This document shows positions 1-46,919 of a stretch of DNA of 46,919 nucleotides, one piece after another. Both the position numbers and the translations under genes were made by a program. Within the stretch, counting starts at the first letter, position 1; each line of letters begins with the position of its first letter. This DNA comes from Acidobacteriota bacterium (GTDB taxonomy: Bacteria > Acidobacteriota > Vicinamibacteria > Vicinamibacterales > UBA2999): NCBI GenBank assembly GCA_046765795.1, contig JBKPRH010000183.1, positions 1 to 46,919 of the forward strand. The letters run 5' to 3'. The notes beneath the pieces were generated by a model. The model ran no database searches. It saw only the letters and a list, made by a program, of their open reading frames with translations, and was not told the origin of the DNA.

Positions 1-1497
1 GGCCGATTCACTGTAGAAGTCCTCGAGCACGCGCCGCAGAAACTTGCAGAGAATCAGCGAGTCCATCAACGCGGCCTTGTCTTCGGTGTCGATGGCGTGG
101 CGGACTGAGTCGAGCGTCGCGTGACGTCGATCGACCTTGTCCGAGAAATCCACGTCGTAGGCGCCACTGCGATTGTGATCCGCCCCGCGCGCGCCAACCG
201 CAAATCCGAGCGCCATCGTCTGCAGACCGCGCGGTTCGTAGCCCGGAATCTCGAGTCCTTTCACCTGGGGCGCGAACGCGATGCTTCCCTGCCCGATGGT
301 CTCGGCGGCACGACGACTGCCGTCGGCGAGCAGCGCGCCAATCCCCGCGCGCCGTCCGATCAGATCGATCGCCTTCAGCACAGCGTCACCGCTGCCGAAC
401 GTCAACCACGGTTCATCGAGCAGCCCGCGCTCGACGCACTCCATCGCAAAGGCGATCGTCCCGCCAGCGCTGATCGTGTCGATGCCGAGTTCATCGCAGC
501 GCTGTGACGCGCGAAGAACGGCCGCGTGATCGCTCACGCCACACAACGAGCCCAACGCGAACAGATTCTCGTATTCGATTCGTACGCCGGCGCCACCGAC
601 GGAATAGATATGCTCGCAGCCGATCGTGCACGCGACGCAACTCGCGCGCGTGCGTGAGTAGTCCGTGCGCAGCTGCTCGGGCGACAGATTCGGTGCCTCG
701 TCGAATGTGCCCTGCTGGAAGTTGCGAGTCGGCAATGTGCCAAAACGGTTGAACGTCAGCAGATTCGCCGCGGTGCCGAGCTCGCGGTACTTCGCCGTTG
801 CCGGACCGAACGATCGCTTCGAGAGATCGCGGCTCAACTCGGTCAGCTTTCGTGGCTGCGCCCATTCGACGCGCCGTGTGCCGCGTACGGCGATCGCCTT
901 GATGTTCTTGCTGCCGAGGACTGCTCCGCTGCCGCCGCGTCCGGCATGACGGCCGTCGTGCGAGATCGTGGCGTAGCGCACGGTACGCTCACCCGCCGGC
1001 CCGATTGACGCAACGCGATAGTTCGTGCCGAGCCTCGCCCGCAGCTTCTCTTCCGTCACCGGACACGAGTCGCCCGCGACATCGTCAGCCGGCTCGAGCC
1101 TCACGTTGCCATCGTCAATGACGAGCACCGACAGCTTTGCGGCTTTCCCGACGAGGACGATGGCGTCGCAGCCGGCCTGCTTTCCGGCGATGGCAAAGCC
1201 GCTGCTTGCGAGGGAATCGTTGAAGCGGCCCGTCAGTGGACTGCGGCTGACGACGGCGAACTTGGCGGAGGTGGTGAGGGGACTGCCGACCAGCGGGCTG
1301 AAGGCAAAGATGAGCGGCGCCTCCGGCGACAGTGGCTTCGTCGTTGCACCGCCTTCGGCCAAGAGGAGCCACGCACCGAGACCGCTGCCACCGATGTATT
1401 GACGAAGCAGGTCCTCGGACAACGGCATGCCCTGAGCCATGCCGCTCCCGACATCGATGCGCAGGTAACAGCCGTGGTATCCGAAGGGAGTCGCCGT
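1..1497 (-). CDS. aor: Aldehyde:ferredoxin oxidoreductase family protein (tungsten AOR/WOR family); 3' end runs off the window; start uncertain (ACG at 1497 or ATG at 1440)
   Basis: Absent from the ORF track. Manual translation of segments in one minus frame gives PFGYHGCYLRIDV, YIGGSGLG, HAGRGGSGAVLGSKNIKAI, SCVACTIGCEH, RIEYE, CDELGIDTISAG and DSLILCKF, all AOR-family motifs. Confidence 0.9.
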
Positions 1498-1501
1498 GTG
1501 G

Positions 1502-1756
1502 CTACCCTCCTGCGTCGGCGGACAAGATCAGCAGCCGGTCCTCGTCCGCGAATCTCGTGTCGAGCGACTTCACGAACTCGTCGCCGTTGAGATTCGCCGT
1601 GATCGACGGATGCAAACCCTCGGACGTAATGAGCTCGCTCAGGCCTGGGCATCGGACGGAGAGCTCTCCGAGAACCTGGCCGAAGGTTTCGGCGTCCAGT
1701 TCCATTTCGGAGACTCCTGCTCGTTCTCGGGGGATGCCCAGAAATTCAACGTACAT
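1502..1756 (-). CDS. moaD: MoaD/ThiS-family sulfur carrier
   Basis: Small ubiquitin-like protein (MYVEFLGIPRERAG...) ending in DAGG, directly upstream of the AOR gene. Confidence 0.88.
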   Translation of the reverse strand: MYVEFLGIPRERAGVSEMELDAETFGQVLGELSVRCPGLSELITSEGLHPSITANLNGDEFVKSLDTRFADEDRLLILSADAGG

Positions 1757-1810
1757 AGGTGCTTGCCGGAGGTCAGCCAGCGGGTAACTCGATGATAGCA
1801 TGGGGTGTTA

Positions 1811-1836
1811 GGCAGGTCTGGAAGACCCGCCTCTAC
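1811..1836 (-). repeat. GTAG-family REP (family A, matching the RAYT-flanking copies)
   Basis: Minus strand reads GTAGAGGCGGGTCTTCCAGACCTGCC, nearly identical to 43873-43897. Lies between divergent moaD and FDH genes. Confidence 0.85.
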
Positions 1837-1851
1837 GATAGTCAATCGTTC

Positions 1852-3579
1852 ATGAGCGAGCCCAAACCATCATCGGCGTCTACAGTCGAACCACCAGTCC
1901 GAGGCAAGCGTTCCCGCGTCCGCGGCAAGCCGAAAGGACGCGCCGTCGATCCCAACGCTCGTGAAGAGGTTCAGGTGCTGCTCGGCAACGAGCCCAGACG
2001 CCGCGACCTGCTGATCGAGCACCTGCACAAGATCCAGGATCGCTACGGTTATCTGTCAGCCGCGCATCTGGTCGCGCTCGCGGCCGAGATGAAGATGGCG
2101 ATGGCCGAGGTCTATGAGGTGGCGACGTTCTATCACCACTTCGACGTCGTGAAGGACGGCGAGACTGCGCCGCCAGCGGTCACGGTCAGGGTCTGCGATT
2201 CGATCGCGTGCGAGCTAGCCGGCTCGCAAACGCTCCTGGATGCGCTGCCGCGCTTGCTCGGCAAAGATGTCCGCGTCCTGCACGCGCCGTGCGTCGGCCG
2301 ATGCGAAACGGCGCCGGTCGTGGTGGTGGGTCAGAACCCGGTGCCGAACGCGACTCCTGACCAGGTTGTGTCTCGCGTGAAGACCGCGGCGCTGAAACAC
2401 GACACGTCGAACACGTCCATCACACCAGGGCACATTGACTACGCCGCCTACTGCGCCAATGGCGGATACACGCTTGCCGCAGCCTGCGTTGGCGGTCAGC
2501 GCCATGCCACGGACGTGATCGGCGTCATGGAGAACTCTGGGCTGCGCGGTCTCGGTGGTGCCGGCTTCCCCGCCGGCCGCAAGTGGAAGATCGTCGCCGC
2601 CGAACCCGCGCCTCGTCTGATGGCGATCAACATCGACGAAGGTGAGCCGGGCACGTTCAAGGACCGCTACTATCTCGAACGCGATCCACATCGTTTCCTC
2701 GAGGGCGCGATCATCGCGGCGTGGGCTGTCGGCATCGATGCGGTCTACATCTACCTGCGCGACGAGTATCACGGCTGCCGCGCGATTCTCGAGCGCGAGC
2801 TCGCTGCGCTGCAGGCCAATCCGCCATGCACGCTGCCGCAGTTCCATTTGCGGCGCGGAGCCGGTGCCTACATCTGCGGCGAAGAGTCCGCGATGATCGA
2901 GTCGATCGAGGGCAAGCGCGGAGAACCACGACTGCGTCCACCGTACGTGGCACAAGTCGGTCTGTTTGGCCGGCCGACGCTCGAGCACAACATGGAGACG
3001 CTCCACTGGGTGCGCGAGATACTCGAGAAGGGCGCCGAATGGTTCGCCAGTCACGGCCGTAATGGACGTAAGGGCCTGCGCTCGTTCTCGGTAAGCGGAC
3101 GCATCAAGAAGCCGGGTGTCCACCTCGCGCCCGCCGGGATCACGCTGCAGGAGCTCGTGGACGAGTACTGTGGCGGGATGCTCGACGGCCACACTTTGTA
3201 CGGTTATTTACCGGGCGGTGCATCGGGCGGCATCCTGCCGGCATCGATGGCCAACGTGCCGCTCGACTTCGACACGCTCAATCAGTACGGCTGCTTCATC
3301 GGCTCGGCCGCTGTCGTCGTCCTCTCGGATAAGGACACCGCCACGAAGGCGGCGCGCAACGTGATGAAGTTCTTCGCCGAAGAGTCGTGCGGTCAGTGCA
3401 CGCCATGCCGAGTCGGCACTGAGAAGGCGCTGCACCTCATGAAGACCAAGCAGTGGGATCAGCCGCTGCTGCAGGAATTGTCGCAAGGGGTGATGGACGC
3501 GTCGATCTGCGGTCTCGGACAGGCCGCGCCGAATCCCATGCTGTCTGTCATGAAGTACTTCCCGAAGGAAGTTGAGTGA
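1852..3579 (+). CDS. NAD-dependent formate dehydrogenase beta subunit (fused NuoE/NuoF-like; Fdh1B type)
   Basis: CDSIAC...CVGRC 2Fe-2S motif, GLRGLGGAGFP, DEGEPGT, GAGAYICGEES and CGQCTPC...C 4Fe-4S motif. Overlaps the alpha subunit start. Start placed at MSEPKP. Confidence 0.92.
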   Translation: MSEPKPSSASTVEPPVRGKRSRVRGKPKGRAVDPNAREEVQVLLGNEPRRRDLLIEHLHKIQDRYGYLSAAHLVALAAEMKMAMAEVYEVATFYHHFDVVKDGETAPPAVTVRVCDSIACELAGSQTLLDALPRLLGKDVRVLHAPCVGRCETAPVVVVGQNPVPNATPDQVVSRVKTAALKHDTSNTSITPGHIDYAAYCANGGYTLAAACVGGQRHATDVIGVMENSGLRGLGGAGFPAGRKWKIVAAEPAPRLMAINIDEGEPGTFKDRYYLERDPHRFLEGAIIAAWAVGIDAVYIYLRDEYHGCRAILERELAALQANPPCTLPQFHLRRGAGAYICGEESAMIESIEGKRGEPRLRPPYVAQVGLFGRPTLEHNMETLHWVREILEKGAEWFASHGRNGRKGLRSFSVSGRIKKPGVHLAPAGITLQELVDEYCGGMLDGHTLYGYLPGGASGGILPASMANVPLDFDTLNQYGCFIGSAAVVVLSDKDTATKAARNVMKFFAEESCGQCTPCRVGTEKALHLMKTKQWDQPLLQELSQGVMDASICGLGQAAPNPMLSVMKYFPKEVE

Positions 3580-6386
3580 TGCACAAGGTGCTCGATGCCA
3601 AGATGGTCACGTTCACGTTGAACGGCCGGACCATCACCACGCCAGAGACGCAGACGCTTCTCGAGACCGCCGATCACCTCGGCATCGAAGTCCCGCGGCT
3701 CTGCTACATGGAGGGCATGCGCGCCGACGGTAATTGCCGCACGTGCATGGTGGAGATCAAGGGCGAGCGCGTCCTCGCAGCCTCCTGCTGCCGCTATCCG
3801 CGTGAGGGCATGGAGGTCACCACCAACAGCCCGAGGGCGATCGCGAGCCAGAAGATGTCGCTCGAGCTGTTGCTCTCCGACATCCCCGAGACGTCTTACA
3901 CGCTGAACTCCGAGCTGGATCTCTGGGCGAAGAAGATGGAGGTCGGCAAGCCACGCTTCCACGCGCGTCAGCAGCCGACCGAGGACCTCTCGCATCCGGC
4001 GATGGCGGTACACCTCGACGCCTGCATTCAGTGCAAGCGCTGCGTGCGCGCCTGTCGCGAGGAGCAAGTCAACGACGTCATCGGCTACGCCTTCCGCGGC
4101 GGCCACTCGAAGATCGTCTTCGACCTCGACGACCCGATGGGCGACTCGACGTGCGTCGCCTGCGGCGAGTGCGTGCAGGCGTGTCCGACCGGCGCGCTGA
4201 TGCCGGCGCGTGATGTCGCCAAGATCGTCCCAGACAAGCAGGTCGAGTCCGTCTGCCCGTACTGCGGCGTCGGCTGTCAGCTGACCTACAACATCAAGGA
4301 CAACACGATCCTCTATGTGCAGGGCAAGGACGGCCCGGCCAACTCGAGCCGCCTCTGCGTCAAGGGGCGCTACGGCTTCGACTACGTCCAGCATCGCCAT
4401 CGCCTGACGACCCCGCTCATTCGCAGGAAGGGCGTGCCGAAGCACAAAGACTTCACCGTGGATCCGGACAAGTGGCACGAGGTGTTCCGCGAAGCGACGT
4501 GGGAAGAAGCGCTCGACTTCGCTGCGAAAGGCCTCAGCGAGATCCGCGACACCTACGGCAAGAAGGCGCTCGCCGGGTTCGGATCGGCCAAGGGCACCAA
4601 CGAGGAGGCGTATCTGTTCCAGAAGCTGGTGCGCACCGGCTTTGGTTCGAACAACGTCGATCACTGCACGCGGCTGTGCCACGCGTCGAGCGTCGCGGCG
4701 TTGATGGAAGGCATCAACTCCGGGGCGGTGTCGAACCAGGTGCGCGACGTCGTCAACGCCGAAGTGATCTTCGTGATCGGCGCCAACCCGACAGTCAACC
4801 ATCCGGTCGCCGCCACCTGGATCAAGAACGCGGCGAAGGACGGTGTGAAGCTGATCGTCGCCGACCCGCGTCGCAGTGATCTCGCGCGTCACGCCACGTA
4901 CAACCTGCAGTTCAATCCGGACACGGACGTCGCGCTGCTCAACGCGATGCTCCACGTGATCGTCGAGGAAGGCCTCGTCGACGAGAACTTCGTCAAGGAC
5001 CGCACGTCCGGGTACGAGGCGCTGGCGGAGAACGTCAAGAAGTTCTCCCCTGAGGCGATGGCGCCGATCTGCGGCATCGACGCGCAGACGCTCCGCGAGG
5101 TCGCGCGGCTCTACGCCACGTCAAAGGGCTCGATCATCCTGTGGGGCATGGGCATCTCGCAGCACGTGCACGGCACGGATAATGCGCGCTGCCTGATCGC
5201 GCTCGCGCTCGCGACCGGACAGATTGGCAAGCCGGGCTCGGGACTCCATCCGCTGCGCGGGCAGAACAACGTCCAGGGTGCGTCCGACTCGGGACTCATT
5301 CCGATGTTCTATCCCGACTACCAGCGCGTGAACACGCCGGCGGCGCGCGAGCGTTTCGAGAAGCTGTGGAAGACGGAGCTCGATCCGAATCCTGGTCTCA
5401 CCGTCGTCGAGATCATGCACGCGGCCAAGAAGAGGGAGATCCGCGGGATGTACATCATGGGTGAGAACCCGGCGATGTCCGATCCCGACGTCGATCACGC
5501 GCGTGAGGCGATGGCGGCGCTTGACCACATTGTCGTGCAGGACATCTTCCTGACCGAGACAGCGTATCTCGCCGATGTCGTGCTGCCGGCGACCGCGTGG
5601 CCCGAAAAGGTCGGCACCGTCACCAACACCGATCGCATGGTGCAGCTCGGACGCAAGGCGATCGAGCCGCCCGGCGATGCGAAGGAAGACTTCTGGCTCA
5701 TCGTCGAGATCGCCAAGCGAATGGGTCTCGACTGGACCTACAGCCATCCGCGCGACGCGTTTGACGAGATGCGGCAGTGCATGGATTCGATTGCCGGCAT
5801 CACATGGGAGCGACTGGAGCAGCAGTCGTCAGTCACCTATCCGTGCGTGAACGAAGGCGACCCCGGGGATCCGGTTGTCTTCATCGACACATTCCCGACG
5901 CAGACCGGCCGAGCCACGTTCGTGCCCGCCGATCTCATTTCGGCGAACGAGCGTCCCGACGCCGAGTACCCGTTGGTGCTCATCACCGGACGACAGCTCG
6001 AACACTGGCACACGGGTTCGATGACGCGCCGTGCCTCGGCACTCGACTACATCGAGCCCGAGCCGGTTGCCTCAGTGCACCCGTTGGATCTGGAAGCACT
6101 CGGCATTCCCGCCGGCACGACGCTGACGATTGCGTCCCGCCGCGGTGAGATCTCGCTCTACGCGCGTGCCGATGACGGCATGCCACGTGGCGCGGTGTTC
6201 GTCCCGTTCTGCTACTACGAGGCGGCGGCGAACAAGCTGACCAATCCCGTGCTCGACCCGTTCGGCAAAATTCCGGAGTTCAAATACTGCGCGGTGAAGG
6301 TGACCGCCGGCGGCGAGACGCCCGAGCGAATGAGCTTCGGAGGCGGAGCACTGCTCGCAGATGCCATGAAGTCCGCGAGTCAGTAG
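3576..6386 (+). CDS. fdhF: Formate dehydrogenase alpha subunit (bis-MGD Mo/W enzyme, Cys ligand; Fdh1A type)
   Basis: N-terminal Fe-S motifs (CIQCKRCVRAC, CVACGECVQAC, CPYCGVGC), active-site DHCTRLCHASS, LRGQNNVQG and C-terminal GKIPEFKYCAV. Confidence 0.95.
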   Translation: MMHKVLDAKMVTFTLNGRTITTPETQTLLETADHLGIEVPRLCYMEGMRADGNCRTCMVEIKGERVLAASCCRYPREGMEVTTNSPRAIASQKMSLELLLSDIPETSYTLNSELDLWAKKMEVGKPRFHARQQPTEDLSHPAMAVHLDACIQCKRCVRACREEQVNDVIGYAFRGGHSKIVFDLDDPMGDSTCVACGECVQACPTGALMPARDVAKIVPDKQVESVCPYCGVGCQLTYNIKDNTILYVQGKDGPANSSRLCVKGRYGFDYVQHRHRLTTPLIRRKGVPKHKDFTVDPDKWHEVFREATWEEALDFAAKGLSEIRDTYGKKALAGFGSAKGTNEEAYLFQKLVRTGFGSNNVDHCTRLCHASSVAALMEGINSGAVSNQVRDVVNAEVIFVIGANPTVNHPVAATWIKNAAKDGVKLIVADPRRSDLARHATYNLQFNPDTDVALLNAMLHVIVEEGLVDENFVKDRTSGYEALAENVKKFSPEAMAPICGIDAQTLREVARLYATSKGSIILWGMGISQHVHGTDNARCLIALALATGQIGKPGSGLHPLRGQNNVQGASDSGLIPMFYPDYQRVNTPAARERFEKLWKTELDPNPGLTVVEIMHAAKKREIRGMYIMGENPAMSDPDVDHAREAMAALDHIVVQDIFLTETAYLADVVLPATAWPEKVGTVTNTDRMVQLGRKAIEPPGDAKEDFWLIVEIAKRMGLDWTYSHPRDAFDEMRQCMDSIAGITWERLEQQSSVTYPCVNEGDPGDPVVFIDTFPTQTGRATFVPADLISANERPDAEYPLVLITGRQLEHWHTGSMTRRASALDYIEPEPVASVHPLDLEALGIPAGTTLTIASRRGEISLYARADDGMPRGAVFVPFCYYEAAANKLTNPVLDPFGKIPEFKYCAVKVTAGGETPERMSFGGGALLADAMKSASQ

Positions 6387-6392
6387 GCCGTG

Positions 6393-6476
6393 TAATGCAA
6401 GATGCAAAATGCAAAGTGCAAACGAGCGGCAACGACGCTCGCTGTGTTTGCATTTTGACTTTTGCATTTTGAATTA
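6393..6476. repeat. Inverted pair of heptamer tandem arrays (AATGCAA-like / TTTGCAT-like) around a small GC hairpin
   Basis: aatgcaa-gatgcaa-aatgcaa-agtgcaa, then gagcg/cgctc hairpin, then tttgcattttgacttttgcattttga. Confidence 0.8.
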
Positions 6477-6479
6477 CCC

Positions 6480-7778
6480 GTGACAACCCACGACGTCCGG
6501 ATGCAGGGCTTCACGCGCCGTCACACGGTGCAGGAAGCCTTGTCGTGGCTCGATGCGCAGCTGCGGACGCTCGATGCCGAAGACGTGCCGCTGCGCGAAG
6601 CGGCCGGCCGCGTCCTCGGCTCTCTCGTCACCAGCGACATCGACGTTCCTGGATTCGATCGCGCGACCATGGACGGCTACGCGGTCGTCGCCGATTCGAC
6701 CGAAGGCGCCACTCCTTACAACCGCATTCCGCTCGCGGTCGTCGGCGACGCGATGCCTGGAGCGCCGTTCACGCGAACGGTCGCGCGCGGCCAGGCCGTG
6801 CGGATCATGACCGGCGCGCCAATGCCTTCGGGCAGCAATGCGGTCCTGCCAGCGGAGTCGGTCGATACGAATGACCGTAGAGGCGGGTCTGTAGACTCGC
6901 CTTCTTCAGACGCGCCCACAACGATCGCCGCCATCTCTGAAGTTTCACCACAAAAAAACGTCGGCCACCGTGGCGAAGACATCGTCCGCGGCACGACGCT
7001 GCTCGAAGCCGGTCGCGTGCTGCGGCCGCAGGACGTTGGCGTGATGAGCTCGATTGGCCTCGCGATGACGCGCGTGATCCGACGACCACGGGTGCGACTC
7101 GTCATCACCGGTAACGAGCTACTTCCGGCGGGTACACCGCCGCACGACTATCAGATCGCCGACGCAAACGGGCCGATGCTCGCCGCGCTCGTCGAGCGCG
7201 ATGGCGGCGTCGTAGACTTCCCCGACCTCGTTCGCGACGAGCCACAGGCCTTGCTCGAGGCACTCGGCGTCACCGCCCAAACCCCGGAGCCCACAGGCCA
7301 AAGCCCGGACATCATCATCGTCTCTGGCGGCTCCAGCGTCGGCATCGAAGATCTCGCGCCGATGCTCGTCGCCAAACATGGCGAGCTAGCCGTGCACGGC
7401 ATCGCGATGCGTCCGAGCAGTCCGACGGGGATGGGCACGCTGGGGCCGCGACTGGTCTTCCTGCTACCCGGCAATCCCGTCTCTGCTCTGTGCGCCTACG
7501 ATTTCTTTGCCGGCCGCGCCATTCGCGCGCTCGGTGGACGCTCGACGCAGTGGCCGTATCGCGCGGTGCGCGGCACACTCACCCGCAAGATCAGCTCGCC
7601 GATCGGACGACTCGACTACGCGCGCGTGCGTCTCGACTCCGGGCGCGTCGAACCGCTGTCGGTTGCCGGCGCATCGCTGCTCTCCTCGACCACGCGCGCC
7701 GACGGGTTCGTGATCGTCGATCAGGACAGCGAAGGATATGCGGCTGGCTCCGACGTGGAGGTGTGGCTGTATGCGTGA
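6480..7778 (+). CDS. moeA: Molybdopterin molybdo/tungstotransferase MoeA (paralogue 1)
   Basis: PGFDRATMDGYA, IMTGAPMP, TGNEL, SGGSSVG and LPGNPVS motifs. GTG start at 6480. Confidence 0.92.
   Translation: MTTHDVRMQGFTRRHTVQEALSWLDAQLRTLDAEDVPLREAAGRVLGSLVTSDIDVPGFDRATMDGYAVVADSTEGATPYNRIPLAVVGDAMPGAPFTRTVARGQAVRIMTGAPMPSGSNAVLPAESVDTNDRRGGSVDSPSSDAPTTIAAISEVSPQKNVGHRGEDIVRGTTLLEAGRVLRPQDVGVMSSIGLAMTRVIRRPRVRLVITGNELLPAGTPPHDYQIADANGPMLAALVERDGGVVDFPDLVRDEPQALLEALGVTAQTPEPTGQSPDIIIVSGGSSVGIEDLAPMLVAKHGELAVHGIAMRPSSPTGMGTLGPRLVFLLPGNPVSALCAYDFFAGRAIRALGGRSTQWPYRAVRGTLTRKISSPIGRLDYARVRLDSGRVEPLSVAGASLLSSTTRADGFVIVDQDSEGYAAGSDVEVWLYA
6877..6901 (+). repeat. Family A GTAG REP inside the moeA1 coding sequence (reads RRGGSVDSP)
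   Basis: GTAGAGGCGGGTCTGTAGACTCGCC versus GTAGAGGCGGGTCTTCAGACCCGCC at 43873. Confidence 0.85.
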
Positions 7779-9756
7779 TCAGGAGCAATTCCTTCACGTC
7801 CTCGATCGCGACGAAGCGGAGCGGCGATTCCGCGCGGCTGTCGACCTCGCCCCACGCGGTATCGACACAGTCGGACTCGATGCGGCGCTTGGCCGTGTGC
7901 TCGCCGCCGACGTCGTCTCCCCGGTTGACGTGCCGTCGTTCGATCGTGCAAACGTGGACGGGTTCGCCGTCATCGCCGAGGATACGTTTGGCGCGTCAGA
8001 GGAAGTGCCGCGCCCTATCCACCTCGGCGACGAGCACGTCCACACCGGGGTCGTTCCACGAACGATCGTTCGACCGGGTGAGGCTGTCGCGATCGCAACC
8101 GGCGGCATGATGCCGCGCGGTGCGGACGCAGTGGTCATGATCGAACACGCCGATGTCGTGTCTGGCTTTAGCCAGACCCGCGATCGTCCGGCTGCCGCCT
8201 CCGCGCCAGGCGCTTCGGCGCCCAGGGAAGCCGGACACCACATCAACGTGGGCCGGGCGGTGACGGCAGGCAGCGGCGTCTCGTTTGCTGGCACCGACAT
8301 CACTGCTGGCGAGACCGTACTCCGGCGCGGAACGATCCTGACCAGCCGCGACACCGGTGTACTCGCGGCGATCGGCGTCGCGTCTGTCGATGTCTGGCGA
8401 AGGCCAGTCGTCGCCATCCTCTCAACCGGCGACGAGATCATTCCGCCTGGTCAGCCTATGCAGCCGGCGCGCATTTACGACTCGAACGCGCAGGTCCTGG
8501 CCGATGCGGTGCGCGAGCTTGGCTGCGAACCTCGTCGCCTTGGCATCGTCGTGGACGATATCGAACAGCTGCGCGCGAAAGTGCGCGACGCGCTGGCGAT
8601 GGCGGACGCGGTGCTGCTTTCGGGTGGAACGAGTAAGGGTGCCGGCGACGTCTCGTATCGAGTTGTCTCAGAGCTGACTGGCCCAGGCATCGTCGCGCAC
8701 GGCGTCGCGCTCAAACCCGGGAAGCCGATCTGTCTCGCAGCAACCGGCCGCAAACCAGTCGTCGTCCTTCCAGGCTTTCCGACGTCGGCGATCTTTACCT
8801 TCCACGAGTTTGTCGCCCCGGTGTTGTCGGCGATGGCCGGCCGCGGCCTCGAGGAACGATCGACGGTGCAGGCGCGCCTGGCGGTGAAGGTGAATAGCGA
8901 GATTGGGCGAACGGAATACCTCCTGGTCGGCTTAGTTGACGCGGGAAACGAGACATTGGCCGCGTATCCGATGGGTCAGGGCTCGGGCAGCGTCACGACG
9001 TTCAGTCGCGCCGACGGCTTCACGACGATCGGACGTCACGAGGAGATCGTCCAGGCCGGGACGATGGTGAATGTGCAGTTGCTGGGGCGGGAGCTGCAGC
9101 TGGCTGATCTCGTCGTGATTGGCAGTCACTGCATCGGACTCGACTATCTGCTCGGTGAGCTCGAGCACGTCGGCGTGCGCGCGAAGTTCCTGGCTGTCGG
9201 CAGTCTTGCCGGACTCGAAGCGGCGAAGCGCGGCGAGTGCGACATCGCCGGCGTTCACCTTCTCGATCCCCAGACGGGTGAGTACAACCGACCATTCCTC
9301 ACGCCGGAGCTCACGCTGATTCCCGGTTACGGGCGGCTGCAAGGCATCGTGTTCAGGCACGACGACGAGCGATTTGAATTACGCAATGCCAAGGAGGCGA
9401 TCGCGGCGGCCATAGCCGATCCGTCATGCGTGATGGTGAATCGCAACCAAGGCAGCGGCACGCGTGCCTTGATCGATGGACTGCTCGCAGGCCGGAAGCC
9501 GCCTGGCTATGCCGTGCAGCCGCGCAATCACAACGCGGTTGCAGCGGCCGTCGTCCAGCATCGCGCTGATTGGGGCGTCACGCTCGACACAATCGCGCGC
9601 GGCGCCGGCCTTGGCTTCATCCCCGTCCAACACGAGCAGTACGATTTCGTGTCGCCACGGACACGTGCGGAACGTCCCGCCGTCAAGGCGTTCGTCGAAC
9701 GACTTACGGATCCCACCACGCGCAACGCGCTCGCACGTCTGGGGATGCGAATCTAA
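7771..9756 (+). CDS. moeA: MoeA fused to a C-terminal PBP/LysR-type substrate-binding domain (paralogue 2)
   Basis: PSFDRANVDGFA, STGDE, SGGTSKG, KPGKP and LPGFPTS, followed by a PBP-like domain (GSHC, GSLAGL, NRNQGSGTR, EQYDF). Overlaps the moeA1 stop. Confidence 0.92.
   Translation: MRDQEQFLHVLDRDEAERRFRAAVDLAPRGIDTVGLDAALGRVLAADVVSPVDVPSFDRANVDGFAVIAEDTFGASEEVPRPIHLGDEHVHTGVVPRTIVRPGEAVAIATGGMMPRGADAVVMIEHADVVSGFSQTRDRPAAASAPGASAPREAGHHINVGRAVTAGSGVSFAGTDITAGETVLRRGTILTSRDTGVLAAIGVASVDVWRRPVVAILSTGDEIIPPGQPMQPARIYDSNAQVLADAVRELGCEPRRLGIVVDDIEQLRAKVRDALAMADAVLLSGGTSKGAGDVSYRVVSELTGPGIVAHGVALKPGKPICLAATGRKPVVVLPGFPTSAIFTFHEFVAPVLSAMAGRGLEERSTVQARLAVKVNSEIGRTEYLLVGLVDAGNETLAAYPMGQGSGSVTTFSRADGFTTIGRHEEIVQAGTMVNVQLLGRELQLADLVVIGSHCIGLDYLLGELEHVGVRAKFLAVGSLAGLEAAKRGECDIAGVHLLDPQTGEYNRPFLTPELTLIPGYGRLQGIVFRHDDERFELRNAKEAIAAAIADPSCVMVNRNQGSGTRALIDGLLAGRKPPGYAVQPRNHNAVAAAVVQHRADWGVTLDTIARGAGLGFIPVQHEQYDFVSPRTRAERPAVKAFVERLTDPTTRNALARLGMRI
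8155..8241. repeat. Composite in-frame REP doublet in moeA2; the second REP is interrupted by a CCGCC..GCTTCGGCG element
   Basis: gtcgtgtctggctttagccagac (8155-8177), then gtccggct-[gccgcctccgcgccaggcgcttcggcgcccagg]-gaagccggacaccac (8186-8241). Same family as 44910-44932. Confidence 0.75.
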
Positions 9757-9951
9757 GAGCTGTCGATGGGACGCGCACGCGGTGCGCGAATCGAATCGGC
9801 TGCTCGGAGGCGCCAGGCCCGCAGGTTGCGCCGTGCCGCCGCACGCTCACGATAGGGTCCCCGCAAAGTTGTATCAGGGGCGGGCTGACCTAATTGTGAC
9901 GCTCGGCTCCATCGACGCAACGCCGGCCTCGGCTCCCTCCGTGCAGCTCGG

Positions 9952-9979
9952 AAGACGGACGCGGTGTCCGTCTTTTACT
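9952..9979 (+). terminator. Intrinsic terminator hairpin between convergent moeA2 and BON genes
   Basis: aagacggac-gcggt-gtccgtctt (9-bp perfect stem) followed by a T-rich tail. Confidence 0.7.
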
Positions 9980-10313
9980 TGGCAGGCGCGACGGTCAATT
10001 GATTCACGATCTTGTAGCCCTCGGCTTTGTCGTGGGCGATCGCTTCAGCCGTCGACTTCTGCGCGGCAGTCGGTACGGTCCCCTTGAGCACGACGGTCTT
10101 CGTCTGCGCGTTCGTATCGACGTTGATGCTGCTGGCATCGACGCGCCCATCGGCGATCAGCGCAGACTTCACGTCAACCGTGTTGGCACCCGCAGCGGTC
10201 TTCTCTGCCACCTTTTCTGTATCCTGCTTCACACCACGAACGGTGTTAGCGCACGCACCACTCAGCGCCGCGACGACAATCAAGGCCCAAACGCTCGTAG
10301 AGTGTTTGCTCAC
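9975..10313 (-). CDS. BON-domain (OsmY-like) lipoprotein
   Basis: GTG start after a GAGGAG SD; lipobox LSGAC; BON-like VKSALIADGRV...INVDT...VVLKGTV...IVNQLTV. Confidence 0.85.
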   Translation of the reverse strand: MSKHSTSVWALIVVAALSGACANTVRGVKQDTEKVAEKTAAGANTVDVKSALIADGRVDASSINVDTNAQTKTVVLKGTVPTAAQKSTAEAIAHDKAEGYKIVNQLTVAPAK

Positions 10314-10389
10314 AATGTTTCTCCTCAAAACGCTCATCGCCCGACTCCTACTGCACGCGCGGTGCCATGTGTGCGGCTGAGGCTCTAAG

Positions 10390-10995
10390 ATGAACGGAAT
10401 GGCCGAGGCTGGCATCGTCTTGTGCGGTGGCAAGTCCACACGCATGGGGTCGTCGAAAGCACTGCTGCCGTTTGGATCGGAAACGATGCTGCAGCGCGTC
10501 GTGCGACTACTGGGGAAAGTCGTGTCACCCATGGTGGTGGTGGCGGCGGTCGATCAGGAACTGCCCGCGCTGCCGCCCGACGTGATCGTCGCGCGCGACG
10601 AGCGCGAGGCACGCGGGCCGCTCGAAGGCCTTCGCGCCGGACTGAAAGCACTGCCGCCGGAGGTCGATGCCGCGTATGTGACGAGCTGCGACGTCCCACT
10701 GCTCGTACCCAACTTCGTTCGTCAGATGCTCGAACTGGCGCACGGCTATGACATCGCGGTGATGGAGATCGACGGCTTCACCCATCCGCTGTCCGCGGTC
10801 TATCGCCGTTCGACGTTGCCCCTCGTCGAAGATCTCCTCGCGAAGAATCGCCTGCGACCGGTGTTTCTCTTCGAGGCGGTGAAGACACGGCGAGTACAGC
10901 CCGGGGAAATGACCGCCGATCCCGAGCTCCGCACGCTGCGCAATCTCAATACACGCGAAGACTACGAGCGCGCGCTGGCCGATGCAGGCCTTTAG
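10390..10995 (+). CDS. mobA: Molybdenum cofactor guanylyltransferase (start may be 10399)
   Basis: IVLCGGKSTRMG..KA, GPLEG, SCDVP, HPLSAVY and NLNTRED motifs. Confidence 0.92.
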   Translation: MNGMAEAGIVLCGGKSTRMGSSKALLPFGSETMLQRVVRLLGKVVSPMVVVAAVDQELPALPPDVIVARDEREARGPLEGLRAGLKALPPEVDAAYVTSCDVPLLVPNFVRQMLELAHGYDIAVMEIDGFTHPLSAVYRRSTLPLVEDLLAKNRLRPVFLFEAVKTRRVQPGEMTADPELRTLRNLNTREDYERALADAGL

Positions 10996-11456
10996 GTCTT
11001 GGGCACGTTCTCGCCGAGTGCCGTGGCGAGATCGATCTGGTGCTCCTGCTCCTGCCGCAGGATCTCGCGGATATCCTCGGCCAGGGCGTACTCGTGAAGC
11101 GCCTCGCACTGCACGACCCGCTCGCGATACGCGCGAATCGTCTCGGTCTCGTTCTCGAGGTCTGCGCGCAGCATCTCGCGCGCATCGTCGCTCTGCTTGA
11201 CCGGGAGCGACGTCACCGTCGGCATCCCGCCGAGGTAGTCGATCTGCTTGGCGATGATGAGCGCATGCTGCAGCTCTTCGCCGGCGTGCTTTTTGAGCTC
11301 ATCAGCGATGTTCATGTACTCGGCACCCTTCAGCACCTGTGAGTACACGACGTAGGCAATGATGGCCTGATATTCCCGGGCGAGATCCTCGTTGAGCTTG
11401 TCGATCAATTTCTCGCGGGTGATCTTCGTGGTTTCGGTGGGCGACGCTGTGGCCAT
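10992..11456 (-). CDS. Ferritin-like / bacterioferritin-related protein
   Basis: LNEDLAREYQA, EELQHA, LGGMP, DLENE and EQEH ferroxidase-type ExxH motifs. Confidence 0.85.
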   Translation of the reverse strand: MATASPTETTKITREKLIDKLNEDLAREYQAIIAYVVYSQVLKGAEYMNIADELKKHAGEELQHALIIAKQIDYLGGMPTVTSLPVKQSDDAREMLRADLENETETIRAYRERVVQCEALHEYALAEDIREILRQEQEHQIDLATALGENVPKT

Positions 11457-11554
11457 AAGACGGTCTCCGGACGTAATTCGCGATCGAATGCGATCCTGCT
11501 GGCCGTACAGCAAAGCTCGTGCTAGACCGAGCTGGACTGCTAGAATCCGCCGCT

Positions 11555-13186
11555 ATGACCATCCGAATGAGAGGCGCGCTGGCTATGCTCGCACTTGCCG
11601 TGCTCGCGCACGGCATCGTGAAAGCGCAGTCGCCGCAGGCTGCTCAGCCAAAGGTCGATGCGATTTTTAGTCGCTTTACTTCGTCCACGCCAGGCTGCGC
11701 AGTGGGTGCCGATGTTCGCGGCGAGCGCGTGATTCGCGCGGCCTATGGCAGCGCCGACCTCGAGCACGACGTCCCGATCACCACCGACACCATCTTCGAG
11801 GCCGGGTCAGTGTCGAAGCAGTTCACCGCCGCGGCGGTGGCGCTCCTGGCGCGCGACGGCAAGCTGTCGCTGGACGAGCCGGTTCGCAAGTACGTTCCTG
11901 AACTGCCTGATTTCGGCGCGCCGCTGACCATCCGCATGATGCTGCAGCACACCAGCGGGTTGCGCGACTGGGGCAATCTAGTGGCGCTTGCCGGCTGGCC
12001 ACGAACCACGCGCGTCCACACCCACGCGCACATCATCGACGTGCTGAGCCGACAGCGCTCGCTCAACTTTCCACCGGGCACTCGTTGGTCGTACTCGAAT
12101 TCGGGCTACAACATGGCCGCGATCATCGTGTCGCGAGTCAGCGGCAAGTCGTTTGCGGAATTTACCAAGACGAGACTCTTCGATCCGCTGGGAATGAAAG
12201 ACACCTCCTGGCGCGACGATTACACCCGCATCGTGAAGCGTCGGGCAAATGCCTACGCCAACCGTGGGGGAACGTTCACCCTCAGCATGCCGTTCGAAAA
12301 CGTCTATGGCAACGGCGGGCTGTTGACGACGGTGGGTGATCTGTTGAAGTGGAACGCCAACTTCTCGACGCACATCGTCGGTGATACCGCGTTTGTGAAC
12401 CTCATGGAACAACGCACCACGTTGCCGGGCGGTCGGACGCACGAGTACGCGCTCGGTTTGTACGTGGACACATACAAGGGCGTCCGCGAAGTGGATCACA
12501 GCGGCGGAACCGCCGGCTACTCAGCGCACCTGGTGAGGTATCCGGATCAACAGGTATCAGTGGCCGTTCTCTGCAACGTCGCCGGAGCCAATGCGACCGC
12601 ATATGCCAAGTCCGTGGGGGAGCTTTATCTCAGTGGCCTCCGTCCAGCGACGCCACCAAAGCCGACTCACACCTTGACCGATACTGAGGCCGCGCGGCTC
12701 GTCGGACTCTATCGCTCGCTGAAGCCAGCCGGCGTCCTGAGGATCGAGCGCGACAAGGACGGCGGCCTGATGGCGCGCGACGTCGCGCGCCTCGTGCCGA
12801 TGTCGGCGACGCGCTTCGCCACAATCGACCTCTCAACCTACGAGTTCGACGGCCAAGCACAGCTGCGGGTGACGGACGAATTCGGCACGGTCGACGTGTA
12901 CGACCGCATGGAGCCCGCGACGCCAAACGTCGAGGCGCTGAAGGTCTTCACCGGACGGTATGTGAGCGACGAGATCGAAACCACAATGGAGGTCGCGCTG
13001 GATGGTGACCGGCTGATCGTCCGGCGGCGGCCTGACTTCGAGGCGCCGCTCGTCCCAGTCTGGTCGAACGGCTTCTTTAGTCCGCCGCTTGGTTGGATCA
13101 TCTTCGCGCGCGATGCCGCGGGTCAGGTGATCTCGATGAGCATCAATCAGGATCGCGCGTGGGACGTGAGGTTCTCACGTCAGTAA
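11555..13186 (+). CDS. Secreted serine hydrolase, beta-lactamase class C family
   Basis: Signal peptide; GSVSKQF (SxxK), LLxHTSG-like segment, YSN and HSGG motifs. Confidence 0.9.
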   Translation: MTIRMRGALAMLALAVLAHGIVKAQSPQAAQPKVDAIFSRFTSSTPGCAVGADVRGERVIRAAYGSADLEHDVPITTDTIFEAGSVSKQFTAAAVALLARDGKLSLDEPVRKYVPELPDFGAPLTIRMMLQHTSGLRDWGNLVALAGWPRTTRVHTHAHIIDVLSRQRSLNFPPGTRWSYSNSGYNMAAIIVSRVSGKSFAEFTKTRLFDPLGMKDTSWRDDYTRIVKRRANAYANRGGTFTLSMPFENVYGNGGLLTTVGDLLKWNANFSTHIVGDTAFVNLMEQRTTLPGGRTHEYALGLYVDTYKGVREVDHSGGTAGYSAHLVRYPDQQVSVAVLCNVAGANATAYAKSVGELYLSGLRPATPPKPTHTLTDTEAARLVGLYRSLKPAGVLRIERDKDGGLMARDVARLVPMSATRFATIDLSTYEFDGQAQLRVTDEFGTVDVYDRMEPATPNVEALKVFTGRYVSDEIETTMEVALDGDRLIVRRRPDFEAPLVPVWSNGFFSPPLGWIIFARDAAGQVISMSINQDRAWDVRFSRQ

Positions 13187-13201
13187 GGTCGTGGCTAAGA
13201 C

Positions 13202-13525
13202 ATGCGACGCCGACGACTCCAATACGCACTGGTCATCATCGCCCTCGTGGCGCTTCCATTACTTTTGGATCAGCCCAAGAGCGAGCCGCACGTCTTCAGC
13301 GGTACTGTTCGCGAATGGAAAGCGGGCGAATCGATTACCGTCGTCAGTGAACAGACCGCCCCAGCCGGCTTCACTGCGCGCTTGCACAAGACACGTTACG
13401 AGGGACGCGCGGATCAGATTGTCACGGGAGCGAGCGTCACTATCTGGTACCGGATCGTCGGCGAGTCACGTCCGGTGGTGGACAAAGTGCGCGTGAACGA
13501 AGCAGCCGACCGACCTTCCCGATAA
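13202..13525 (+). CDS. Hypothetical membrane-anchored protein
   Basis: Basic N-terminus and one hydrophobic helix, then a beta-rich domain; fills the gap after the hydrolase. Confidence 0.6.
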   Translation: MRRRRLQYALVIIALVALPLLLDQPKSEPHVFSGTVREWKAGESITVVSEQTAPAGFTARLHKTRYEGRADQIVTGASVTIWYRIVGESRPVVDKVRVNEAADRPSR

Positions 13526-13549
13526 GGTCGCAGACGGTAAAGTAAGTCT

Positions 13550-13747
13550 CTACGCTCTTCGTAGGGTAAACACGAAGATACCGCCCGTCACGAGGCCAAC
13601 GAATGGCCCGGCCACAACGACCGGCGTCAGGTAGTCAACAGACAACGCAGCTGGAACGAGGAGCCAGCCCATAAATGCGCTGGCACATGCGCCGACAATC
13701 CAGGCATAGCCGAGTGTCTTGAGCATTCGTTCAGTCGCAGCTGTCAT
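13550..13747 (-). CDS. Small hypothetical two-helix membrane protein
   Basis: 65 aa with two hydrophobic segments; the only sensible ORF in the gap. Confidence 0.5.
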   Translation of the reverse strand: MTAATERMLKTLGYAWIVGACASAFMGWLLVPAALSVDYLTPVVVAGPFVGLVTGGIFVFTLRRA

Positions 13748-13770
13748 GAACAGCGTATCGGCTGAACGAA

Positions 13771-13795
13771 GGCGGGTCTAAAGACCCGCCTCTAC
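13771..13795 (-). repeat. Family A GTAG REP
   Basis: ggcgggtctaaagacccgcctctac, identical to 44444-44468. Confidence 0.9.
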
Positions 13796-13799
13796 GAGG

Positions 13800-15443
13800 T
13801 CATTCCGTGCAGGTGTAGCTCGCCGCGTTGTTCTCCGTGCCTGGCGCGCCGGTGAACTTCGGGAACTTCGGCCACTCGCACAACGGACGTGCCCGGTTTG
13901 CGTTCGGGTTGCCATCTGTCGTGACAAGCCCCGATGGCGCTTTGCCCTTCTCCACCCACTCCTGCAGCGCCGTAAGGCTATCGATCTTCGCGTTGAAGAT
14001 ACCGAAGCCGTGGCCGAAGCCGGGAATCATGTAGAACCGCATGAAACTGTCCACGCCCGACTTGCCGAACTGCTTCACCTGCCGCTGGTAATAGAGCTCG
14101 GAGTTATGCGGGGTGATGAAGTCGTCCACCGTGCCGTGGGTCATGATGATCTTGCCGCCCTTGGCTTTGAACTTCTCCAGGCTCACGTCGCTCACGTCCA
14201 TCGTCGACGCGACGATCTTGATGCGCTCCTGATACTTCTTCGGATCGAACGTCATCGTGTCGAGCTTGGGATTGCGCGTGATGATGAACTTGGCGGTCTG
14301 ATCGCCGGCGGTATAGAGCAGCGGCTCTTTGCCTGACAGCGGGTTCGACGGCTGCGGCACCTGGCCGAAGCTCGAACGGCCCTGGAACAGCGCGCCCTCG
14401 AGCAGCGCCCAGCGCGGGAACGTGTCCATGCCCGCGATCGCGAAGCCGGGCTTGTAATCGCTGGTGATCTTCGCCACGGCCGCGAGCTGCGCATCGGACA
14501 GACACGTGTCACCAGTGTCGGACCCGTTTGAGCACCGCAGCGTTTTTACGTCGAAGGCCTTGTTGCACGCCTTCACGTCGCTGATGATGCCGTCCTTCGC
14601 GCCGTCGAGCAGATCGCACTTCGCGTACACCGCATCGGTGATCAGCTTGACCTGCGCAGGATTCATCCACGCCGCACCGCCGCCCTCATACAGCGCGCGG
14701 CCGACGTTCAACGATCCCAGATGCAACAGCGTGACGTTGTACGCCGGATAGTTGGCGACGACGCCGTCGTAGTCGTTCGAGTAGCGCGCGGCCGCATCCA
14801 GCGCTTCGTGGCCGCCCTGCGACCCGCCGATGAAATAGAACCGCTCGGGCGCGCGGCCGTAGGCCTTCTGGATGATCGCCATCGCCGCGTCGTGGCCCTT
14901 CTTGATCGACTCCTTGCCGAAGTTTCGGAGCGCTTCATCGTCGAGCGCGAACGAGCCATCGAAACCCTGAGTGGACTTGTGACCACCGTCAGTCCCGAGC
15001 GTGACGAATCCCTGCTTGAGCGGGTTGTCCACCTTCGCCGGCTGCAGTGTGAAGCCGGTCAGCCCGGTGACCAACGTGCCGTTGTAGCCGCCGCCGCCCA
15101 TCTGCAGCGCGCGCCGATTCCACGATTGCGGCAGATTGACTTCGAACTCCAGATTCGGCGAGCTCGCGTTGTGCGGCTTGACGATGCCAGTCACTTTGCA
15201 GAAGTCGCCATTGGTGTTGCCCTGCTCGGAAGCGGCAACCGCGACGGCCGTCTGGACGACCGCGCCGTTCGTAGGCAAGCCGATCGCCGACGCGGGGATC
15301 GACAGCCCCTGCAGGCTGGCGCAGGCCGCGGACGGCAGCGGCGTGCGGCCATCCTGTGCCGACATAGGGACGGCCACGCTCGCGAGCGCGGCGGCGAAGA
15401 GGATGAACGCGCAGCGCGACATGCTCGGATATCTCATGCGCAT
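13800..15443 (-). CDS. Tannase/feruloyl esterase family alpha/beta hydrolase, secreted (start 15443, 15437 or 15422)
   Basis: Signal peptide; FEVNLPQSWN, GGGGYNG, TDGGH, GGSQGG nucleophile, GGKIIMTHGTVD, PGFGH and RPLCEWP. Confidence 0.88.
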   Translation of the reverse strand: MRMRYPSMSRCAFILFAAALASVAVPMSAQDGRTPLPSAACASLQGLSIPASAIGLPTNGAVVQTAVAVAASEQGNTNGDFCKVTGIVKPHNASSPNLEFEVNLPQSWNRRALQMGGGGYNGTLVTGLTGFTLQPAKVDNPLKQGFVTLGTDGGHKSTQGFDGSFALDDEALRNFGKESIKKGHDAAMAIIQKAYGRAPERFYFIGGSQGGHEALDAAARYSNDYDGVVANYPAYNVTLLHLGSLNVGRALYEGGGAAWMNPAQVKLITDAVYAKCDLLDGAKDGIISDVKACNKAFDVKTLRCSNGSDTGDTCLSDAQLAAVAKITSDYKPGFAIAGMDTFPRWALLEGALFQGRSSFGQVPQPSNPLSGKEPLLYTAGDQTAKFIITRNPKLDTMTFDPKKYQERIKIVASTMDVSDVSLEKFKAKGGKIIMTHGTVDDFITPHNSELYYQRQVKQFGKSGVDSFMRFYMIPGFGHGFGIFNAKIDSLTALQEWVEKGKAPSGLVTTDGNPNANRARPLCEWPKFPKFTGAPGTENNAASYTCTE

Positions 15444-15493
15444 ATTATGAACCGGCGGCCGCGCATATAATCCGTCCCGCCTTGCGTCCCCAC

Positions 15494-17227
15494 ATGAGTC
15501 TCCGCTTTGCTCCCGCGCGCGTCGAAATCGAGCGGCGCGCGGATGGCGCACAGATCCTGCGATCGCCGGAACCGCTGCGACCGATCGCACGCGCGACCGG
15601 CGAGTGGCTGTTGCAGTGGGCGGCTGCGGCGCCGGACCGCACGTTTCTCGCCGAGCGATCGGGCGACGGTTGGCGCCGCGTCACGTACAACGATGCGCTC
15701 GACGCCGTACGCCGTATCGGCGGCTCTCTGCTGACCCGTGGTCTGACCGCATCAACACCCGTCGCAGTCCTCTCCGACAACTCGGTCAACCATGCGCTGC
15801 TCGCGCTCGGCGCGATGCACGCCGGCATTCCGGTCGCGCCAATCTCGCCGGCGTACTCATTGCTGTCGAGCGATCACGCGAAGCTGAAAGCGATCTTCGA
15901 GCTGCTCCGGCCCGGACTGGTGTTCACCGACGATGCGGCGAAGTTCCAACCCGCACTGGCTGCAGTCGGCGCGTCGGCGACCTCGATCACGGCGTTGCTC
16001 GAGAACGAGAACCGCGCCGGTATCGATGACGCGTTCGCCGCCATCGGCCCCGACACGATCGCCAAGATCTTGTTCACCTCGGGATCGACCGGCGCACCGA
16101 AAGGCGTGATCAACACGCAGCGGATGCTCTGTTCCAATCAGCAGGCGTTCGTGCAGGCGTGGCCATTCCTCGAGGATGCGCCGCCAGTGCTCTGCGAATG
16201 GCTGCCCTGGAATCACACGTTCGGCGGCAACGCCACCTTCAACATCGTCCTCCGCAACGGCGGAACGCTGTATATCGACGGTGGCAAGCCGACGCCCGAT
16301 CTGATCGGCACGACTGCGCGCAATCTCAAGGAGATATCGCCGACTCTCTATTTCAACGTGCCGCGCGGATATGACCTGTTGTTGCCGCTGATCGAGGCCG
16401 ACGAGGCGCTGGGGCGAGCGTTCTTCTCCCGGCTGAATGCGATGTTCTACGCCGGTGCCGCCCTGCCGCAGAATCTCTACGATCGCCTGCATGCGCTGAT
16501 CCCGCCTGAGCGAACCGGTCGCACTCTGATGATGTCGGGATGGGGAGCAACCGAGACGGCGCCGCTTGCCGCGATTGTCCACTTTCCGATCGATCGTGCC
16601 GGTGTCATCGGCAATCCAGCGCCAGGTACTGAGTTGAAGCTGCTGCCCTCCGGCACCAAGCTCGAAGTCCGCGTCCGGGGCCCCAACGTCACGCCCGGCT
16701 ACTACCGGAACGCCGAGCTCACGCGCGCGGCGTTCGACGAGGACGGCTTCTACAAGATCGGCGACGCCATGCGCTTGCTCGACCCGGATGATCCGGCGAA
16801 GGGCCTGGTGTTCGATGGCCGCGTCGCCGAAGACTTCAAGCTGCAGTCTGGCACGTGGGTCCACACTGGTGCGGTCCGCGTACGACTGATCGCCGCATGC
16901 GACTCGCTCGTGCAGGACGCGGTGATCACCGGACACGACCGCACCGAAGTCGGCGCACTGGTCTGGCTCAACGCCGCCTCGGCGCACAGCCTGGGCGAGG
17001 CCGAAGTCCTGTCGAGACTGCAGGCCGCGCTCGCCTCGCTTCATGCCGACGCGGCGGCCAGCTCGATGGCCCCGAAGCGGCTGCTCGTGCTCGACCATCC
17101 GCCGTCGATCGACGAGGGCGAGATCACTGACAAGGGCTACATCAACCAGCGCGCGGTGCTCGAGCGCCGCGCCTCGCATGTGGATCATCTGCACGCCGGC
17201 GGCCCTGGCGTGATCGTCGCAGAGTAG
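15494..17227 (+). CDS. fcs: Feruloyl-CoA synthase (acyl-CoA ligase)
   Basis: FTSGSTGAPKGV, WLPWNHTFGGN, GWGATET, FDGRVAEDFKL and EITDKGYINQRAVL, typical of the Fcs subfamily. Confidence 0.88.
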   Translation: MSLRFAPARVEIERRADGAQILRSPEPLRPIARATGEWLLQWAAAAPDRTFLAERSGDGWRRVTYNDALDAVRRIGGSLLTRGLTASTPVAVLSDNSVNHALLALGAMHAGIPVAPISPAYSLLSSDHAKLKAIFELLRPGLVFTDDAAKFQPALAAVGASATSITALLENENRAGIDDAFAAIGPDTIAKILFTSGSTGAPKGVINTQRMLCSNQQAFVQAWPFLEDAPPVLCEWLPWNHTFGGNATFNIVLRNGGTLYIDGGKPTPDLIGTTARNLKEISPTLYFNVPRGYDLLLPLIEADEALGRAFFSRLNAMFYAGAALPQNLYDRLHALIPPERTGRTLMMSGWGATETAPLAAIVHFPIDRAGVIGNPAPGTELKLLPSGTKLEVRVRGPNVTPGYYRNAELTRAAFDEDGFYKIGDAMRLLDPDDPAKGLVFDGRVAEDFKLQSGTWVHTGAVRVRLIAACDSLVQDAVITGHDRTEVGALVWLNAASAHSLGEAEVLSRLQAALASLHADAAASSMAPKRLLVLDHPPSIDEGEITDKGYINQRAVLERRASHVDHLHAGGPGVIVAE

Positions 17228-17229
17228 CC

Positions 17230-18144
17230 CTACTTCCGTCGAGAAATCGCCGGTGGCTCAGTGATGCGTGCGGAGTCGAACGCCGCGAGCACCAGCGGCG
17301 ACACCGGATCGCGATCGACAGCGACGAGACCCACGCTGTGCTCGACGAGGGGATCTGTCAGGGGCACGGCCCGAACATCAGAGATCGGGCCCATGATCTC
17401 GAGGAAGTACTCAGGGATGATGCTGACCATTCCCATCAGATGCACGTTGGCGCACAGGTTGATCACCGAGTTGGTCTCGAGCCTCGGGATCGGCGCACTG
17501 TTGGCGTCGCGGAAGGCGCGGTCGATGATGCGCCGGTTCTGCATATCAGGGGTGAGCAGGCACAACGGTTCCTTCGCGGCGTCGGTCCACGTCACCGACA
17601 TGGCACCGGCGAGCGGATGATCGGCGCGGACCAGCAGGCAGTAACGCTCCATATAGATCGCCTCTGCGCGCATGCCTTCGATGGGCTCGTTATCCAGATA
17701 CGTGAGCCCGACGTCGATCGAGAAGTCCTCGAGGTTGCGCAGAATCTCGATCGAGCTTTGCGAGAGCACGGTGAGCTCGACCTCCGAATGATGCTCGCGG
17801 AGCGCGCGTCCAATCAGCCCCGCCATGGGCAGCGCCGATGGGATCACACCGATCGACAGACGACCTGAAAGGGCACCGGACGCATGACGCAGCGCATCGA
17901 TTTCCTGCTGCATCGATGTCCAGTTGTCGAGAATGACCTGCGCCCACTTGAGCACCCGCTCGCCTTCACGGGTCAATCCATGGAACCGCTGGCCGCGCTC
18001 GACGATCGGCACACCGAGTTCCTGTTCGAGCTGACGGATTCGGCCGGAGAGCGTCGGCTGCGTCACATGACAGGCCTGCGCGGCGCGCGTGAAGTGTTTC
18101 TCGCGCGCGAGCGCGACCAGGTATTGCAGCTGGCGGATGTCCAT
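17230..18144 (-). CDS. LysR-family transcriptional regulator (resembles the LysRs found next to formate dehydrogenase operons)
   Basis: LysR HTH (HFTRAAQACHVTQPTLS) and substrate domain with PLCLLTPDMQNRRIID. Confidence 0.9.
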   Translation of the reverse strand: MDIRQLQYLVALAREKHFTRAAQACHVTQPTLSGRIRQLEQELGVPIVERGQRFHGLTREGERVLKWAQVILDNWTSMQQEIDALRHASGALSGRLSIGVIPSALPMAGLIGRALREHHSEVELTVLSQSSIEILRNLEDFSIDVGLTYLDNEPIEGMRAEAIYMERYCLLVRADHPLAGAMSVTWTDAAKEPLCLLTPDMQNRRIIDRAFRDANSAPIPRLETNSVINLCANVHLMGMVSIIPEYFLEIMGPISDVRAVPLTDPLVEHSVGLVAVDRDPVSPLVLAAFDSARITEPPAISRRK

Positions 18145-18484
18145 CCACTCTCAGCGTAATTCAGGTTGCGGATTCGGCATCTGGCGCCGATACATCCTCA
18201 GGGGCCGAGATTGCATCGGGCGGATTTCGCTTCACAGTCCTGCGCCGATCATCACGACCCCAACCGGCAAGAACGTCAGCGACCAGACAGGATCGTGATG
18301 AAGCAGCCGAGCCAGATCACCGCGGCCAACGCACGTTTGGCCTGCAACATCTGTGGTTCGACGCACTTACGGTCATCGGCGGCGACGAACATTCGTGGCA
18401 CATCGATTGCGAAAAGTGTCATCTCGTCGCAGTCGCGGTGTCATGCCGGAGACGCGCGAGTCGGACCACAGCTAGGACCTCGGG

Positions 18485-21400
18485 ATGTCAAACGCACAAG
18501 CTGAAATCGCCCGTGTGCTCGCCATCGAGCCGGAGGGGTCGCAGGCAGAAGCGATCCGTCAGTTCGTCCGCGACGAGCTCGGTGCGGAGCTGGTGCTGGT
18601 GTCTTCGGCGTATGCGGCCGTTGTCGCCATCAACCGGCAGACACCGGACGTGGTCCTGTTCAGCGAATCGATCACCGAGAAGCACCGCGATCGCGTCCTC
18701 GATCACCTGCGATCGACCATTGCGCCAGCGGTTCCGCAGCGGATGACGCTGCCCTCGCTGAAAAGTTGCGATCGCGCGATACTGGCCCAACAGATCAACG
18801 CGATGGTCGCGCGCGCCCAGGAAGCGCGCCCCCGCAGTGCGTCGGCACCAGCACCCGGCGCCGCAGCGCCGACGCCCTCGGCACCAGCAGCCAAGGTCGC
18901 CGCGCCTGCACCGCCGGCCAAAGCCGCCGCTCCTGCACCGGCAGCCAAAGTACCGCCTTCACCACCGCCACCCGTCGAGACGATCACCCCGCTGCCGGAC
19001 GAGAAGTTTCCGGTTCCCGCCCTCGAGCTGTCCTCCACGTCAGCGCCCGAGCCAATCACGGGGATCGAATTCGTCGCGGACGAGGTGAACGTTGTCGACC
19101 TGCAGGTCAGCATCGAGAGCGACACTGACGAATCAATCGATGCCACGGTCGCATCGCTCAATGCCGAGGAAGAGGGCGACGAGCTCCTCATCCCGATCGA
19201 TCACATCGCGCAAGCGCCATCAAGCCGGCGCCGCGCGCCGGCAGACGATGCCGTGGATGCGGAGGTTCACGCGGCGGAGATCGCCCTCGTGCAGGCGATG
19301 GCCGAGGCCAAACTCGCCGCCGAACTCGAACGCGTGCGCGCGGAGGCCGCCGAGCAGCGTGCCGCGGAATTGGCGCGCATCGAGCACGAAACCAACACCG
19401 CACGTGAGGCCGCGGTCGCGCAGGCGCGTATGGCCGCGGAGGCCGAGGCGCGAGATGCGCTGAACGCCGAACTCGCGCGCGTACGCGCAGAAGCGGAAGC
19501 GAAGCTGACCGACGAGCTCACGCGCGTCAAGAGCGACGCGGAACTCGCCCTCGCCGAAGAGCTGAATCGCTCGAAAGCCGAAGCGGAGTCGGCACAACTC
19601 GCCCAGATCGCGCGTCTGCAGGCGGAAGCCGAATCGGCGCGCCAGGAACAACTGGCTCGATTGCAGGCCGAGGCCGAATCGCGTCAGGAACAACTCGCCC
19701 AGTTGCAGGCCGAAGCCGAATCCGCGCACAAGGAACAGATCGCGCGTCTGCAGGCCGAGGCGGAATCAGCGCGTGCGCAAGAAATGGCCCGCATCCAGGC
19801 CGAAGCCGAAGCGATGAAGGCCGCGGCTGCGGAACAGGCCGCGAAAGCCCTCGCCGACGAAGTGGCGCGCGTCAAAGCGGAGACCGATGCGCGTGTCGCC
19901 GCGGAGCTCGCCCGCGTCCGTCAGGAAGTTGACGCGCAGATGCAGGCGGAAATGGAACGCATGCGTGTCGAGGGCGAACAGGCTCGGCGCGCACACGAGG
20001 AATCCACCACACGCGAAGCCAAACGACAGGCCGAGGAAGCCGCCGCTCGCGCGCTCGCCGCTGAAGTCGCGCGCGCGCGTGCCGAAGCCGAAGCCAAGGT
20101 GCAGGCCGAAGTCGAGCGTCTCCGGCAGGAGACCGAGGCGGCACGCATCGCACAGGAGCAGGCGCATCTCGAAGCCGAGAAGGCGCGAGATGCTGAACTG
20201 CGTCAGGCGCGCGAGGCCGCGGAGAAGGCGGCCGCCGCCATCGCCGAGGCCGAAGTCGCTCGCGTACGCGGCGACGCAGATGCCCGTCTGAAAGCCGAAC
20301 TCGAGCGGATTCGCAAGGACGCCGACGACACGCGTCGCGCGCAGGAGCAGGCGCAGCAGGCAGCAGAGCAGGCCCGCGAGAAAGCGGCGCAGGACGCGAA
20401 GCGCGCGGCCGAACAAGCCGCTGCACAAGCGGTCGAAGCCGAGGTCGCGCGCATCCGTGGCGAGGCCGACGCGCGTTTAAAAGGCGAGCTCGATCGTCTC
20501 CGTCAAGAGGCGGAGCACGAAAAGGCCAGGAGCGCGATCGAAACACAGACACTGCGCGAGGCTGCGGCTCAAGAAGCGCAGCGCGCCGCGCAGGAAGCCG
20601 CCGCTCGCGCGCTCGAAGCGGAAGTGGCCCGCGTCAAAGCCGAGGCCGATTCAAGTCTCGGCGCAGAACTCGAACGTATCCGGCTCGAAGCCGAGCAGGC
20701 TCGCCGCGCACAGGAGCAAGCCCAGCGCGATGCCGATCGTCAGCGCGACGTCGCCGCGCAGGAAGCCCGCAAGGCTGCGCACGAAGCTGCTGCCCGCGCG
20801 CTCGAGAGCGAGGTCTCACGCGTCCGCGAAGAGGCAGAGGCAAGCCTGCGTGGCGAGCTCGATCGACTCCGCAAAGAAGCCAGCGAAGCGCGTCTCGCTC
20901 AGGCACAGACGCAACTCGAAACCGAAACCCTTCGCGAACTCGCTGCGCAGGAAGCGCGCATGGCGGCTCAGGAAGCCGCCGCCCGCGAGCTCGGGGAGGA
21001 AGTGCAGCGCGTCCGCGCGGAAGCCGATGCGCACCTGAATGCGGAGATCGCGCGGGTGCGTGAGGAATCCGAACGCGCACGACTCCAGCAGCAGGACTCG
21101 GCGCGCGACCAGGAAGCGCGGCGAGAGGCCGACCAGGAAGCGGCTCGCGCGCTCGAAAGCGAAGTCGCGCGCGTCCGCGCCGAATCCGAAGCCGGCCTGC
21201 TCGCGGAGCTCGAACGGCTGCGCAAGGAAGCCGCCGAAGCGCGGCGCGCCCACGAAGACACGCAGCGAGAAATCGAGCTGCTTCGCGAAGGGGCCGAGAT
21301 CGAAGCCCGTCAGCAGGCCGAAGAGGCTGCGGCTCTTGCCCTCGAAACAGAGGTGGCGCGCGTCAAGGCCGAGGCCGATGCGCGGTTGAACGAAGAGCTC

Positions 21401-22930
21401 GCGCGCGTGCGCGCCGAGGCCGAGCAGATCAAGCGCGACCAGCAGCAGACGCAGCGCAACAACGACTCGGTCGCCGAAGAAGTCCGCCGGCAGGCCGAGG
21501 AGGCTGCTGCGCGCGCACTGGAAGCCGAAGTCGCGCGTGTGCGCGCCGAAGCCAACGCGAGGCTCGAAGAAGAACTCAGCGTGGTGCGGCAGGAAGCGGA
21601 CTCCGTACGCGAGGCCCTCGAAAAAGAGAAACGCGAGGCCGAGCAGCAGCGTCAGCGTCAAGCGCAGGAACTGCGCGCCGAAAAGGACGCGGCACGCTTG
21701 TTCGAGGCCGAGGCCGAACGTTTGCGCCGGGAGGCCGAAGCCAAGCTGCGCCAGGAAACCGAACGCGCCCGTCGAGAAGCCAACACGCGCCTCGAAGCCG
21801 AAGTCGCTGCCGCGAAAGCCGAAGCCGAGCAGCGCCGCGCTGCGGAGCTCGAAGAAGTGCGATCGCAGGTATTGCGTCTTCGCACTGCCGCGGCCGAACA
21901 GGCGCGTGCCGCTGCCGAACAGGCCGTGGCCGCCGAAGTCGCGCGCGCCAAAGCGCTCACACCGGTCACGTCACCACCGCCGCGCCAGGAACTGGCAACG
22001 CAGTGGCAATCAGATGCCTTTGTCGCCGACGACGATGCGCGCCGGCATCGCTCATCGCGTCGCGTGCCATCGAACACGAAGGTCTGGATGATCGGCGCCG
22101 CCGCAGCGGTCGTGTTGATCAGCTCGGTGTTCGCGTTCGGTGTGCTCGGCAAGTCGTCCGACGACTCCAAAGACGCCGCGACGTCGAAGACAGGCGAAGT
22201 CGCTCCGGACATGACGGTCGTGACGAACGGGCCCGCCGGCGAGCTGCGCGTCGAATCAACGCCGGACGGCGCGCGCGTGATGCTCGATGGCAAGGACTCC
22301 GGCTTGACGCCGGTGACGCTCAACAACGTTCCTGCCGGGCGGCACTCGCTCGTGCTCGAAGGTGAGAACGGCACGGTGCGGCGGACCGTCCGCGTGCAGG
22401 CCGGCGAGCGGACGATTGCCCGCTACGAGATCACGGGCGGCTACATCGCGATCACGTCCAAGTTCCCGGTCGAAGTCTACGAGAACAAGAAGCGCGTCGG
22501 CATCAGCAGTGACGGTCACATCGCGATGGCGCCGGGCCGCCATCAGATCATGCTCGTCAACAATCGTTTCAATTACCGCGCCGATGCGGAGCTGACCGTG
22601 AAGGCCGGCGACATCACGAGTTACACCGTCGAGGTCCCGATGGGTGTCCTCGTCGTCAACACCGCGGCGGGCGCGGAAGTGTTTGTTGACGGTGAGCGTA
22701 TCGGAGCCGCGCCGCTCGGGCCGATTCCCGCAGCGATCGGCACACACCAGGTCCTCGTCCGCCATGCCGACCACGGCGAGCGTATCCAGCCGGTTGACGT
22801 CACTCCCGGCAAACCAGTCGAATTGAGCGTCATCTTCGACGGCACGAACATCATTGCGCGTCCGCAGCCGAAACTCGCGCCGCTCAGCATGCCGCCTCCG
22901 CCGCGACAGAAGCTGAATCAACGCCAATAG
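18485..22930 (+). CDS. Giant membrane-anchored coiled-coil protein: receiver-like N-terminus, long Ala/Glu/Arg repeat stalk, one TM helix, C-terminal PEGA domains
   Basis: RVLAIEP...PDVVLF (receiver-like); repeated AAARALEAEVARVRAEA; TM VWMIGAAAAVVLISSVFAFGVL; PEGA-like LRVESTPDGARVMLDG..GLTP. Confidence 0.85.
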   Translation: MSNAQAEIARVLAIEPEGSQAEAIRQFVRDELGAELVLVSSAYAAVVAINRQTPDVVLFSESITEKHRDRVLDHLRSTIAPAVPQRMTLPSLKSCDRAILAQQINAMVARAQEARPRSASAPAPGAAAPTPSAPAAKVAAPAPPAKAAAPAPAAKVPPSPPPPVETITPLPDEKFPVPALELSSTSAPEPITGIEFVADEVNVVDLQVSIESDTDESIDATVASLNAEEEGDELLIPIDHIAQAPSSRRRAPADDAVDAEVHAAEIALVQAMAEAKLAAELERVRAEAAEQRAAELARIEHETNTAREAAVAQARMAAEAEARDALNAELARVRAEAEAKLTDELTRVKSDAELALAEELNRSKAEAESAQLAQIARLQAEAESARQEQLARLQAEAESRQEQLAQLQAEAESAHKEQIARLQAEAESARAQEMARIQAEAEAMKAAAAEQAAKALADEVARVKAETDARVAAELARVRQEVDAQMQAEMERMRVEGEQARRAHEESTTREAKRQAEEAAARALAAEVARARAEAEAKVQAEVERLRQETEAARIAQEQAHLEAEKARDAELRQAREAAEKAAAAIAEAEVARVRGDADARLKAELERIRKDADDTRRAQEQAQQAAEQAREKAAQDAKRAAEQAAAQAVEAEVARIRGEADARLKGELDRLRQEAEHEKARSAIETQTLREAAAQEAQRAAQEAAARALEAEVARVKAEADSSLGAELERIRLEAEQARRAQEQAQRDADRQRDVAAQEARKAAHEAAARALESEVSRVREEAEASLRGELDRLRKEASEARLAQAQTQLETETLRELAAQEARMAAQEAAARELGEEVQRVRAEADAHLNAEIARVREESERARLQQQDSARDQEARREADQEAARALESEVARVRAESEAGLLAELERLRKEAAEARRAHEDTQREIELLREGAEIEARQQAEEAAALALETEVARVKAEADARLNEELARVRAEAEQIKRDQQQTQRNNDSVAEEVRRQAEEAAARALEAEVARVRAEANARLEEELSVVRQEADSVREALEKEKREAEQQRQRQAQELRAEKDAARLFEAEAERLRREAEAKLRQETERARREANTRLEAEVAAAKAEAEQRRAAELEEVRSQVLRLRTAAAEQARAAAEQAVAAEVARAKALTPVTSPPPRQELATQWQSDAFVADDDARRHRSSRRVPSNTKVWMIGAAAAVVLISSVFAFGVLGKSSDDSKDAATSKTGEVAPDMTVVTNGPAGELRVESTPDGARVMLDGKDSGLTPVTLNNVPAGRHSLVLEGENGTVRRTVRVQAGERTIARYEITGGYIAITSKFPVEVYENKKRVGISSDGHIAMAPGRHQIMLVNNRFNYRADAELTVKAGDITSYTVEVPMGVLVVNTAAGAEVFVDGERIGAAPLGPIPAAIGTHQVLVRHADHGERIQPVDVTPGKPVELSVIFDGTNIIARPQPKLAPLSMPPPPRQKLNQRQ

Positions 22931-22964
22931 CCGGTCTCAATTAGATGCCGCATAATGACCGCGC

Positions 22965-22991
22965 CCGCCTTCGCCTGAGGGCTTCGGCGGG
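22965..22991 (+). repeat. CCGCCTTCG..GCTTCGGCG palindromic element (family D), intergenic copy
   Basis: ccgccttcgcctgagggcttcggcggg; related copies at 8195, 34037 and 46180. Confidence 0.7.
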
Positions 22992-23005
22992 GCTGGCGGC
23001 ATTCT

Positions 23006-24061
23006 ATGAAGAAGCTTCTCATCATCGCAGCGTGTTTCGCGACGGCAATCGCCGTCGCGGCGCAGAAACCCTATAGCGCTCCTCGCACACCGTGGGGCCA
23101 TCCCGACTTGCAGGGTGTCTGGACGACCGACGATGCCCGCAGCGTGCCGCTGCAGCGCGCGCCGGAATTCGGCGAGCGCCGACTGCTCACCGATCAGGAG
23201 TATGCGGATCGCAAACGGCGCGACGATGAGACACGAGGGGACGTGCGCGTCGCGGCAGGCACGTTCGTCGGCGAGGTTGGGTCGCGCACGCATCGTCAAA
23301 CGTCACTGGTGATCGAACCAGCCAATGGGCGGGTGCCAGCCCGAACGCCGGCTGCGGATCAGCGCATGGCGGCGATCAACAAGGCGGTCAATCCACTGCT
23401 CCCGCTGACGTGGGAGGACCGCAGTCTGTTCGAGCGCTGCATCAGCCGCGGTCCCCTTGCCTCACTGCCCACTCTGTACGGCAACGGACTCCGCATCGTG
23501 CAGGCGCCAGGCATCGTCGCGATCAGTCACGAGATGATTCACGAGGCGCGCATCATTCCGATCGACCCATTCGACAAGCTCAGGGTCGACGGTGAGCGAA
23601 GTCGAACCGTCGACGGCCGTCTGCCCAGTGAGCGCTTGCACAGCTACATGGGCTACTCCACCGGCAAGTGGGACGGCGACAGCCTGGTGATCGAGACCAG
23701 TGGCTTCACCAACAAGACGGCACTCGCCGGCACCCGGCACACCGAGAAGCTGCGCATCGTCGAGCGACTAACGCGCACGGCGGACGACACGATCACGTAT
23801 GAAGCGACCGTCACCGATCCCGAGACGTGGATCGCGCCGTGGAAAGTGTCGGTTCCTTTGACCACGCAGCCCGGATACGAGGTGTATCCGTACGAATGCC
23901 ATGAAGGGAACAATGCCCTCCGCAACATGCTGAGCGCGGCACGTGCCGAAGAGAAAGTGATCGAGGAGTATGTGAAAAAGGGGCTTCCGCCTCCCCCGCT
24001 GGCGCGTCCCAACGATGGCGAGATTCTCCCCGCCGATCCCTCGTTCGGCCGCCGCCGGTGA
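23006..24061 (+). CDS. Secreted protein of unknown function (PRTxxGxPDLxGxW family; paralogue of 43028-43828)
   Basis: Signal peptide; PRTPWGHPDLQGVW, GYSTGKWDGDSLVIET and YECHEGN. Confidence 0.8.
   Translation: MKKLLIIAACFATAIAVAAQKPYSAPRTPWGHPDLQGVWTTDDARSVPLQRAPEFGERRLLTDQEYADRKRRDDETRGDVRVAAGTFVGEVGSRTHRQTSLVIEPANGRVPARTPAADQRMAAINKAVNPLLPLTWEDRSLFERCISRGPLASLPTLYGNGLRIVQAPGIVAISHEMIHEARIIPIDPFDKLRVDGERSRTVDGRLPSERLHSYMGYSTGKWDGDSLVIETSGFTNKTALAGTRHTEKLRIVERLTRTADDTITYEATVTDPETWIAPWKVSVPLTTQPGYEVYPYECHEGNNALRNMLSAARAEEKVIEEYVKKGLPPPPLARPNDGEILPADPSFGRRR
23567..23614. repeat. TTCGAC..GCTCA / TGAGC..GTCGAA palindromic element inserted in frame (PFDKLRVDGERSRTVD)
   Basis: ttcgacaagctca-gggtcgacgg-tgagcgaagtcgaa; the paralogue at 43028 reads TDGRKLP with no such insert. 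Confidence 0.7.
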
Positions 24062-24753
24062 AGCAGACTCTGTTCGTCGTCTCGTTCGTCACGCTAGGCG
24101 TGATGACGTTCGCGCAGCAACCATCCATGCTGGGTCGCATCGACCATCTTGTGTACGCAACGCCTGATTTACAGCTGGGCATCGATGCCATCGAGAAGCA
24201 ACTCGGCGTAAAGGCGACCGCAGGCGGACAGCATCCAGGACTCGGCACGCGCAACGCGCTCGTCGCGTTGCGACCGGCCAGCTATCTCGAGATCATCGGA
24301 CCTGATCCCGAGCAGCCAAAGCCATCCGGGCCTCGGCGCTTCGGCATCGACGATCTCAAAGCACCGCGAATCGTGAGGTGGGTGGTCAAGAGCAATGAGC
24401 TTCCCGCCGTCGAGGAGAAGGCGGCCAAGGCGGGTGTCACACTGGGCCCGATTGCGTCCGGCAGCCGCAAACGGCCCGATGGTGTGGTCCTCTCCTGGAG
24501 CTACACCGATCCGGCGGTCGTCGTCGCGGATGGCCTCGTGCCGTTCTTCATCGATTGGGGTTCGTCGCCGCATCCGGCGCTCACGGCTGCGAAAGGCGCC
24601 ACGCTGATTCAGTTGCGTGCCCAACATCCTGACGCGCCGCGCGTGCAGAAGATGCTTGATGCGCTCGGACTTGATTTGAAGGTGACCCAGGCATCAACGC
24701 CCGCGATCATCGCGACCATCGACAGCCCGCGCGGGCGCGTGGAGTTGCGCTAA
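24058..24753 (+). CDS. VOC / glyoxalase-like (Glyoxalase_3) protein with signal peptide
   Basis: IDHLVYA, GGQHPGLGTRNAL, YLEII, RPDG..LSW and PFFIDWG. Confidence 0.85.
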   Translation: MKQTLFVVSFVTLGVMTFAQQPSMLGRIDHLVYATPDLQLGIDAIEKQLGVKATAGGQHPGLGTRNALVALRPASYLEIIGPDPEQPKPSGPRRFGIDDLKAPRIVRWVVKSNELPAVEEKAAKAGVTLGPIASGSRKRPDGVVLSWSYTDPAVVVADGLVPFFIDWGSSPHPALTAAKGATLIQLRAQHPDAPRVQKMLDALGLDLKVTQASTPAIIATIDSPRGRVELR

Positions 24754-24971
24754 GACCAATGATCGGATGATGAACGCTGCCTGATGCCGTAGACAAAGCC
24801 GCCGATCGCACCGAGCACTGCGCCGAGCGGACCTGTGATGAAGATGCCAAGCAACGGACCCTGATTGGCATCCGGCGCAAAAACAATCGGGCCGAAGAAC
24901 CCGGCACAGAAGCCGATCCCTCCAACAATCAACGCACCCTTGAATACGGACCCAACAATCCGCGCAAACAT
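24750..24971 (-). CDS. Small Gly-rich membrane protein
   Basis: Two hydrophobic helices joined by GFFGP..APDANQGPLLGIFITGP. Confidence 0.7.
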   Translation of the reverse strand: MFARIVGSVFKGALIVGGIGFCAGFFGPIVFAPDANQGPLLGIFITGPLGAVLGAIGGFVYGIRQRSSSDHWS

Positions 24972-24994
24972 CGATAGCGGCGCTCCTGCGTCTC

Positions 24995-26014
24995 TTATCG
25001 GCCGGCGGTGACCGCGCGATACGTGCCGGCGACGTTGGCCGGGCGCTGCTGTTCGTAGAATTCCCAGTCCTTGTAAGCGTCCATCGTCACGCTGGCCTGT
25101 GCCTGCTCGAGTGTCTGGCCGGCGGCAATTGCCGTGGCCACTGCGGCGCGCAGCTCTTCACGATAGCGGATGTTGGCGAGCACGTCGGCTTTCTTCCCCA
25201 ACATGCCGTGGCTGCAGACGAAGTGCTCGAACTCGAGTCCTTCGACCGTCTTGACCAGCGCCAGTTCGTCCTTCGTGGCGACGTCGCCGCCGAACGGCAC
25301 GCGACGCACGGTGATCCAGTCCGAGGCGAATAGCACATTGGAGCCGTCGACGAACCGCACGATGGTGTTGTCGTCGGCGTGCGCGATGGGTCGCGGCAGC
25401 ACTTCGACGCGCTTGCCGCCGAGCGTGATGGTGACGCGATCGGTGTAGGTGAGATCCGGAGGCACGACGAACGCGAGCGGTCCGCGTGTGACTTCAGCTC
25501 CGCTCAGCGCGCCGTCACGATTGGCATCGTACAGCGCGAACTGGGTCTTGATGTTGCCCTGTGCCTCGCTCGGCTCGATCCGTCCGTTGCCATTCGTGTC
25601 CTGCATGCGGACGTTCTGCGGCAGCGGCGTCTCGGGCGACGGCATCGCCAGACGCTTCATCATCGCTTCGTGACCGATGATGCGCGCTGTGTCGGCATAG
25701 ACCGATGCACCGGATCCGTGGTCCCAGTGATGGTGGCTGTAGATCACATACTTCACCGGCACCTTGAATCGCGACGCGAGCTCCCCTTTGAGCCATGTCG
25801 CGAACTCGGTGCCGATCGGCTCTACCAGGACGATGCCTTCGGGTGTGACCATGAACACCGACAGGTAGTCGTCCATGCGCGCGTAGTACACGTCGCCGGT
25901 GAGCTTGCCGATCTCCTGGCCCTTGTACTGTGTCTGCTGATATACGGCGCGTGGTTGTCCGTATGCGGCAGTCGCACAACACATCAGCACCAGGACCACG
26001 ATGATGCGATTCAT
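24995..26014 (-). CDS. Secreted metallo-beta-lactamase-fold hydrolase with an EF-hand-like insertion
   Basis: SHHHWDH metal motif, later AH, SD and SHG residues; DTNGNGRIEPSE and DANRDGALSGAE loops. Confidence 0.82.
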   Translation of the reverse strand: MNRIIVVLVLMCCATAAYGQPRAVYQQTQYKGQEIGKLTGDVYYARMDDYLSVFMVTPEGIVLVEPIGTEFATWLKGELASRFKVPVKYVIYSHHHWDHGSGASVYADTARIIGHEAMMKRLAMPSPETPLPQNVRMQDTNGNGRIEPSEAQGNIKTQFALYDANRDGALSGAEVTRGPLAFVVPPDLTYTDRVTITLGGKRVEVLPRPIAHADDNTIVRFVDGSNVLFASDWITVRRVPFGGDVATKDELALVKTVEGLEFEHFVCSHGMLGKKADVLANIRYREELRAAVATAIAAGQTLEQAQASVTMDAYKDWEFYEQQRPANVAGTYRAVTAGR

Positions 26015-26016
26015 AC

Positions 26017-27021
26017 CTATCCTTTGGCCTTTGCCATTTGCCCTTTGACCTCGGCGACAGCCGAGCGCCAGACGTGCGCGCCGTCCGAACGAAACGGTCC
26101 CTCGAAGACCAATCCTGTCGAACCCATTGCCTCACGAACGCGATCGGCGAGTTGTCGTCCCGCCTCCTCGCCGTCAACGATGCCGTAGACCGCGGGGCCC
26201 CAGGAACTCTGACCGACACCGGATGCTCCCCACTCGCGCAGACGACGGACGAGATCAGCGCTCGCGCCAGGCGCGAACGTACCGCCCTGTACGGAGGCAA
26301 ACCATCGACCGGTGATCTCCTGGACTTCGGTGAGCGCGCGACCGAACCCGTCGAGGTCGGCTTCAGCGACTGATGGCAGCAGCGCCATCAGGACGACGTG
26401 TGCGACGCGTTCGACGTCTCGCTCGGGCGGCGCGGGTAGCCGTGCAAACGCTTCGGCTTCAGCTGCTCCGCTTATCCCTGGAGTCCCTTTTGGTATCGCG
26501 ATGACGCACCGCCATGACGAAGGGATCGGCACACGGGCGATGAGCGGACCACACTCGTCGCGATCGGCGCGGCGTCCGCCCTCGACGACGAGACCGCCGT
26601 CCTCGAATGTCCAGGTCCCGATGGCAGAACGCTTGCCGCGACCGACTGCCCTCGCAAGTGAGCGGGCATCGCTCGCGACTCCAAAGAGTTCGGCGAGCGC
26701 TCGCGCGACAGCGAGCGCAAGTTGTGTCCCGGAGCCAAGACCCGCATGGCGTGGCAGCGTTTTGTGAACCTGGATCTCGGCGCCGCCGTGGAGATGGTGG
26801 CGCTCGACAAACAGGCGCGCGAATTCCTGGGCTCGTTCGGCATCCTCTCCGCGCGCGGAAAGATGGTCGGCGCGCGCCGCGGAAACGAGCAGTGTGGGCG
26901 TCGATGCCGACGCGCCAATGCCGCCGAACCAGCGCCCCAGCGTGCCTCGCAGATCGAGCACACCGAAGTGCAATCGCGCGGATGCTTCGACGAAGACCGC
27001 CTCTTCGTCCCGTGTGGGCAT
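26017..27021 (-). CDS. mptG: Beta-ribofuranosylaminobenzene 5'-phosphate (RFAP) synthase, GHMP family
   Basis: ARLHFG, HAGLGSGTQLAL, GRGKRSAIG..F..GG.VVEGG and GQSSWGP. Confidence 0.88.
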   Translation of the reverse strand: MPTRDEEAVFVEASARLHFGVLDLRGTLGRWFGGIGASASTPTLLVSAARADHLSARGEDAERAQEFARLFVERHHLHGGAEIQVHKTLPRHAGLGSGTQLALAVARALAELFGVASDARSLARAVGRGKRSAIGTWTFEDGGLVVEGGRRADRDECGPLIARVPIPSSWRCVIAIPKGTPGISGAAEAEAFARLPAPPERDVERVAHVVLMALLPSVAEADLDGFGRALTEVQEITGRWFASVQGGTFAPGASADLVRRLREWGASGVGQSSWGPAVYGIVDGEEAGRQLADRVREAMGSTGLVFEGPFRSDGAHVWRSAVAEVKGQMAKAKG

Positions 27022-27028
27022 CCCGTGG

Positions 27029-28423
27029 TTACCTGGTCCCGGATTGCGTGGATCCGGCCATGTCGTTCCGAACGACCTTGCCGCCCTTCATCACGAACTT
27101 CACGCGCTGCAGCTCGGTGATATCCGCGAGCGGATCGCCCGACACGGCGACGAGATCTGCGAATTTGCCCTTCGTGACGGAGCCGACCGAATCCTTCCAG
27201 CCCATCACCTCGGCGTTGACGATCGTGCCCGACTGGATCGCTGCCGCTGTGGTCATGCCTCGCTTCACAAGTCCGGCGAACTCGAGCGCCTGCGTTCCAT
27301 GGACGAACGTCGAGCCATCGACGCCGCTGCCGACCATGATCTTCAACCCCGGCGTCTTGGCCGCCATCGACACCGCGTTCTCGAAAATCGGCGTCATGCG
27401 GAACTTGCCGCCAGTGCTCTTCGCGTCGTTGTCGTCCATGAACGGCGCGGTGTACCGCATCAACGTCGGGTCGTAATAAAGACCCTTCTTCGACATTTCG
27501 TTGAGCTGCGCCTGACTCAGTCCATAGCCATGTTCGATGGTGTCGCAGCCGGCGGTGATCGCAAACTGCAGTCCGTCGCCGCCAAACGCGTGGCAGGCTG
27601 TCTTCTTATTCAGGCGATGAGCTTCGTCGATGATCGCCTGCAGCACGGGCAGCGGATACATCAGCACGTACTGAGCCTCGCCTGTCGGAGTGAACGAATA
27701 GGCGCCGGTCGGGAACAGCTTGATCCAGTCCACGCCCTTCGCGACCTGCTCGCGCACTGCCGCGCGCCCTTCGTCGGCGGAGCGAATCATCTGGTAGTCG
27801 AGCGGATTATCAGGCCCCTTCGGTGGATTCGGGTCCCAGCGAATGCCACGGCCGGAGACCTGGAAGCGTGGACCCTCGAGGTCACCCATCGTGATCGCGT
27901 TGCGAATATCCACGTCGGCAAAGCCATTGCCGTGCGAGCTCATGTCGCGCGCCGTGGTGATGCCGGCATGCAGATCGGCCTGCAGATTCTGGATCGCGAC
28001 GAGCATCGACCGCTCGGTGCTCATGCCCGCCGGACGCGTGTTGTACATGTGCGTATGCGCGTCAATGAGTCCCGGCAGCACCGTCGCCTGACTGAGATCG
28101 ATCACCGTCACGCCCGCCGGAATTCGTACTTGCCCTTCGGGACCGACCTCGGTGATGCGCTCGCCGGTGATGAGCACGATCTGCTTCGTCAGCATGCGAC
28201 CGCTGACGCTGTCGAACAGACGGCCGGCGCGAACCGCAACAGAGCCACCGGCCGGCGGACACTGCACGAAGCTGCCCTCGAGATTGGTGCAGGGCGCCGG
28301 GCCAATGAAGCGCCACGAACCGGTCACGGGTTTGCGCGGAGTCGTGGAAGGCGCTTGCGCCGAGACCAGCGCCGCGCACATCAACGCGCCAAGAACGGTT
28401 GCGACTACGTTCGAGCGAGTCAT
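27029..28423 (-). CDS. Secreted amidohydrolase family protein (Xaa-Pro dipeptidase-like)
   Basis: PGLIDAHTH, GVDWIK, ACHA, IEHG and GKFADLVAVSGDPL. Confidence 0.85.
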   Translation of the reverse strand: MTRSNVVATVLGALMCAALVSAQAPSTTPRKPVTGSWRFIGPAPCTNLEGSFVQCPPAGGSVAVRAGRLFDSVSGRMLTKQIVLITGERITEVGPEGQVRIPAGVTVIDLSQATVLPGLIDAHTHMYNTRPAGMSTERSMLVAIQNLQADLHAGITTARDMSSHGNGFADVDIRNAITMGDLEGPRFQVSGRGIRWDPNPPKGPDNPLDYQMIRSADEGRAAVREQVAKGVDWIKLFPTGAYSFTPTGEAQYVLMYPLPVLQAIIDEAHRLNKKTACHAFGGDGLQFAITAGCDTIEHGYGLSQAQLNEMSKKGLYYDPTLMRYTAPFMDDNDAKSTGGKFRMTPIFENAVSMAAKTPGLKIMVGSGVDGSTFVHGTQALEFAGLVKRGMTTAAAIQSGTIVNAEVMGWKDSVGSVTKGKFADLVAVSGDPLADITELQRVKFVMKGGKVVRNDMAGSTQSGTR

Positions 28424-28432
28424 ACGTCTCCT

Positions 28433-29611
28433 TTAGGTCTTCTTGCCACCAAAGATCGTCGCTGTCGTGAACAGCTTCTGCTTCCCCATGCGCTTCGTGT
28501 TGTCGTTGTCCACGAACTCGAACTCGCCATCGCGGAGCTCGAGCACGGCAACGTCCGCGATCGCGCCGGCGCGAAGCGTTCCGAGATCCTTGAACGGCGC
28601 CACGGCGCGCGCCGCGTTCGCCGTCCCCATCGCGATGACATTGCCGACTGGCAGGCCGAGGAGCAAGAACTTCGACAGCACGTTCGGAAAGTCGAACACC
28701 TGGTCGGTGCGGCCGGCGTCGGTCCAATCCGTCGAGATCGTGTCTGGCAGGAACTTCTGCTTCAAGCCACTTTCCGCCAGGGCCCAGGTGATGTGCGCGA
28801 TGCGACCGTTGCCAACGTCGAACCAGATGCCGCGTTTTCGCGCCGCGATCACTTCGGGCAGGATGCGACCGGCCTCGTCGAAGATGCCGTGCGGAGGTGG
28901 CGCGTACAGGTGCGTGACGATATCGCCAGGCTTGAGCAGCGCGAGGAGGTCCGGCAGCGGCGACACGGTATCGCCCATGTGAATCATCACCGGCAGCTTC
29001 AGCGGCGCAGTGATCGCCTGCGCCCGCCGCAGCGCCTCCATGTCGTTCTTGCCGGCCACCGTGCGCGACAGCCGCGCCTTCACGCCAACGATGAGGTCGC
29101 GATGCGCGGCGATGACTTTCTGCGCGGCGGCCACGTCAACGCGGCTGATGTCCATCAGTTCGCCGTCGGGCAAGATGCCCGTGCGCGCAACGTTCAGTAG
29201 AATGCGAACCCGATTGGGCGCGCCCTTGGCTGCGTCGATCACGTCGTCAATGCGGTCAACGCCCTGCGAGCCCGCGTCGAGCAGTGAGGTCACGCCATTT
29301 GACAGGCAGATCGACGGCATCGCTTTCGAGCGCACATGCGTGTGGATGTCGATCAGGCCGGGGACCACGAGCTTCCCGGTGGCGTCAATCATCGACGCCG
29401 CATCGGCAGCGGCCAGGTTCGCCTCGACCGCGGTGATACGTCCGCCCGCGATGCCGACATCCCGCACGCCAACCTGACGATTCGCCGGATCGAGGACCCG
29501 TCCGCCTTTGATCACCAGGTCGTACTTGGCGGCAGATAACCCTCGTACGCCGGTCAGGGCGGCGATCCCGGCAGCACCGGTTCGGTGAAGGAAGCCTCTT
29601 CGTGTTAACAC
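28433..29611 (-). CDS. Tat-exported amidohydrolase/deacetylase (dihydroorotase-like) metallohydrolase
   Basis: TRRGFL Tat motif; PGLIDIHTH, DAGS, GVK, MIH, GDIVTH, FDVGNG and PDTISTD. Confidence 0.85.
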   Translation of the reverse strand: MLTRRGFLHRTGAAGIAALTGVRGLSAAKYDLVIKGGRVLDPANRQVGVRDVGIAGGRITAVEANLAAADAASMIDATGKLVVPGLIDIHTHVRSKAMPSICLSNGVTSLLDAGSQGVDRIDDVIDAAKGAPNRVRILLNVARTGILPDGELMDISRVDVAAAQKVIAAHRDLIVGVKARLSRTVAGKNDMEALRRAQAITAPLKLPVMIHMGDTVSPLPDLLALLKPGDIVTHLYAPPPHGIFDEAGRILPEVIAARKRGIWFDVGNGRIAHITWALAESGLKQKFLPDTISTDWTDAGRTDQVFDFPNVLSKFLLLGLPVGNVIAMGTANAARAVAPFKDLGTLRAGAIADVAVLELRDGEFEFVDNDNTKRMGKQKLFTTATIFGGKKT

Positions 29612-29618
29612 CCGCGAA

Positions 29619-30173
29619 TTATCCTCCGATGACGCCCTGAATGTGCGCGGTCAGCAGGGCCATGGCTTCACGCTCTCTCTCGCCCGCCGTTTTGTCCACG
29701 ATCACCTGAAGCCGGGCGATCTCGCTGCGGACGAACTCGTGCTCAAGGAGATGCAGGCGCGTCGAATAAATCGCCGCTTCGAGCACGGCGTGACACGCGC
29801 GGTTGAAACCGATGAACTCGCGCCGGAAGCCCCGATGCACGACGCTCGTCTCGATGCGCGACCGCGGCGGCGTCGAATCCACGGTCCGCACCTCGAGCTC
29901 GCGCCACGAACAGCAATCCGCCAGCACGACACCTCGGACAATCTTCGCCGGCACCGTGGCATAGATCGGGTTCGAGATCGCTGCCTGCGCAAACACCCGC
30001 ACATCGTCAGTGAGATTGACGATCGCACTGCGCACGGCAGTGACGTTGCGATAGGTCGCTGTATCGAGGAACGGCTTGAGGACAATGACCTCGTCACCCC
30101 ACTCGACACCCATCGGCGCACAGTTGATACGGCCGTCCTCGGCGACGGTAGTGACGATGCTTTCGATGATCAC
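29619..30173 (-). CDS. DUF447 family protein (associated with H4MPT gene clusters)
   Basis: IIESIVTT...NCAPMG, KPF..T.TY.N and FIGFNRA.HAVLEAAI..TRL. GTG start at 30173. Confidence 0.82.
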   Translation of the reverse strand: MIIESIVTTVAEDGRINCAPMGVEWGDEVIVLKPFLDTATYRNVTAVRSAIVNLTDDVRVFAQAAISNPIYATVPAKIVRGVVLADCCSWRELEVRTVDSTPPRSRIETSVVHRGFRREFIGFNRACHAVLEAAIYSTRLHLLEHEFVRSEIARLQVIVDKTAGEREREAMALLTAHIQGVIGG

Positions 30174-30182
30174 GCGGGCCCC

Positions 30183-30284
30183 GCACCGACACGCGTCAGC
30201 CGGATTGCACCGACACGGCCGGTCCCAAGGACCGGCCCTACCTCGCACCGACCGCGAACGCCCGATTGCACCGACACGCGTCAG
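30183..30284. repeat. GTAGGGCC REP (family C, 30217-30241) within four GCACCGAC-containing direct repeats
   Basis: Minus strand GTAGGGCCGGTCCTTGGGACCGGCC; gcaccgacacgcgtcag at 30183 and 30268; gattgcaccgacacg at 30203 and 30264. Confidence 0.8.
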
Positions 30285-30976
30285 TCTCGATTGGGCGGCG
30301 GCACGAACGGCCGCCACCGCATGTCTTCAGACGGCGTCCACGGCAGAAAGAGCTCTCGTGCCGTCATGGCGCCGTCGGCGTGTCGCGGCAGCGTGTCGAT
30401 GCGCGCGCGGTCGCCGTCGAGAAATCGCGCCACCATCGCATAGCCGTGCTCGGTGGCTGCCGACTCGGGATGGAATTGCACCCCAATCACGGGATGCTCG
30501 CGGTGCTCGAAGGCCATCACCGCGCCATCGTCATTTGATGTGGCCATCACGCGCAAGTCTGACGGCATCGTACCGGGCGCGATCACCAGCGAATGATAAC
30601 GGGCGACGCGTAGCGGCGACGGAAGTCCGGCGAAGATCCCGGAGCTGTCATGCGTGATGAGCGATGTCTTGCCGTGCATGGGATAACCGGCACGCACCAC
30701 GTCGCCACCGTAGGCCGCGCCGATGCATTGGTGACCCAGACAGACGCCGAGGATCGGCGTTGTCGGACCGAAGCGGCGAACGACCTCCGTGGAGATGCCG
30801 GCCTCTGAGGGCGTGCACGGACCCGGTGAGATCACGATGTGACTCGGCCCGAGCTTCTCGACCTCGTCGATGCCCATCTCGTCGCTGCGGCGGATCACCA
30901 CCTCGCGGCCCAGCTCACGGACGTAACGGGCGAGGTTGTAGACGAACGAGTCTCGATTGTCGAGAACCAGAATCAT
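30281..30976 (-). CDS. pabA: Aminodeoxychorismate synthase glutamine amidotransferase subunit
   Basis: ILVLDNRDSFVYNL, SPGPC, GVCLGHQ, HGK, RYHSL and GVQFHPES. Confidence 0.88.
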   Translation of the reverse strand: MILVLDNRDSFVYNLARYVRELGREVVIRRSDEMGIDEVEKLGPSHIVISPGPCTPSEAGISTEVVRRFGPTTPILGVCLGHQCIGAAYGGDVVRAGYPMHGKTSLITHDSSGIFAGLPSPLRVARYHSLVIAPGTMPSDLRVMATSNDDGAVMAFEHREHPVIGVQFHPESAATEHGYAMVARFLDGDRARIDTLPRHADGAMTARELFLPWTPSEDMRWRPFVPPPNRD

Positions 30977-31134
30977 TGTTGAATTACTGATTGTTGATTG
31001 GTGATTTGTTGTTGATTGGTGATTTGGGATCGTTGATTGAGCGCGGCAACCAGCTGGTGGGGCGTCGTCAATCAACGAATCGGAGAATCGGCAATCAACA
31101 ACTATTCAACAATCAAAGATCCCTGAATCATCAA
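30975..31134. repeat. Inverted pair of heptamer tandem arrays (GTTGATT-like / AATCAAC-like)
   Basis: Left arm gttgattggtgatt repeats, right arm aatcaac/aatcggc repeats; fills the pabB-pabA spacer. Confidence 0.8.
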
Positions 31135-32579
31135 TGGGCCGCGGCGAGGGCATCGATCAGCGCCCTGGCCTTGTCAATAGTCTCGCGATATTCCTGTTCG
31201 GGATCGGAATCCGCGACGATTCCGCCTCCTGCACTGAAGTATACGCGGCCGTCGCGGACGATCGCGGTGCGGATGGCGATGCTGGTATCGAGATCACCAG
31301 TCAGGCTGAAGTAGCCGATCGAGCCGCAGTAGATGCTTCGCTGAGACGGTTCGAGCTCGGCGATGATTTCCATCGCGCGCAGCTTCGGCGCGCCGGTAAT
31401 CGAGCCGCCAGGAAACGCCGCGCGCAGCAGATGGAACGCATCGTAACCGGGCTCCAGCTGGCCGACGACGGTCGAGACCAGATGATGGACGGTGGCATAG
31501 CGCTCGAGCGAGAAGAGTTCGGACACCCGCACGGTGCCAGGCGCACAGACGCGCGAGAGGTCGTTGCGCATCAGGTCGACAATCATCAGGTTCTCGGCGC
31601 GATCTTTGGCGCTCTCGGCAAGCGCCTGGCCCAGCGCCGCATCGTGCTCGGGGCCGACACCGCGCGGCCGCGTGCCCTTGATCGGACGCGTCTCGACAAA
31701 GCCACTGCGAGTCACGTGAAGAAAACGCTCGGGCGACGCGCTGATCACGCTCGCATCGGGCGTCTCGAGAAACGCCGCAAACGGCGCGGCGTTGCGCCGG
31801 CGCAGCCGCGAGTAAAACTCCCACGGTGACCCGGGCAGCGGCGCCTCAAACCGTTGCGACAGATTCGCCTGAAAGATGTCGCCGGCGAAGATGTAATCGC
31901 GCACGCGCTGCACGGCGGCGAGATAGTCGCCGTGGGTGAACGAGGAACGCAGCTCGTACGAGGGATTCCACCAGCCCCCTTCGACAACATGCGATGGTGC
32001 AAAAGTCCGCTCCGATCGAGGCCCGTCCAACAGGACGGGCCCTACTCCAGACGTGTCCGGCGCCGCCTGCAGCCGTTCGCGGACGTCGGTCGCGCGTGCG
32101 CGGGCTCGAGCGGCGCGATCGGCTCCAGCTTCAGCAGGCATGCCCGTCGAGATCAGCCATGCACGCGACTCGACGTGATCCCACGCGAGCACCCAGTCAT
32201 AGAGGCCCATCACGACATCGGGCAGCGCGATGTCGTCGTACCGCGGGGCGGGCAGACGTTCGAGTGTCAACCCCCAGTCGTACGCAATGTAGCCAGCGGC
32301 TCCACCCTGAAAGGGTGGAAGTCCGGCGATCGGTTCGGTGTGGAACGGCGCCAGCCGCGTACGCACCTCGTCCAGTGTGCCACTCGATCCTTTGCGTTCG
32401 ATGACATCGATCGGATCGGCAGTGAGAAACGAATATCGTCCGAGCCTGGTGGTCGTTGATGCGCTATCGAGGAAGAGGCGATACGGCAGTCCCGCGAGTT
32501 GCTCGCAGCACCACGCCGGGTCAGGCACCGGCGACAATTCTTGGACGAGCGGCGTCACGCGAGTCTCACTCGCCGACAT
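31131..32579 (-). CDS. pabB: Aminodeoxychorismate synthase component I
   Basis: FLDS, GRYS, PFQGGAAGYIAYD, SASPERF, TRPIKGT (PabB-type PIKGT), AENLMIVDLMRNDL and FPGGSITGAPK. Confidence 0.9.
   Translation of the reverse strand: MSASETRVTPLVQELSPVPDPAWCCEQLAGLPYRLFLDSASTTTRLGRYSFLTADPIDVIERKGSSGTLDEVRTRLAPFHTEPIAGLPPFQGGAAGYIAYDWGLTLERLPAPRYDDIALPDVVMGLYDWVLAWDHVESRAWLISTGMPAEAGADRAARARARATDVRERLQAAPDTSGVGPVLLDGPRSERTFAPSHVVEGGWWNPSYELRSSFTHGDYLAAVQRVRDYIFAGDIFQANLSQRFEAPLPGSPWEFYSRLRRRNAAPFAAFLETPDASVISASPERFLHVTRSGFVETRPIKGTRPRGVGPEHDAALGQALAESAKDRAENLMIVDLMRNDLSRVCAPGTVRVSELFSLERYATVHHLVSTVVGQLEPGYDAFHLLRAAFPGGSITGAPKLRAMEIIAELEPSQRSIYCGSIGYFSLTGDLDTSIAIRTAIVRDGRVYFSAGGGIVADSDPEQEYRETIDKARALIDALAAAH
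32020..32045 (-). repeat. Family C GTAG REP in frame in pabB (reads VGPVLLDGP)
   Basis: Minus strand GTAGGGCCCGTCCTGTTGGACGGGCC: GTAG foot plus a perfect stem. Confidence 0.78.
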
Positions 32580-32585
32580 CGTGAA

Positions 32586-32617
32586 AACCACTCACCACCA
32601 ACCACTCACCACCAACC
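32586..32617. repeat. 14-bp (2x heptamer) tandem repeat AACCACTCACCACC
   Basis: Two exact copies plus a partial third, in the spacer upstream of pabB. Confidence 0.75.
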
Positions 32618-32619
32618 GA

Positions 32620-34086
32620 TCAGTCGGACGCGCGCGGCCGCCGTGGCCGTTGTGTCAACTGCACGTGCTCGCGCACGTCCTCGTCCGGTGGTGTGAGGTA
32701 GCCCCACGTCAAGGCACCTTCCTGACGATACGTCTTGCCGAGTGTCACCGCGAGGCTCGCTTTCGCGAGTTCCTTCCCGAGGTAAAACGCGTGCGACGGA
32801 TCCTCCACCTCGAGCTGCGCGAAGATCGCCTGGATGTCGGTCCCGCGCACGAAGCGCTCACTGTTGAAGACGGTAATGGCCTCGGCGTCGGCGAAGATGC
32901 GGTAGTTGGGATCGGTAATTGCCGACTGCAATGCGCGGAGTTCCTGCTCCGAGTAACTGAGCACCACAGGATCCTTCACGGTGACGAGACGATCGTCGAC
33001 GCCTTTGGGCACCGTGTGCTTCGTCACCGCGTAGTGCATCAACCGCCTGGCCACATCCACCTCTCGGACGACGCCTCGCGCCCACGGAATCACTTCCGTC
33101 GTCAGCACACGGCGAATGCCCAGTTCCTGGCACACGGCGATCAGCAGTGCGTTCACGCCTGTCGAATCTGCGGCTGTCAGTTCCGTCAGATTCCCGATGC
33201 CCATCAACATCTCCGCCGCCGGCCATCGCCGCCGGGCTTCGGCGTAGCGCTCGAGCGAAGCCATGAATCCCATCCCGATTGGCTCGAGGATCGGATCGAT
33301 CAGGAACGGCACACCCCAGGCCTGCAGCTTGGCCACCGTGGGCTCGATCGAATCCACTCCACCGCCCATGTCGGGAATCACGACGAAGCGAGCGCCGCTG
33401 ACGGCGAGGGCGCCGCTGACGGCGAGGGCCTGCGCAACGTCAATGTTGGAGCCGTTGACGCTGAGGACGAGCTCGGCACCCGCTTCAACTGCCGTTGTGA
33501 TCTCGCTCGGGTCGAGCGAGTCCACGCTCACGCGCATTCCAGCCTCGACCAGCTCGGTCACTACATCGGCAAGTTCGGGGAACGGGAGTCCCGGTGTACA
33601 GCCGATGTCGATGATGTCGGCGCCGGAGTCCCGGTAACGCGCGGCCTCGCGTCGAATGGCCTCGCGTGTCAGGCGAGGGGCGTTGTTGATCTCGGCAACG
33701 ATCTCGATATCCCATGCACCGTACTCGCGCGCTTCCGCTGCGCGTCCGAAGTATCGGGGGATATCGCGCAGATCCTTCGGCCCCTTCTCCACTGCCACGC
33801 CAAGCTTCTCGGCCACGACAGCTGTGTGGCCTTCACACAAGCCGGGAATCATCACGAGGTCGACGCCAGGTGGCGCTTCAAGTGATTTGGCGATCCACGA
33901 CGTGGTCATGAGCGCGGCGACCGTGATCTTGAGGACGGCGACGTCGTACTGAAACGGCGGAGACATCTCGGCGAGCACGCGCCGGAGCGCGGGCTCGGCG
34001 AGCTTGCCGGTTACGAAAAGAGTGCGACCGGCCGGTCGCGCCGAAGCCTCTGGCGAAGGCGGACCGGCCCTACCTGCATCCGTCAT
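32620..34086 (-). CDS. Dihydropteroate synthase-like protein of H4MPT clusters (DUF6513 / Orf20 type)
   Basis: FVTGKLAEPAL, VAALMT, KGPKDLRDIP, GADIIDIGC, SVDS, DPILEPIG and GIGNLTEL..ADS.GVN. Confidence 0.85.
   Translation of the reverse strand: MTDAGRAGPPSPEASARPAGRTLFVTGKLAEPALRRVLAEMSPPFQYDVAVLKITVAALMTTSWIAKSLEAPPGVDLVMIPGLCEGHTAVVAEKLGVAVEKGPKDLRDIPRYFGRAAEAREYGAWDIEIVAEINNAPRLTREAIRREAARYRDSGADIIDIGCTPGLPFPELADVVTELVEAGMRVSVDSLDPSEITTAVEAGAELVLSVNGSNIDVAQALAVSGALAVSGARFVVIPDMGGGVDSIEPTVAKLQAWGVPFLIDPILEPIGMGFMASLERYAEARRRWPAAEMLMGIGNLTELTAADSTGVNALLIAVCQELGIRRVLTTEVIPWARGVVREVDVARRLMHYAVTKHTVPKGVDDRLVTVKDPVVLSYSEQELRALQSAITDPNYRIFADAEAITVFNSERFVRGTDIQAIFAQLEVEDPSHAFYLGKELAKASLAVTLGKTYRQEGALTWGYLTPPDEDVREHVQLTQRPRRPRASD
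34030..34073 (-). repeat. Nested repeat: family C REP with a family D element in its loop, in frame at the N-terminus of the DHPS-like gene
   Basis: Minus strand GTAGGGCCGGT-CCGCCTTCGCCAGAGGCTTCGGCGCG-ACCGGCC; compare the intact copy at 30217. Confidence 0.78.
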
Positions 34087-34448
34087 CCGCGTGGATCGCC
34101 GCTACGCACCCACTTGTTCGGCGTTCCCTCGAGCGCCTCACCTTCCTTCGGCCGCCACAGCACGACGTCTTCGATCTTCCGCGCCAACGAGAAGTCCTTG
34201 TCGGTGATGCCGCCGGCGCTGTGCGTCGAGAGCTTCACCGTGATGCGTCCCCACGTCACCGAGAGGTCCGGATGGTGGTACGCAGCCTCGGACAGATACC
34301 CGATCGAGTTCACCAGCATCAGCGTCGTCGGCCATCCGTCTGTTTTGTAGACGCGGCGGATCCAGCCGTCTTCGAGGTACCAGCCGGGCAGCTCCTTCAG
34401 CTTCTCGGTGATCTGTGCTTCGTCGTATGTCGGTTCTTTCTTGGCCAT
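34083..34448 (-). CDS. pcbD: Pterin-4-alpha-carbinolamine dehydratase
   Basis: EAAYHHPDL, THSAGGITDKDF.LA..IE; ATGA overlap with the DHPS-like gene. Confidence 0.88.
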   Translation of the reverse strand: MAKKEPTYDEAQITEKLKELPGWYLEDGWIRRVYKTDGWPTTLMLVNSIGYLSEAAYHHPDLSVTWGRITVKLSTHSAGGITDKDFSLARKIEDVVLWRPKEGEALEGTPNKWVRSGDPRG

Positions 34449-34464
34449 ATGTCGGTCTTTCTGC

Positions 34465-35718
34465 TCAGGACGTCGTGGGTTTCTTGATACCGCTCCACTC
34501 CACCGGAATGGCGAGCGGTGCGCCGCCATACTCAGCAGTGTAGGCGTAGAGAAACTGGATCGTCTTGCGCCCGAACGCCATGCCGACCTGACGAAGCGGA
34601 TGAAATCGTCCCAGCACGGACGCCACGGCGTTCAATGCGCTGATCAGCCGCGCGACGACTTGATGAAAGACGATCACGCCGGCGTGATGCCGCGTGTTCA
34701 GGCCCAGGACGCGCGCCGTGTCGTCGCCGACCATTGCGCGTACGAAAATCGGCGCCAGCGGCGCGAGCACGCGCAGGCGAAGGACGTGGTCCTGCACAAA
34801 GCAAACGAGGCGATCGGTGAGAAACGCACCGTCTTCGCTGGGCCCCCATTGCCGGCGTTTGATCTGCTCGAGCAGATAGACGGCATCTTCAACCGTCTGT
34901 GGCATGAGCTCGCGACGCACCCCCAGATATGCGCCGACGACATTCCAGGTGTGCAGAAAGTCGAGATGATCGTCCTCGCGCACGGGCACGCCGAACCGTG
35001 ACATCGCCAGCGGAAGGATGTAGCTGAAGGTCAGCAGCGTGAACGCGAGATCTTCCTGATTCAGTGGCTGGCCATCATCAGCCACGCTCCACGTGAAGCC
35101 CGCCCTGGCCATGGCCTCGCCAATCGATCGCGACACCTTACTCTGGGCACTCCCGTACCCCTCATCCGGCGTCGCATCTTGTGGTGCCTGGCCGAGCAGC
35201 ACTAAGTGACGAATCGCCGCGTGGATCAATCGCACACGCTGCGCTTGGACGATCCCTGGGCCGCCCCGATCCAGACCGTGCGGTCCCATGACCGCGAGCA
35301 CCATCAATGCGGTCTGATGCAACCGTCGATCGACGTGCGCGCCCAGCTGTCGCGTCAAGGCGAGGATGCGCACGCCGCGGCGCATCGTGTAGCACTCGGG
35401 CAAACTGGCGCAGACGAGCGCCATCATCGATGCGAGACCGTGACGGACGAAGAAGTGTTCGGCACGGCGCAGATGCATGTCCTGCACCCACTCGGGCCGG
35501 ACGCTTGTCCGGTCGACGAACGCGCGAATCTCCGGCGGCAAGTTGTCGGGAAGAGCGGCGGCTCCCGAAAGGCTGCTGACGAAGGCGCTCAGTTCCGAAA
35601 ACTGGCGTCGTTCGAAGACCTGACGCACCACCTCGTCGGCCTCGGGATCGCCGACGGCGCGCATCTGGTCCAGATACGCGTCGGTCCACAGCGCACGCGG
35701 CGTTGACGCAGTCTCCAA
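34465..35718 (-). CDS. Lcp/MpaB-family (DUF2236) heme oxygenase, no signal peptide
   Basis: GDPEAD, SLPECY, RRLHQTA, VRLIHAAIR, PLNQEDLAFTL.TFS and HTW.VVG.YLGV. Confidence 0.82.
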   Translation of the reverse strand: METASTPRALWTDAYLDQMRAVGDPEADEVVRQVFERRQFSELSAFVSSLSGAAALPDNLPPEIRAFVDRTSVRPEWVQDMHLRRAEHFFVRHGLASMMALVCASLPECYTMRRGVRILALTRQLGAHVDRRLHQTALMVLAVMGPHGLDRGGPGIVQAQRVRLIHAAIRHLVLLGQAPQDATPDEGYGSAQSKVSRSIGEAMARAGFTWSVADDGQPLNQEDLAFTLLTFSYILPLAMSRFGVPVREDDHLDFLHTWNVVGAYLGVRRELMPQTVEDAVYLLEQIKRRQWGPSEDGAFLTDRLVCFVQDHVLRLRVLAPLAPIFVRAMVGDDTARVLGLNTRHHAGVIVFHQVVARLISALNAVASVLGRFHPLRQVGMAFGRKTIQFLYAYTAEYGGAPLAIPVEWSGIKKPTTS

Positions 35719-35722
35719 GCTT

Positions 35723-35737
35723 GTAATGCTACATTAC
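35723..35737. promoter_or_regulatory. Perfect palindrome in the 27-bp divergent spacer (candidate operator or overlapping -10 boxes)
   Basis: GTAATG-CTA-CATTAC; contains TACATT on plus and TAGCAT on minus, 10 and 7 nt before the two start codons. Confidence 0.5.
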
Positions 35738-35745
35738 GCGACACC

Positions 35746-36489
35746 ATGGCGGCCTTCCTCTACAGCCTCGAGCACGACCTCTCTCCCACTCTGCTGGTGA
35801 TTGCCGCCGTCATGTTCCTGGCCTGGACGGCGGCCTATCTGCAGATCGTGCGGCAGTGCCATCGCGACCAGACGTACGGCATCCCACTGGTCGTGATCTT
35901 TTTCAATATCGCCTGGGAGTTCATCTTCTCGTTTCAGCTCGTCGCGCCCGGTGTGCCGGTACTGGTCTGGGGAAACCGTCTGTGGTTCTTTGCCGACGTC
36001 ATCATCGTGTCGCAGGTGCTGATGTACGGACGGAACGCGCAGACGCATCCGTGGGTCAAGCAGCACTTTCATCTCATTTGTGGCGTCGGAATACTGCTGT
36101 GCGGGCTGGCGCTGTTCTTCTTCTCGAAGTACACCGGCGACGTCTACGGCCTGGCCTCGTCGTTCATGATCAACTTCGCGATGAGCGTGTTGTTCATCAA
36201 CCTGCTGTTCTCACGTCCGGATCTGCGCGGCCTGCCGGCGGGAGCGGGCTGGATGAAGATGATTGGCACTGCGGCTGGAGCGGTCTTCTGCTATCTGTGG
36301 TGGCCGACACAGTTCGATACCAATGGCGTGCTGATTCGACCGCCGTACGTGATGAGAGCCACCGACTTCCGGTTCCTCTACTTCATGTTTCTGACGATTC
36401 CGGTGATCGACTGCCTCTACATCTATCTGTATCACCAGCAGCGCAAGGCACTGGTAACCGCGGCCCCCAAGGAGCCGGTTAGTACCTGA
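35746..36489 (+). CDS. Pyr4/PaxB-like integral membrane terpene cyclase
   Basis: About 7 TM helices; W..AY......RD.TYG.P......N.AWEF motif and C-terminal D..YI. Confidence 0.75.
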   Translation: MAAFLYSLEHDLSPTLLVIAAVMFLAWTAAYLQIVRQCHRDQTYGIPLVVIFFNIAWEFIFSFQLVAPGVPVLVWGNRLWFFADVIIVSQVLMYGRNAQTHPWVKQHFHLICGVGILLCGLALFFFSKYTGDVYGLASSFMINFAMSVLFINLLFSRPDLRGLPAGAGWMKMIGTAAGAVFCYLWWPTQFDTNGVLIRPPYVMRATDFRFLYFMFLTIPVIDCLYIYLYHQQRKALVTAAPKEPVST

Positions 36490-36513
36490 CCTTTGACCTT
36501 TGACCTATCGAGA

Positions 36514-38982
36514 TCACCACGATGTCGTGACGTGCGCGAGCACGCGGCGACCGAGCAGATCACCGCCGAACATCTCGTAGTGCTCGTTGTCGAACAGATT
36601 CGACGCATCGACGCCGGCACGCACGCGCTTCGTGATCAGATAGGCGGCCTGCACGTCGGTCAGACCGTACGCCGGAACCGGACCGGCATAGATACCTGAC
36701 AGCCAATCGAACCCATCCGTCCACCGATAGCGGACGCTCGCGTCGAGCCGAGGCGCGACGTAGGAGAGCGCAAACGACGCCTGATGCCGCGGCGTGTTAG
36801 GAAGGATCGGCACGTCAGGGGCCTGCAGCGTGAGGTCGTAATCGAACAGCGTGTAGTTCACGTCGACACGAAAGCGCTCGGGCAGCGACGTGGTGACCCC
36901 CACTTCGAGCCCTTGCGTGCGCGCCTTCCCAAAGTTGCCGTTCGACAGCAGCGCGAACGCCGGCGAGCCGTCCTCGAGATTACTCAACGACGCGCCGAAC
37001 CCGGGCGGAAGAATGGCGTTCAGCGTCGCCTGCAACGCGGCCGCGACCGCGGGGCTCACACCTGCCGGCGGACGATACGGCCCGTAATCCGGATTGAGAC
37101 GTCCGAGACTGGTACCGACCTGCGGCAGCAGTCCGCTCGTGAAGGTCTCGAGGTGATTCAGGAAGTACGTGACGCCGACCAGCGTTCGGCGCGCAATGAG
37201 ACCGCTGTATCCGACGTCGAGGCCGGTGACCTGTTCGACCTCCAGGTGAGGATTGCCAACCGCCAGCACCGGAATATGCTCGAAGCCGAGTCTGACGCCG
37301 CCAAGCGCCGGTGCGAACGCCTGCTCGATCGCAGAGAGATCCAGCGGCGGCGCGACCGCAGCCTGAAGCCGCGTCTCCGCGATCGTCGGCGCCTTGAACG
37401 CGCGGGCCACGGACACTCGCAGCGTGTGCGAGGGCGCCAGACCGACGATCACCGCGCCACGCGGTGAGAACGTCGCGTCATACAGGCTGCTGACTTCGAC
37501 CCGCGCGGCGCCTGACACCTTGACGCGATCGGTGAACGCGTAGTCGGTCTGTCCGAATACCGCGCCATCGTTGACGATTTGTGCCTCGGGCCAGATCGTC
37601 TCGACACCGGCCGGGTTCTTCGAATCGGCTTTCAGTCGCCCGATCGAGAGCCCACCGAAAAATCGGCCTTTCCCGCGGCTGAACGACCCCTGCGTGTCCG
37701 CGCTCGTCTGCAGCAGGTAGCCGTTGTCGTACGAGCCCACACCGGACGACAAGCCCAGCGAGTTGTTCAGATCCTCAGCGCTGAGCGCGCTGCTCACCCG
37801 CCACCGCGGCGTCGTGAACTGTCCTCGCGCCCACGGCTGATTCATCCCCTCGGTTTGATAGCGTCCAAGGTTGGTGGTGGAGACGTGCCCCTCGCTGTGC
37901 GACGCGCCTCCCTCGACGACGAGCAGCGAGCCACTCGCCAACGGCCGATCGACGCGGGCGGAGCCATAGAACAGGCTGACGTGATCCTGTGCGAGCGGTA
38001 CGACCTCGCGAGGCAACCCTTCGTACTCGACCGACGTGACACGAGACCGTGCGAAGTCGCCACTGTGCTGCGCCCCGCCCATGACTCGAAAATAGGTGCT
38101 TGCTCCGAGTTTCCCGGCATGACGGCCGTCGAACCGGCTGGTCCCCAGCTCACCGGCGGTGATCCGCGCCTGACCACCTGGGTTTCCAATCGCCGACTTC
38201 GTCTTGATGCTCATGACGCCGTTGAACGCACCCGCTCCATACAGCGCACTGCCGGCGCCGCGGACGAATTCGAACGAGTCGATCTCGTCGAGCGCAAACG
38301 ACACACCGGCCCAATTCGTGACGCCCATCACCGCAATCTGCGAGGTGTCACGGTCGTCCACGAACGTCCGCACGCGACGATTGGACATGTCGTTGAATCC
38401 GCGCGCGTTGACATTGAAGTCGTAGAGACCGCTTTGGACCACATTCACGCCCGGCGCATACGCGACCAGGCGCGGGACTTGACCCTGTGCCGCCAAACGG
38501 CGCACCTCGTCGGCATCGAGATGCGTGACCGGCGCCGGCGCATCGACGGCACGTTCGACCTGCCGCGACGCGGCTTCGACGACGAAGCTCTCGACGAATG
38601 ACAGCGGCCACTCAACCTTCGTCACAACTGTGGCCGCGGCCAGCGCGGTCACCGTCACCATCGACGTCGTTGAATAGTTGGCGAGCGTGAAGATCAGGGT
38701 GTAGGTGCCCGGCCGAACATTGGAGAAGACGTAGTCGCCACCGGTCGATGTCCACTCGGCAGCGCCGGTCTCCTGAATCACGACTTGCACTCCGGCCAGC
38801 GGCGTCTCGTCGTCTAGCCGACTGACGTGACCGGTTATTCGCCCAGTGTTTTGTCCAGCCGCGACGCCTGGCACGAGGAGCAGCACACACGCAGCCAGTG
38901 GCAGCAAACGTCGCCAGATCCGGCTATAGCCGGACAGTACGATTCTCATCAGGATTCGATTCTTGTCGGGATTCGTGTGCAC
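36514..38982 (-). CDS. TonB-dependent receptor with N-terminal carboxypeptidase-regulatory-like domain (start may be 38949)
   Basis: Signal peptide; plug motifs (APGV, NARGF, EFVRGAGSALYGAGAFNGV), NPHLEVE, NLFD and C-terminal Trp. Confidence 0.9.
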   Translation of the reverse strand: MHTNPDKNRILMRIVLSGYSRIWRRLLPLAACVLLLVPGVAAGQNTGRITGHVSRLDDETPLAGVQVVIQETGAAEWTSTGGDYVFSNVRPGTYTLIFTLANYSTTSMVTVTALAAATVVTKVEWPLSFVESFVVEAASRQVERAVDAPAPVTHLDADEVRRLAAQGQVPRLVAYAPGVNVVQSGLYDFNVNARGFNDMSNRRVRTFVDDRDTSQIAVMGVTNWAGVSFALDEIDSFEFVRGAGSALYGAGAFNGVMSIKTKSAIGNPGGQARITAGELGTSRFDGRHAGKLGASTYFRVMGGAQHSGDFARSRVTSVEYEGLPREVVPLAQDHVSLFYGSARVDRPLASGSLLVVEGGASHSEGHVSTTNLGRYQTEGMNQPWARGQFTTPRWRVSSALSAEDLNNSLGLSSGVGSYDNGYLLQTSADTQGSFSRGKGRFFGGLSIGRLKADSKNPAGVETIWPEAQIVNDGAVFGQTDYAFTDRVKVSGAARVEVSSLYDATFSPRGAVIVGLAPSHTLRVSVARAFKAPTIAETRLQAAVAPPLDLSAIEQAFAPALGGVRLGFEHIPVLAVGNPHLEVEQVTGLDVGYSGLIARRTLVGVTYFLNHLETFTSGLLPQVGTSLGRLNPDYGPYRPPAGVSPAVAAALQATLNAILPPGFGASLSNLEDGSPAFALLSNGNFGKARTQGLEVGVTTSLPERFRVDVNYTLFDYDLTLQAPDVPILPNTPRHQASFALSYVAPRLDASVRYRWTDGFDWLSGIYAGPVPAYGLTDVQAAYLITKRVRAGVDASNLFDNEHYEMFGGDLLGRRVLAHVTTSW

Positions 38983-39844
38983 GCCAGTGCAGGAGACCTA
39001 CGACAGCCGCCGCCACGGGAATGCCCATCGCAACGGCGGCGATCGGTCGTGTCCCGGGAGGATAGCCCGCAAAAGTGAAGAACACCCACCATCCGGAGTA
39101 CGCGAGCAGCGGATAGGCCGCTGCCAACGTCGTGACCCGCGCTGGTGGCGAACCGGCGATCCGCCGATGCGTCGCCCTGAACAGCCAGGAGATCGTGAAT
39201 GCGACCAGCATCCACCCGGCAAAGCCGCGGAATTGTTCGCCGAAGTAGTTGCCCGGATTGATCATGACCCAGGCGCCAATCTTGCGAACCATGAAGGGAT
39301 CGAGAGCCAAATCGTAGGCGGTGACGATGCCGGCACCTATGATCGCGATCAAGATTCCCTGACCACCAGGCACGACGGCGACCGGGCGCCACTCCACCAT
39401 CAAGTTCGCCAGCACGTACGACAGATACACAATGACGTACCACGCCAGCGGAATGATGTAGGGCACAGCGAAGAGACGCGGACCAAAGACGTCCGTGTAG
39501 TAGTACGGCCCGAACGGAAACCCGGTCCGAATCGACAGCGCTTCGAAGAAGAACCCGAGGACCACACCGAAGATCACGAATGCGGCCGTCGCGCGTGCGC
39601 CCATGAGGAGAATGCTGCTGCACACGCAGAACACCGTCATGAGAACGGTGACCGAGACCCAGAACGCCTGATATCCGGTCAGTAGATGGTGAGCGTGGAT
39701 CGCGAAGGCACTGAGGAGGGCCACACCACACGCGGCGTGTAGCGCCGTGACAGATCCGGGTCGGGTCACAGGTTCGTGGTCCGTATGGCCTGAAGCGGTG
39801 CGAGCTGCCACCAGCCTCCGAAAAAACATTCGCGGCCGCGACAA
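38924..39844 (-). CDS. CruF-like carotenoid/isoprenoid hydratase family (DUF422) membrane protein
   Basis: E.L.I.TGFPFGPY.Y...GP.L..VP..IP.AW, DLALDP, W....G.YFG and F.GW. Confidence 0.8.
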   Translation of the reverse strand: MSRPRMFFRRLVAARTASGHTDHEPVTRPGSVTALHAACGVALLSAFAIHAHHLLTGYQAFWVSVTVLMTVFCVCSSILLMGARATAAFVIFGVVLGFFFEALSIRTGFPFGPYYYTDVFGPRLFAVPYIIPLAWYVIVYLSYVLANLMVEWRPVAVVPGGQGILIAIIGAGIVTAYDLALDPFMVRKIGAWVMINPGNYFGEQFRGFAGWMLVAFTISWLFRATHRRIAGSPPARVTTLAAAYPLLAYSGWWVFFTFAGYPPGTRPIAAVAMGIPVAAAVVGLLHWRAHESRQESNPDENRTVRL

Positions 39845-39884
39845 CGGAGCGGCCGGCGTATTTCACGAACGGCGTACCACGAGA

Positions 39885-42161
39885 TCACTTTCCTGACTCT
39901 ATTTGCTCCACAAGTGCCTGGAAACGCGGGTCATCCCGAACGGGTGCCAGCAGTGGCATAAGTCTATACGCAACGCAGTGTCCGGCGCGCTCTTCGACGC
40001 CTTTCTGATACCACGCAATCGCCTCGTCCATGTCTCCGAGGCCTTGATAGATCTGACCGATGCACGCCGCTGATACATACCCGGTCACGCGGCGAGCTTT
40101 CAGCTGCTCGGCAATCGCCAGCGCTTCGTCGACCCGGCCGGCCTTGGCGCGCGCCCACCCCGCGTAGCCTTCGAGCGCGGCATCGCCGTATGAGTACGCA
40201 CGGCCACGGTCGAAGACCTCGATCGCCTCTTCGAACTGCCCCTTTGCCGCTTTTGCCAGTCCCAGATGCCAATAGGCGGAGAAGAAGGTCGGGTCGAACG
40301 CGATGATGCGTTCCGACTCGATGATCATCTCGTCGTAGCGCTCGAGGATGTAGAGCGTATCGACAACCGCGCGCTGCGCGACGAGCGACAACGGATCCAC
40401 TTCGATTGCACGCTTCGCCTCGGCGAGCGATTCCTCTCCACGTCCAAGCGTGCTGAGCAGCGATGCGTAGAGCAGTCTGGCATTCGCGTCGCCAGGACTC
40501 AGCTCGATGGCCTTGCGGTACGAGGCTTCGGCACCGTCGAAGTCCCAGTCGTACCAATGGCGAACCATTCCGAGCGCCACGTAGCCATCGGCCACGCCAT
40601 CGTCGAGGGCGACAGCACGTTCGGCAGCCGCCTTGGCGCGCGGCATGATCGCGCTCGGCAATTCCTGCGAGAACAGACTCTGCAGAATGTAGGCCTGGGC
40701 GAGACCCGCATACGGATCGGCGTATGTCGGTTCCAGCTCGATCGCCCGCTTGAAGCTCTCGACGCCCCTGGCCAGCGCATCCCAGGTCAGCTTGAAGGAC
40801 GAGTGACGGCCTTTCAGATATTGGCTGTACGCCTCGAATGAGCGGGGCAGACGCCGATTCCGCGGCTCGTACTGGCTCGACCATGTGCTGCCCGACCTGC
40901 TCGACGCGTGTGCCGCCGGCGCAAAGCTGCTCTTCAGGCGCGCCACGATGGACTGCGCGATTTCGTCCTGCACTTTGAAGATGTCGTCGAGCTCACGATC
41001 GTACCGCTCCGACCAGATCTGAAAGCCATCCGCAACGTTGGTGAGTTGCACCGTGATCCGCAGGCGAGACCCTGCCCGCCGCACGCTGCCCTCGAGCACT
41101 GTGCCCACCTTCAAACGCCGGCCGATATCGGTGACGTCGGCAGCCCCATCGCGGAACTGGAATGACGACATGCGTGAAGCGACGCGCACGTGCTTCAAGG
41201 TCATGAGCGCGGCAATCAGTTCGTCGGCGATGCCATCGCAGAAGTAATCCTGATCCCGGGCCGGATTCAGATCGGCAAACGGCAGCACCGCGATCGACGG
41301 AAGTGCCGCCAGCGCGGACGCGGGCGCGCCGACCGTGACATCCGCGGCGAGCGCGTTCAGGAGCTCGCCTCCGTTGGCGAATCGATCTTCCGGCGCCTTC
41401 GCGAGGCAGCGCATGACGATCGATCGCAGCGCGGCCGGAATGGTCTCGGACATCGGCGACGGCTCGTCGCGCACCGTTGCCGTCGCGGCGTCGAAGGCAT
41501 TCACTCCCTGGAACGGCCGCCGGCCGGTCAGCATCTCGTACAACAGACGGCCGAACGAGAACACGTCGGTACGCGCGTCGATTGGTTCACCGAGGAACTG
41601 CTCTGGCGCCGCGTAGCCGGTTGTCCCCACGAACGAACCGACACGCGTCTGGGCCGCGGTGACCGCATCCTCGATGCGGCCGGCCGTTGCGACCTTCGCG
41701 AGTCCGAAATCGAGAATCTTGATCGCACCGCCGCCGGTGATCATCACGTTCCCCGGCTTCAGATCGCGATGGACAATGCCGTGGGCATGAGCGACGGCGA
41801 GAGCGCCGGCAATCTGCTTGGCGTAGGCGTGCGCAGTCTCCATGCGCAGCGGCAAGCCACCGAGCGTCTCCGCGAGTGTGCGGCCCTCGAGGAACTCCAT
41901 CACCAGAAACGGCGTGTCCGCATCGGTGCCGATGTCGAAGAGGGTGCAGATGTTCGGATGGTTCAATGCGGCGATGGCTTTTGCTTCGACGTCGAACCGC
42001 TCATGCAACGCCGGCGCGCCGTCGGGCGCGCGCAGGACTTTGATCGCCACGCGGCGGTTCAGCCGGGTATCGAGTGCTCGATACACTTCGCCCATGCCGC
42101 CGCGACCGACCTGCGCAACGATTTCGTACGGCCCCAGCCGGCGCCCAGCGGACAGCGTCAC
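39885..42161 (-). CDS. Hanks-type Ser/Thr kinase with TolB-like and TPR domains
   Basis: GRGGMGEVY, VAIK, HRDLKPGN, DFG and APE; SIAVLPF..DG..DEL..VLEGSVR; TPR helices. GTG start overlaps the SDR stop. Confidence 0.92.
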   Translation of the reverse strand: MTLSAGRRLGPYEIVAQVGRGGMGEVYRALDTRLNRRVAIKVLRAPDGAPALHERFDVEAKAIAALNHPNICTLFDIGTDADTPFLVMEFLEGRTLAETLGGLPLRMETAHAYAKQIAGALAVAHAHGIVHRDLKPGNVMITGGGAIKILDFGLAKVATAGRIEDAVTAAQTRVGSFVGTTGYAAPEQFLGEPIDARTDVFSFGRLLYEMLTGRRPFQGVNAFDAATATVRDEPSPMSETIPAALRSIVMRCLAKAPEDRFANGGELLNALAADVTVGAPASALAALPSIAVLPFADLNPARDQDYFCDGIADELIAALMTLKHVRVASRMSSFQFRDGAADVTDIGRRLKVGTVLEGSVRRAGSRLRITVQLTNVADGFQIWSERYDRELDDIFKVQDEIAQSIVARLKSSFAPAAHASSRSGSTWSSQYEPRNRRLPRSFEAYSQYLKGRHSSFKLTWDALARGVESFKRAIELEPTYADPYAGLAQAYILQSLFSQELPSAIMPRAKAAAERAVALDDGVADGYVALGMVRHWYDWDFDGAEASYRKAIELSPGDANARLLYASLLSTLGRGEESLAEAKRAIEVDPLSLVAQRAVVDTLYILERYDEMIIESERIIAFDPTFFSAYWHLGLAKAAKGQFEEAIEVFDRGRAYSYGDAALEGYAGWARAKAGRVDEALAIAEQLKARRVTGYVSAACIGQIYQGLGDMDEAIAWYQKGVEERAGHCVAYRLMPLLAPVRDDPRFQALVEQIESGK

Positions 42162-42928
42162 ATCACCACCCCACCACCAACGAGAATAGCCTGCCCGGTG
42201 ATGAATGCCGCTGCAGGCGATGCGAGAAAAATCGCAGCGCCTGCCACGTCGTCCGGTGTGCCCCACCGTTCGAGCGGCGTCGCCTCGGCAATCGCGCGAT
42301 GACGTTTCGCATCGAGGCCTTCACCAAATGATGTTTCGATCCAACCGGGCGCGATCACGTTCACTCGCACGCGCGGCGCGAGCGATCTCGCGAGCGATTT
42401 GCTGAACGCGAGGACGCCGCCTTTCACCGCTGCGAACATCTGCGGGTTGGTACCGGCCATGCCACTGAGGACGTGATCCCAACTCATGTTGATGATCACG
42501 CCGCCGTGCTCTTGTGCCGCGAGCACTTCAGCAGCGCACCACGACGCATGAATCGTCCCGCGCAGGTCCACCGCGAGCAGCAGATCGAGCCGTTGCGAAT
42601 CGGAGAGCGATGCGGCAGGTCCGGTGAGGATGTCGGCTCCCGCGTTGTTGACCCAGGCATCGACGCGCCCGAGCGCATTGCGGACAGCTGGTCCGAGCGA
42701 GCGGAGCGACGCGTCGTTGGAAACGTCGAGCCTGATGACAGCGGCGCGCCGGCCGAGTGTGGTGATCTCCTGCTCGACTTCGCGCGCGCCCGCCTCGTTG
42801 GTCCGGTAGGTGAACGCGACATCCGCGCCGGCTCGAGCCGCGGCGAGGGCGATGGCTTTGCCGATACCGCTCGATGCGCCGGTCACGAACATCGTGCGCC
42901 CGGCCAACGACTGGGAGGCCTCCGTCAT
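42158..42928 (-). CDS. Short-chain dehydrogenase/reductase with Phe in place of the catalytic Tyr
   Basis: TGASSGIG, NNAG, FAAVK at the YxxxK position and RVNVIAPGWIET. Confidence 0.88.
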   Translation of the reverse strand: MTEASQSLAGRTMFVTGASSGIGKAIALAAARAGADVAFTYRTNEAGAREVEQEITTLGRRAAVIRLDVSNDASLRSLGPAVRNALGRVDAWVNNAGADILTGPAASLSDSQRLDLLLAVDLRGTIHASWCAAEVLAAQEHGGVIINMSWDHVLSGMAGTNPQMFAAVKGGVLAFSKSLARSLAPRVRVNVIAPGWIETSFGEGLDAKRHRAIAEATPLERWGTPDDVAGAAIFLASPAAAFITGQAILVGGGVVM

Positions 42929-43027
42929 CTGTCACGCGATCATATATCCGCGATCTCAATCGATGCCCGACGGCTCTGCTAAAATCCGCATTAATCTGAC
43001 GCGCGTTGCGCGCGTAGGCGGGACCTC

Positions 43028-43828
43028 ATGACCACACTCACACGATCACGTATCCATCTGATTGCCGGCCTGATCGCCGCCTGTGCGATGAGCGCGACAA
43101 CCACCGCGCAGTGGGCGGACTATCCGATGAAGAACGTGCCGAGGACGAAGGACGGCAAGGTCGATCTCAATGCACCGCCGAGTCGCACACCCGACGGCAA
43201 GATCGATCTCTCGGGCTTCTGGTTGCCCACCAACCCGGTGAAGCACCTGCTCAACCTCGCCGCAGACCTGCCGCCAGGAGGCGTGCCGCTGCAGCCGTGG
43301 GCCGAAGCCCTCCTCAAGGAGCGCATCGAGAACAACGGCAAGGATCATCCTGGCGCGCGCTGCTGGCCGTCAGGGATCCCCGAGAAGCTGAACATCCCCG
43401 ACGGGCTGAAGCTGGTTCAGACGCCGGACGTGATGCTCTTCCTCCACGAGTCGCGCACGATCTACCGCCAGGTCTTCACCGACGGACGCAAGCTTCCGCG
43501 TGTGCCTGAGGACGCGCAGCCGATGTGGATGGGATACTCCGTCGGCCGCTGGGAGGGCGACACCTTCATCGTCGAAACGATCGGTCAGAACGGCAGGACG
43601 TGGCTCGACATGCGCGGTCTGCCCGGCACCGAGGCGCTGAAGGTCACCGAACGCTATACACGTCCGTCGATCGGCCGCATCTACATCGACGTGACCATCG
43701 ACGACCCCAAGGCCTACACCAAGCCGTGGGACGTCCGGCTCTCCTGGGACCTCAAGCCCGATTGGGAGCTGATCGAGAGCATCTGCGAAGAGAACAACCG
43801 GGACGTCCCCCATATGGTCGGCAAATAA
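43028..43828 (+). CDS. Secreted protein of unknown function (paralogue of 23006-24061)
   Basis: Signal peptide; PRTKDGK, DLSGFW, GYSVGRWEGDTFIVET and ESICEENN. Confidence 0.8.
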   Translation: MTTLTRSRIHLIAGLIAACAMSATTTAQWADYPMKNVPRTKDGKVDLNAPPSRTPDGKIDLSGFWLPTNPVKHLLNLAADLPPGGVPLQPWAEALLKERIENNGKDHPGARCWPSGIPEKLNIPDGLKLVQTPDVMLFLHESRTIYRQVFTDGRKLPRVPEDAQPMWMGYSVGRWEGDTFIVETIGQNGRTWLDMRGLPGTEALKVTERYTRPSIGRIYIDVTIDDPKAYTKPWDVRLSWDLKPDWELIESICEENNRDVPHMVGK

Positions 43829-43838
43829 TCTTCGAGAC

Positions 43839-43897
43839 GTAGAGGCGAGTCTTCAGACTCGTCTCCCATGACGTAGAGGCGGGTCTTCAGACCCGCC
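43839..43897 (+). repeat. Two tandem family A GTAG REPs (43839-43863 and 43873-43897)
   Basis: GTAGAGGCGAGTCTTCAGACTCGTC and GTAGAGGCGGGTCTTCAGACCCGCC. Confidence 0.9.
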
Positions 43898-43902
43898 CAC
43901 AA

Positions 43903-44397
43903 TTACGGCGGACGCCAATCGATCAGCGCATCCCGCAATTCTTCTGGACTGAATCTCGACGATCCCGAGAAAGGGTACGTAGCACCCTCGGCAACGAGCC
44001 CCGCTCTGAATGGGTTATTGAGGATGTATCGCACGATGCCGACCACGGGATCGTGTTCCCGTACGACGTGGTCGTAGTAGCCCTCTTGCCACAGACGCGT
44101 AACTGCTCGTTGCTTCCACGCGAATGCCGTCTCCTGCTTCCAGTCATGCATAACCGCCTTTAGATCGGCGTCATTTGCGAGGCCCTCAAGCAGGAGATGA
44201 ACGTGGTCGGGCATCACACAGTACGCAATTACCGCAAACGGCCTCACTTCGAAGAATTGCGTAATCTGCCCCGTCATCCAGGTCGCCGCCGGTTCGCCTT
44301 CGAAGCACTTCTGCCGTCGATTGGTGCAAATCGTCAGGAAATACAGGTACGCGCCGATGTAAGAGAAGCCAGTTAGCCGTTTTGGACGATTCGCCAT
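43903..44397 (-). CDS. rayT: REP-associated tyrosine transposase (RAYT / TnpA-REP, HUH Y1 family)
   Basis: YFLTICT, VMPDHVH (HUH), WQEGYYDHVVR, YILNNP..AGLV and YPFS; flanked by inverted GTAG REPs. Confidence 0.9.
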   Translation of the reverse strand: MANRPKRLTGFSYIGAYLYFLTICTNRRQKCFEGEPAATWMTGQITQFFEVRPFAVIAYCVMPDHVHLLLEGLANDADLKAVMHDWKQETAFAWKQRAVTRLWQEGYYDHVVREHDPVVGIVRYILNNPFRAGLVAEGATYPFSGSSRFSPEELRDALIDWRPP

Positions 44398-44443
44398 ACC
44401 CGGTGAGTCGTCCAAACGCGACGCCAAGGCAGGTCTGATTCAA

Positions 44444-44468
44444 GGCGGGTCTAAAGACCCGCCTCTAC
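44444..44468 (-). repeat. Family A GTAG REP
   Basis: Minus strand GTAGAGGCGGGTCTTTAGACCCGCC. Confidence 0.9.
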
Positions 44469-44522
44469 GACCCGCCAGCGTCACAAACACAGAACTACTC
44501 CGTTCTACTCACAGGAGCCAGA

Positions 44523-45116
44523 GTGACTACGATCGCGGGTAGTTGGATGAAAGCCGTTCACCGACCGCTTGCCTCGCCGGCGACGCCAACGGGCCCCCCG
44601 CCGGCGACGACATCGACCACGGTCGATCCGCAGGCCGAGACGCTGCGGCTGTTTCAGGAACATGGCACGGCGCTGTATCGCTTCTGCAGGAGCGTGCTGC
44701 GCCACACGGGCGATGCCGAGGACGTCGTGCAGGAGACGTTCCTCAAGCTGCTCCATCACCTGCAACATGATGGCGACGCCCGCAATCTGAAATCGTGGCT
44801 GTTCACCGTCGCGGCAAACGGGTGCCGCGATCGGACGCGCTGGCGGCTGCGCTGGCTGCCGTGGACAGCCGAGCGTGACGACAGGACGGTAGGTCCGATC
44901 GACGAAGAGGTCCGCCTCAAGGCGGACACTACACATGCAGATCGCGCGCGCAGAGCATTCCGCGCACTCGCACCACGCGATCGTTTGCTGCTCTCGCTCC
45001 GCGCCCAGGGACTTTCATACAAGGACATCGCAGCCGCGTCAGGAATCCGCGAGCAGTCGGTTGGCCGTCTGCTGGCGCGAGCCTTGGACCGCTGGAGGAA
45101 ACAATGCGTTGCTTGA
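44523..45116 (+). CDS. ECF RNA polymerase sigma-70 factor
   Basis: Region 2 (DAEDVVQETFLK, SWLFTVAAN.CRD) and region 4 (GLSYKDIA..SV..LL.RA); AGGAG SD before GTG. Confidence 0.9.
   Translation: MTTIAGSWMKAVHRPLASPATPTGPPPATTSTTVDPQAETLRLFQEHGTALYRFCRSVLRHTGDAEDVVQETFLKLLHHLQHDGDARNLKSWLFTVAANGCRDRTRWRLRWLPWTAERDDRTVGPIDEEVRLKADTTHADRARRAFRALAPRDRLLLSLRAQGLSYKDIAAASGIREQSVGRLLARALDRWRKQCVA
44910..44932 (-). repeat. GTAGTGTCC REP (family B) in frame in the sigma-factor linker (reads VRLKADTT)
   Basis: Minus strand GTAGTGTCCGCCTTGAGGCGGAC: GTAG foot plus a perfect stem. Confidence 0.8.
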
Positions 45117-46174
45117 CAGACATCGAAGTGCAGGCCGTCGTGGACGACGAAGCGAGCGAAGAGATTCGCGCGCATGCGAATGCGTGCGAGGCCTGCCGCG
45201 CACGAGTGAGTGAGAGGCGCAGCCAGATGGAAACGATTGCCTCGCTGATCGACGCCGATGGCATGCCGTCCTCAGCACTCGAGGCCCGGTTGCGTCATGC
45301 GATGAGCGAGGTTGATGGAGTGCGTGGCTCGACCGTACTCCGCGCGAACAAACCGTCCGCGTGGCGAAGTGTCGGCCTCGTATCTGCGCTGGCAACCGCT
45401 GCGGTCATCGCACTCCTCGTCTATGGCGTACTGCCGCATTTCGGCGCACCGACGACGCTGTCGGCGAGCGAAGTGCTGAGTCGATCGCTGCAGACGATGT
45501 CGAGTGCGCAAGGTGTCGAGCGACTCGAATACGAAGTGGCGATGGACGGCATGACGGATGGTCCGGTGGTCATTCGTCAGGTCATCGACCGCGACAATCC
45601 ACATCGCTACAAGGTGGCGTCCTATCGTCCGGATGGGACCATCGCCACCGCGGTCAGCCAGGATCCGACGACACAGCAGCGGTCCCAGCTCTTTCACGTC
45701 GACGGCACCAACTACATCGTCCGGGTCGGTGCCATTCATACGCCGGTGCTGTCGATCCCGCAGATGGCACAGGCGCTGGTCGAGACGAGCATCGGCATCA
45801 TGCAGGCAAAGTCCGATCAGCAGCTGACCATCGAGGACGGGCCGGCAGGGCGGCTATACGTCGTCGAGATCCCGCCGGTGACGCCCCAGAATCCGTCGGC
45901 GACACTCGACTTGTTCAGTGCACGCGCCGTGATCGGCGGCACGGACTTCCGCATCCAGGAGTTCACCGCGACGGGGACGATGCTCAGGCAGCCGTTCTCC
46001 GTGTCAGTGAAGCTGCGCACGCACGAGTACATTGGCGGCGCTGTCACCAACGAGAGCTTTGCGATTACGCCGGGCCCTGATGACGTCGTGATCGAGGGTC
46101 ACGCTGACGAGGACCCGATCACCGAGTTGATGACGACGGTGCTGAGAGAACTCGGTCGCGCCAGAGGACGCTAG
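45104..46174 (+). CDS. Putative anti-sigma factor (zinc-binding HxxxCxxC, one TM, periplasmic domain)
   Basis: HANACEAC, TM LVSALATAAVIALLVYGVL; overlaps the sigma gene. Confidence 0.8.
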   Translation: MRCLTDIEVQAVVDDEASEEIRAHANACEACRARVSERRSQMETIASLIDADGMPSSALEARLRHAMSEVDGVRGSTVLRANKPSAWRSVGLVSALATAAVIALLVYGVLPHFGAPTTLSASEVLSRSLQTMSSAQGVERLEYEVAMDGMTDGPVVIRQVIDRDNPHRYKVASYRPDGTIATAVSQDPTTQQRSQLFHVDGTNYIVRVGAIHTPVLSIPQMAQALVETSIGIMQAKSDQQLTIEDGPAGRLYVVEIPPVTPQNPSATLDLFSARAVIGGTDFRIQEFTATGTMLRQPFSVSVKLRTHEYIGGAVTNESFAITPGPDDVVIEGHADEDPITELMTTVLRELGRARGR

Positions 46175-46175
46175 C

Positions 46176-46919
46176 TTGTCGCGCCGTAGCCTCGGCGAAG
46201 GCGGAACTGCCGCGATCGAGACGCGAGGGCTGACGAAGTACTACGGCCCGGTCGTCGGCCTCGAGAACCTATCGCTCGAGGTCGCGCAAGGCGAGGTGTT
46301 CGGCTTTCTCGGCGCGAATGGCGCCGGCAAGACGACCACCATCCGCATGCTGCTCGATCTCGTGCGGCCGACCAGCGGCACGGCCTCGATTCTCGGGTTC
46401 GATTGTCATCGTCAGGGACTCGAGGCACGTCGCCGCGTTGGCTATCTCCCCGGCGAGATGCCGTTCTATCCCGAGCTGACCGGCGCACGGTACTTGCGAT
46501 TCCTCGCGTCGCTTGGCGACACGCCACCTGCGCCGGCGCGCCTGGCGTTTCTGCTGCGGCGCTTCGACGTCAGCGATCTCGATCTCAACCGCCGCATGCG
46601 CGATTACTCGCACGGGATGAAGCGCAAGCTCGGACTCATCCAGGCGTTGATGACCGAACCGCGCGTGCTGATCCTCGATGAACCGACCTCCGGTCTCGAT
46701 CCGCTGATGATCGAGGCGTTCAGCGAGACCATCGACGAGCTCGCACGATCGGGACAGACGACGATATTTCTGTCCTCGCACATCCTGTCGGAAGTCGATC
46801 GTATCTGTCAGCGAATCGGCCTGGTTCGCGGCGGCCAACTCGTGGCCGTGCGGACACTCAGTGAACTGCGAGCGGCGGCGCCGCGGCGCATGACCGTGCT
46901 GTTCTCGACGCCGGTGAAT
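46176..46919 (+). CDS. ABC-2 type transporter ATP-binding protein (3' truncated by the window)
   Basis: Absent from the ORF track. Manual translation from TTG 46176 gives IETRGLTKYYG, GANGAGKTT, YSHGMKRK, LILDEPTSGLDP and SSH. Confidence 0.9.
   Translation, partial: MSRRSLGEGGTAAIETRGLTKYYGPVVGLENLSLEVAQGEVFGFLGANGAGKTTTIRMLLDLVRPTSGTASILGFDCHRQGLEARRRVGYLPGEMPFYPELTGARYLRFLASLGDTPPAPARLAFLLRRFDVSDLDLNRRMRDYSHGMKRKLGLIQALMTEPRVLILDEPTSGLDPLMIEAFSETIDELARSGQTTIFLSSHILSEVDRICQRIGLVRGGQLVAVRTLSELRAAAPRRMTVLFSTPVN
46180..46204 (-). repeat. Family D element at the ABC ATPase N-terminus (reads SRRSLGEGG)
   Basis: Minus strand CCGCCTTCGCCGAGGCTACGGCGCG; compare 22965 and 34037. Confidence 0.72.

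Follow-up and report, generated by a model that had tools for sequence, protein, structure and literature searches.

How do short palindromes come to lie inside conserved genes, and is the genome that carries them exceptional? The question is raised by the window analysed here, a stretch of 46,919 nucleotides from an Acidobacteriota assembly (G000), in which a first-pass annotation had reported seven intragenic palindromes that broke no reading frame and lay in loops, linkers or N-termini. The elements of the window, together with its RAYT gene, were as follows.

1811..1836, minus strand: family A REP directly 5' of the likely start of an fdh beta-like gene
6877..6901, plus strand: family A GTAG REP in moeA1 (gene 6501-7778), in frame, covering codons ~126-134 within a loop of the N-terminal part of MoeA
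8155..8241, plus strand (8155-8177) and minus strand (8186-8241): family B dimer in moeA2 (gene 7771-9756), in frame
13771..13795, minus strand: intergenic family A REP
23567..23614, plus strand: family D (non-GTAG) pair in a secreted protein gene (23006-24061), a 48-nt in-frame insertion
30217..30241, minus strand: family C REP within a 114-nt insertion in the interval between pabA and a DUF447 gene, likely non-coding
32020..32045, minus strand: family C GTAG REP in the interdomain linker of pabB (gene 31131-32579), in frame
34030..34073, minus strand: family C stem with a nested E hairpin at the N-terminus of a DUF6513/pterin-binding gene (32620-34086)
43839..43897, plus strand: two family A REPs (43839-43863 and 43873-43897) 3' of the RAYT gene
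43903..44397, minus strand: intact RAYT (TnpA-REP) gene with HuH, WQ and catalytic Y-x-x-x-NP motifs
44444..44468, minus strand: family A REP 5' of the RAYT gene, completing a REPtron arrangement
44910..44932, minus strand: family B GTAG REP in an ECF sigma gene (44523-45116), between regions 2 and 4
46182..46204, plus strand: non-GTAG element of family E, within the start region of the ABC ATPase gene that extends from 46176 to the contig end

Palindromes of the window and their host genes

All seven intragenic palindromes (7/7) were present at the coordinates above and were read through in the open frame of the host, and the inserts were found to sit in loops, linkers or termini, as had been reported. 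The claim that no frame is broken stood with one reservation, which concerns the ABC ATPase gene: its element counts as coding only if translation begins at the TTG at 46176. The start region of this gene, which runs off the contig, differed from that of the related genome G041 by 22 nt, a length not divisible by three, and the likely GTG start of G041 was missing here. The five GTAG-footed elements folded as hairpins with z values of -1.8 to -4.3 relative to shuffled sequences, and the two non-GTAG elements, as folded, were not better than shuffles (z of -0.85 and -0.33).

Six further strict loci were found in the window. Four were extragenic, including the RAYT flanks next to the sigma gene, one lay 5' of the start region of the fdh beta-like gene and one was a doubtful degenerate copy in the N-terminus of a TonB receptor. 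The window thus held 13 loci compared to 4 expected from the genome average, an approximately threefold enrichment (P 3e-4) that rose to a P of ~0.15 after multiplying by 509 contigs, and therefore local hopping from the RAYT of the window is not shown.

The moeA1 loop was shorter in G005, G001, G009 and G008 and in PDB 1wu2, and a diverged family A copy occupied the same site in G041. In moeA2, the second copy of the B dimer (8186-8241) had an E-like hairpin in its loop, and the protein loop exceeded the empty one by 24 codons (33 aa compared to 9 aa in 41/120 homologues). A structure model of MoeA2 placed a low-confidence coil at 132-153, between strands 127-130 and 157-160. The secreted protein, which belonged to no Pfam family, was 351 aa long compared to 335 aa in 76/120 homologues and had an exact 16-aa insert relative to P0002; its structure model (mean pLDDT 43) was not usable. 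The pabB element fell in the linker that joins the Pfam domains Anth_synt_I_N (aa 24-141) and Chorismate_bind (aa 218-470), and this linker held other repeat-like sequences in genus relatives. Because the G041 linker was of about equal length, a shared or replaced copy is indicated there and not a clean insertion. The ATG at 34086 of the DUF6513/pterin-binding gene overlapped the upstream stop, and in G041 this gene had the E-like part alone. In the ECF sigma factor, the B element fell between the Pfam domains r2 (aa 43-106) and r4_2 (aa 141-189).

Copy number, reading frame and selection across the genome

The first-pass annotation had proposed several repeated families, and this was borne out: families A to E amounted to 644 copies genome-wide compared to approximately 7 expected by chance (14 matches when the coding DNA was codon-shuffled twice). 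Family B had 267 copies in G000, C 131, A 86, E 49 and D 27, of which 17/27 D copies survived a flank filter; approximately 10/27 D matches resembled chance hits and genic counts that contain D are inflated. Families A, B and C are GTAG REPs of the GTAG/RAYT type, 20-40 nt palindromes (units of 23-30 nt here) with the GTAG tetranucleotide kept at the foot, outside the stem. They were dispersed at high copy number and frequently formed dimers, and 93/617 loci, under a looser locus definition, held 2-4 copies. Families D and E lacked the GTAG foot and are not GTAG REPs, E carrying GTAG within the stem, and non-GTAG hairpins were also found nested within GTAG loops.

With regard to position, 63/561 loci were internal to genes compared to 396/600 random positions, a depletion of approximately sevenfold inside genes, and a further 74 loci were terminal. 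These counts rest on the later of two genic tests, the stricter one having recognised just 320/600 random positions, and they are slightly low, the gene caller having missed the ECF sigma and RAYT genes. Among loci of families A, B and C, 40/412 (approximately 10%) were internal and 44/412 terminal, in line with the expectation that REPs are mostly extragenic. Approximately 1-2% of G000 genes carried in-frame REP-type hairpins, and intragenic elements occurred in both orientations and in several frames. The earlier suggestion of an unusually high load was overstated, as only about a tenth of A/B/C loci are internal and the window is atypically rich. The load is high but not unprecedented, because the total is similar to the figure of 70 intragenic GTAG REPs in Opitutus terrae (count from supplement 3 of Di Nocera, De Gregorio and Rocco 2013, PMC3733652).

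When sites were compared with G041 (2.36 Mb of 5.7 Mb covered, dS ~0.55), 38/39 length changes at the coding sites listed were multiples of three compared to 31/79 at the intergenic sites listed, a comparison that is partly circular, an open frame being the definition of an internal site, and that counts shared sites once from each genome. The excess of frame-preserving changes at coding sites indicates that selection likely keeps the frame. At this divergence a target motif at the insertion junctions was not callable. The median dN/dS of 20 host genes was 0.103 (maximum 0.23) compared to 0.115 for 399 control genes (p 0.24); the hosts are conserved genes under purifying selection and not pseudogenes. 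Elements that are in frame, in genes under purifying selection and absent from some orthologues are thus coding REPs. Seven RNA runs had small word shares, and none of the listed contigs, which were fragmentary, spanned an element. The inserts are predicted to be translated and mostly neutral.

RAYT genes, loop turnover and competing explanations

The RAYT of the window matched Pfam Y1_Tnp (E 1e-11) and had the HuH, W-Q guide and Y-x-x-x-NP motifs that define TnpA-REP (PMC6006769). Family A REPtrons were found in the window and also at L005, L007 and L008. It had been suggested that other RAYTs serve families B and C, and this held in part: family B flanked a RAYT at C454 and family C flanked a RAYT at L247 of G041, but the former gene is broken, its catalytic region missing, and a C-flanked RAYT was not found in G000, which is 94% complete. 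For families B and C, the two with the most copies, this assembly offers no intact cognate RAYT. Y1 transposases were present in 34/36 genus genomes, and a TIRYT-type gene bounded by terminal inverted repeats lay at C283.

Neither D nor E elements flanked any of the four Y1 genes of G000. E-like long-loop sequences lay directly 5' of the two small GIY-YIG genes in that genome (2 each compared to 0.1 expected), on one side only, and these genes follow a tRNA-like sequence; homologues of these genes were not found in the relatives' DNA examined, and a link between GIY-YIG genes and D/E hairpins is a lead only. A DUF559 nuclease, considered as the D/E mobiliser, had no match in G000.

It is probable that the REPs were spread by RAYT transposases, likely landing without regard to reading frame, and that genic copies are the minority tolerated by selection. 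The RAYT would nick single-stranded hairpins and join them elsewhere, and would in this way drive insertion at new sites; cleavage in vitro requires the GTAG foot, according to PMC8266576. The likely reason that genic copies are tolerated is that they lengthen surface loops, linkers or termini by complete codons free of stops. A resident REP would itself be a substrate, and an invaded loop may therefore keep being rebuilt through dimers, arrays, variant or family swaps and deletion. Hairpins D and E may depend on another, separate mobiliser and at times be carried along within GTAG stems. More tentatively, and less likely than not, invaded loops could be re-cut and rebuilt as landing pads, making the REP system a lineage-wide, site-recurrent loop diversifier in which composites move as units. 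The cycle would pass through empty, single, dimer, array and nested states (a D or E hairpin enclosed by a GTAG stem), the loop states would turn over at a far higher rate than the remaining protein changes, and fixation would be occasional, as perhaps in the ECF sigma linker.

The MoeA2 homologues speak for the main reading of RAYT-spread elements tolerated by selection. The alignment had six variable-length spots only. Two of these loops were filled in 79/120 and 75/120 homologues, with 75 and 68 distinct filled sequences, and changed state, from empty to filled or back, at least 24 and 27 times on a tree of 120 homologues in which 40/116 inner branches had support below 80 and which had no shuffled-label control. 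The set is biased toward query-like sequences, loop state was scored by length alone, and contents were judged by eye, families not being counted there; errors in the tree, or recombination between lineages, could explain part of the changes. A competing reading, quite possible though short of an even chance, is tolerance alone, that is, independent random insertion without self-targeting into the few loops that accept extra residues. It would account for the different families carried by MoeA1 and MoeA2 at the equivalent loop (A and B, respectively) and for the unrelated heptamer-type and low-complexity repeats that, judged by eye, also gather in the loops. It fits poorly with at least one of the two loops of the 2-kb moeA2 gene being filled in 98/120 homologues when so few G000 genes carry elements, with dimers, arrays and nested composites accumulating at one point, and with 20/37 genic sites being common to G000 and G041, several with paired stem changes.

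Turnover in place without any RAYT, by gene conversion among repeat copies, hairpin-driven template switching or slippage, or allele exchange between strains, is rather unlikely. Every GTAG family flanks a RAYT within the genus, nearly all genus genomes have a Y1 transposase and the foot is conserved beyond the stem, but families B and C are abundant and near-perfect despite their missing or broken RAYTs, a short direct repeat borders the D insert of the secreted protein, and B copies occur in G005 (78% complete), where no Y1 transposase was found. That some of the inserts are adaptive, the hairpin tuning mRNA stability or translation or the peptide being co-opted, is improbable given the strong depletion inside genes, the use of both orientations and several frames, and the common occurrence of insert-free close homologues. 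A possible case is the ECF sigma linker, where a B-type peptide was kept across a clade (89/120 homologues) and the hairpin was perfect in 3/3 DNA copies, with paired changes in G041 and L269; short, apparently empty linkers also occur, and metagenomic DNA of sigma orthologues gave 1 close locus out of 80, too few for a covariation test. GTAG-type feet that provide the stop codon of the host gene (75/551) also speak for adaptation. Assembly or binning artefacts, or pseudogene hosts, can be dismissed almost entirely: the assembly is fragmented and adapter-like sequence occurs among its repeats, but other genomes and proteins have the same elements at orthologous positions, an independent contig crosses the moeA1 element gap-free and dN/dS of the hosts is normal.

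Significance and comparison with known systems

Under the favoured reading of RAYT-spread REPs filtered by selection, the inserts would lengthen otherwise conserved proteins by short loops and differ between relatives at the same loops. The MoeA and PabB loops provide a natural series of empty and filled alleles for studying REP spread. In practice, such inserts can also cause start codons to be called wrongly and make unrelated proteins appear to share peptides.

The arrangement around the RAYT agrees in sequence with REPtrons (Quentin 2018, PMC6006769; Corneloup 2021, PMC8266576): a Y1 protein of the HuH type that has WQ and Y-x-x-x-NP motifs is encoded between perfect hairpins that carry a GTAG foot and face inward. 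Unlike RAYT subclass 2.4, the gene has no internal REP. For the non-GTAG hairpins, the Ssn GIY-YIG nucleases with their SRM/NTS hairpins (PMC11893778) offer a model of hairpins tied to a small GIY-YIG gene, in which repeats with a CGTC-type terminus lie on both sides of the ssn gene; the parallel is one of gene type, the E-like sequences here being one-sided only and at two genes. Rickettsia palindromic elements, as summarised in PMC3733652, are likewise in-frame palindromes of conserved genes scattered among orthologues, but RPE-1 is longer and RPE-4/6 are CGTC-tagged without a RAYT.

The closest parallel is O. terrae (GTAG-17/18/19), for which PMC3733652 describes several GTAG-footed families per genome, in-frame singles and dimers in unrelated genes with proposed linker or loop positions, and TAG stops derived from GTAG feet, in 70 rows compared to the 63 internal and 74 terminal loci here. 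REPs inside other palindromes and the long complementary loops of GTAG-14, also described there, are similar to the nested non-GTAG hairpins but not the same. The host lineage differs, being likely Vicinamibacterales here, for which our literature search found no REP paper, and turnover at the same loops was measured here across homologues. In-frame REPs have already been described in other bacteria, and the present case is a new, rich example and not a new phenomenon. It brings coding REPs to a group of Acidobacteriota that is abundant and little cultured, and adds to the original description, in its available sections, the controls of genic depletion, the frame filter and normal dN/dS.

Elements in the window and their load in the genome

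All seven palindromes that the first-pass annotation had placed in frame inside genes were present, and the host frame was open through each of them. Pfam searches confirmed the two MoeA genes, PabB, the DUF6513/pterin-binding protein (element at 34030), the ECF sigma factor and the ABC ATPase; the secreted protein had no Pfam family match. Compared to shuffled sequences, the five GTAG-footed elements (families A, B and C) folded as hairpins with z-scores of -1.8 to -4.3, and the segments of the non-GTAG families D and E folded no better than shuffles. Two structures had been overlooked: moeA2 carries a B dimer with an E-like hairpin within its second copy, and the 34030 element is an E hairpin enclosed by a C stem. 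The in-frame claim stood only conditionally for the ABC ATPase element, which is coding only if TTG at 46176 is the start; this start region differs in length by 22 nt from that of the relative G041. The D insert of the secreted protein (23567-23614) is an exact 16-codon addition that most homologues lack (76/120 have 335 aa). A short direct repeat lies at its borders, and the version in one homologue (P0001) is shorter and has two residues duplicated, which hints at target duplication upon D insertion. One additional hairpin, which may be a decayed B copy or a chance match, was located:

38918-38940, degenerate hairpin resembling family B, within the signal-peptide region of a TonB-dependent receptor

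The whole assembly (G000; 6.54 Mb, 509 contigs, 94% complete, the window being contig C183) was searched with family patterns and a stem requirement. A self-trained codon model called 5,513 genes (89% coding), the ECF sigma and RAYT genes of the window being absent from these calls. The nearest relatives of this RAYT, and the named homologues of two other genes, were Vicinamibacterales (Acidobacteriota) records, which makes that order the likely host lineage. The motifs were repeated genome-wide, with 644 copies (B 267, C 131, A 86, E 49, G 41, D 27, F 20, T 17 and H 6) compared to a total of 14 matches in two codon shuffles of the coding sequences and 4 in the reversed genome. Approximately 10 of the 27 D matches look like chance, and 17 passed a flank filter. 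F, G and H (20, 41 and 6 copies) are three more GTAG families, unnamed in the first pass and rarely gene-internal. A 16-mer with 20 copies across the assembly, presumably a library adapter end, is a sign of minor assembly contamination.

The 561 loci were internal in frame (63), N-terminal (28), C-terminal (46), intergenic (204), at a contig edge (9), overlapping a gene end (87) or upstream of a called start, with (63) or without (61) a possible in-frame start. Elements are thus depleted in genes, since 396 of 600 random positions scored as internal compared to 63 of 561 element loci. For A, B and C only, 40 of 412 loci were internal and another 44 terminal, and 11 of 151 were internal in the portion of G041 that was compared. 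A TAG stop codon was supplied by 75 of 551 GTAG-type feet. Elements lie internally in roughly 1% of genes, a share that rises to at most 2.5% when termini are counted. The window contig held 13 loci compared to 4.0 expected, and 4 called internal compared to 0.45 expected, so that it overstates the genome load; the proposed unusually high load of coding REPs is an overstatement.

Reading frame and turnover at recurrent loops

The comparison with G041 covered 2.36 of 5.7 Mb, with a median best-hit protein identity of 87.5%. At sites with both flanks aligned and unequal length, differences were divisible by 3 at 38 of 39 internal sites compared to 31 of 79 intergenic sites, in a test that is partly circular and that shared sites entered from both genomes. 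The intergenic proportion shows that divisibility by 3 is not inherent in the length of the units. Another 12 internal sites had the same length in both genomes. Twenty host genes with internal A, B, C or E elements are conserved (median dN/dS 0.103, maximum 0.23), with values similar to those of 399 control genes (median 0.115; p 0.24). At 37 genic A/B/C sites, G041 carried the same family in 20, none in 14 and another family in 3; at the 86 other sites the numbers were 32, 50 and 4. Several shared sites, including the sigma element, showed paired changes in both arms.

Four genus relatives and PDB 1wu2 have a shorter moeA1 loop, and the equivalent loop is where moeA2 has its insert. In the MoeA2 model (mean pLDDT 69), insert residues 132-153 form a low-confidence coil between two strands. 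Among the best 120 MoeA2 homologues (76-100% identical, and biased toward query-like sequences), length variation was confined to six spots. Of these, 79 had a filled insert loop (75 distinct sequences) and 41 an empty one; at another turn between strands, near residue 393, 75 were filled (68 distinct) and 45 empty, and 98 had one or both filled. On a tree excluding both loops, in which 40 of 116 inner branches were weak, at least 24 and at least 27 state changes were counted, gain and loss being indistinguishable. By eye, the fills comprised B elements of either orientation, dimers, arrays and nested composites, together with unrelated low-complexity repeats, and a like mixture was found in the PabB linker of genus relatives. 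The insert in the sigma factor is old, with a B-type peptide in 89 of 120 homologues; 11 were unparsed and 20 untagged, the latter including degenerate cases and short, apparently empty ones.

Heptamer-type tandem repeats were also seen in the window, as an AT-richer inverted pair in the pabB-pabA gap (30974-31136) and as the C-terminus of a GHMP-kinase-like gene (~26017-26050). G000 contains 99 perfect heptamer arrays, 8 of them genic, and heptamer-like repeats also occupy MoeA and PabB loops in relatives. Pterin_4a, DUF6513/pterin-binding, pabB, pabA, DUF447 and GHMP-kinase-like genes cluster at 26017-34448, in an arrangement like a methanopterin-type pterin biosynthesis set. At 18485-22930, a 1,481-aa protein has approximately ten Ala/Glu/Arg-rich coiled-coil-like repeats of ~63 aa and a C-terminal PEGA domain.

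Candidate mobilisers and nested composites

Four Y1 transposase genes and two small GIY-YIG genes were located in G000:

Window, 43903-44397, intact RAYT with family A on its flanks
C454, RAYT with B flanks, frameshifted, WQ motif and catalytic tyrosine segment lost
C283, ~2100-3100, TIRYT-type Y1 transposase with family T terminal inverted repeats
C403, ~36500-37600, Y1 transposase-like gene with short tandem GC-rich repeats on its flanks, no REPs
C176, ~5120-5716, small GIY-YIG gene directly downstream of a tRNA-like sequence and E-like long-loop hairpins
C454, ~9410-9930, small GIY-YIG gene in the same setting, broken by an internal deletion

Family A likewise flanks the relatives L005, L007 and L008. 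That other RAYTs serve B and C held only in part: the B-flanked gene is broken; for C, no flanked RAYT was found in the 94% complete G000 assembly, and an intact one was present in G041 (locus L247). Locus L010 is laid out likewise and is perhaps not an independent case. G000 carries a B dimer instead at the site orthologous to L247, and the site of its own A-flanked RAYT holds a different gene in G041. Y1 genes occurred in 34 of 36 genus genomes. Among the other genomes of the genus, 13 of 18 had the B pattern, compared to none of 12 from other families, and 5 of 60 other genomes in the order had the C pattern. T copies were also seen in C-terminal coding regions, part of them common to G041.

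None of the four Y1 genes was flanked by D or E. The tRNA-like sequences 5' of both GIY-YIG genes are near-identical and presumably of Gln type; these genes are a possible mobiliser of family E, as a lead only.

Inside GTAG stems of G000 lay 3 of 17 D and 5 of 49 E elements, compared to 5 of 2,000 random positions. With an alternative pattern, nested composites numbered 5 in G041 and 9, one of them doubtful, in G000. By the first test, G041 had no nested copy among 8 D and a single one among 27 E, which makes nesting a minority state. On different contigs, three B[D] composites are near-identical, which suggests that composites move as units.

Proposed mechanism and known systems

Very probably, REPs spread by RAYT action would land irrespective of reading frame, and selection would retain those that add whole stop-free codons at tolerant sites, where they may be neutral. 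A resident REP is likely still a substrate, and such self-targeting would lead to local rebuilding. The repeat families, their scarcity within genes, the frame filter, the conserved host genes and the REPtron layouts are observed, and RAYT action, translation of the inserts, their neutrality and self-targeting are inferred.

Intragenic GTAG and CGTC REPs are described, most in O. terrae and R. conorii, in Di Nocera 2013 (PMC3733652), where neutrality at linkers or loops is suggested and REP-supplied TAG stops are remarked on. By our count, its supplement 3 has 70 rows for O. terrae, in three families; the comparison with G000 concerns intragenic counts. Our literature search, with most subscription journals beyond reach, found no paper on REPs in Vicinamibacterales. 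The coding REPs of G000 are real, well supported and of a kind already known; what is new is the lineage of the host, the turnover measured at recurrent loops, the nested composites and a sigma insert kept across a clade.

Follow-up and report, generated by a model that had tools for sequence, protein, structure and literature searches.

The window, by which we mean the whole stretch of 46,919 nucleotides that was analysed, carries an accessory cassette of soil Acidobacteria (Vicinamibacterales-like): a block of five genes at positions 34465-42266 that encode an Lcp/MpaB-type oxygenase, a Pyr4-type cyclase, a TonB-dependent receptor, a CruF-like protein and a Hanks-type Ser/Thr kinase. The cassette is not a biosynthetic cluster. 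The best explanation for it, which is put forward tentatively and at somewhat less than an even chance, is that it couples the uptake of an isoprenoid to its processing and that this process is wired to the kinase.

The genes for the kinase (39885-42266), the CruF-like protein (38924-39844, 306 aa) and the receptor (36514-38982, 822 aa; likely start at the ATG at 38949, which gives 36514-38949) lie together on the minus strand. The cyclase gene (35746-36489, plus strand, 247 aa, ATG at 35746) converges on the receptor gene, from which it is separated by 24 bp, and diverges from the oxygenase gene (34465-35718, minus strand, 417 aa, TTG start at 35718), with 27 bp (35719-35745) between the head-to-head starts. 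The CruF-like stop codon (TAG, 38926-38924) falls within the receptor ORF, and the resulting overlap measures 59 bp if the receptor starts at the GTG (38982) and 26 bp if it starts at the ATG (38949). The true start of the CruF-like protein may be an ATG 15 bp downstream of the TTG, and the annotated start of the kinase, which overlaps an SDR gene, is probably too far upstream. An earlier, sequence-only reading of this DNA had described four adjacent genes with a 27-bp head-to-head gap and an overlap at the receptor start, and on each of these points the ORF coordinates agree with it; the four genes stand, but the reading overlooked that the kinase gene is a fifth conserved member and that the oxygenase-cyclase pair has a signalling context in every clade.

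Within the 27-bp spacer there is a -10-like box, TACATT, at 35730-35735, and a box of the form TACA[CT]T occupies the same spacer position in 15 of 16 clade-A sequences (the window plus 15 loci), the exception being L098 with TAGACT. Its sequence suggests that this box may act in a promoter. A simple sigma-70 scan gave no match in the spacer, and simple promoter and terminator scans of the cassette gave nothing above shuffles and hence no operon-defining signal beyond chance. Four RNA-labelled runs contain short contig pieces that map to the cassette, such as one of 252 nt at 35181-35430 in X17, for which DNA carry-over is possible; contigs of such runs are unable to show transcription, and the parts of the cassette left uncovered prove nothing.

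Clade A comprises 14 loci with a cyclase at least 57% identical, three of them near-identical. Where the flank allows, these loci have the oxygenase (14/14), the receptor (9/9), the CruF-like gene (4/4) and the TPR Ser/Thr kinase (3/3). In addition, two genomes of another genus hold the whole five-gene block between different flanks. The synteny in other genomes on which the earlier proposal had been made to depend therefore holds both in clade A and in another genus, and because of it the unit is counted as five genes. Gene order is kept at 46-67% protein identity despite changed flanks, and all five genes have a dN/dS of 0.04-0.20 in close comparisons (L011, L002), indicating purifying selection; taken together, these values argue that the block exceeds chance. 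Complete cassettes are confined to one family-level clade, and in a sampling of one phylum and 80 metagenome loci the distribution is patchy, with carriers making up 10 of the 194 genomes of the family and 9 of the 401 of the phylum, a pattern that accessory genes would be expected to show. The minus-strand genes downstream (PCD, dihydropteroate-synthase-like, PabB/PabA-like, DUF447, amidohydrolases and beta-RFAP synthase) were considered as part of the cassette and rejected, since it is only in the near-identical L002 and L011 that they come after the oxygenase, and other genes stand in their place in L013, L014 and L098.

All four families named in the earlier reading are recovered by Pfam above the cut-offs, and the four motifs quoted in it are all present. 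The oxygenase matches MPAB_Lcp_cat (PF09995, E 5e-14, 53.4 bits against a curated cut-off of 23), aligns with LcpK30 (5O1L/5O1M, residues 21-341, E about 1e-15) and, as an AF2 model (pLDDT 82), has an Lcp-like fold by Foldseek (5O1L/5O1M, E 1.5e-10, TM 0.62-0.69). It carries the motifs RRLHQTA and VRLIHAAIR, and its R132/T136/H166/R170 align with R164/T168/H198/R202 of LcpK30, as had been proposed for the haem residues. All 12 homologues keep R132, R163, H166 and R170, and 10 of the 12 keep T136. In the excerpted text of PMC6311187, R164, T168 and H198 of LcpK30 are essential or nearly so, and H198 is the proximal haem ligand. On the strength of sequence and model, the protein is predicted to be a haem-dependent member of the alkene-cleaving family that binds haem b and cleaves C=C bonds with O2. 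It departs, however, from a strictly defined rubber oxygenase, in that K167 of LcpK30 is replaced by Q135, E148 (which presumably has a role alongside the distal Lys167) is replaced by Gly, and there is no secretion signal. Because the protein shows neither a signal peptide nor a strong TM segment, the enzyme is probably cytoplasmic. An HMM derived from the oxygenases of the loci found no additional copies in the other loci. A Luteitalea protein is named as an oxygenase of the MpaB family.

The cyclase matches Pyr4-TMTC (PF25129, E 1.7e-18, 67.6 bits against a cut-off of 27), and its AF2 model (pLDDT 94.4) is compact, with seven long helices. The Glu and Asp proposed earlier, within NIAWEF and IDCLY, are E58 and D222; both are kept in 24 of 24 homologues, within the spacings N-x2-W-E and D-x2-Y. 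In the excerpt of PMC6173783, these spacings are given for membrane terpene cyclases, and mutagenesis of DmtA1 shows that its W/Y/N-W-E/D-x2-Y residues are needed for cyclisation. Among the 24 homologues, W27, Y31, W57, E58, D84, D222 and Y225 are invariant and N54 is nearly so. Matched by motif spacing, not by direct alignment, W27/Y31/N54/W57/E58/D222/Y225 correspond to W29/Y33/N56/W59/E60/D214/Y217 of DmtA1; in Pyr4 itself, we take the catalytic residues to be those numbered E63 and D218. The invariant D84 (24/24) is a third acid and a putative equivalent of D94 of DmtA1. Such an extra acid (DmtA1 D94, MacJ D96) marks the olefin-protonating members in the same excerpt of PMC6173783. The Glu/Asp pair together with D84, which may match the arrangement in those members, suggests that no epoxidase would be needed.

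The CruF-like protein is an integral membrane protein and the sole match in the genome to Caroten_synth (PF04240, E 7.2e-29, 101.6 bits against a cut-off of 25). It had been called a CruF hydratase, a description that holds only at the level of the superfamily, as the protein falls far under the cut-offs of all three NCBIfam CruF equivalogs (86 bits against 154.7, 72 against 400, and 47 against 300). Its closest relatives adjoin STAND-type cyclases or kinases and an outer-membrane barrel, not carotenoid genes; one relative within the phylum, L097, is located in a carotenoid cluster. All 4 clade-A loci whose flank reaches 2.9 kb or more have the gene, as do L098 and L099. DUF6989, encoded upstream of the receptor in L005, was rejected as a distant CruF relative, the similarity consisting of one 18-residue BLASTP segment with a pairwise E of 0.017.

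The receptor has a Plug domain, a TonB_dep_Rec_b-barrel (22-strand barrel) and an N-terminal CarboxypepD_reg domain, all above the Pfam cut-offs. The ATG at 38949 opens a typical signal peptide, and the C-terminal residue is aromatic. No substrate-specific NCBIfam model reaches its cut-off on this protein, the best scoring 122 bits against 645. Receptor orthologues adjoin the cyclase gene in all 9 of the clade-A loci with flank, a count to be set beside a Plug background of 34 matches in 6.54 Mb. Furthermore, the link between cyclase and receptor takes three forms: convergent genes in clade A, an operon in which the receptor precedes the cyclase (5 of 8 clade-B loci, and L100) and, in two assemblies, a Pyr4 domain, a Plug and a barrel called as a single ORF. 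The receptor part of these single-ORF calls belongs to a different receptor lineage from that of clade A. The recurrence in three independent arrangements strengthens the earlier claim that the receptor is part of the module.

The first proposal had suggested import and remodelling instead of a standard meroterpenoid cluster, and the biosynthetic setting agrees with it in that the locus is no such cluster. A scan of the larger non-overlapping ORFs in the 46.9-kb window revealed no polyprenyl synthase, UbiA prenyltransferase, epoxidase or scaffold gene, and meroterpenoid neighbours (polyprenyl synthase, prenyltransferase, epoxidase, scaffold genes) were not found in the syntenic loci either. 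Genes that a catabolic route needs, for an inner-membrane transporter, an aldehyde dehydrogenase or beta-oxidation, are likewise absent from the cassette. A home-made carotenoid is unlikely as the substrate, since the genome (94% complete) yielded no separate phytoene synthase; PF00494 is matched there only by two genes in tandem, next to an amine oxidase.

The fifth protein combines a kinase domain (Pkinase, E 8e-51, 173 bits), one TM segment predicted by hydropathy at about residues 310-328, and a C-terminal half rich in TPR families. Its orthologues (50-64% identity) hold the same position in L012, L014, L098 and L099. In the window's clade there is a single cyclase gene, and the fixed partners include an orthologous TonB receptor together with the CruF-family gene and the transmembrane TPR kinase. 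In PADLOC, the oxygenase, cyclase, receptor and CruF-like protein matched no defence model and the only matches were generic ones to kinase domains; a known anti-phage defence system was rejected on this ground.

In the model that we favor, the cassette would handle an alkene-bearing lipid, probably an isoprenoid, that enters by way of the TonB-dependent receptor. Judging by the chemistry of the families, the receptor would move the compound through the outer membrane. In the inner membrane, the Pyr4-type enzyme would protonate a C=C bond and cyclise the chain, and the CruF-family enzyme would hydrate a terminal double bond. The cytoplasmic haem-b oxygenase would then split a C=C bond with O2, yielding carbonyl products, and the transmembrane TPR Ser/Thr kinase may control the process or read it out. 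However, the cargo of TonB receptors is usually hydrophilic or chelated and not a lipid, which counts against the uptake of a lipid. Also weighing against the model are the missing catabolic genes, the low CruF equivalog scores, the substitutions at K167 and E148 of LcpK30, the resemblance of the cyclase model to seven-helix transporters and the breadth of the Lcp fold. Moreover, the STAS-oxygenase fusions and the partner-switching and kinase operons around the pair in other clades, both described below, would suit a sensory role better than a metabolic one.

A different explanation, unlikely in our estimate though by no means negligible, is that the oxygenase-cyclase pair forms an endogenous signalling device based on a lipid. 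Here the pair would act on a housekeeping membrane isoprenoid, such as squalene, a polyprenol or a quinone tail; an O2-dependent product or the state of the haem would be read by a neighbouring kinase, nucleotide cyclase or partner-switching protein; and the receptor and the CruF-like protein would be lineage-specific additions and not suppliers of the substrate. This idea accords with the neighbours of the pair. A gene with a protein-kinase domain is present in the same gene string at 11 of 11 loci in which the pair is accompanied by several kb of flanking sequence (window/L011, L012, L014, L098, L099, L005, L100, L006, L008, L009 and L010; four lineages), a figure to be read against a background of 53 Pkinase matches in 6.54 Mb. 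In clades other than the window's, the pair lies within partner-switching or kinase operons, and in L005, L006, L008-L010 and L100 it stands beside kinases or nucleotide-cyclase STAND proteins. In L006, the operon runs from DUF6272 through the oxygenase and the cyclase to a kinase/AAA/GAF/SpoIIE protein, and GGDEF and SiaC genes adjoin it; in L005 and L100, a 1,400-aa nucleotide-cyclase/AAA_16 protein is found at the pair. Two proteins, P0193 and P0213, fuse the oxygenase family to STAS domains, and the signalling giants beside the CruF-like relatives add to this pattern. (A 705-aa clade-B neighbour had no usable match in the ESM Atlas.) In addition, the genome makes squalene precursors, having HpnC/D/E-like genes and only weak squalene-hopene cyclase matches. 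However, all 5 carriers have tandem SQS_PSY (HpnC/D-like) genes, and so do 4 of the 5 family-mates that have no cyclase; there is no correlation with the cassette, and squalene as the specific substrate gains no support. Furthermore, kinase genes are abundant in such genomes and the carriers are related, and a receptor linked to the cyclase in three arrangements and two lineages is hard to explain as a bystander.

It is improbable, in our view, that the cassette takes up a compound that is not an isoprenoid, the Pyr4-like protein being an inner-membrane permease and the haem protein being a sensor or an oxygenase of some other alkene, e.g. a plant phenylpropene. The structural neighbours of the cyclase model do point in this direction: the best are the KDEL receptor (Z 11.3), SWEET (Z 11.1 and 9.5) and cystinosin (Z 9.0 and 8.2), with the rest at or below 6.6, although for helical bundles a Z below about 13 may reflect a shared arrangement only. 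Foldseek against seven-helix transporters gave E 0.01 and a TM of about 0.5. The cassette has no other inner-membrane transporter, and the calls of Pyr4 domain and receptor as one ORF in two assemblies would suit a permease. Moreover, the second-best fold match of the oxygenase is t-anethole oxygenase (8S1J), which acts on a non-isoprenoid alkene; the Lcp fold is not restricted to isoprenoid chemistry. Against this, the residue pattern that DmtA1 uses for cyclisation is kept with exact spacing, and the presence together of three families with characterised chemistry on isoprenoid double bonds would be an unlikely coincidence. The receptor also has no FRAP or NPNL motif, which we take to be the motifs of haem receptors.

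A further proposal, quite unlikely as we judge it, makes the cassette a chemical sense. The receptor would admit an external alkene or isoprenoid, perhaps an apocarotenoid-like or prenylated molecule that plants or fungi contribute to the rhizosphere; the enzymes would convert it, and the TPR kinase would read the conversion or its dependence on O2, with nucleotide-cyclase/STAND proteins as the readers in sister clades. If this proposal is true, enzymes otherwise known only in natural-product and carotenoid pathways would form the front end of a signalling pathway. Finally, that the genes are neighbours only through inherited order in related carriers, without a shared function, is very improbable: the confinement of complete cassettes to one family-level clade, the lack of an operon-defining signal beyond chance in the simple scans and the cyclase on the opposite strand would suit it, but the window, L014 and L098 differ from one another in both flanks and still keep the five genes together at dS >1, and the pairings recur rearranged in clade B, in a long-branch clade and in the fused ORF calls.

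Uptake-linked processing of an isoprenoid remains the preferred reading. If the receptor delivers the substrate, the cassette would show that a compound of isoprenoid type can be acquired by a TonB-dependent route; were the kinase to read out the reaction, the cassette would be a sensor based on lipid chemistry. Candidate catalytic residues are E58, D84 and D222 of the cyclase and R132 and H166 of the oxygenase. The literature searched on DUF2236, on bacterial Pyr4 cyclases, on TonB-linked uptake by rubber oxygenases and on AlphaFold models of transmembrane terpene cyclases gave no account of such a combination of genes, though the supplementary list of 1,107 homologues in PMC13307353 may include it. 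Kakumu and Helfrich (2026) kept 264 of these 1,107 bacterial homologues, those near terpenoid genes, and set 843 aside (PMC13307353); loci like that of the window were consequently filtered out. The cassette gives a testable role for such 'orphan' bacterial Pyr4-like genes (843 of 1,107 without nearby terpenoid genes), in hosts that are abundant and little-studied soil Acidobacteria.

Each family has characterised relatives. PMC13307353 and the excerpt of PMC6173783 describe bacterial Pyr4-like cyclases in meroterpenoid clusters, namely XiaH (xiamycin), TylF (tolypodiol), GroF, ZigF (zigralone) and DmtA1 (drimentines). These share with the window cyclase the Pfam family, the compact seven-helix build and the W/Y/N-W-E/D-x2-Y set; DmtA1 and ZigF start from a plain olefin, as the window cyclase could likewise do. 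Their clusters, however, contain a polyprenyl synthase, a prenyltransferase, a P450/FMO and scaffold genes, none of which was found near the window cyclase, whose partners are instead a haem oxygenase, a TonB receptor, a CruF-like protein and a kinase. The oxygenase has in common with LcpK30, the fungal MpaB/MpaB' and 8S1J the DUF2236 domain, the R/T/H haem residues and the Lcp fold, but it is only 23% identical, has Gln in place of the distal Lys167 and, unlike the extracellular Lcp, carries no secretion signal. In the DUF2236 papers covered, among them the excerpt of PMC6311187, neither Lcp nor MpaB nor t-anethole oxygenase is described as paired with a membrane cyclase. The CruF carotenoid 1,2-hydratases (the cyanobacterial enzymes, the gamma-carotene 1'-hydroxylase of Deinococcus and the haloarchaeal bisanhydrobacterioruberin hydratase) are PF04240 membrane proteins, as is the CruF-like protein; the latter, in contrast, lies far under the equivalog cut-offs and has no carotenoid genes nearby. 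To our knowledge, the Pyr4-type cyclases described so far all catalyse late steps in the biosynthesis of meroterpenoids and triterpenoids; DUF2236 oxygenases degrade rubber, cleave anethole or serve in mycophenolic acid synthesis, and CruF acts in carotenoid tailoring. In the cassette described here, where no biosynthetic genes were found, one member of each family belongs to a fixed and selected block that also encodes a receptor kinase and an importer of the outer membrane.

The window, which is the complete contig C183 of a genome (G000) of 6.5 Mb in 509 contigs and 94% complete, contains the four ORFs of the sequence-only reading as described there, and each scores above its Pfam curated cut-off: an MPAB_Lcp_cat oxygenase (34465-35718, minus strand), a Pyr4-TMTC cyclase (35746-36489, plus strand), a TonB-dependent receptor that also carries CarboxypepD_reg (36514-38982, minus strand), and a CruF-like Caroten_synth (PF04240) protein (38924-39844, minus strand). 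Directly upstream of the last, Pfam also identifies a Ser/Thr kinase with TPR repeats on the same strand (39885-42266, minus strand; 793 aa), whose single predicted membrane segment lies C-terminal of the kinase domain. The 27-bp gap between the head-to-head oxygenase and cyclase genes can be read in the sequence, and all four quoted motifs were found. The overlap of the CruF-like ORF with the receptor start is also real: the CruF-like gene ends within the receptor ORF, its stop codon falling 26 bp beyond the ATG (38949) with which the signal peptide begins. No signal peptide was detected in the oxygenase. Elsewhere in the window, an IS200-like (Y1_Tnp) transposase gene (43903-44427, minus strand) lies 1.6 kb beyond the kinase, and a 1,481-aa ORF (18485-22930, plus strand), with a PEGA domain as its only Pfam match, sits in a stretch of odd composition (GC 0.69 and AT skew 0.43 at 20001-22000).

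A profile of 24 cyclase homologues yielded 80 metagenome loci, and a 401-genome sample of the phylum gave nine genome loci; all 89 were searched by tblastn with the window proteins and then sorted by the identity of their cyclase to that of the window. In clade A (identity of at least about 58%; 14 loci, with L002, L011, and L021 near-identical to the window), tblastn finds the divergent upstream oxygenase in 14 of 14 loci, the convergent downstream receptor in all nine having at least 300 bp of flank, the CruF-like gene in all four having at least 2.9 kb, and the kinase in all three having at least 4 kb. The entire five-gene block is also present, at 46-57% identity, in two genomes of another genus (L098 and L099), the CruF-like gene of L099 being broken across two frames; synteny of the four genes first proposed as a module is thus kept in clade A, L098, and L099. 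In the window, the block lies between a pterin-cofactor operon and an SDR gene; in L014 an FMN dehydrogenase adjoins it, and in L098 it is bounded by QueC and DUF411 at one end and by a cupredoxin and a di-haem oxidoreductase at the other. Because the flanks vary between loci, the points at which synteny breaks define the cassette as five genes, 34465-42266. In comparisons with the close relatives L011 and L002, for which dS is not saturated, all five have dN/dS values of 0.04-0.20. Within the same family, cyclase homologues occur in 10 of 194 genomes (G000 counted), and in 6 of 105 among those of high quality. Near-identical DNA (0.42-0.51 of sampled words) is present in 15 runs, which carry a soil or rhizosphere metagenome label or none at all and derive from 12 or more studies; one of these runs may represent the source sample.

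The short divergent region between oxygenase and cyclase holds a TACA[CT]T box (35730-35735) that is kept in 15 of the 16 clade-A-set sequences compared, its L098 counterpart being TAGACT. Since the window box ends 10 nt 5' of the cyclase ATG, a nearly leaderless mRNA would be expected if this is a promoter. Directly downstream of the oxygenase, the pterin-cofactor string (24995-34529, minus strand) comprises a pterin-4a-carbinolamine dehydratase, a DUF6513/dihydropteroate-synthase-like protein (TIGR00284), PabB-like and PabA-like proteins, DUF447, two amidohydrolases, and a beta-ribofuranosylaminobenzene-5'-phosphate synthase family gene. The string resembles an acidobacterial pathway for a methanopterin-type cofactor, and it adjoins the cassette in near-identical loci only.

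The link between cyclase and receptor extends further. In clade B (eight loci; cyclase 37-44% identical to that of the window), five loci have a receptor gene immediately upstream of the cyclase and in the same orientation; L005 and L100 have an oxygenase nearby as well, and L100 additionally has a 1,400-aa nucleotide-cyclase/AAA_16 protein and a TPR kinase. Between cyclase and oxygenase in this clade, on the oxygenase strand, there is a 705-aa protein (L100:10470-12587, minus strand; L026:10472-11086) with no Pfam or Atlas match. Furthermore, a profile search of longer proteins gave single ORF calls of 917 or 923 aa in two assemblies (P0091 and P0092), in which an N-terminal Pyr4 domain is followed by a hydrophobic stretch with a signal-peptidase-like site and then by Plug and barrel; their receptor shares the plug alone with that of the window (34% over 135 residues). 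The fused call could reflect a genuine polyprotein, or else a stop or start codon that gene calling overlooked. A quick tree of 75 rows, built after matches of under 170 residues and those containing internal stops had been dropped, unites clade A, L005, L026, and the two fused proteins in a 19-row group (SH-aLRT 86), which also takes in L023 and L027, both without a visible receptor. This group is separate from a 52-row clade without these partners and from a long-branch group (L006 and L008-L010) that has the oxygenase and no adjacent receptor. The 63 loci of clade C have miscellaneous neighbours, including GNAT proteins, histidine kinases, alpha-2-macroglobulin in three loci, one UbiA, and one cis-prenyltransferase. 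An HMM of the oxygenase turned up no hidden copies in the other loci. The genome background is 34 Plug and 53 Pkinase matches in 6.54 Mb.

The cassette keeps together three families with characterised members that all act on isoprenoid double bonds, a TonB receptor, and a receptor kinase, and it contains no biosynthetic genes. The most likely reading, held tentatively, is that the cassette would process an alkene-bearing compound, probably an isoprenoid, in connection with its uptake and would be wired to the kinase. The receptor matches no substrate-specific model. For the supposed CruF hydratase, the PF04240 family assignment stands but the CruF-specific identity does not, the protein scoring far below three CruF equivalogs. 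It is present in 24 of the 401 phylum genomes and, with the window protein as query, was not found in the other pair carriers. Among six relatives whose neighbourhoods were inspected, the closest (L092) is accompanied by a second CruF-like paralogue and adjoins a nucleotide-cyclase/AAA_16 giant, that of L094 has as neighbours a kinase/AAA_16 giant and an outer-membrane barrel with CarboxypepD_reg, and that of L097 lies within a true carotenoid cluster. In L092, L093, and L094, from other Acidobacteriota, CruF-superfamily genes form tandem, divergent, or fused pairs adjoining 1,300-1,400-aa nucleotide-cyclase or kinase AAA_16 proteins, with no carotenoid genes nearby. The only SQS_PSY genes of the genome are one tandem pair beside an amine oxidase (G000 contig C95:18149-21290; L091:6149-9290), which we take to be HpnC/D/E-like squalene genes; no separate phytoene synthase was found in this 94% complete genome, and the genome has only weak matches to squalene-hopene cyclase (25.7 bits or, summed over a 737-aa frame, 38.1 bits). 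The occurrence of the squalene genes does not track the cassette.

In all 11 pair loci with several kb of flank, from four lineages (window/L011, L012, L014, L098, L099, L005, L100, L006, L008, L009, and L010), the pair shares its gene string with a kinase-domain gene, which in several encodes a kinase/AAA_16 giant. The L006 operon consists of DUF6272, oxygenase, cyclase, and a kinase/AAA/GAF/SpoIIE protein; genes for GGDEF and SiaC proteins adjoin it. In addition, two of the best 120 of 249 matches to the oxygenase-family profile (P0193 and P0213) join a STAS (anti-anti-sigma) domain to the DUF2236 oxygenase domain, a fusion that hints that the haem domain may act as a sensor in partner-switching systems. 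With such neighbours in its favour and the recurrent receptor link against it, an endogenous lipid-based signalling device ranks second and seems rather unlikely.

A third explanation, in which the Pyr4-like protein would be the permease of an uptake system for a non-isoprenoid compound, touches on the AF2 model of the cyclase (pLDDT 94.4). The PDB set searched contained no solved Pyr4-family relative; the best structural neighbours are the KDEL receptor, SWEET, and cystinosin (PQ-loop) proteins (Z 8.2-11.3 over 188-199 residues; next rows Z 6.6 or less), with which the model shares a seven-helix arrangement. Across the 24-homologue profile, W27, Y31, W57, E58, W80, D84, N143, K171, D222, and Y225 are invariant and N54 nearly so, and we regard the permease explanation as doubtful. 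Mere inherited gene order ranks last and is very improbable.

As for uptake-linked processing, both members of the pair can be compared with known enzymes. The oxygenase aligns with LcpK30 (E ~1e-15), its R132, T136, H166, and R170 falling on LcpK30 R164, T168, H198, and R202, and its AF2 model (pLDDT 82) matches 5O1L/5O1M (E 1.5e-10, TM 0.62-0.69), the next structural match being t-anethole oxygenase 8S1J (E 0.027). LcpK30 E148, a position that presumably has a role, aligns with Gly. According to PMC6311187, H198 is the proximal haem ligand of LcpK30, R164 and H198 are essential, and T168 is nearly so. LcpK30 K167 is Gln in the window oxygenase.

For the cyclase, a 2026 survey of bacterial Pyr4-like enzymes retained 264 of 1,107 homologues, those near terpenoid genes (PMC13307353); a literature search, which took in the survey's main text, found no description of this gene combination. 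According to Yao et al. (2018; PMC6173783), membrane terpene cyclases conserve W29, Y33, N56, W59, E60, D214, and Y217, DmtA1 requires E60, W29, W59, and Y33, and an extra acid (D94 in DmtA1, D96 in MacJ) marks enzymes that protonate plain olefins. Judged by motif spacing, the DmtA1 residue spacings are identical in the window cyclase, which adds the invariant D84; as a candidate for the extra acid, D84 would be in keeping with a locus that has no epoxidase gene.
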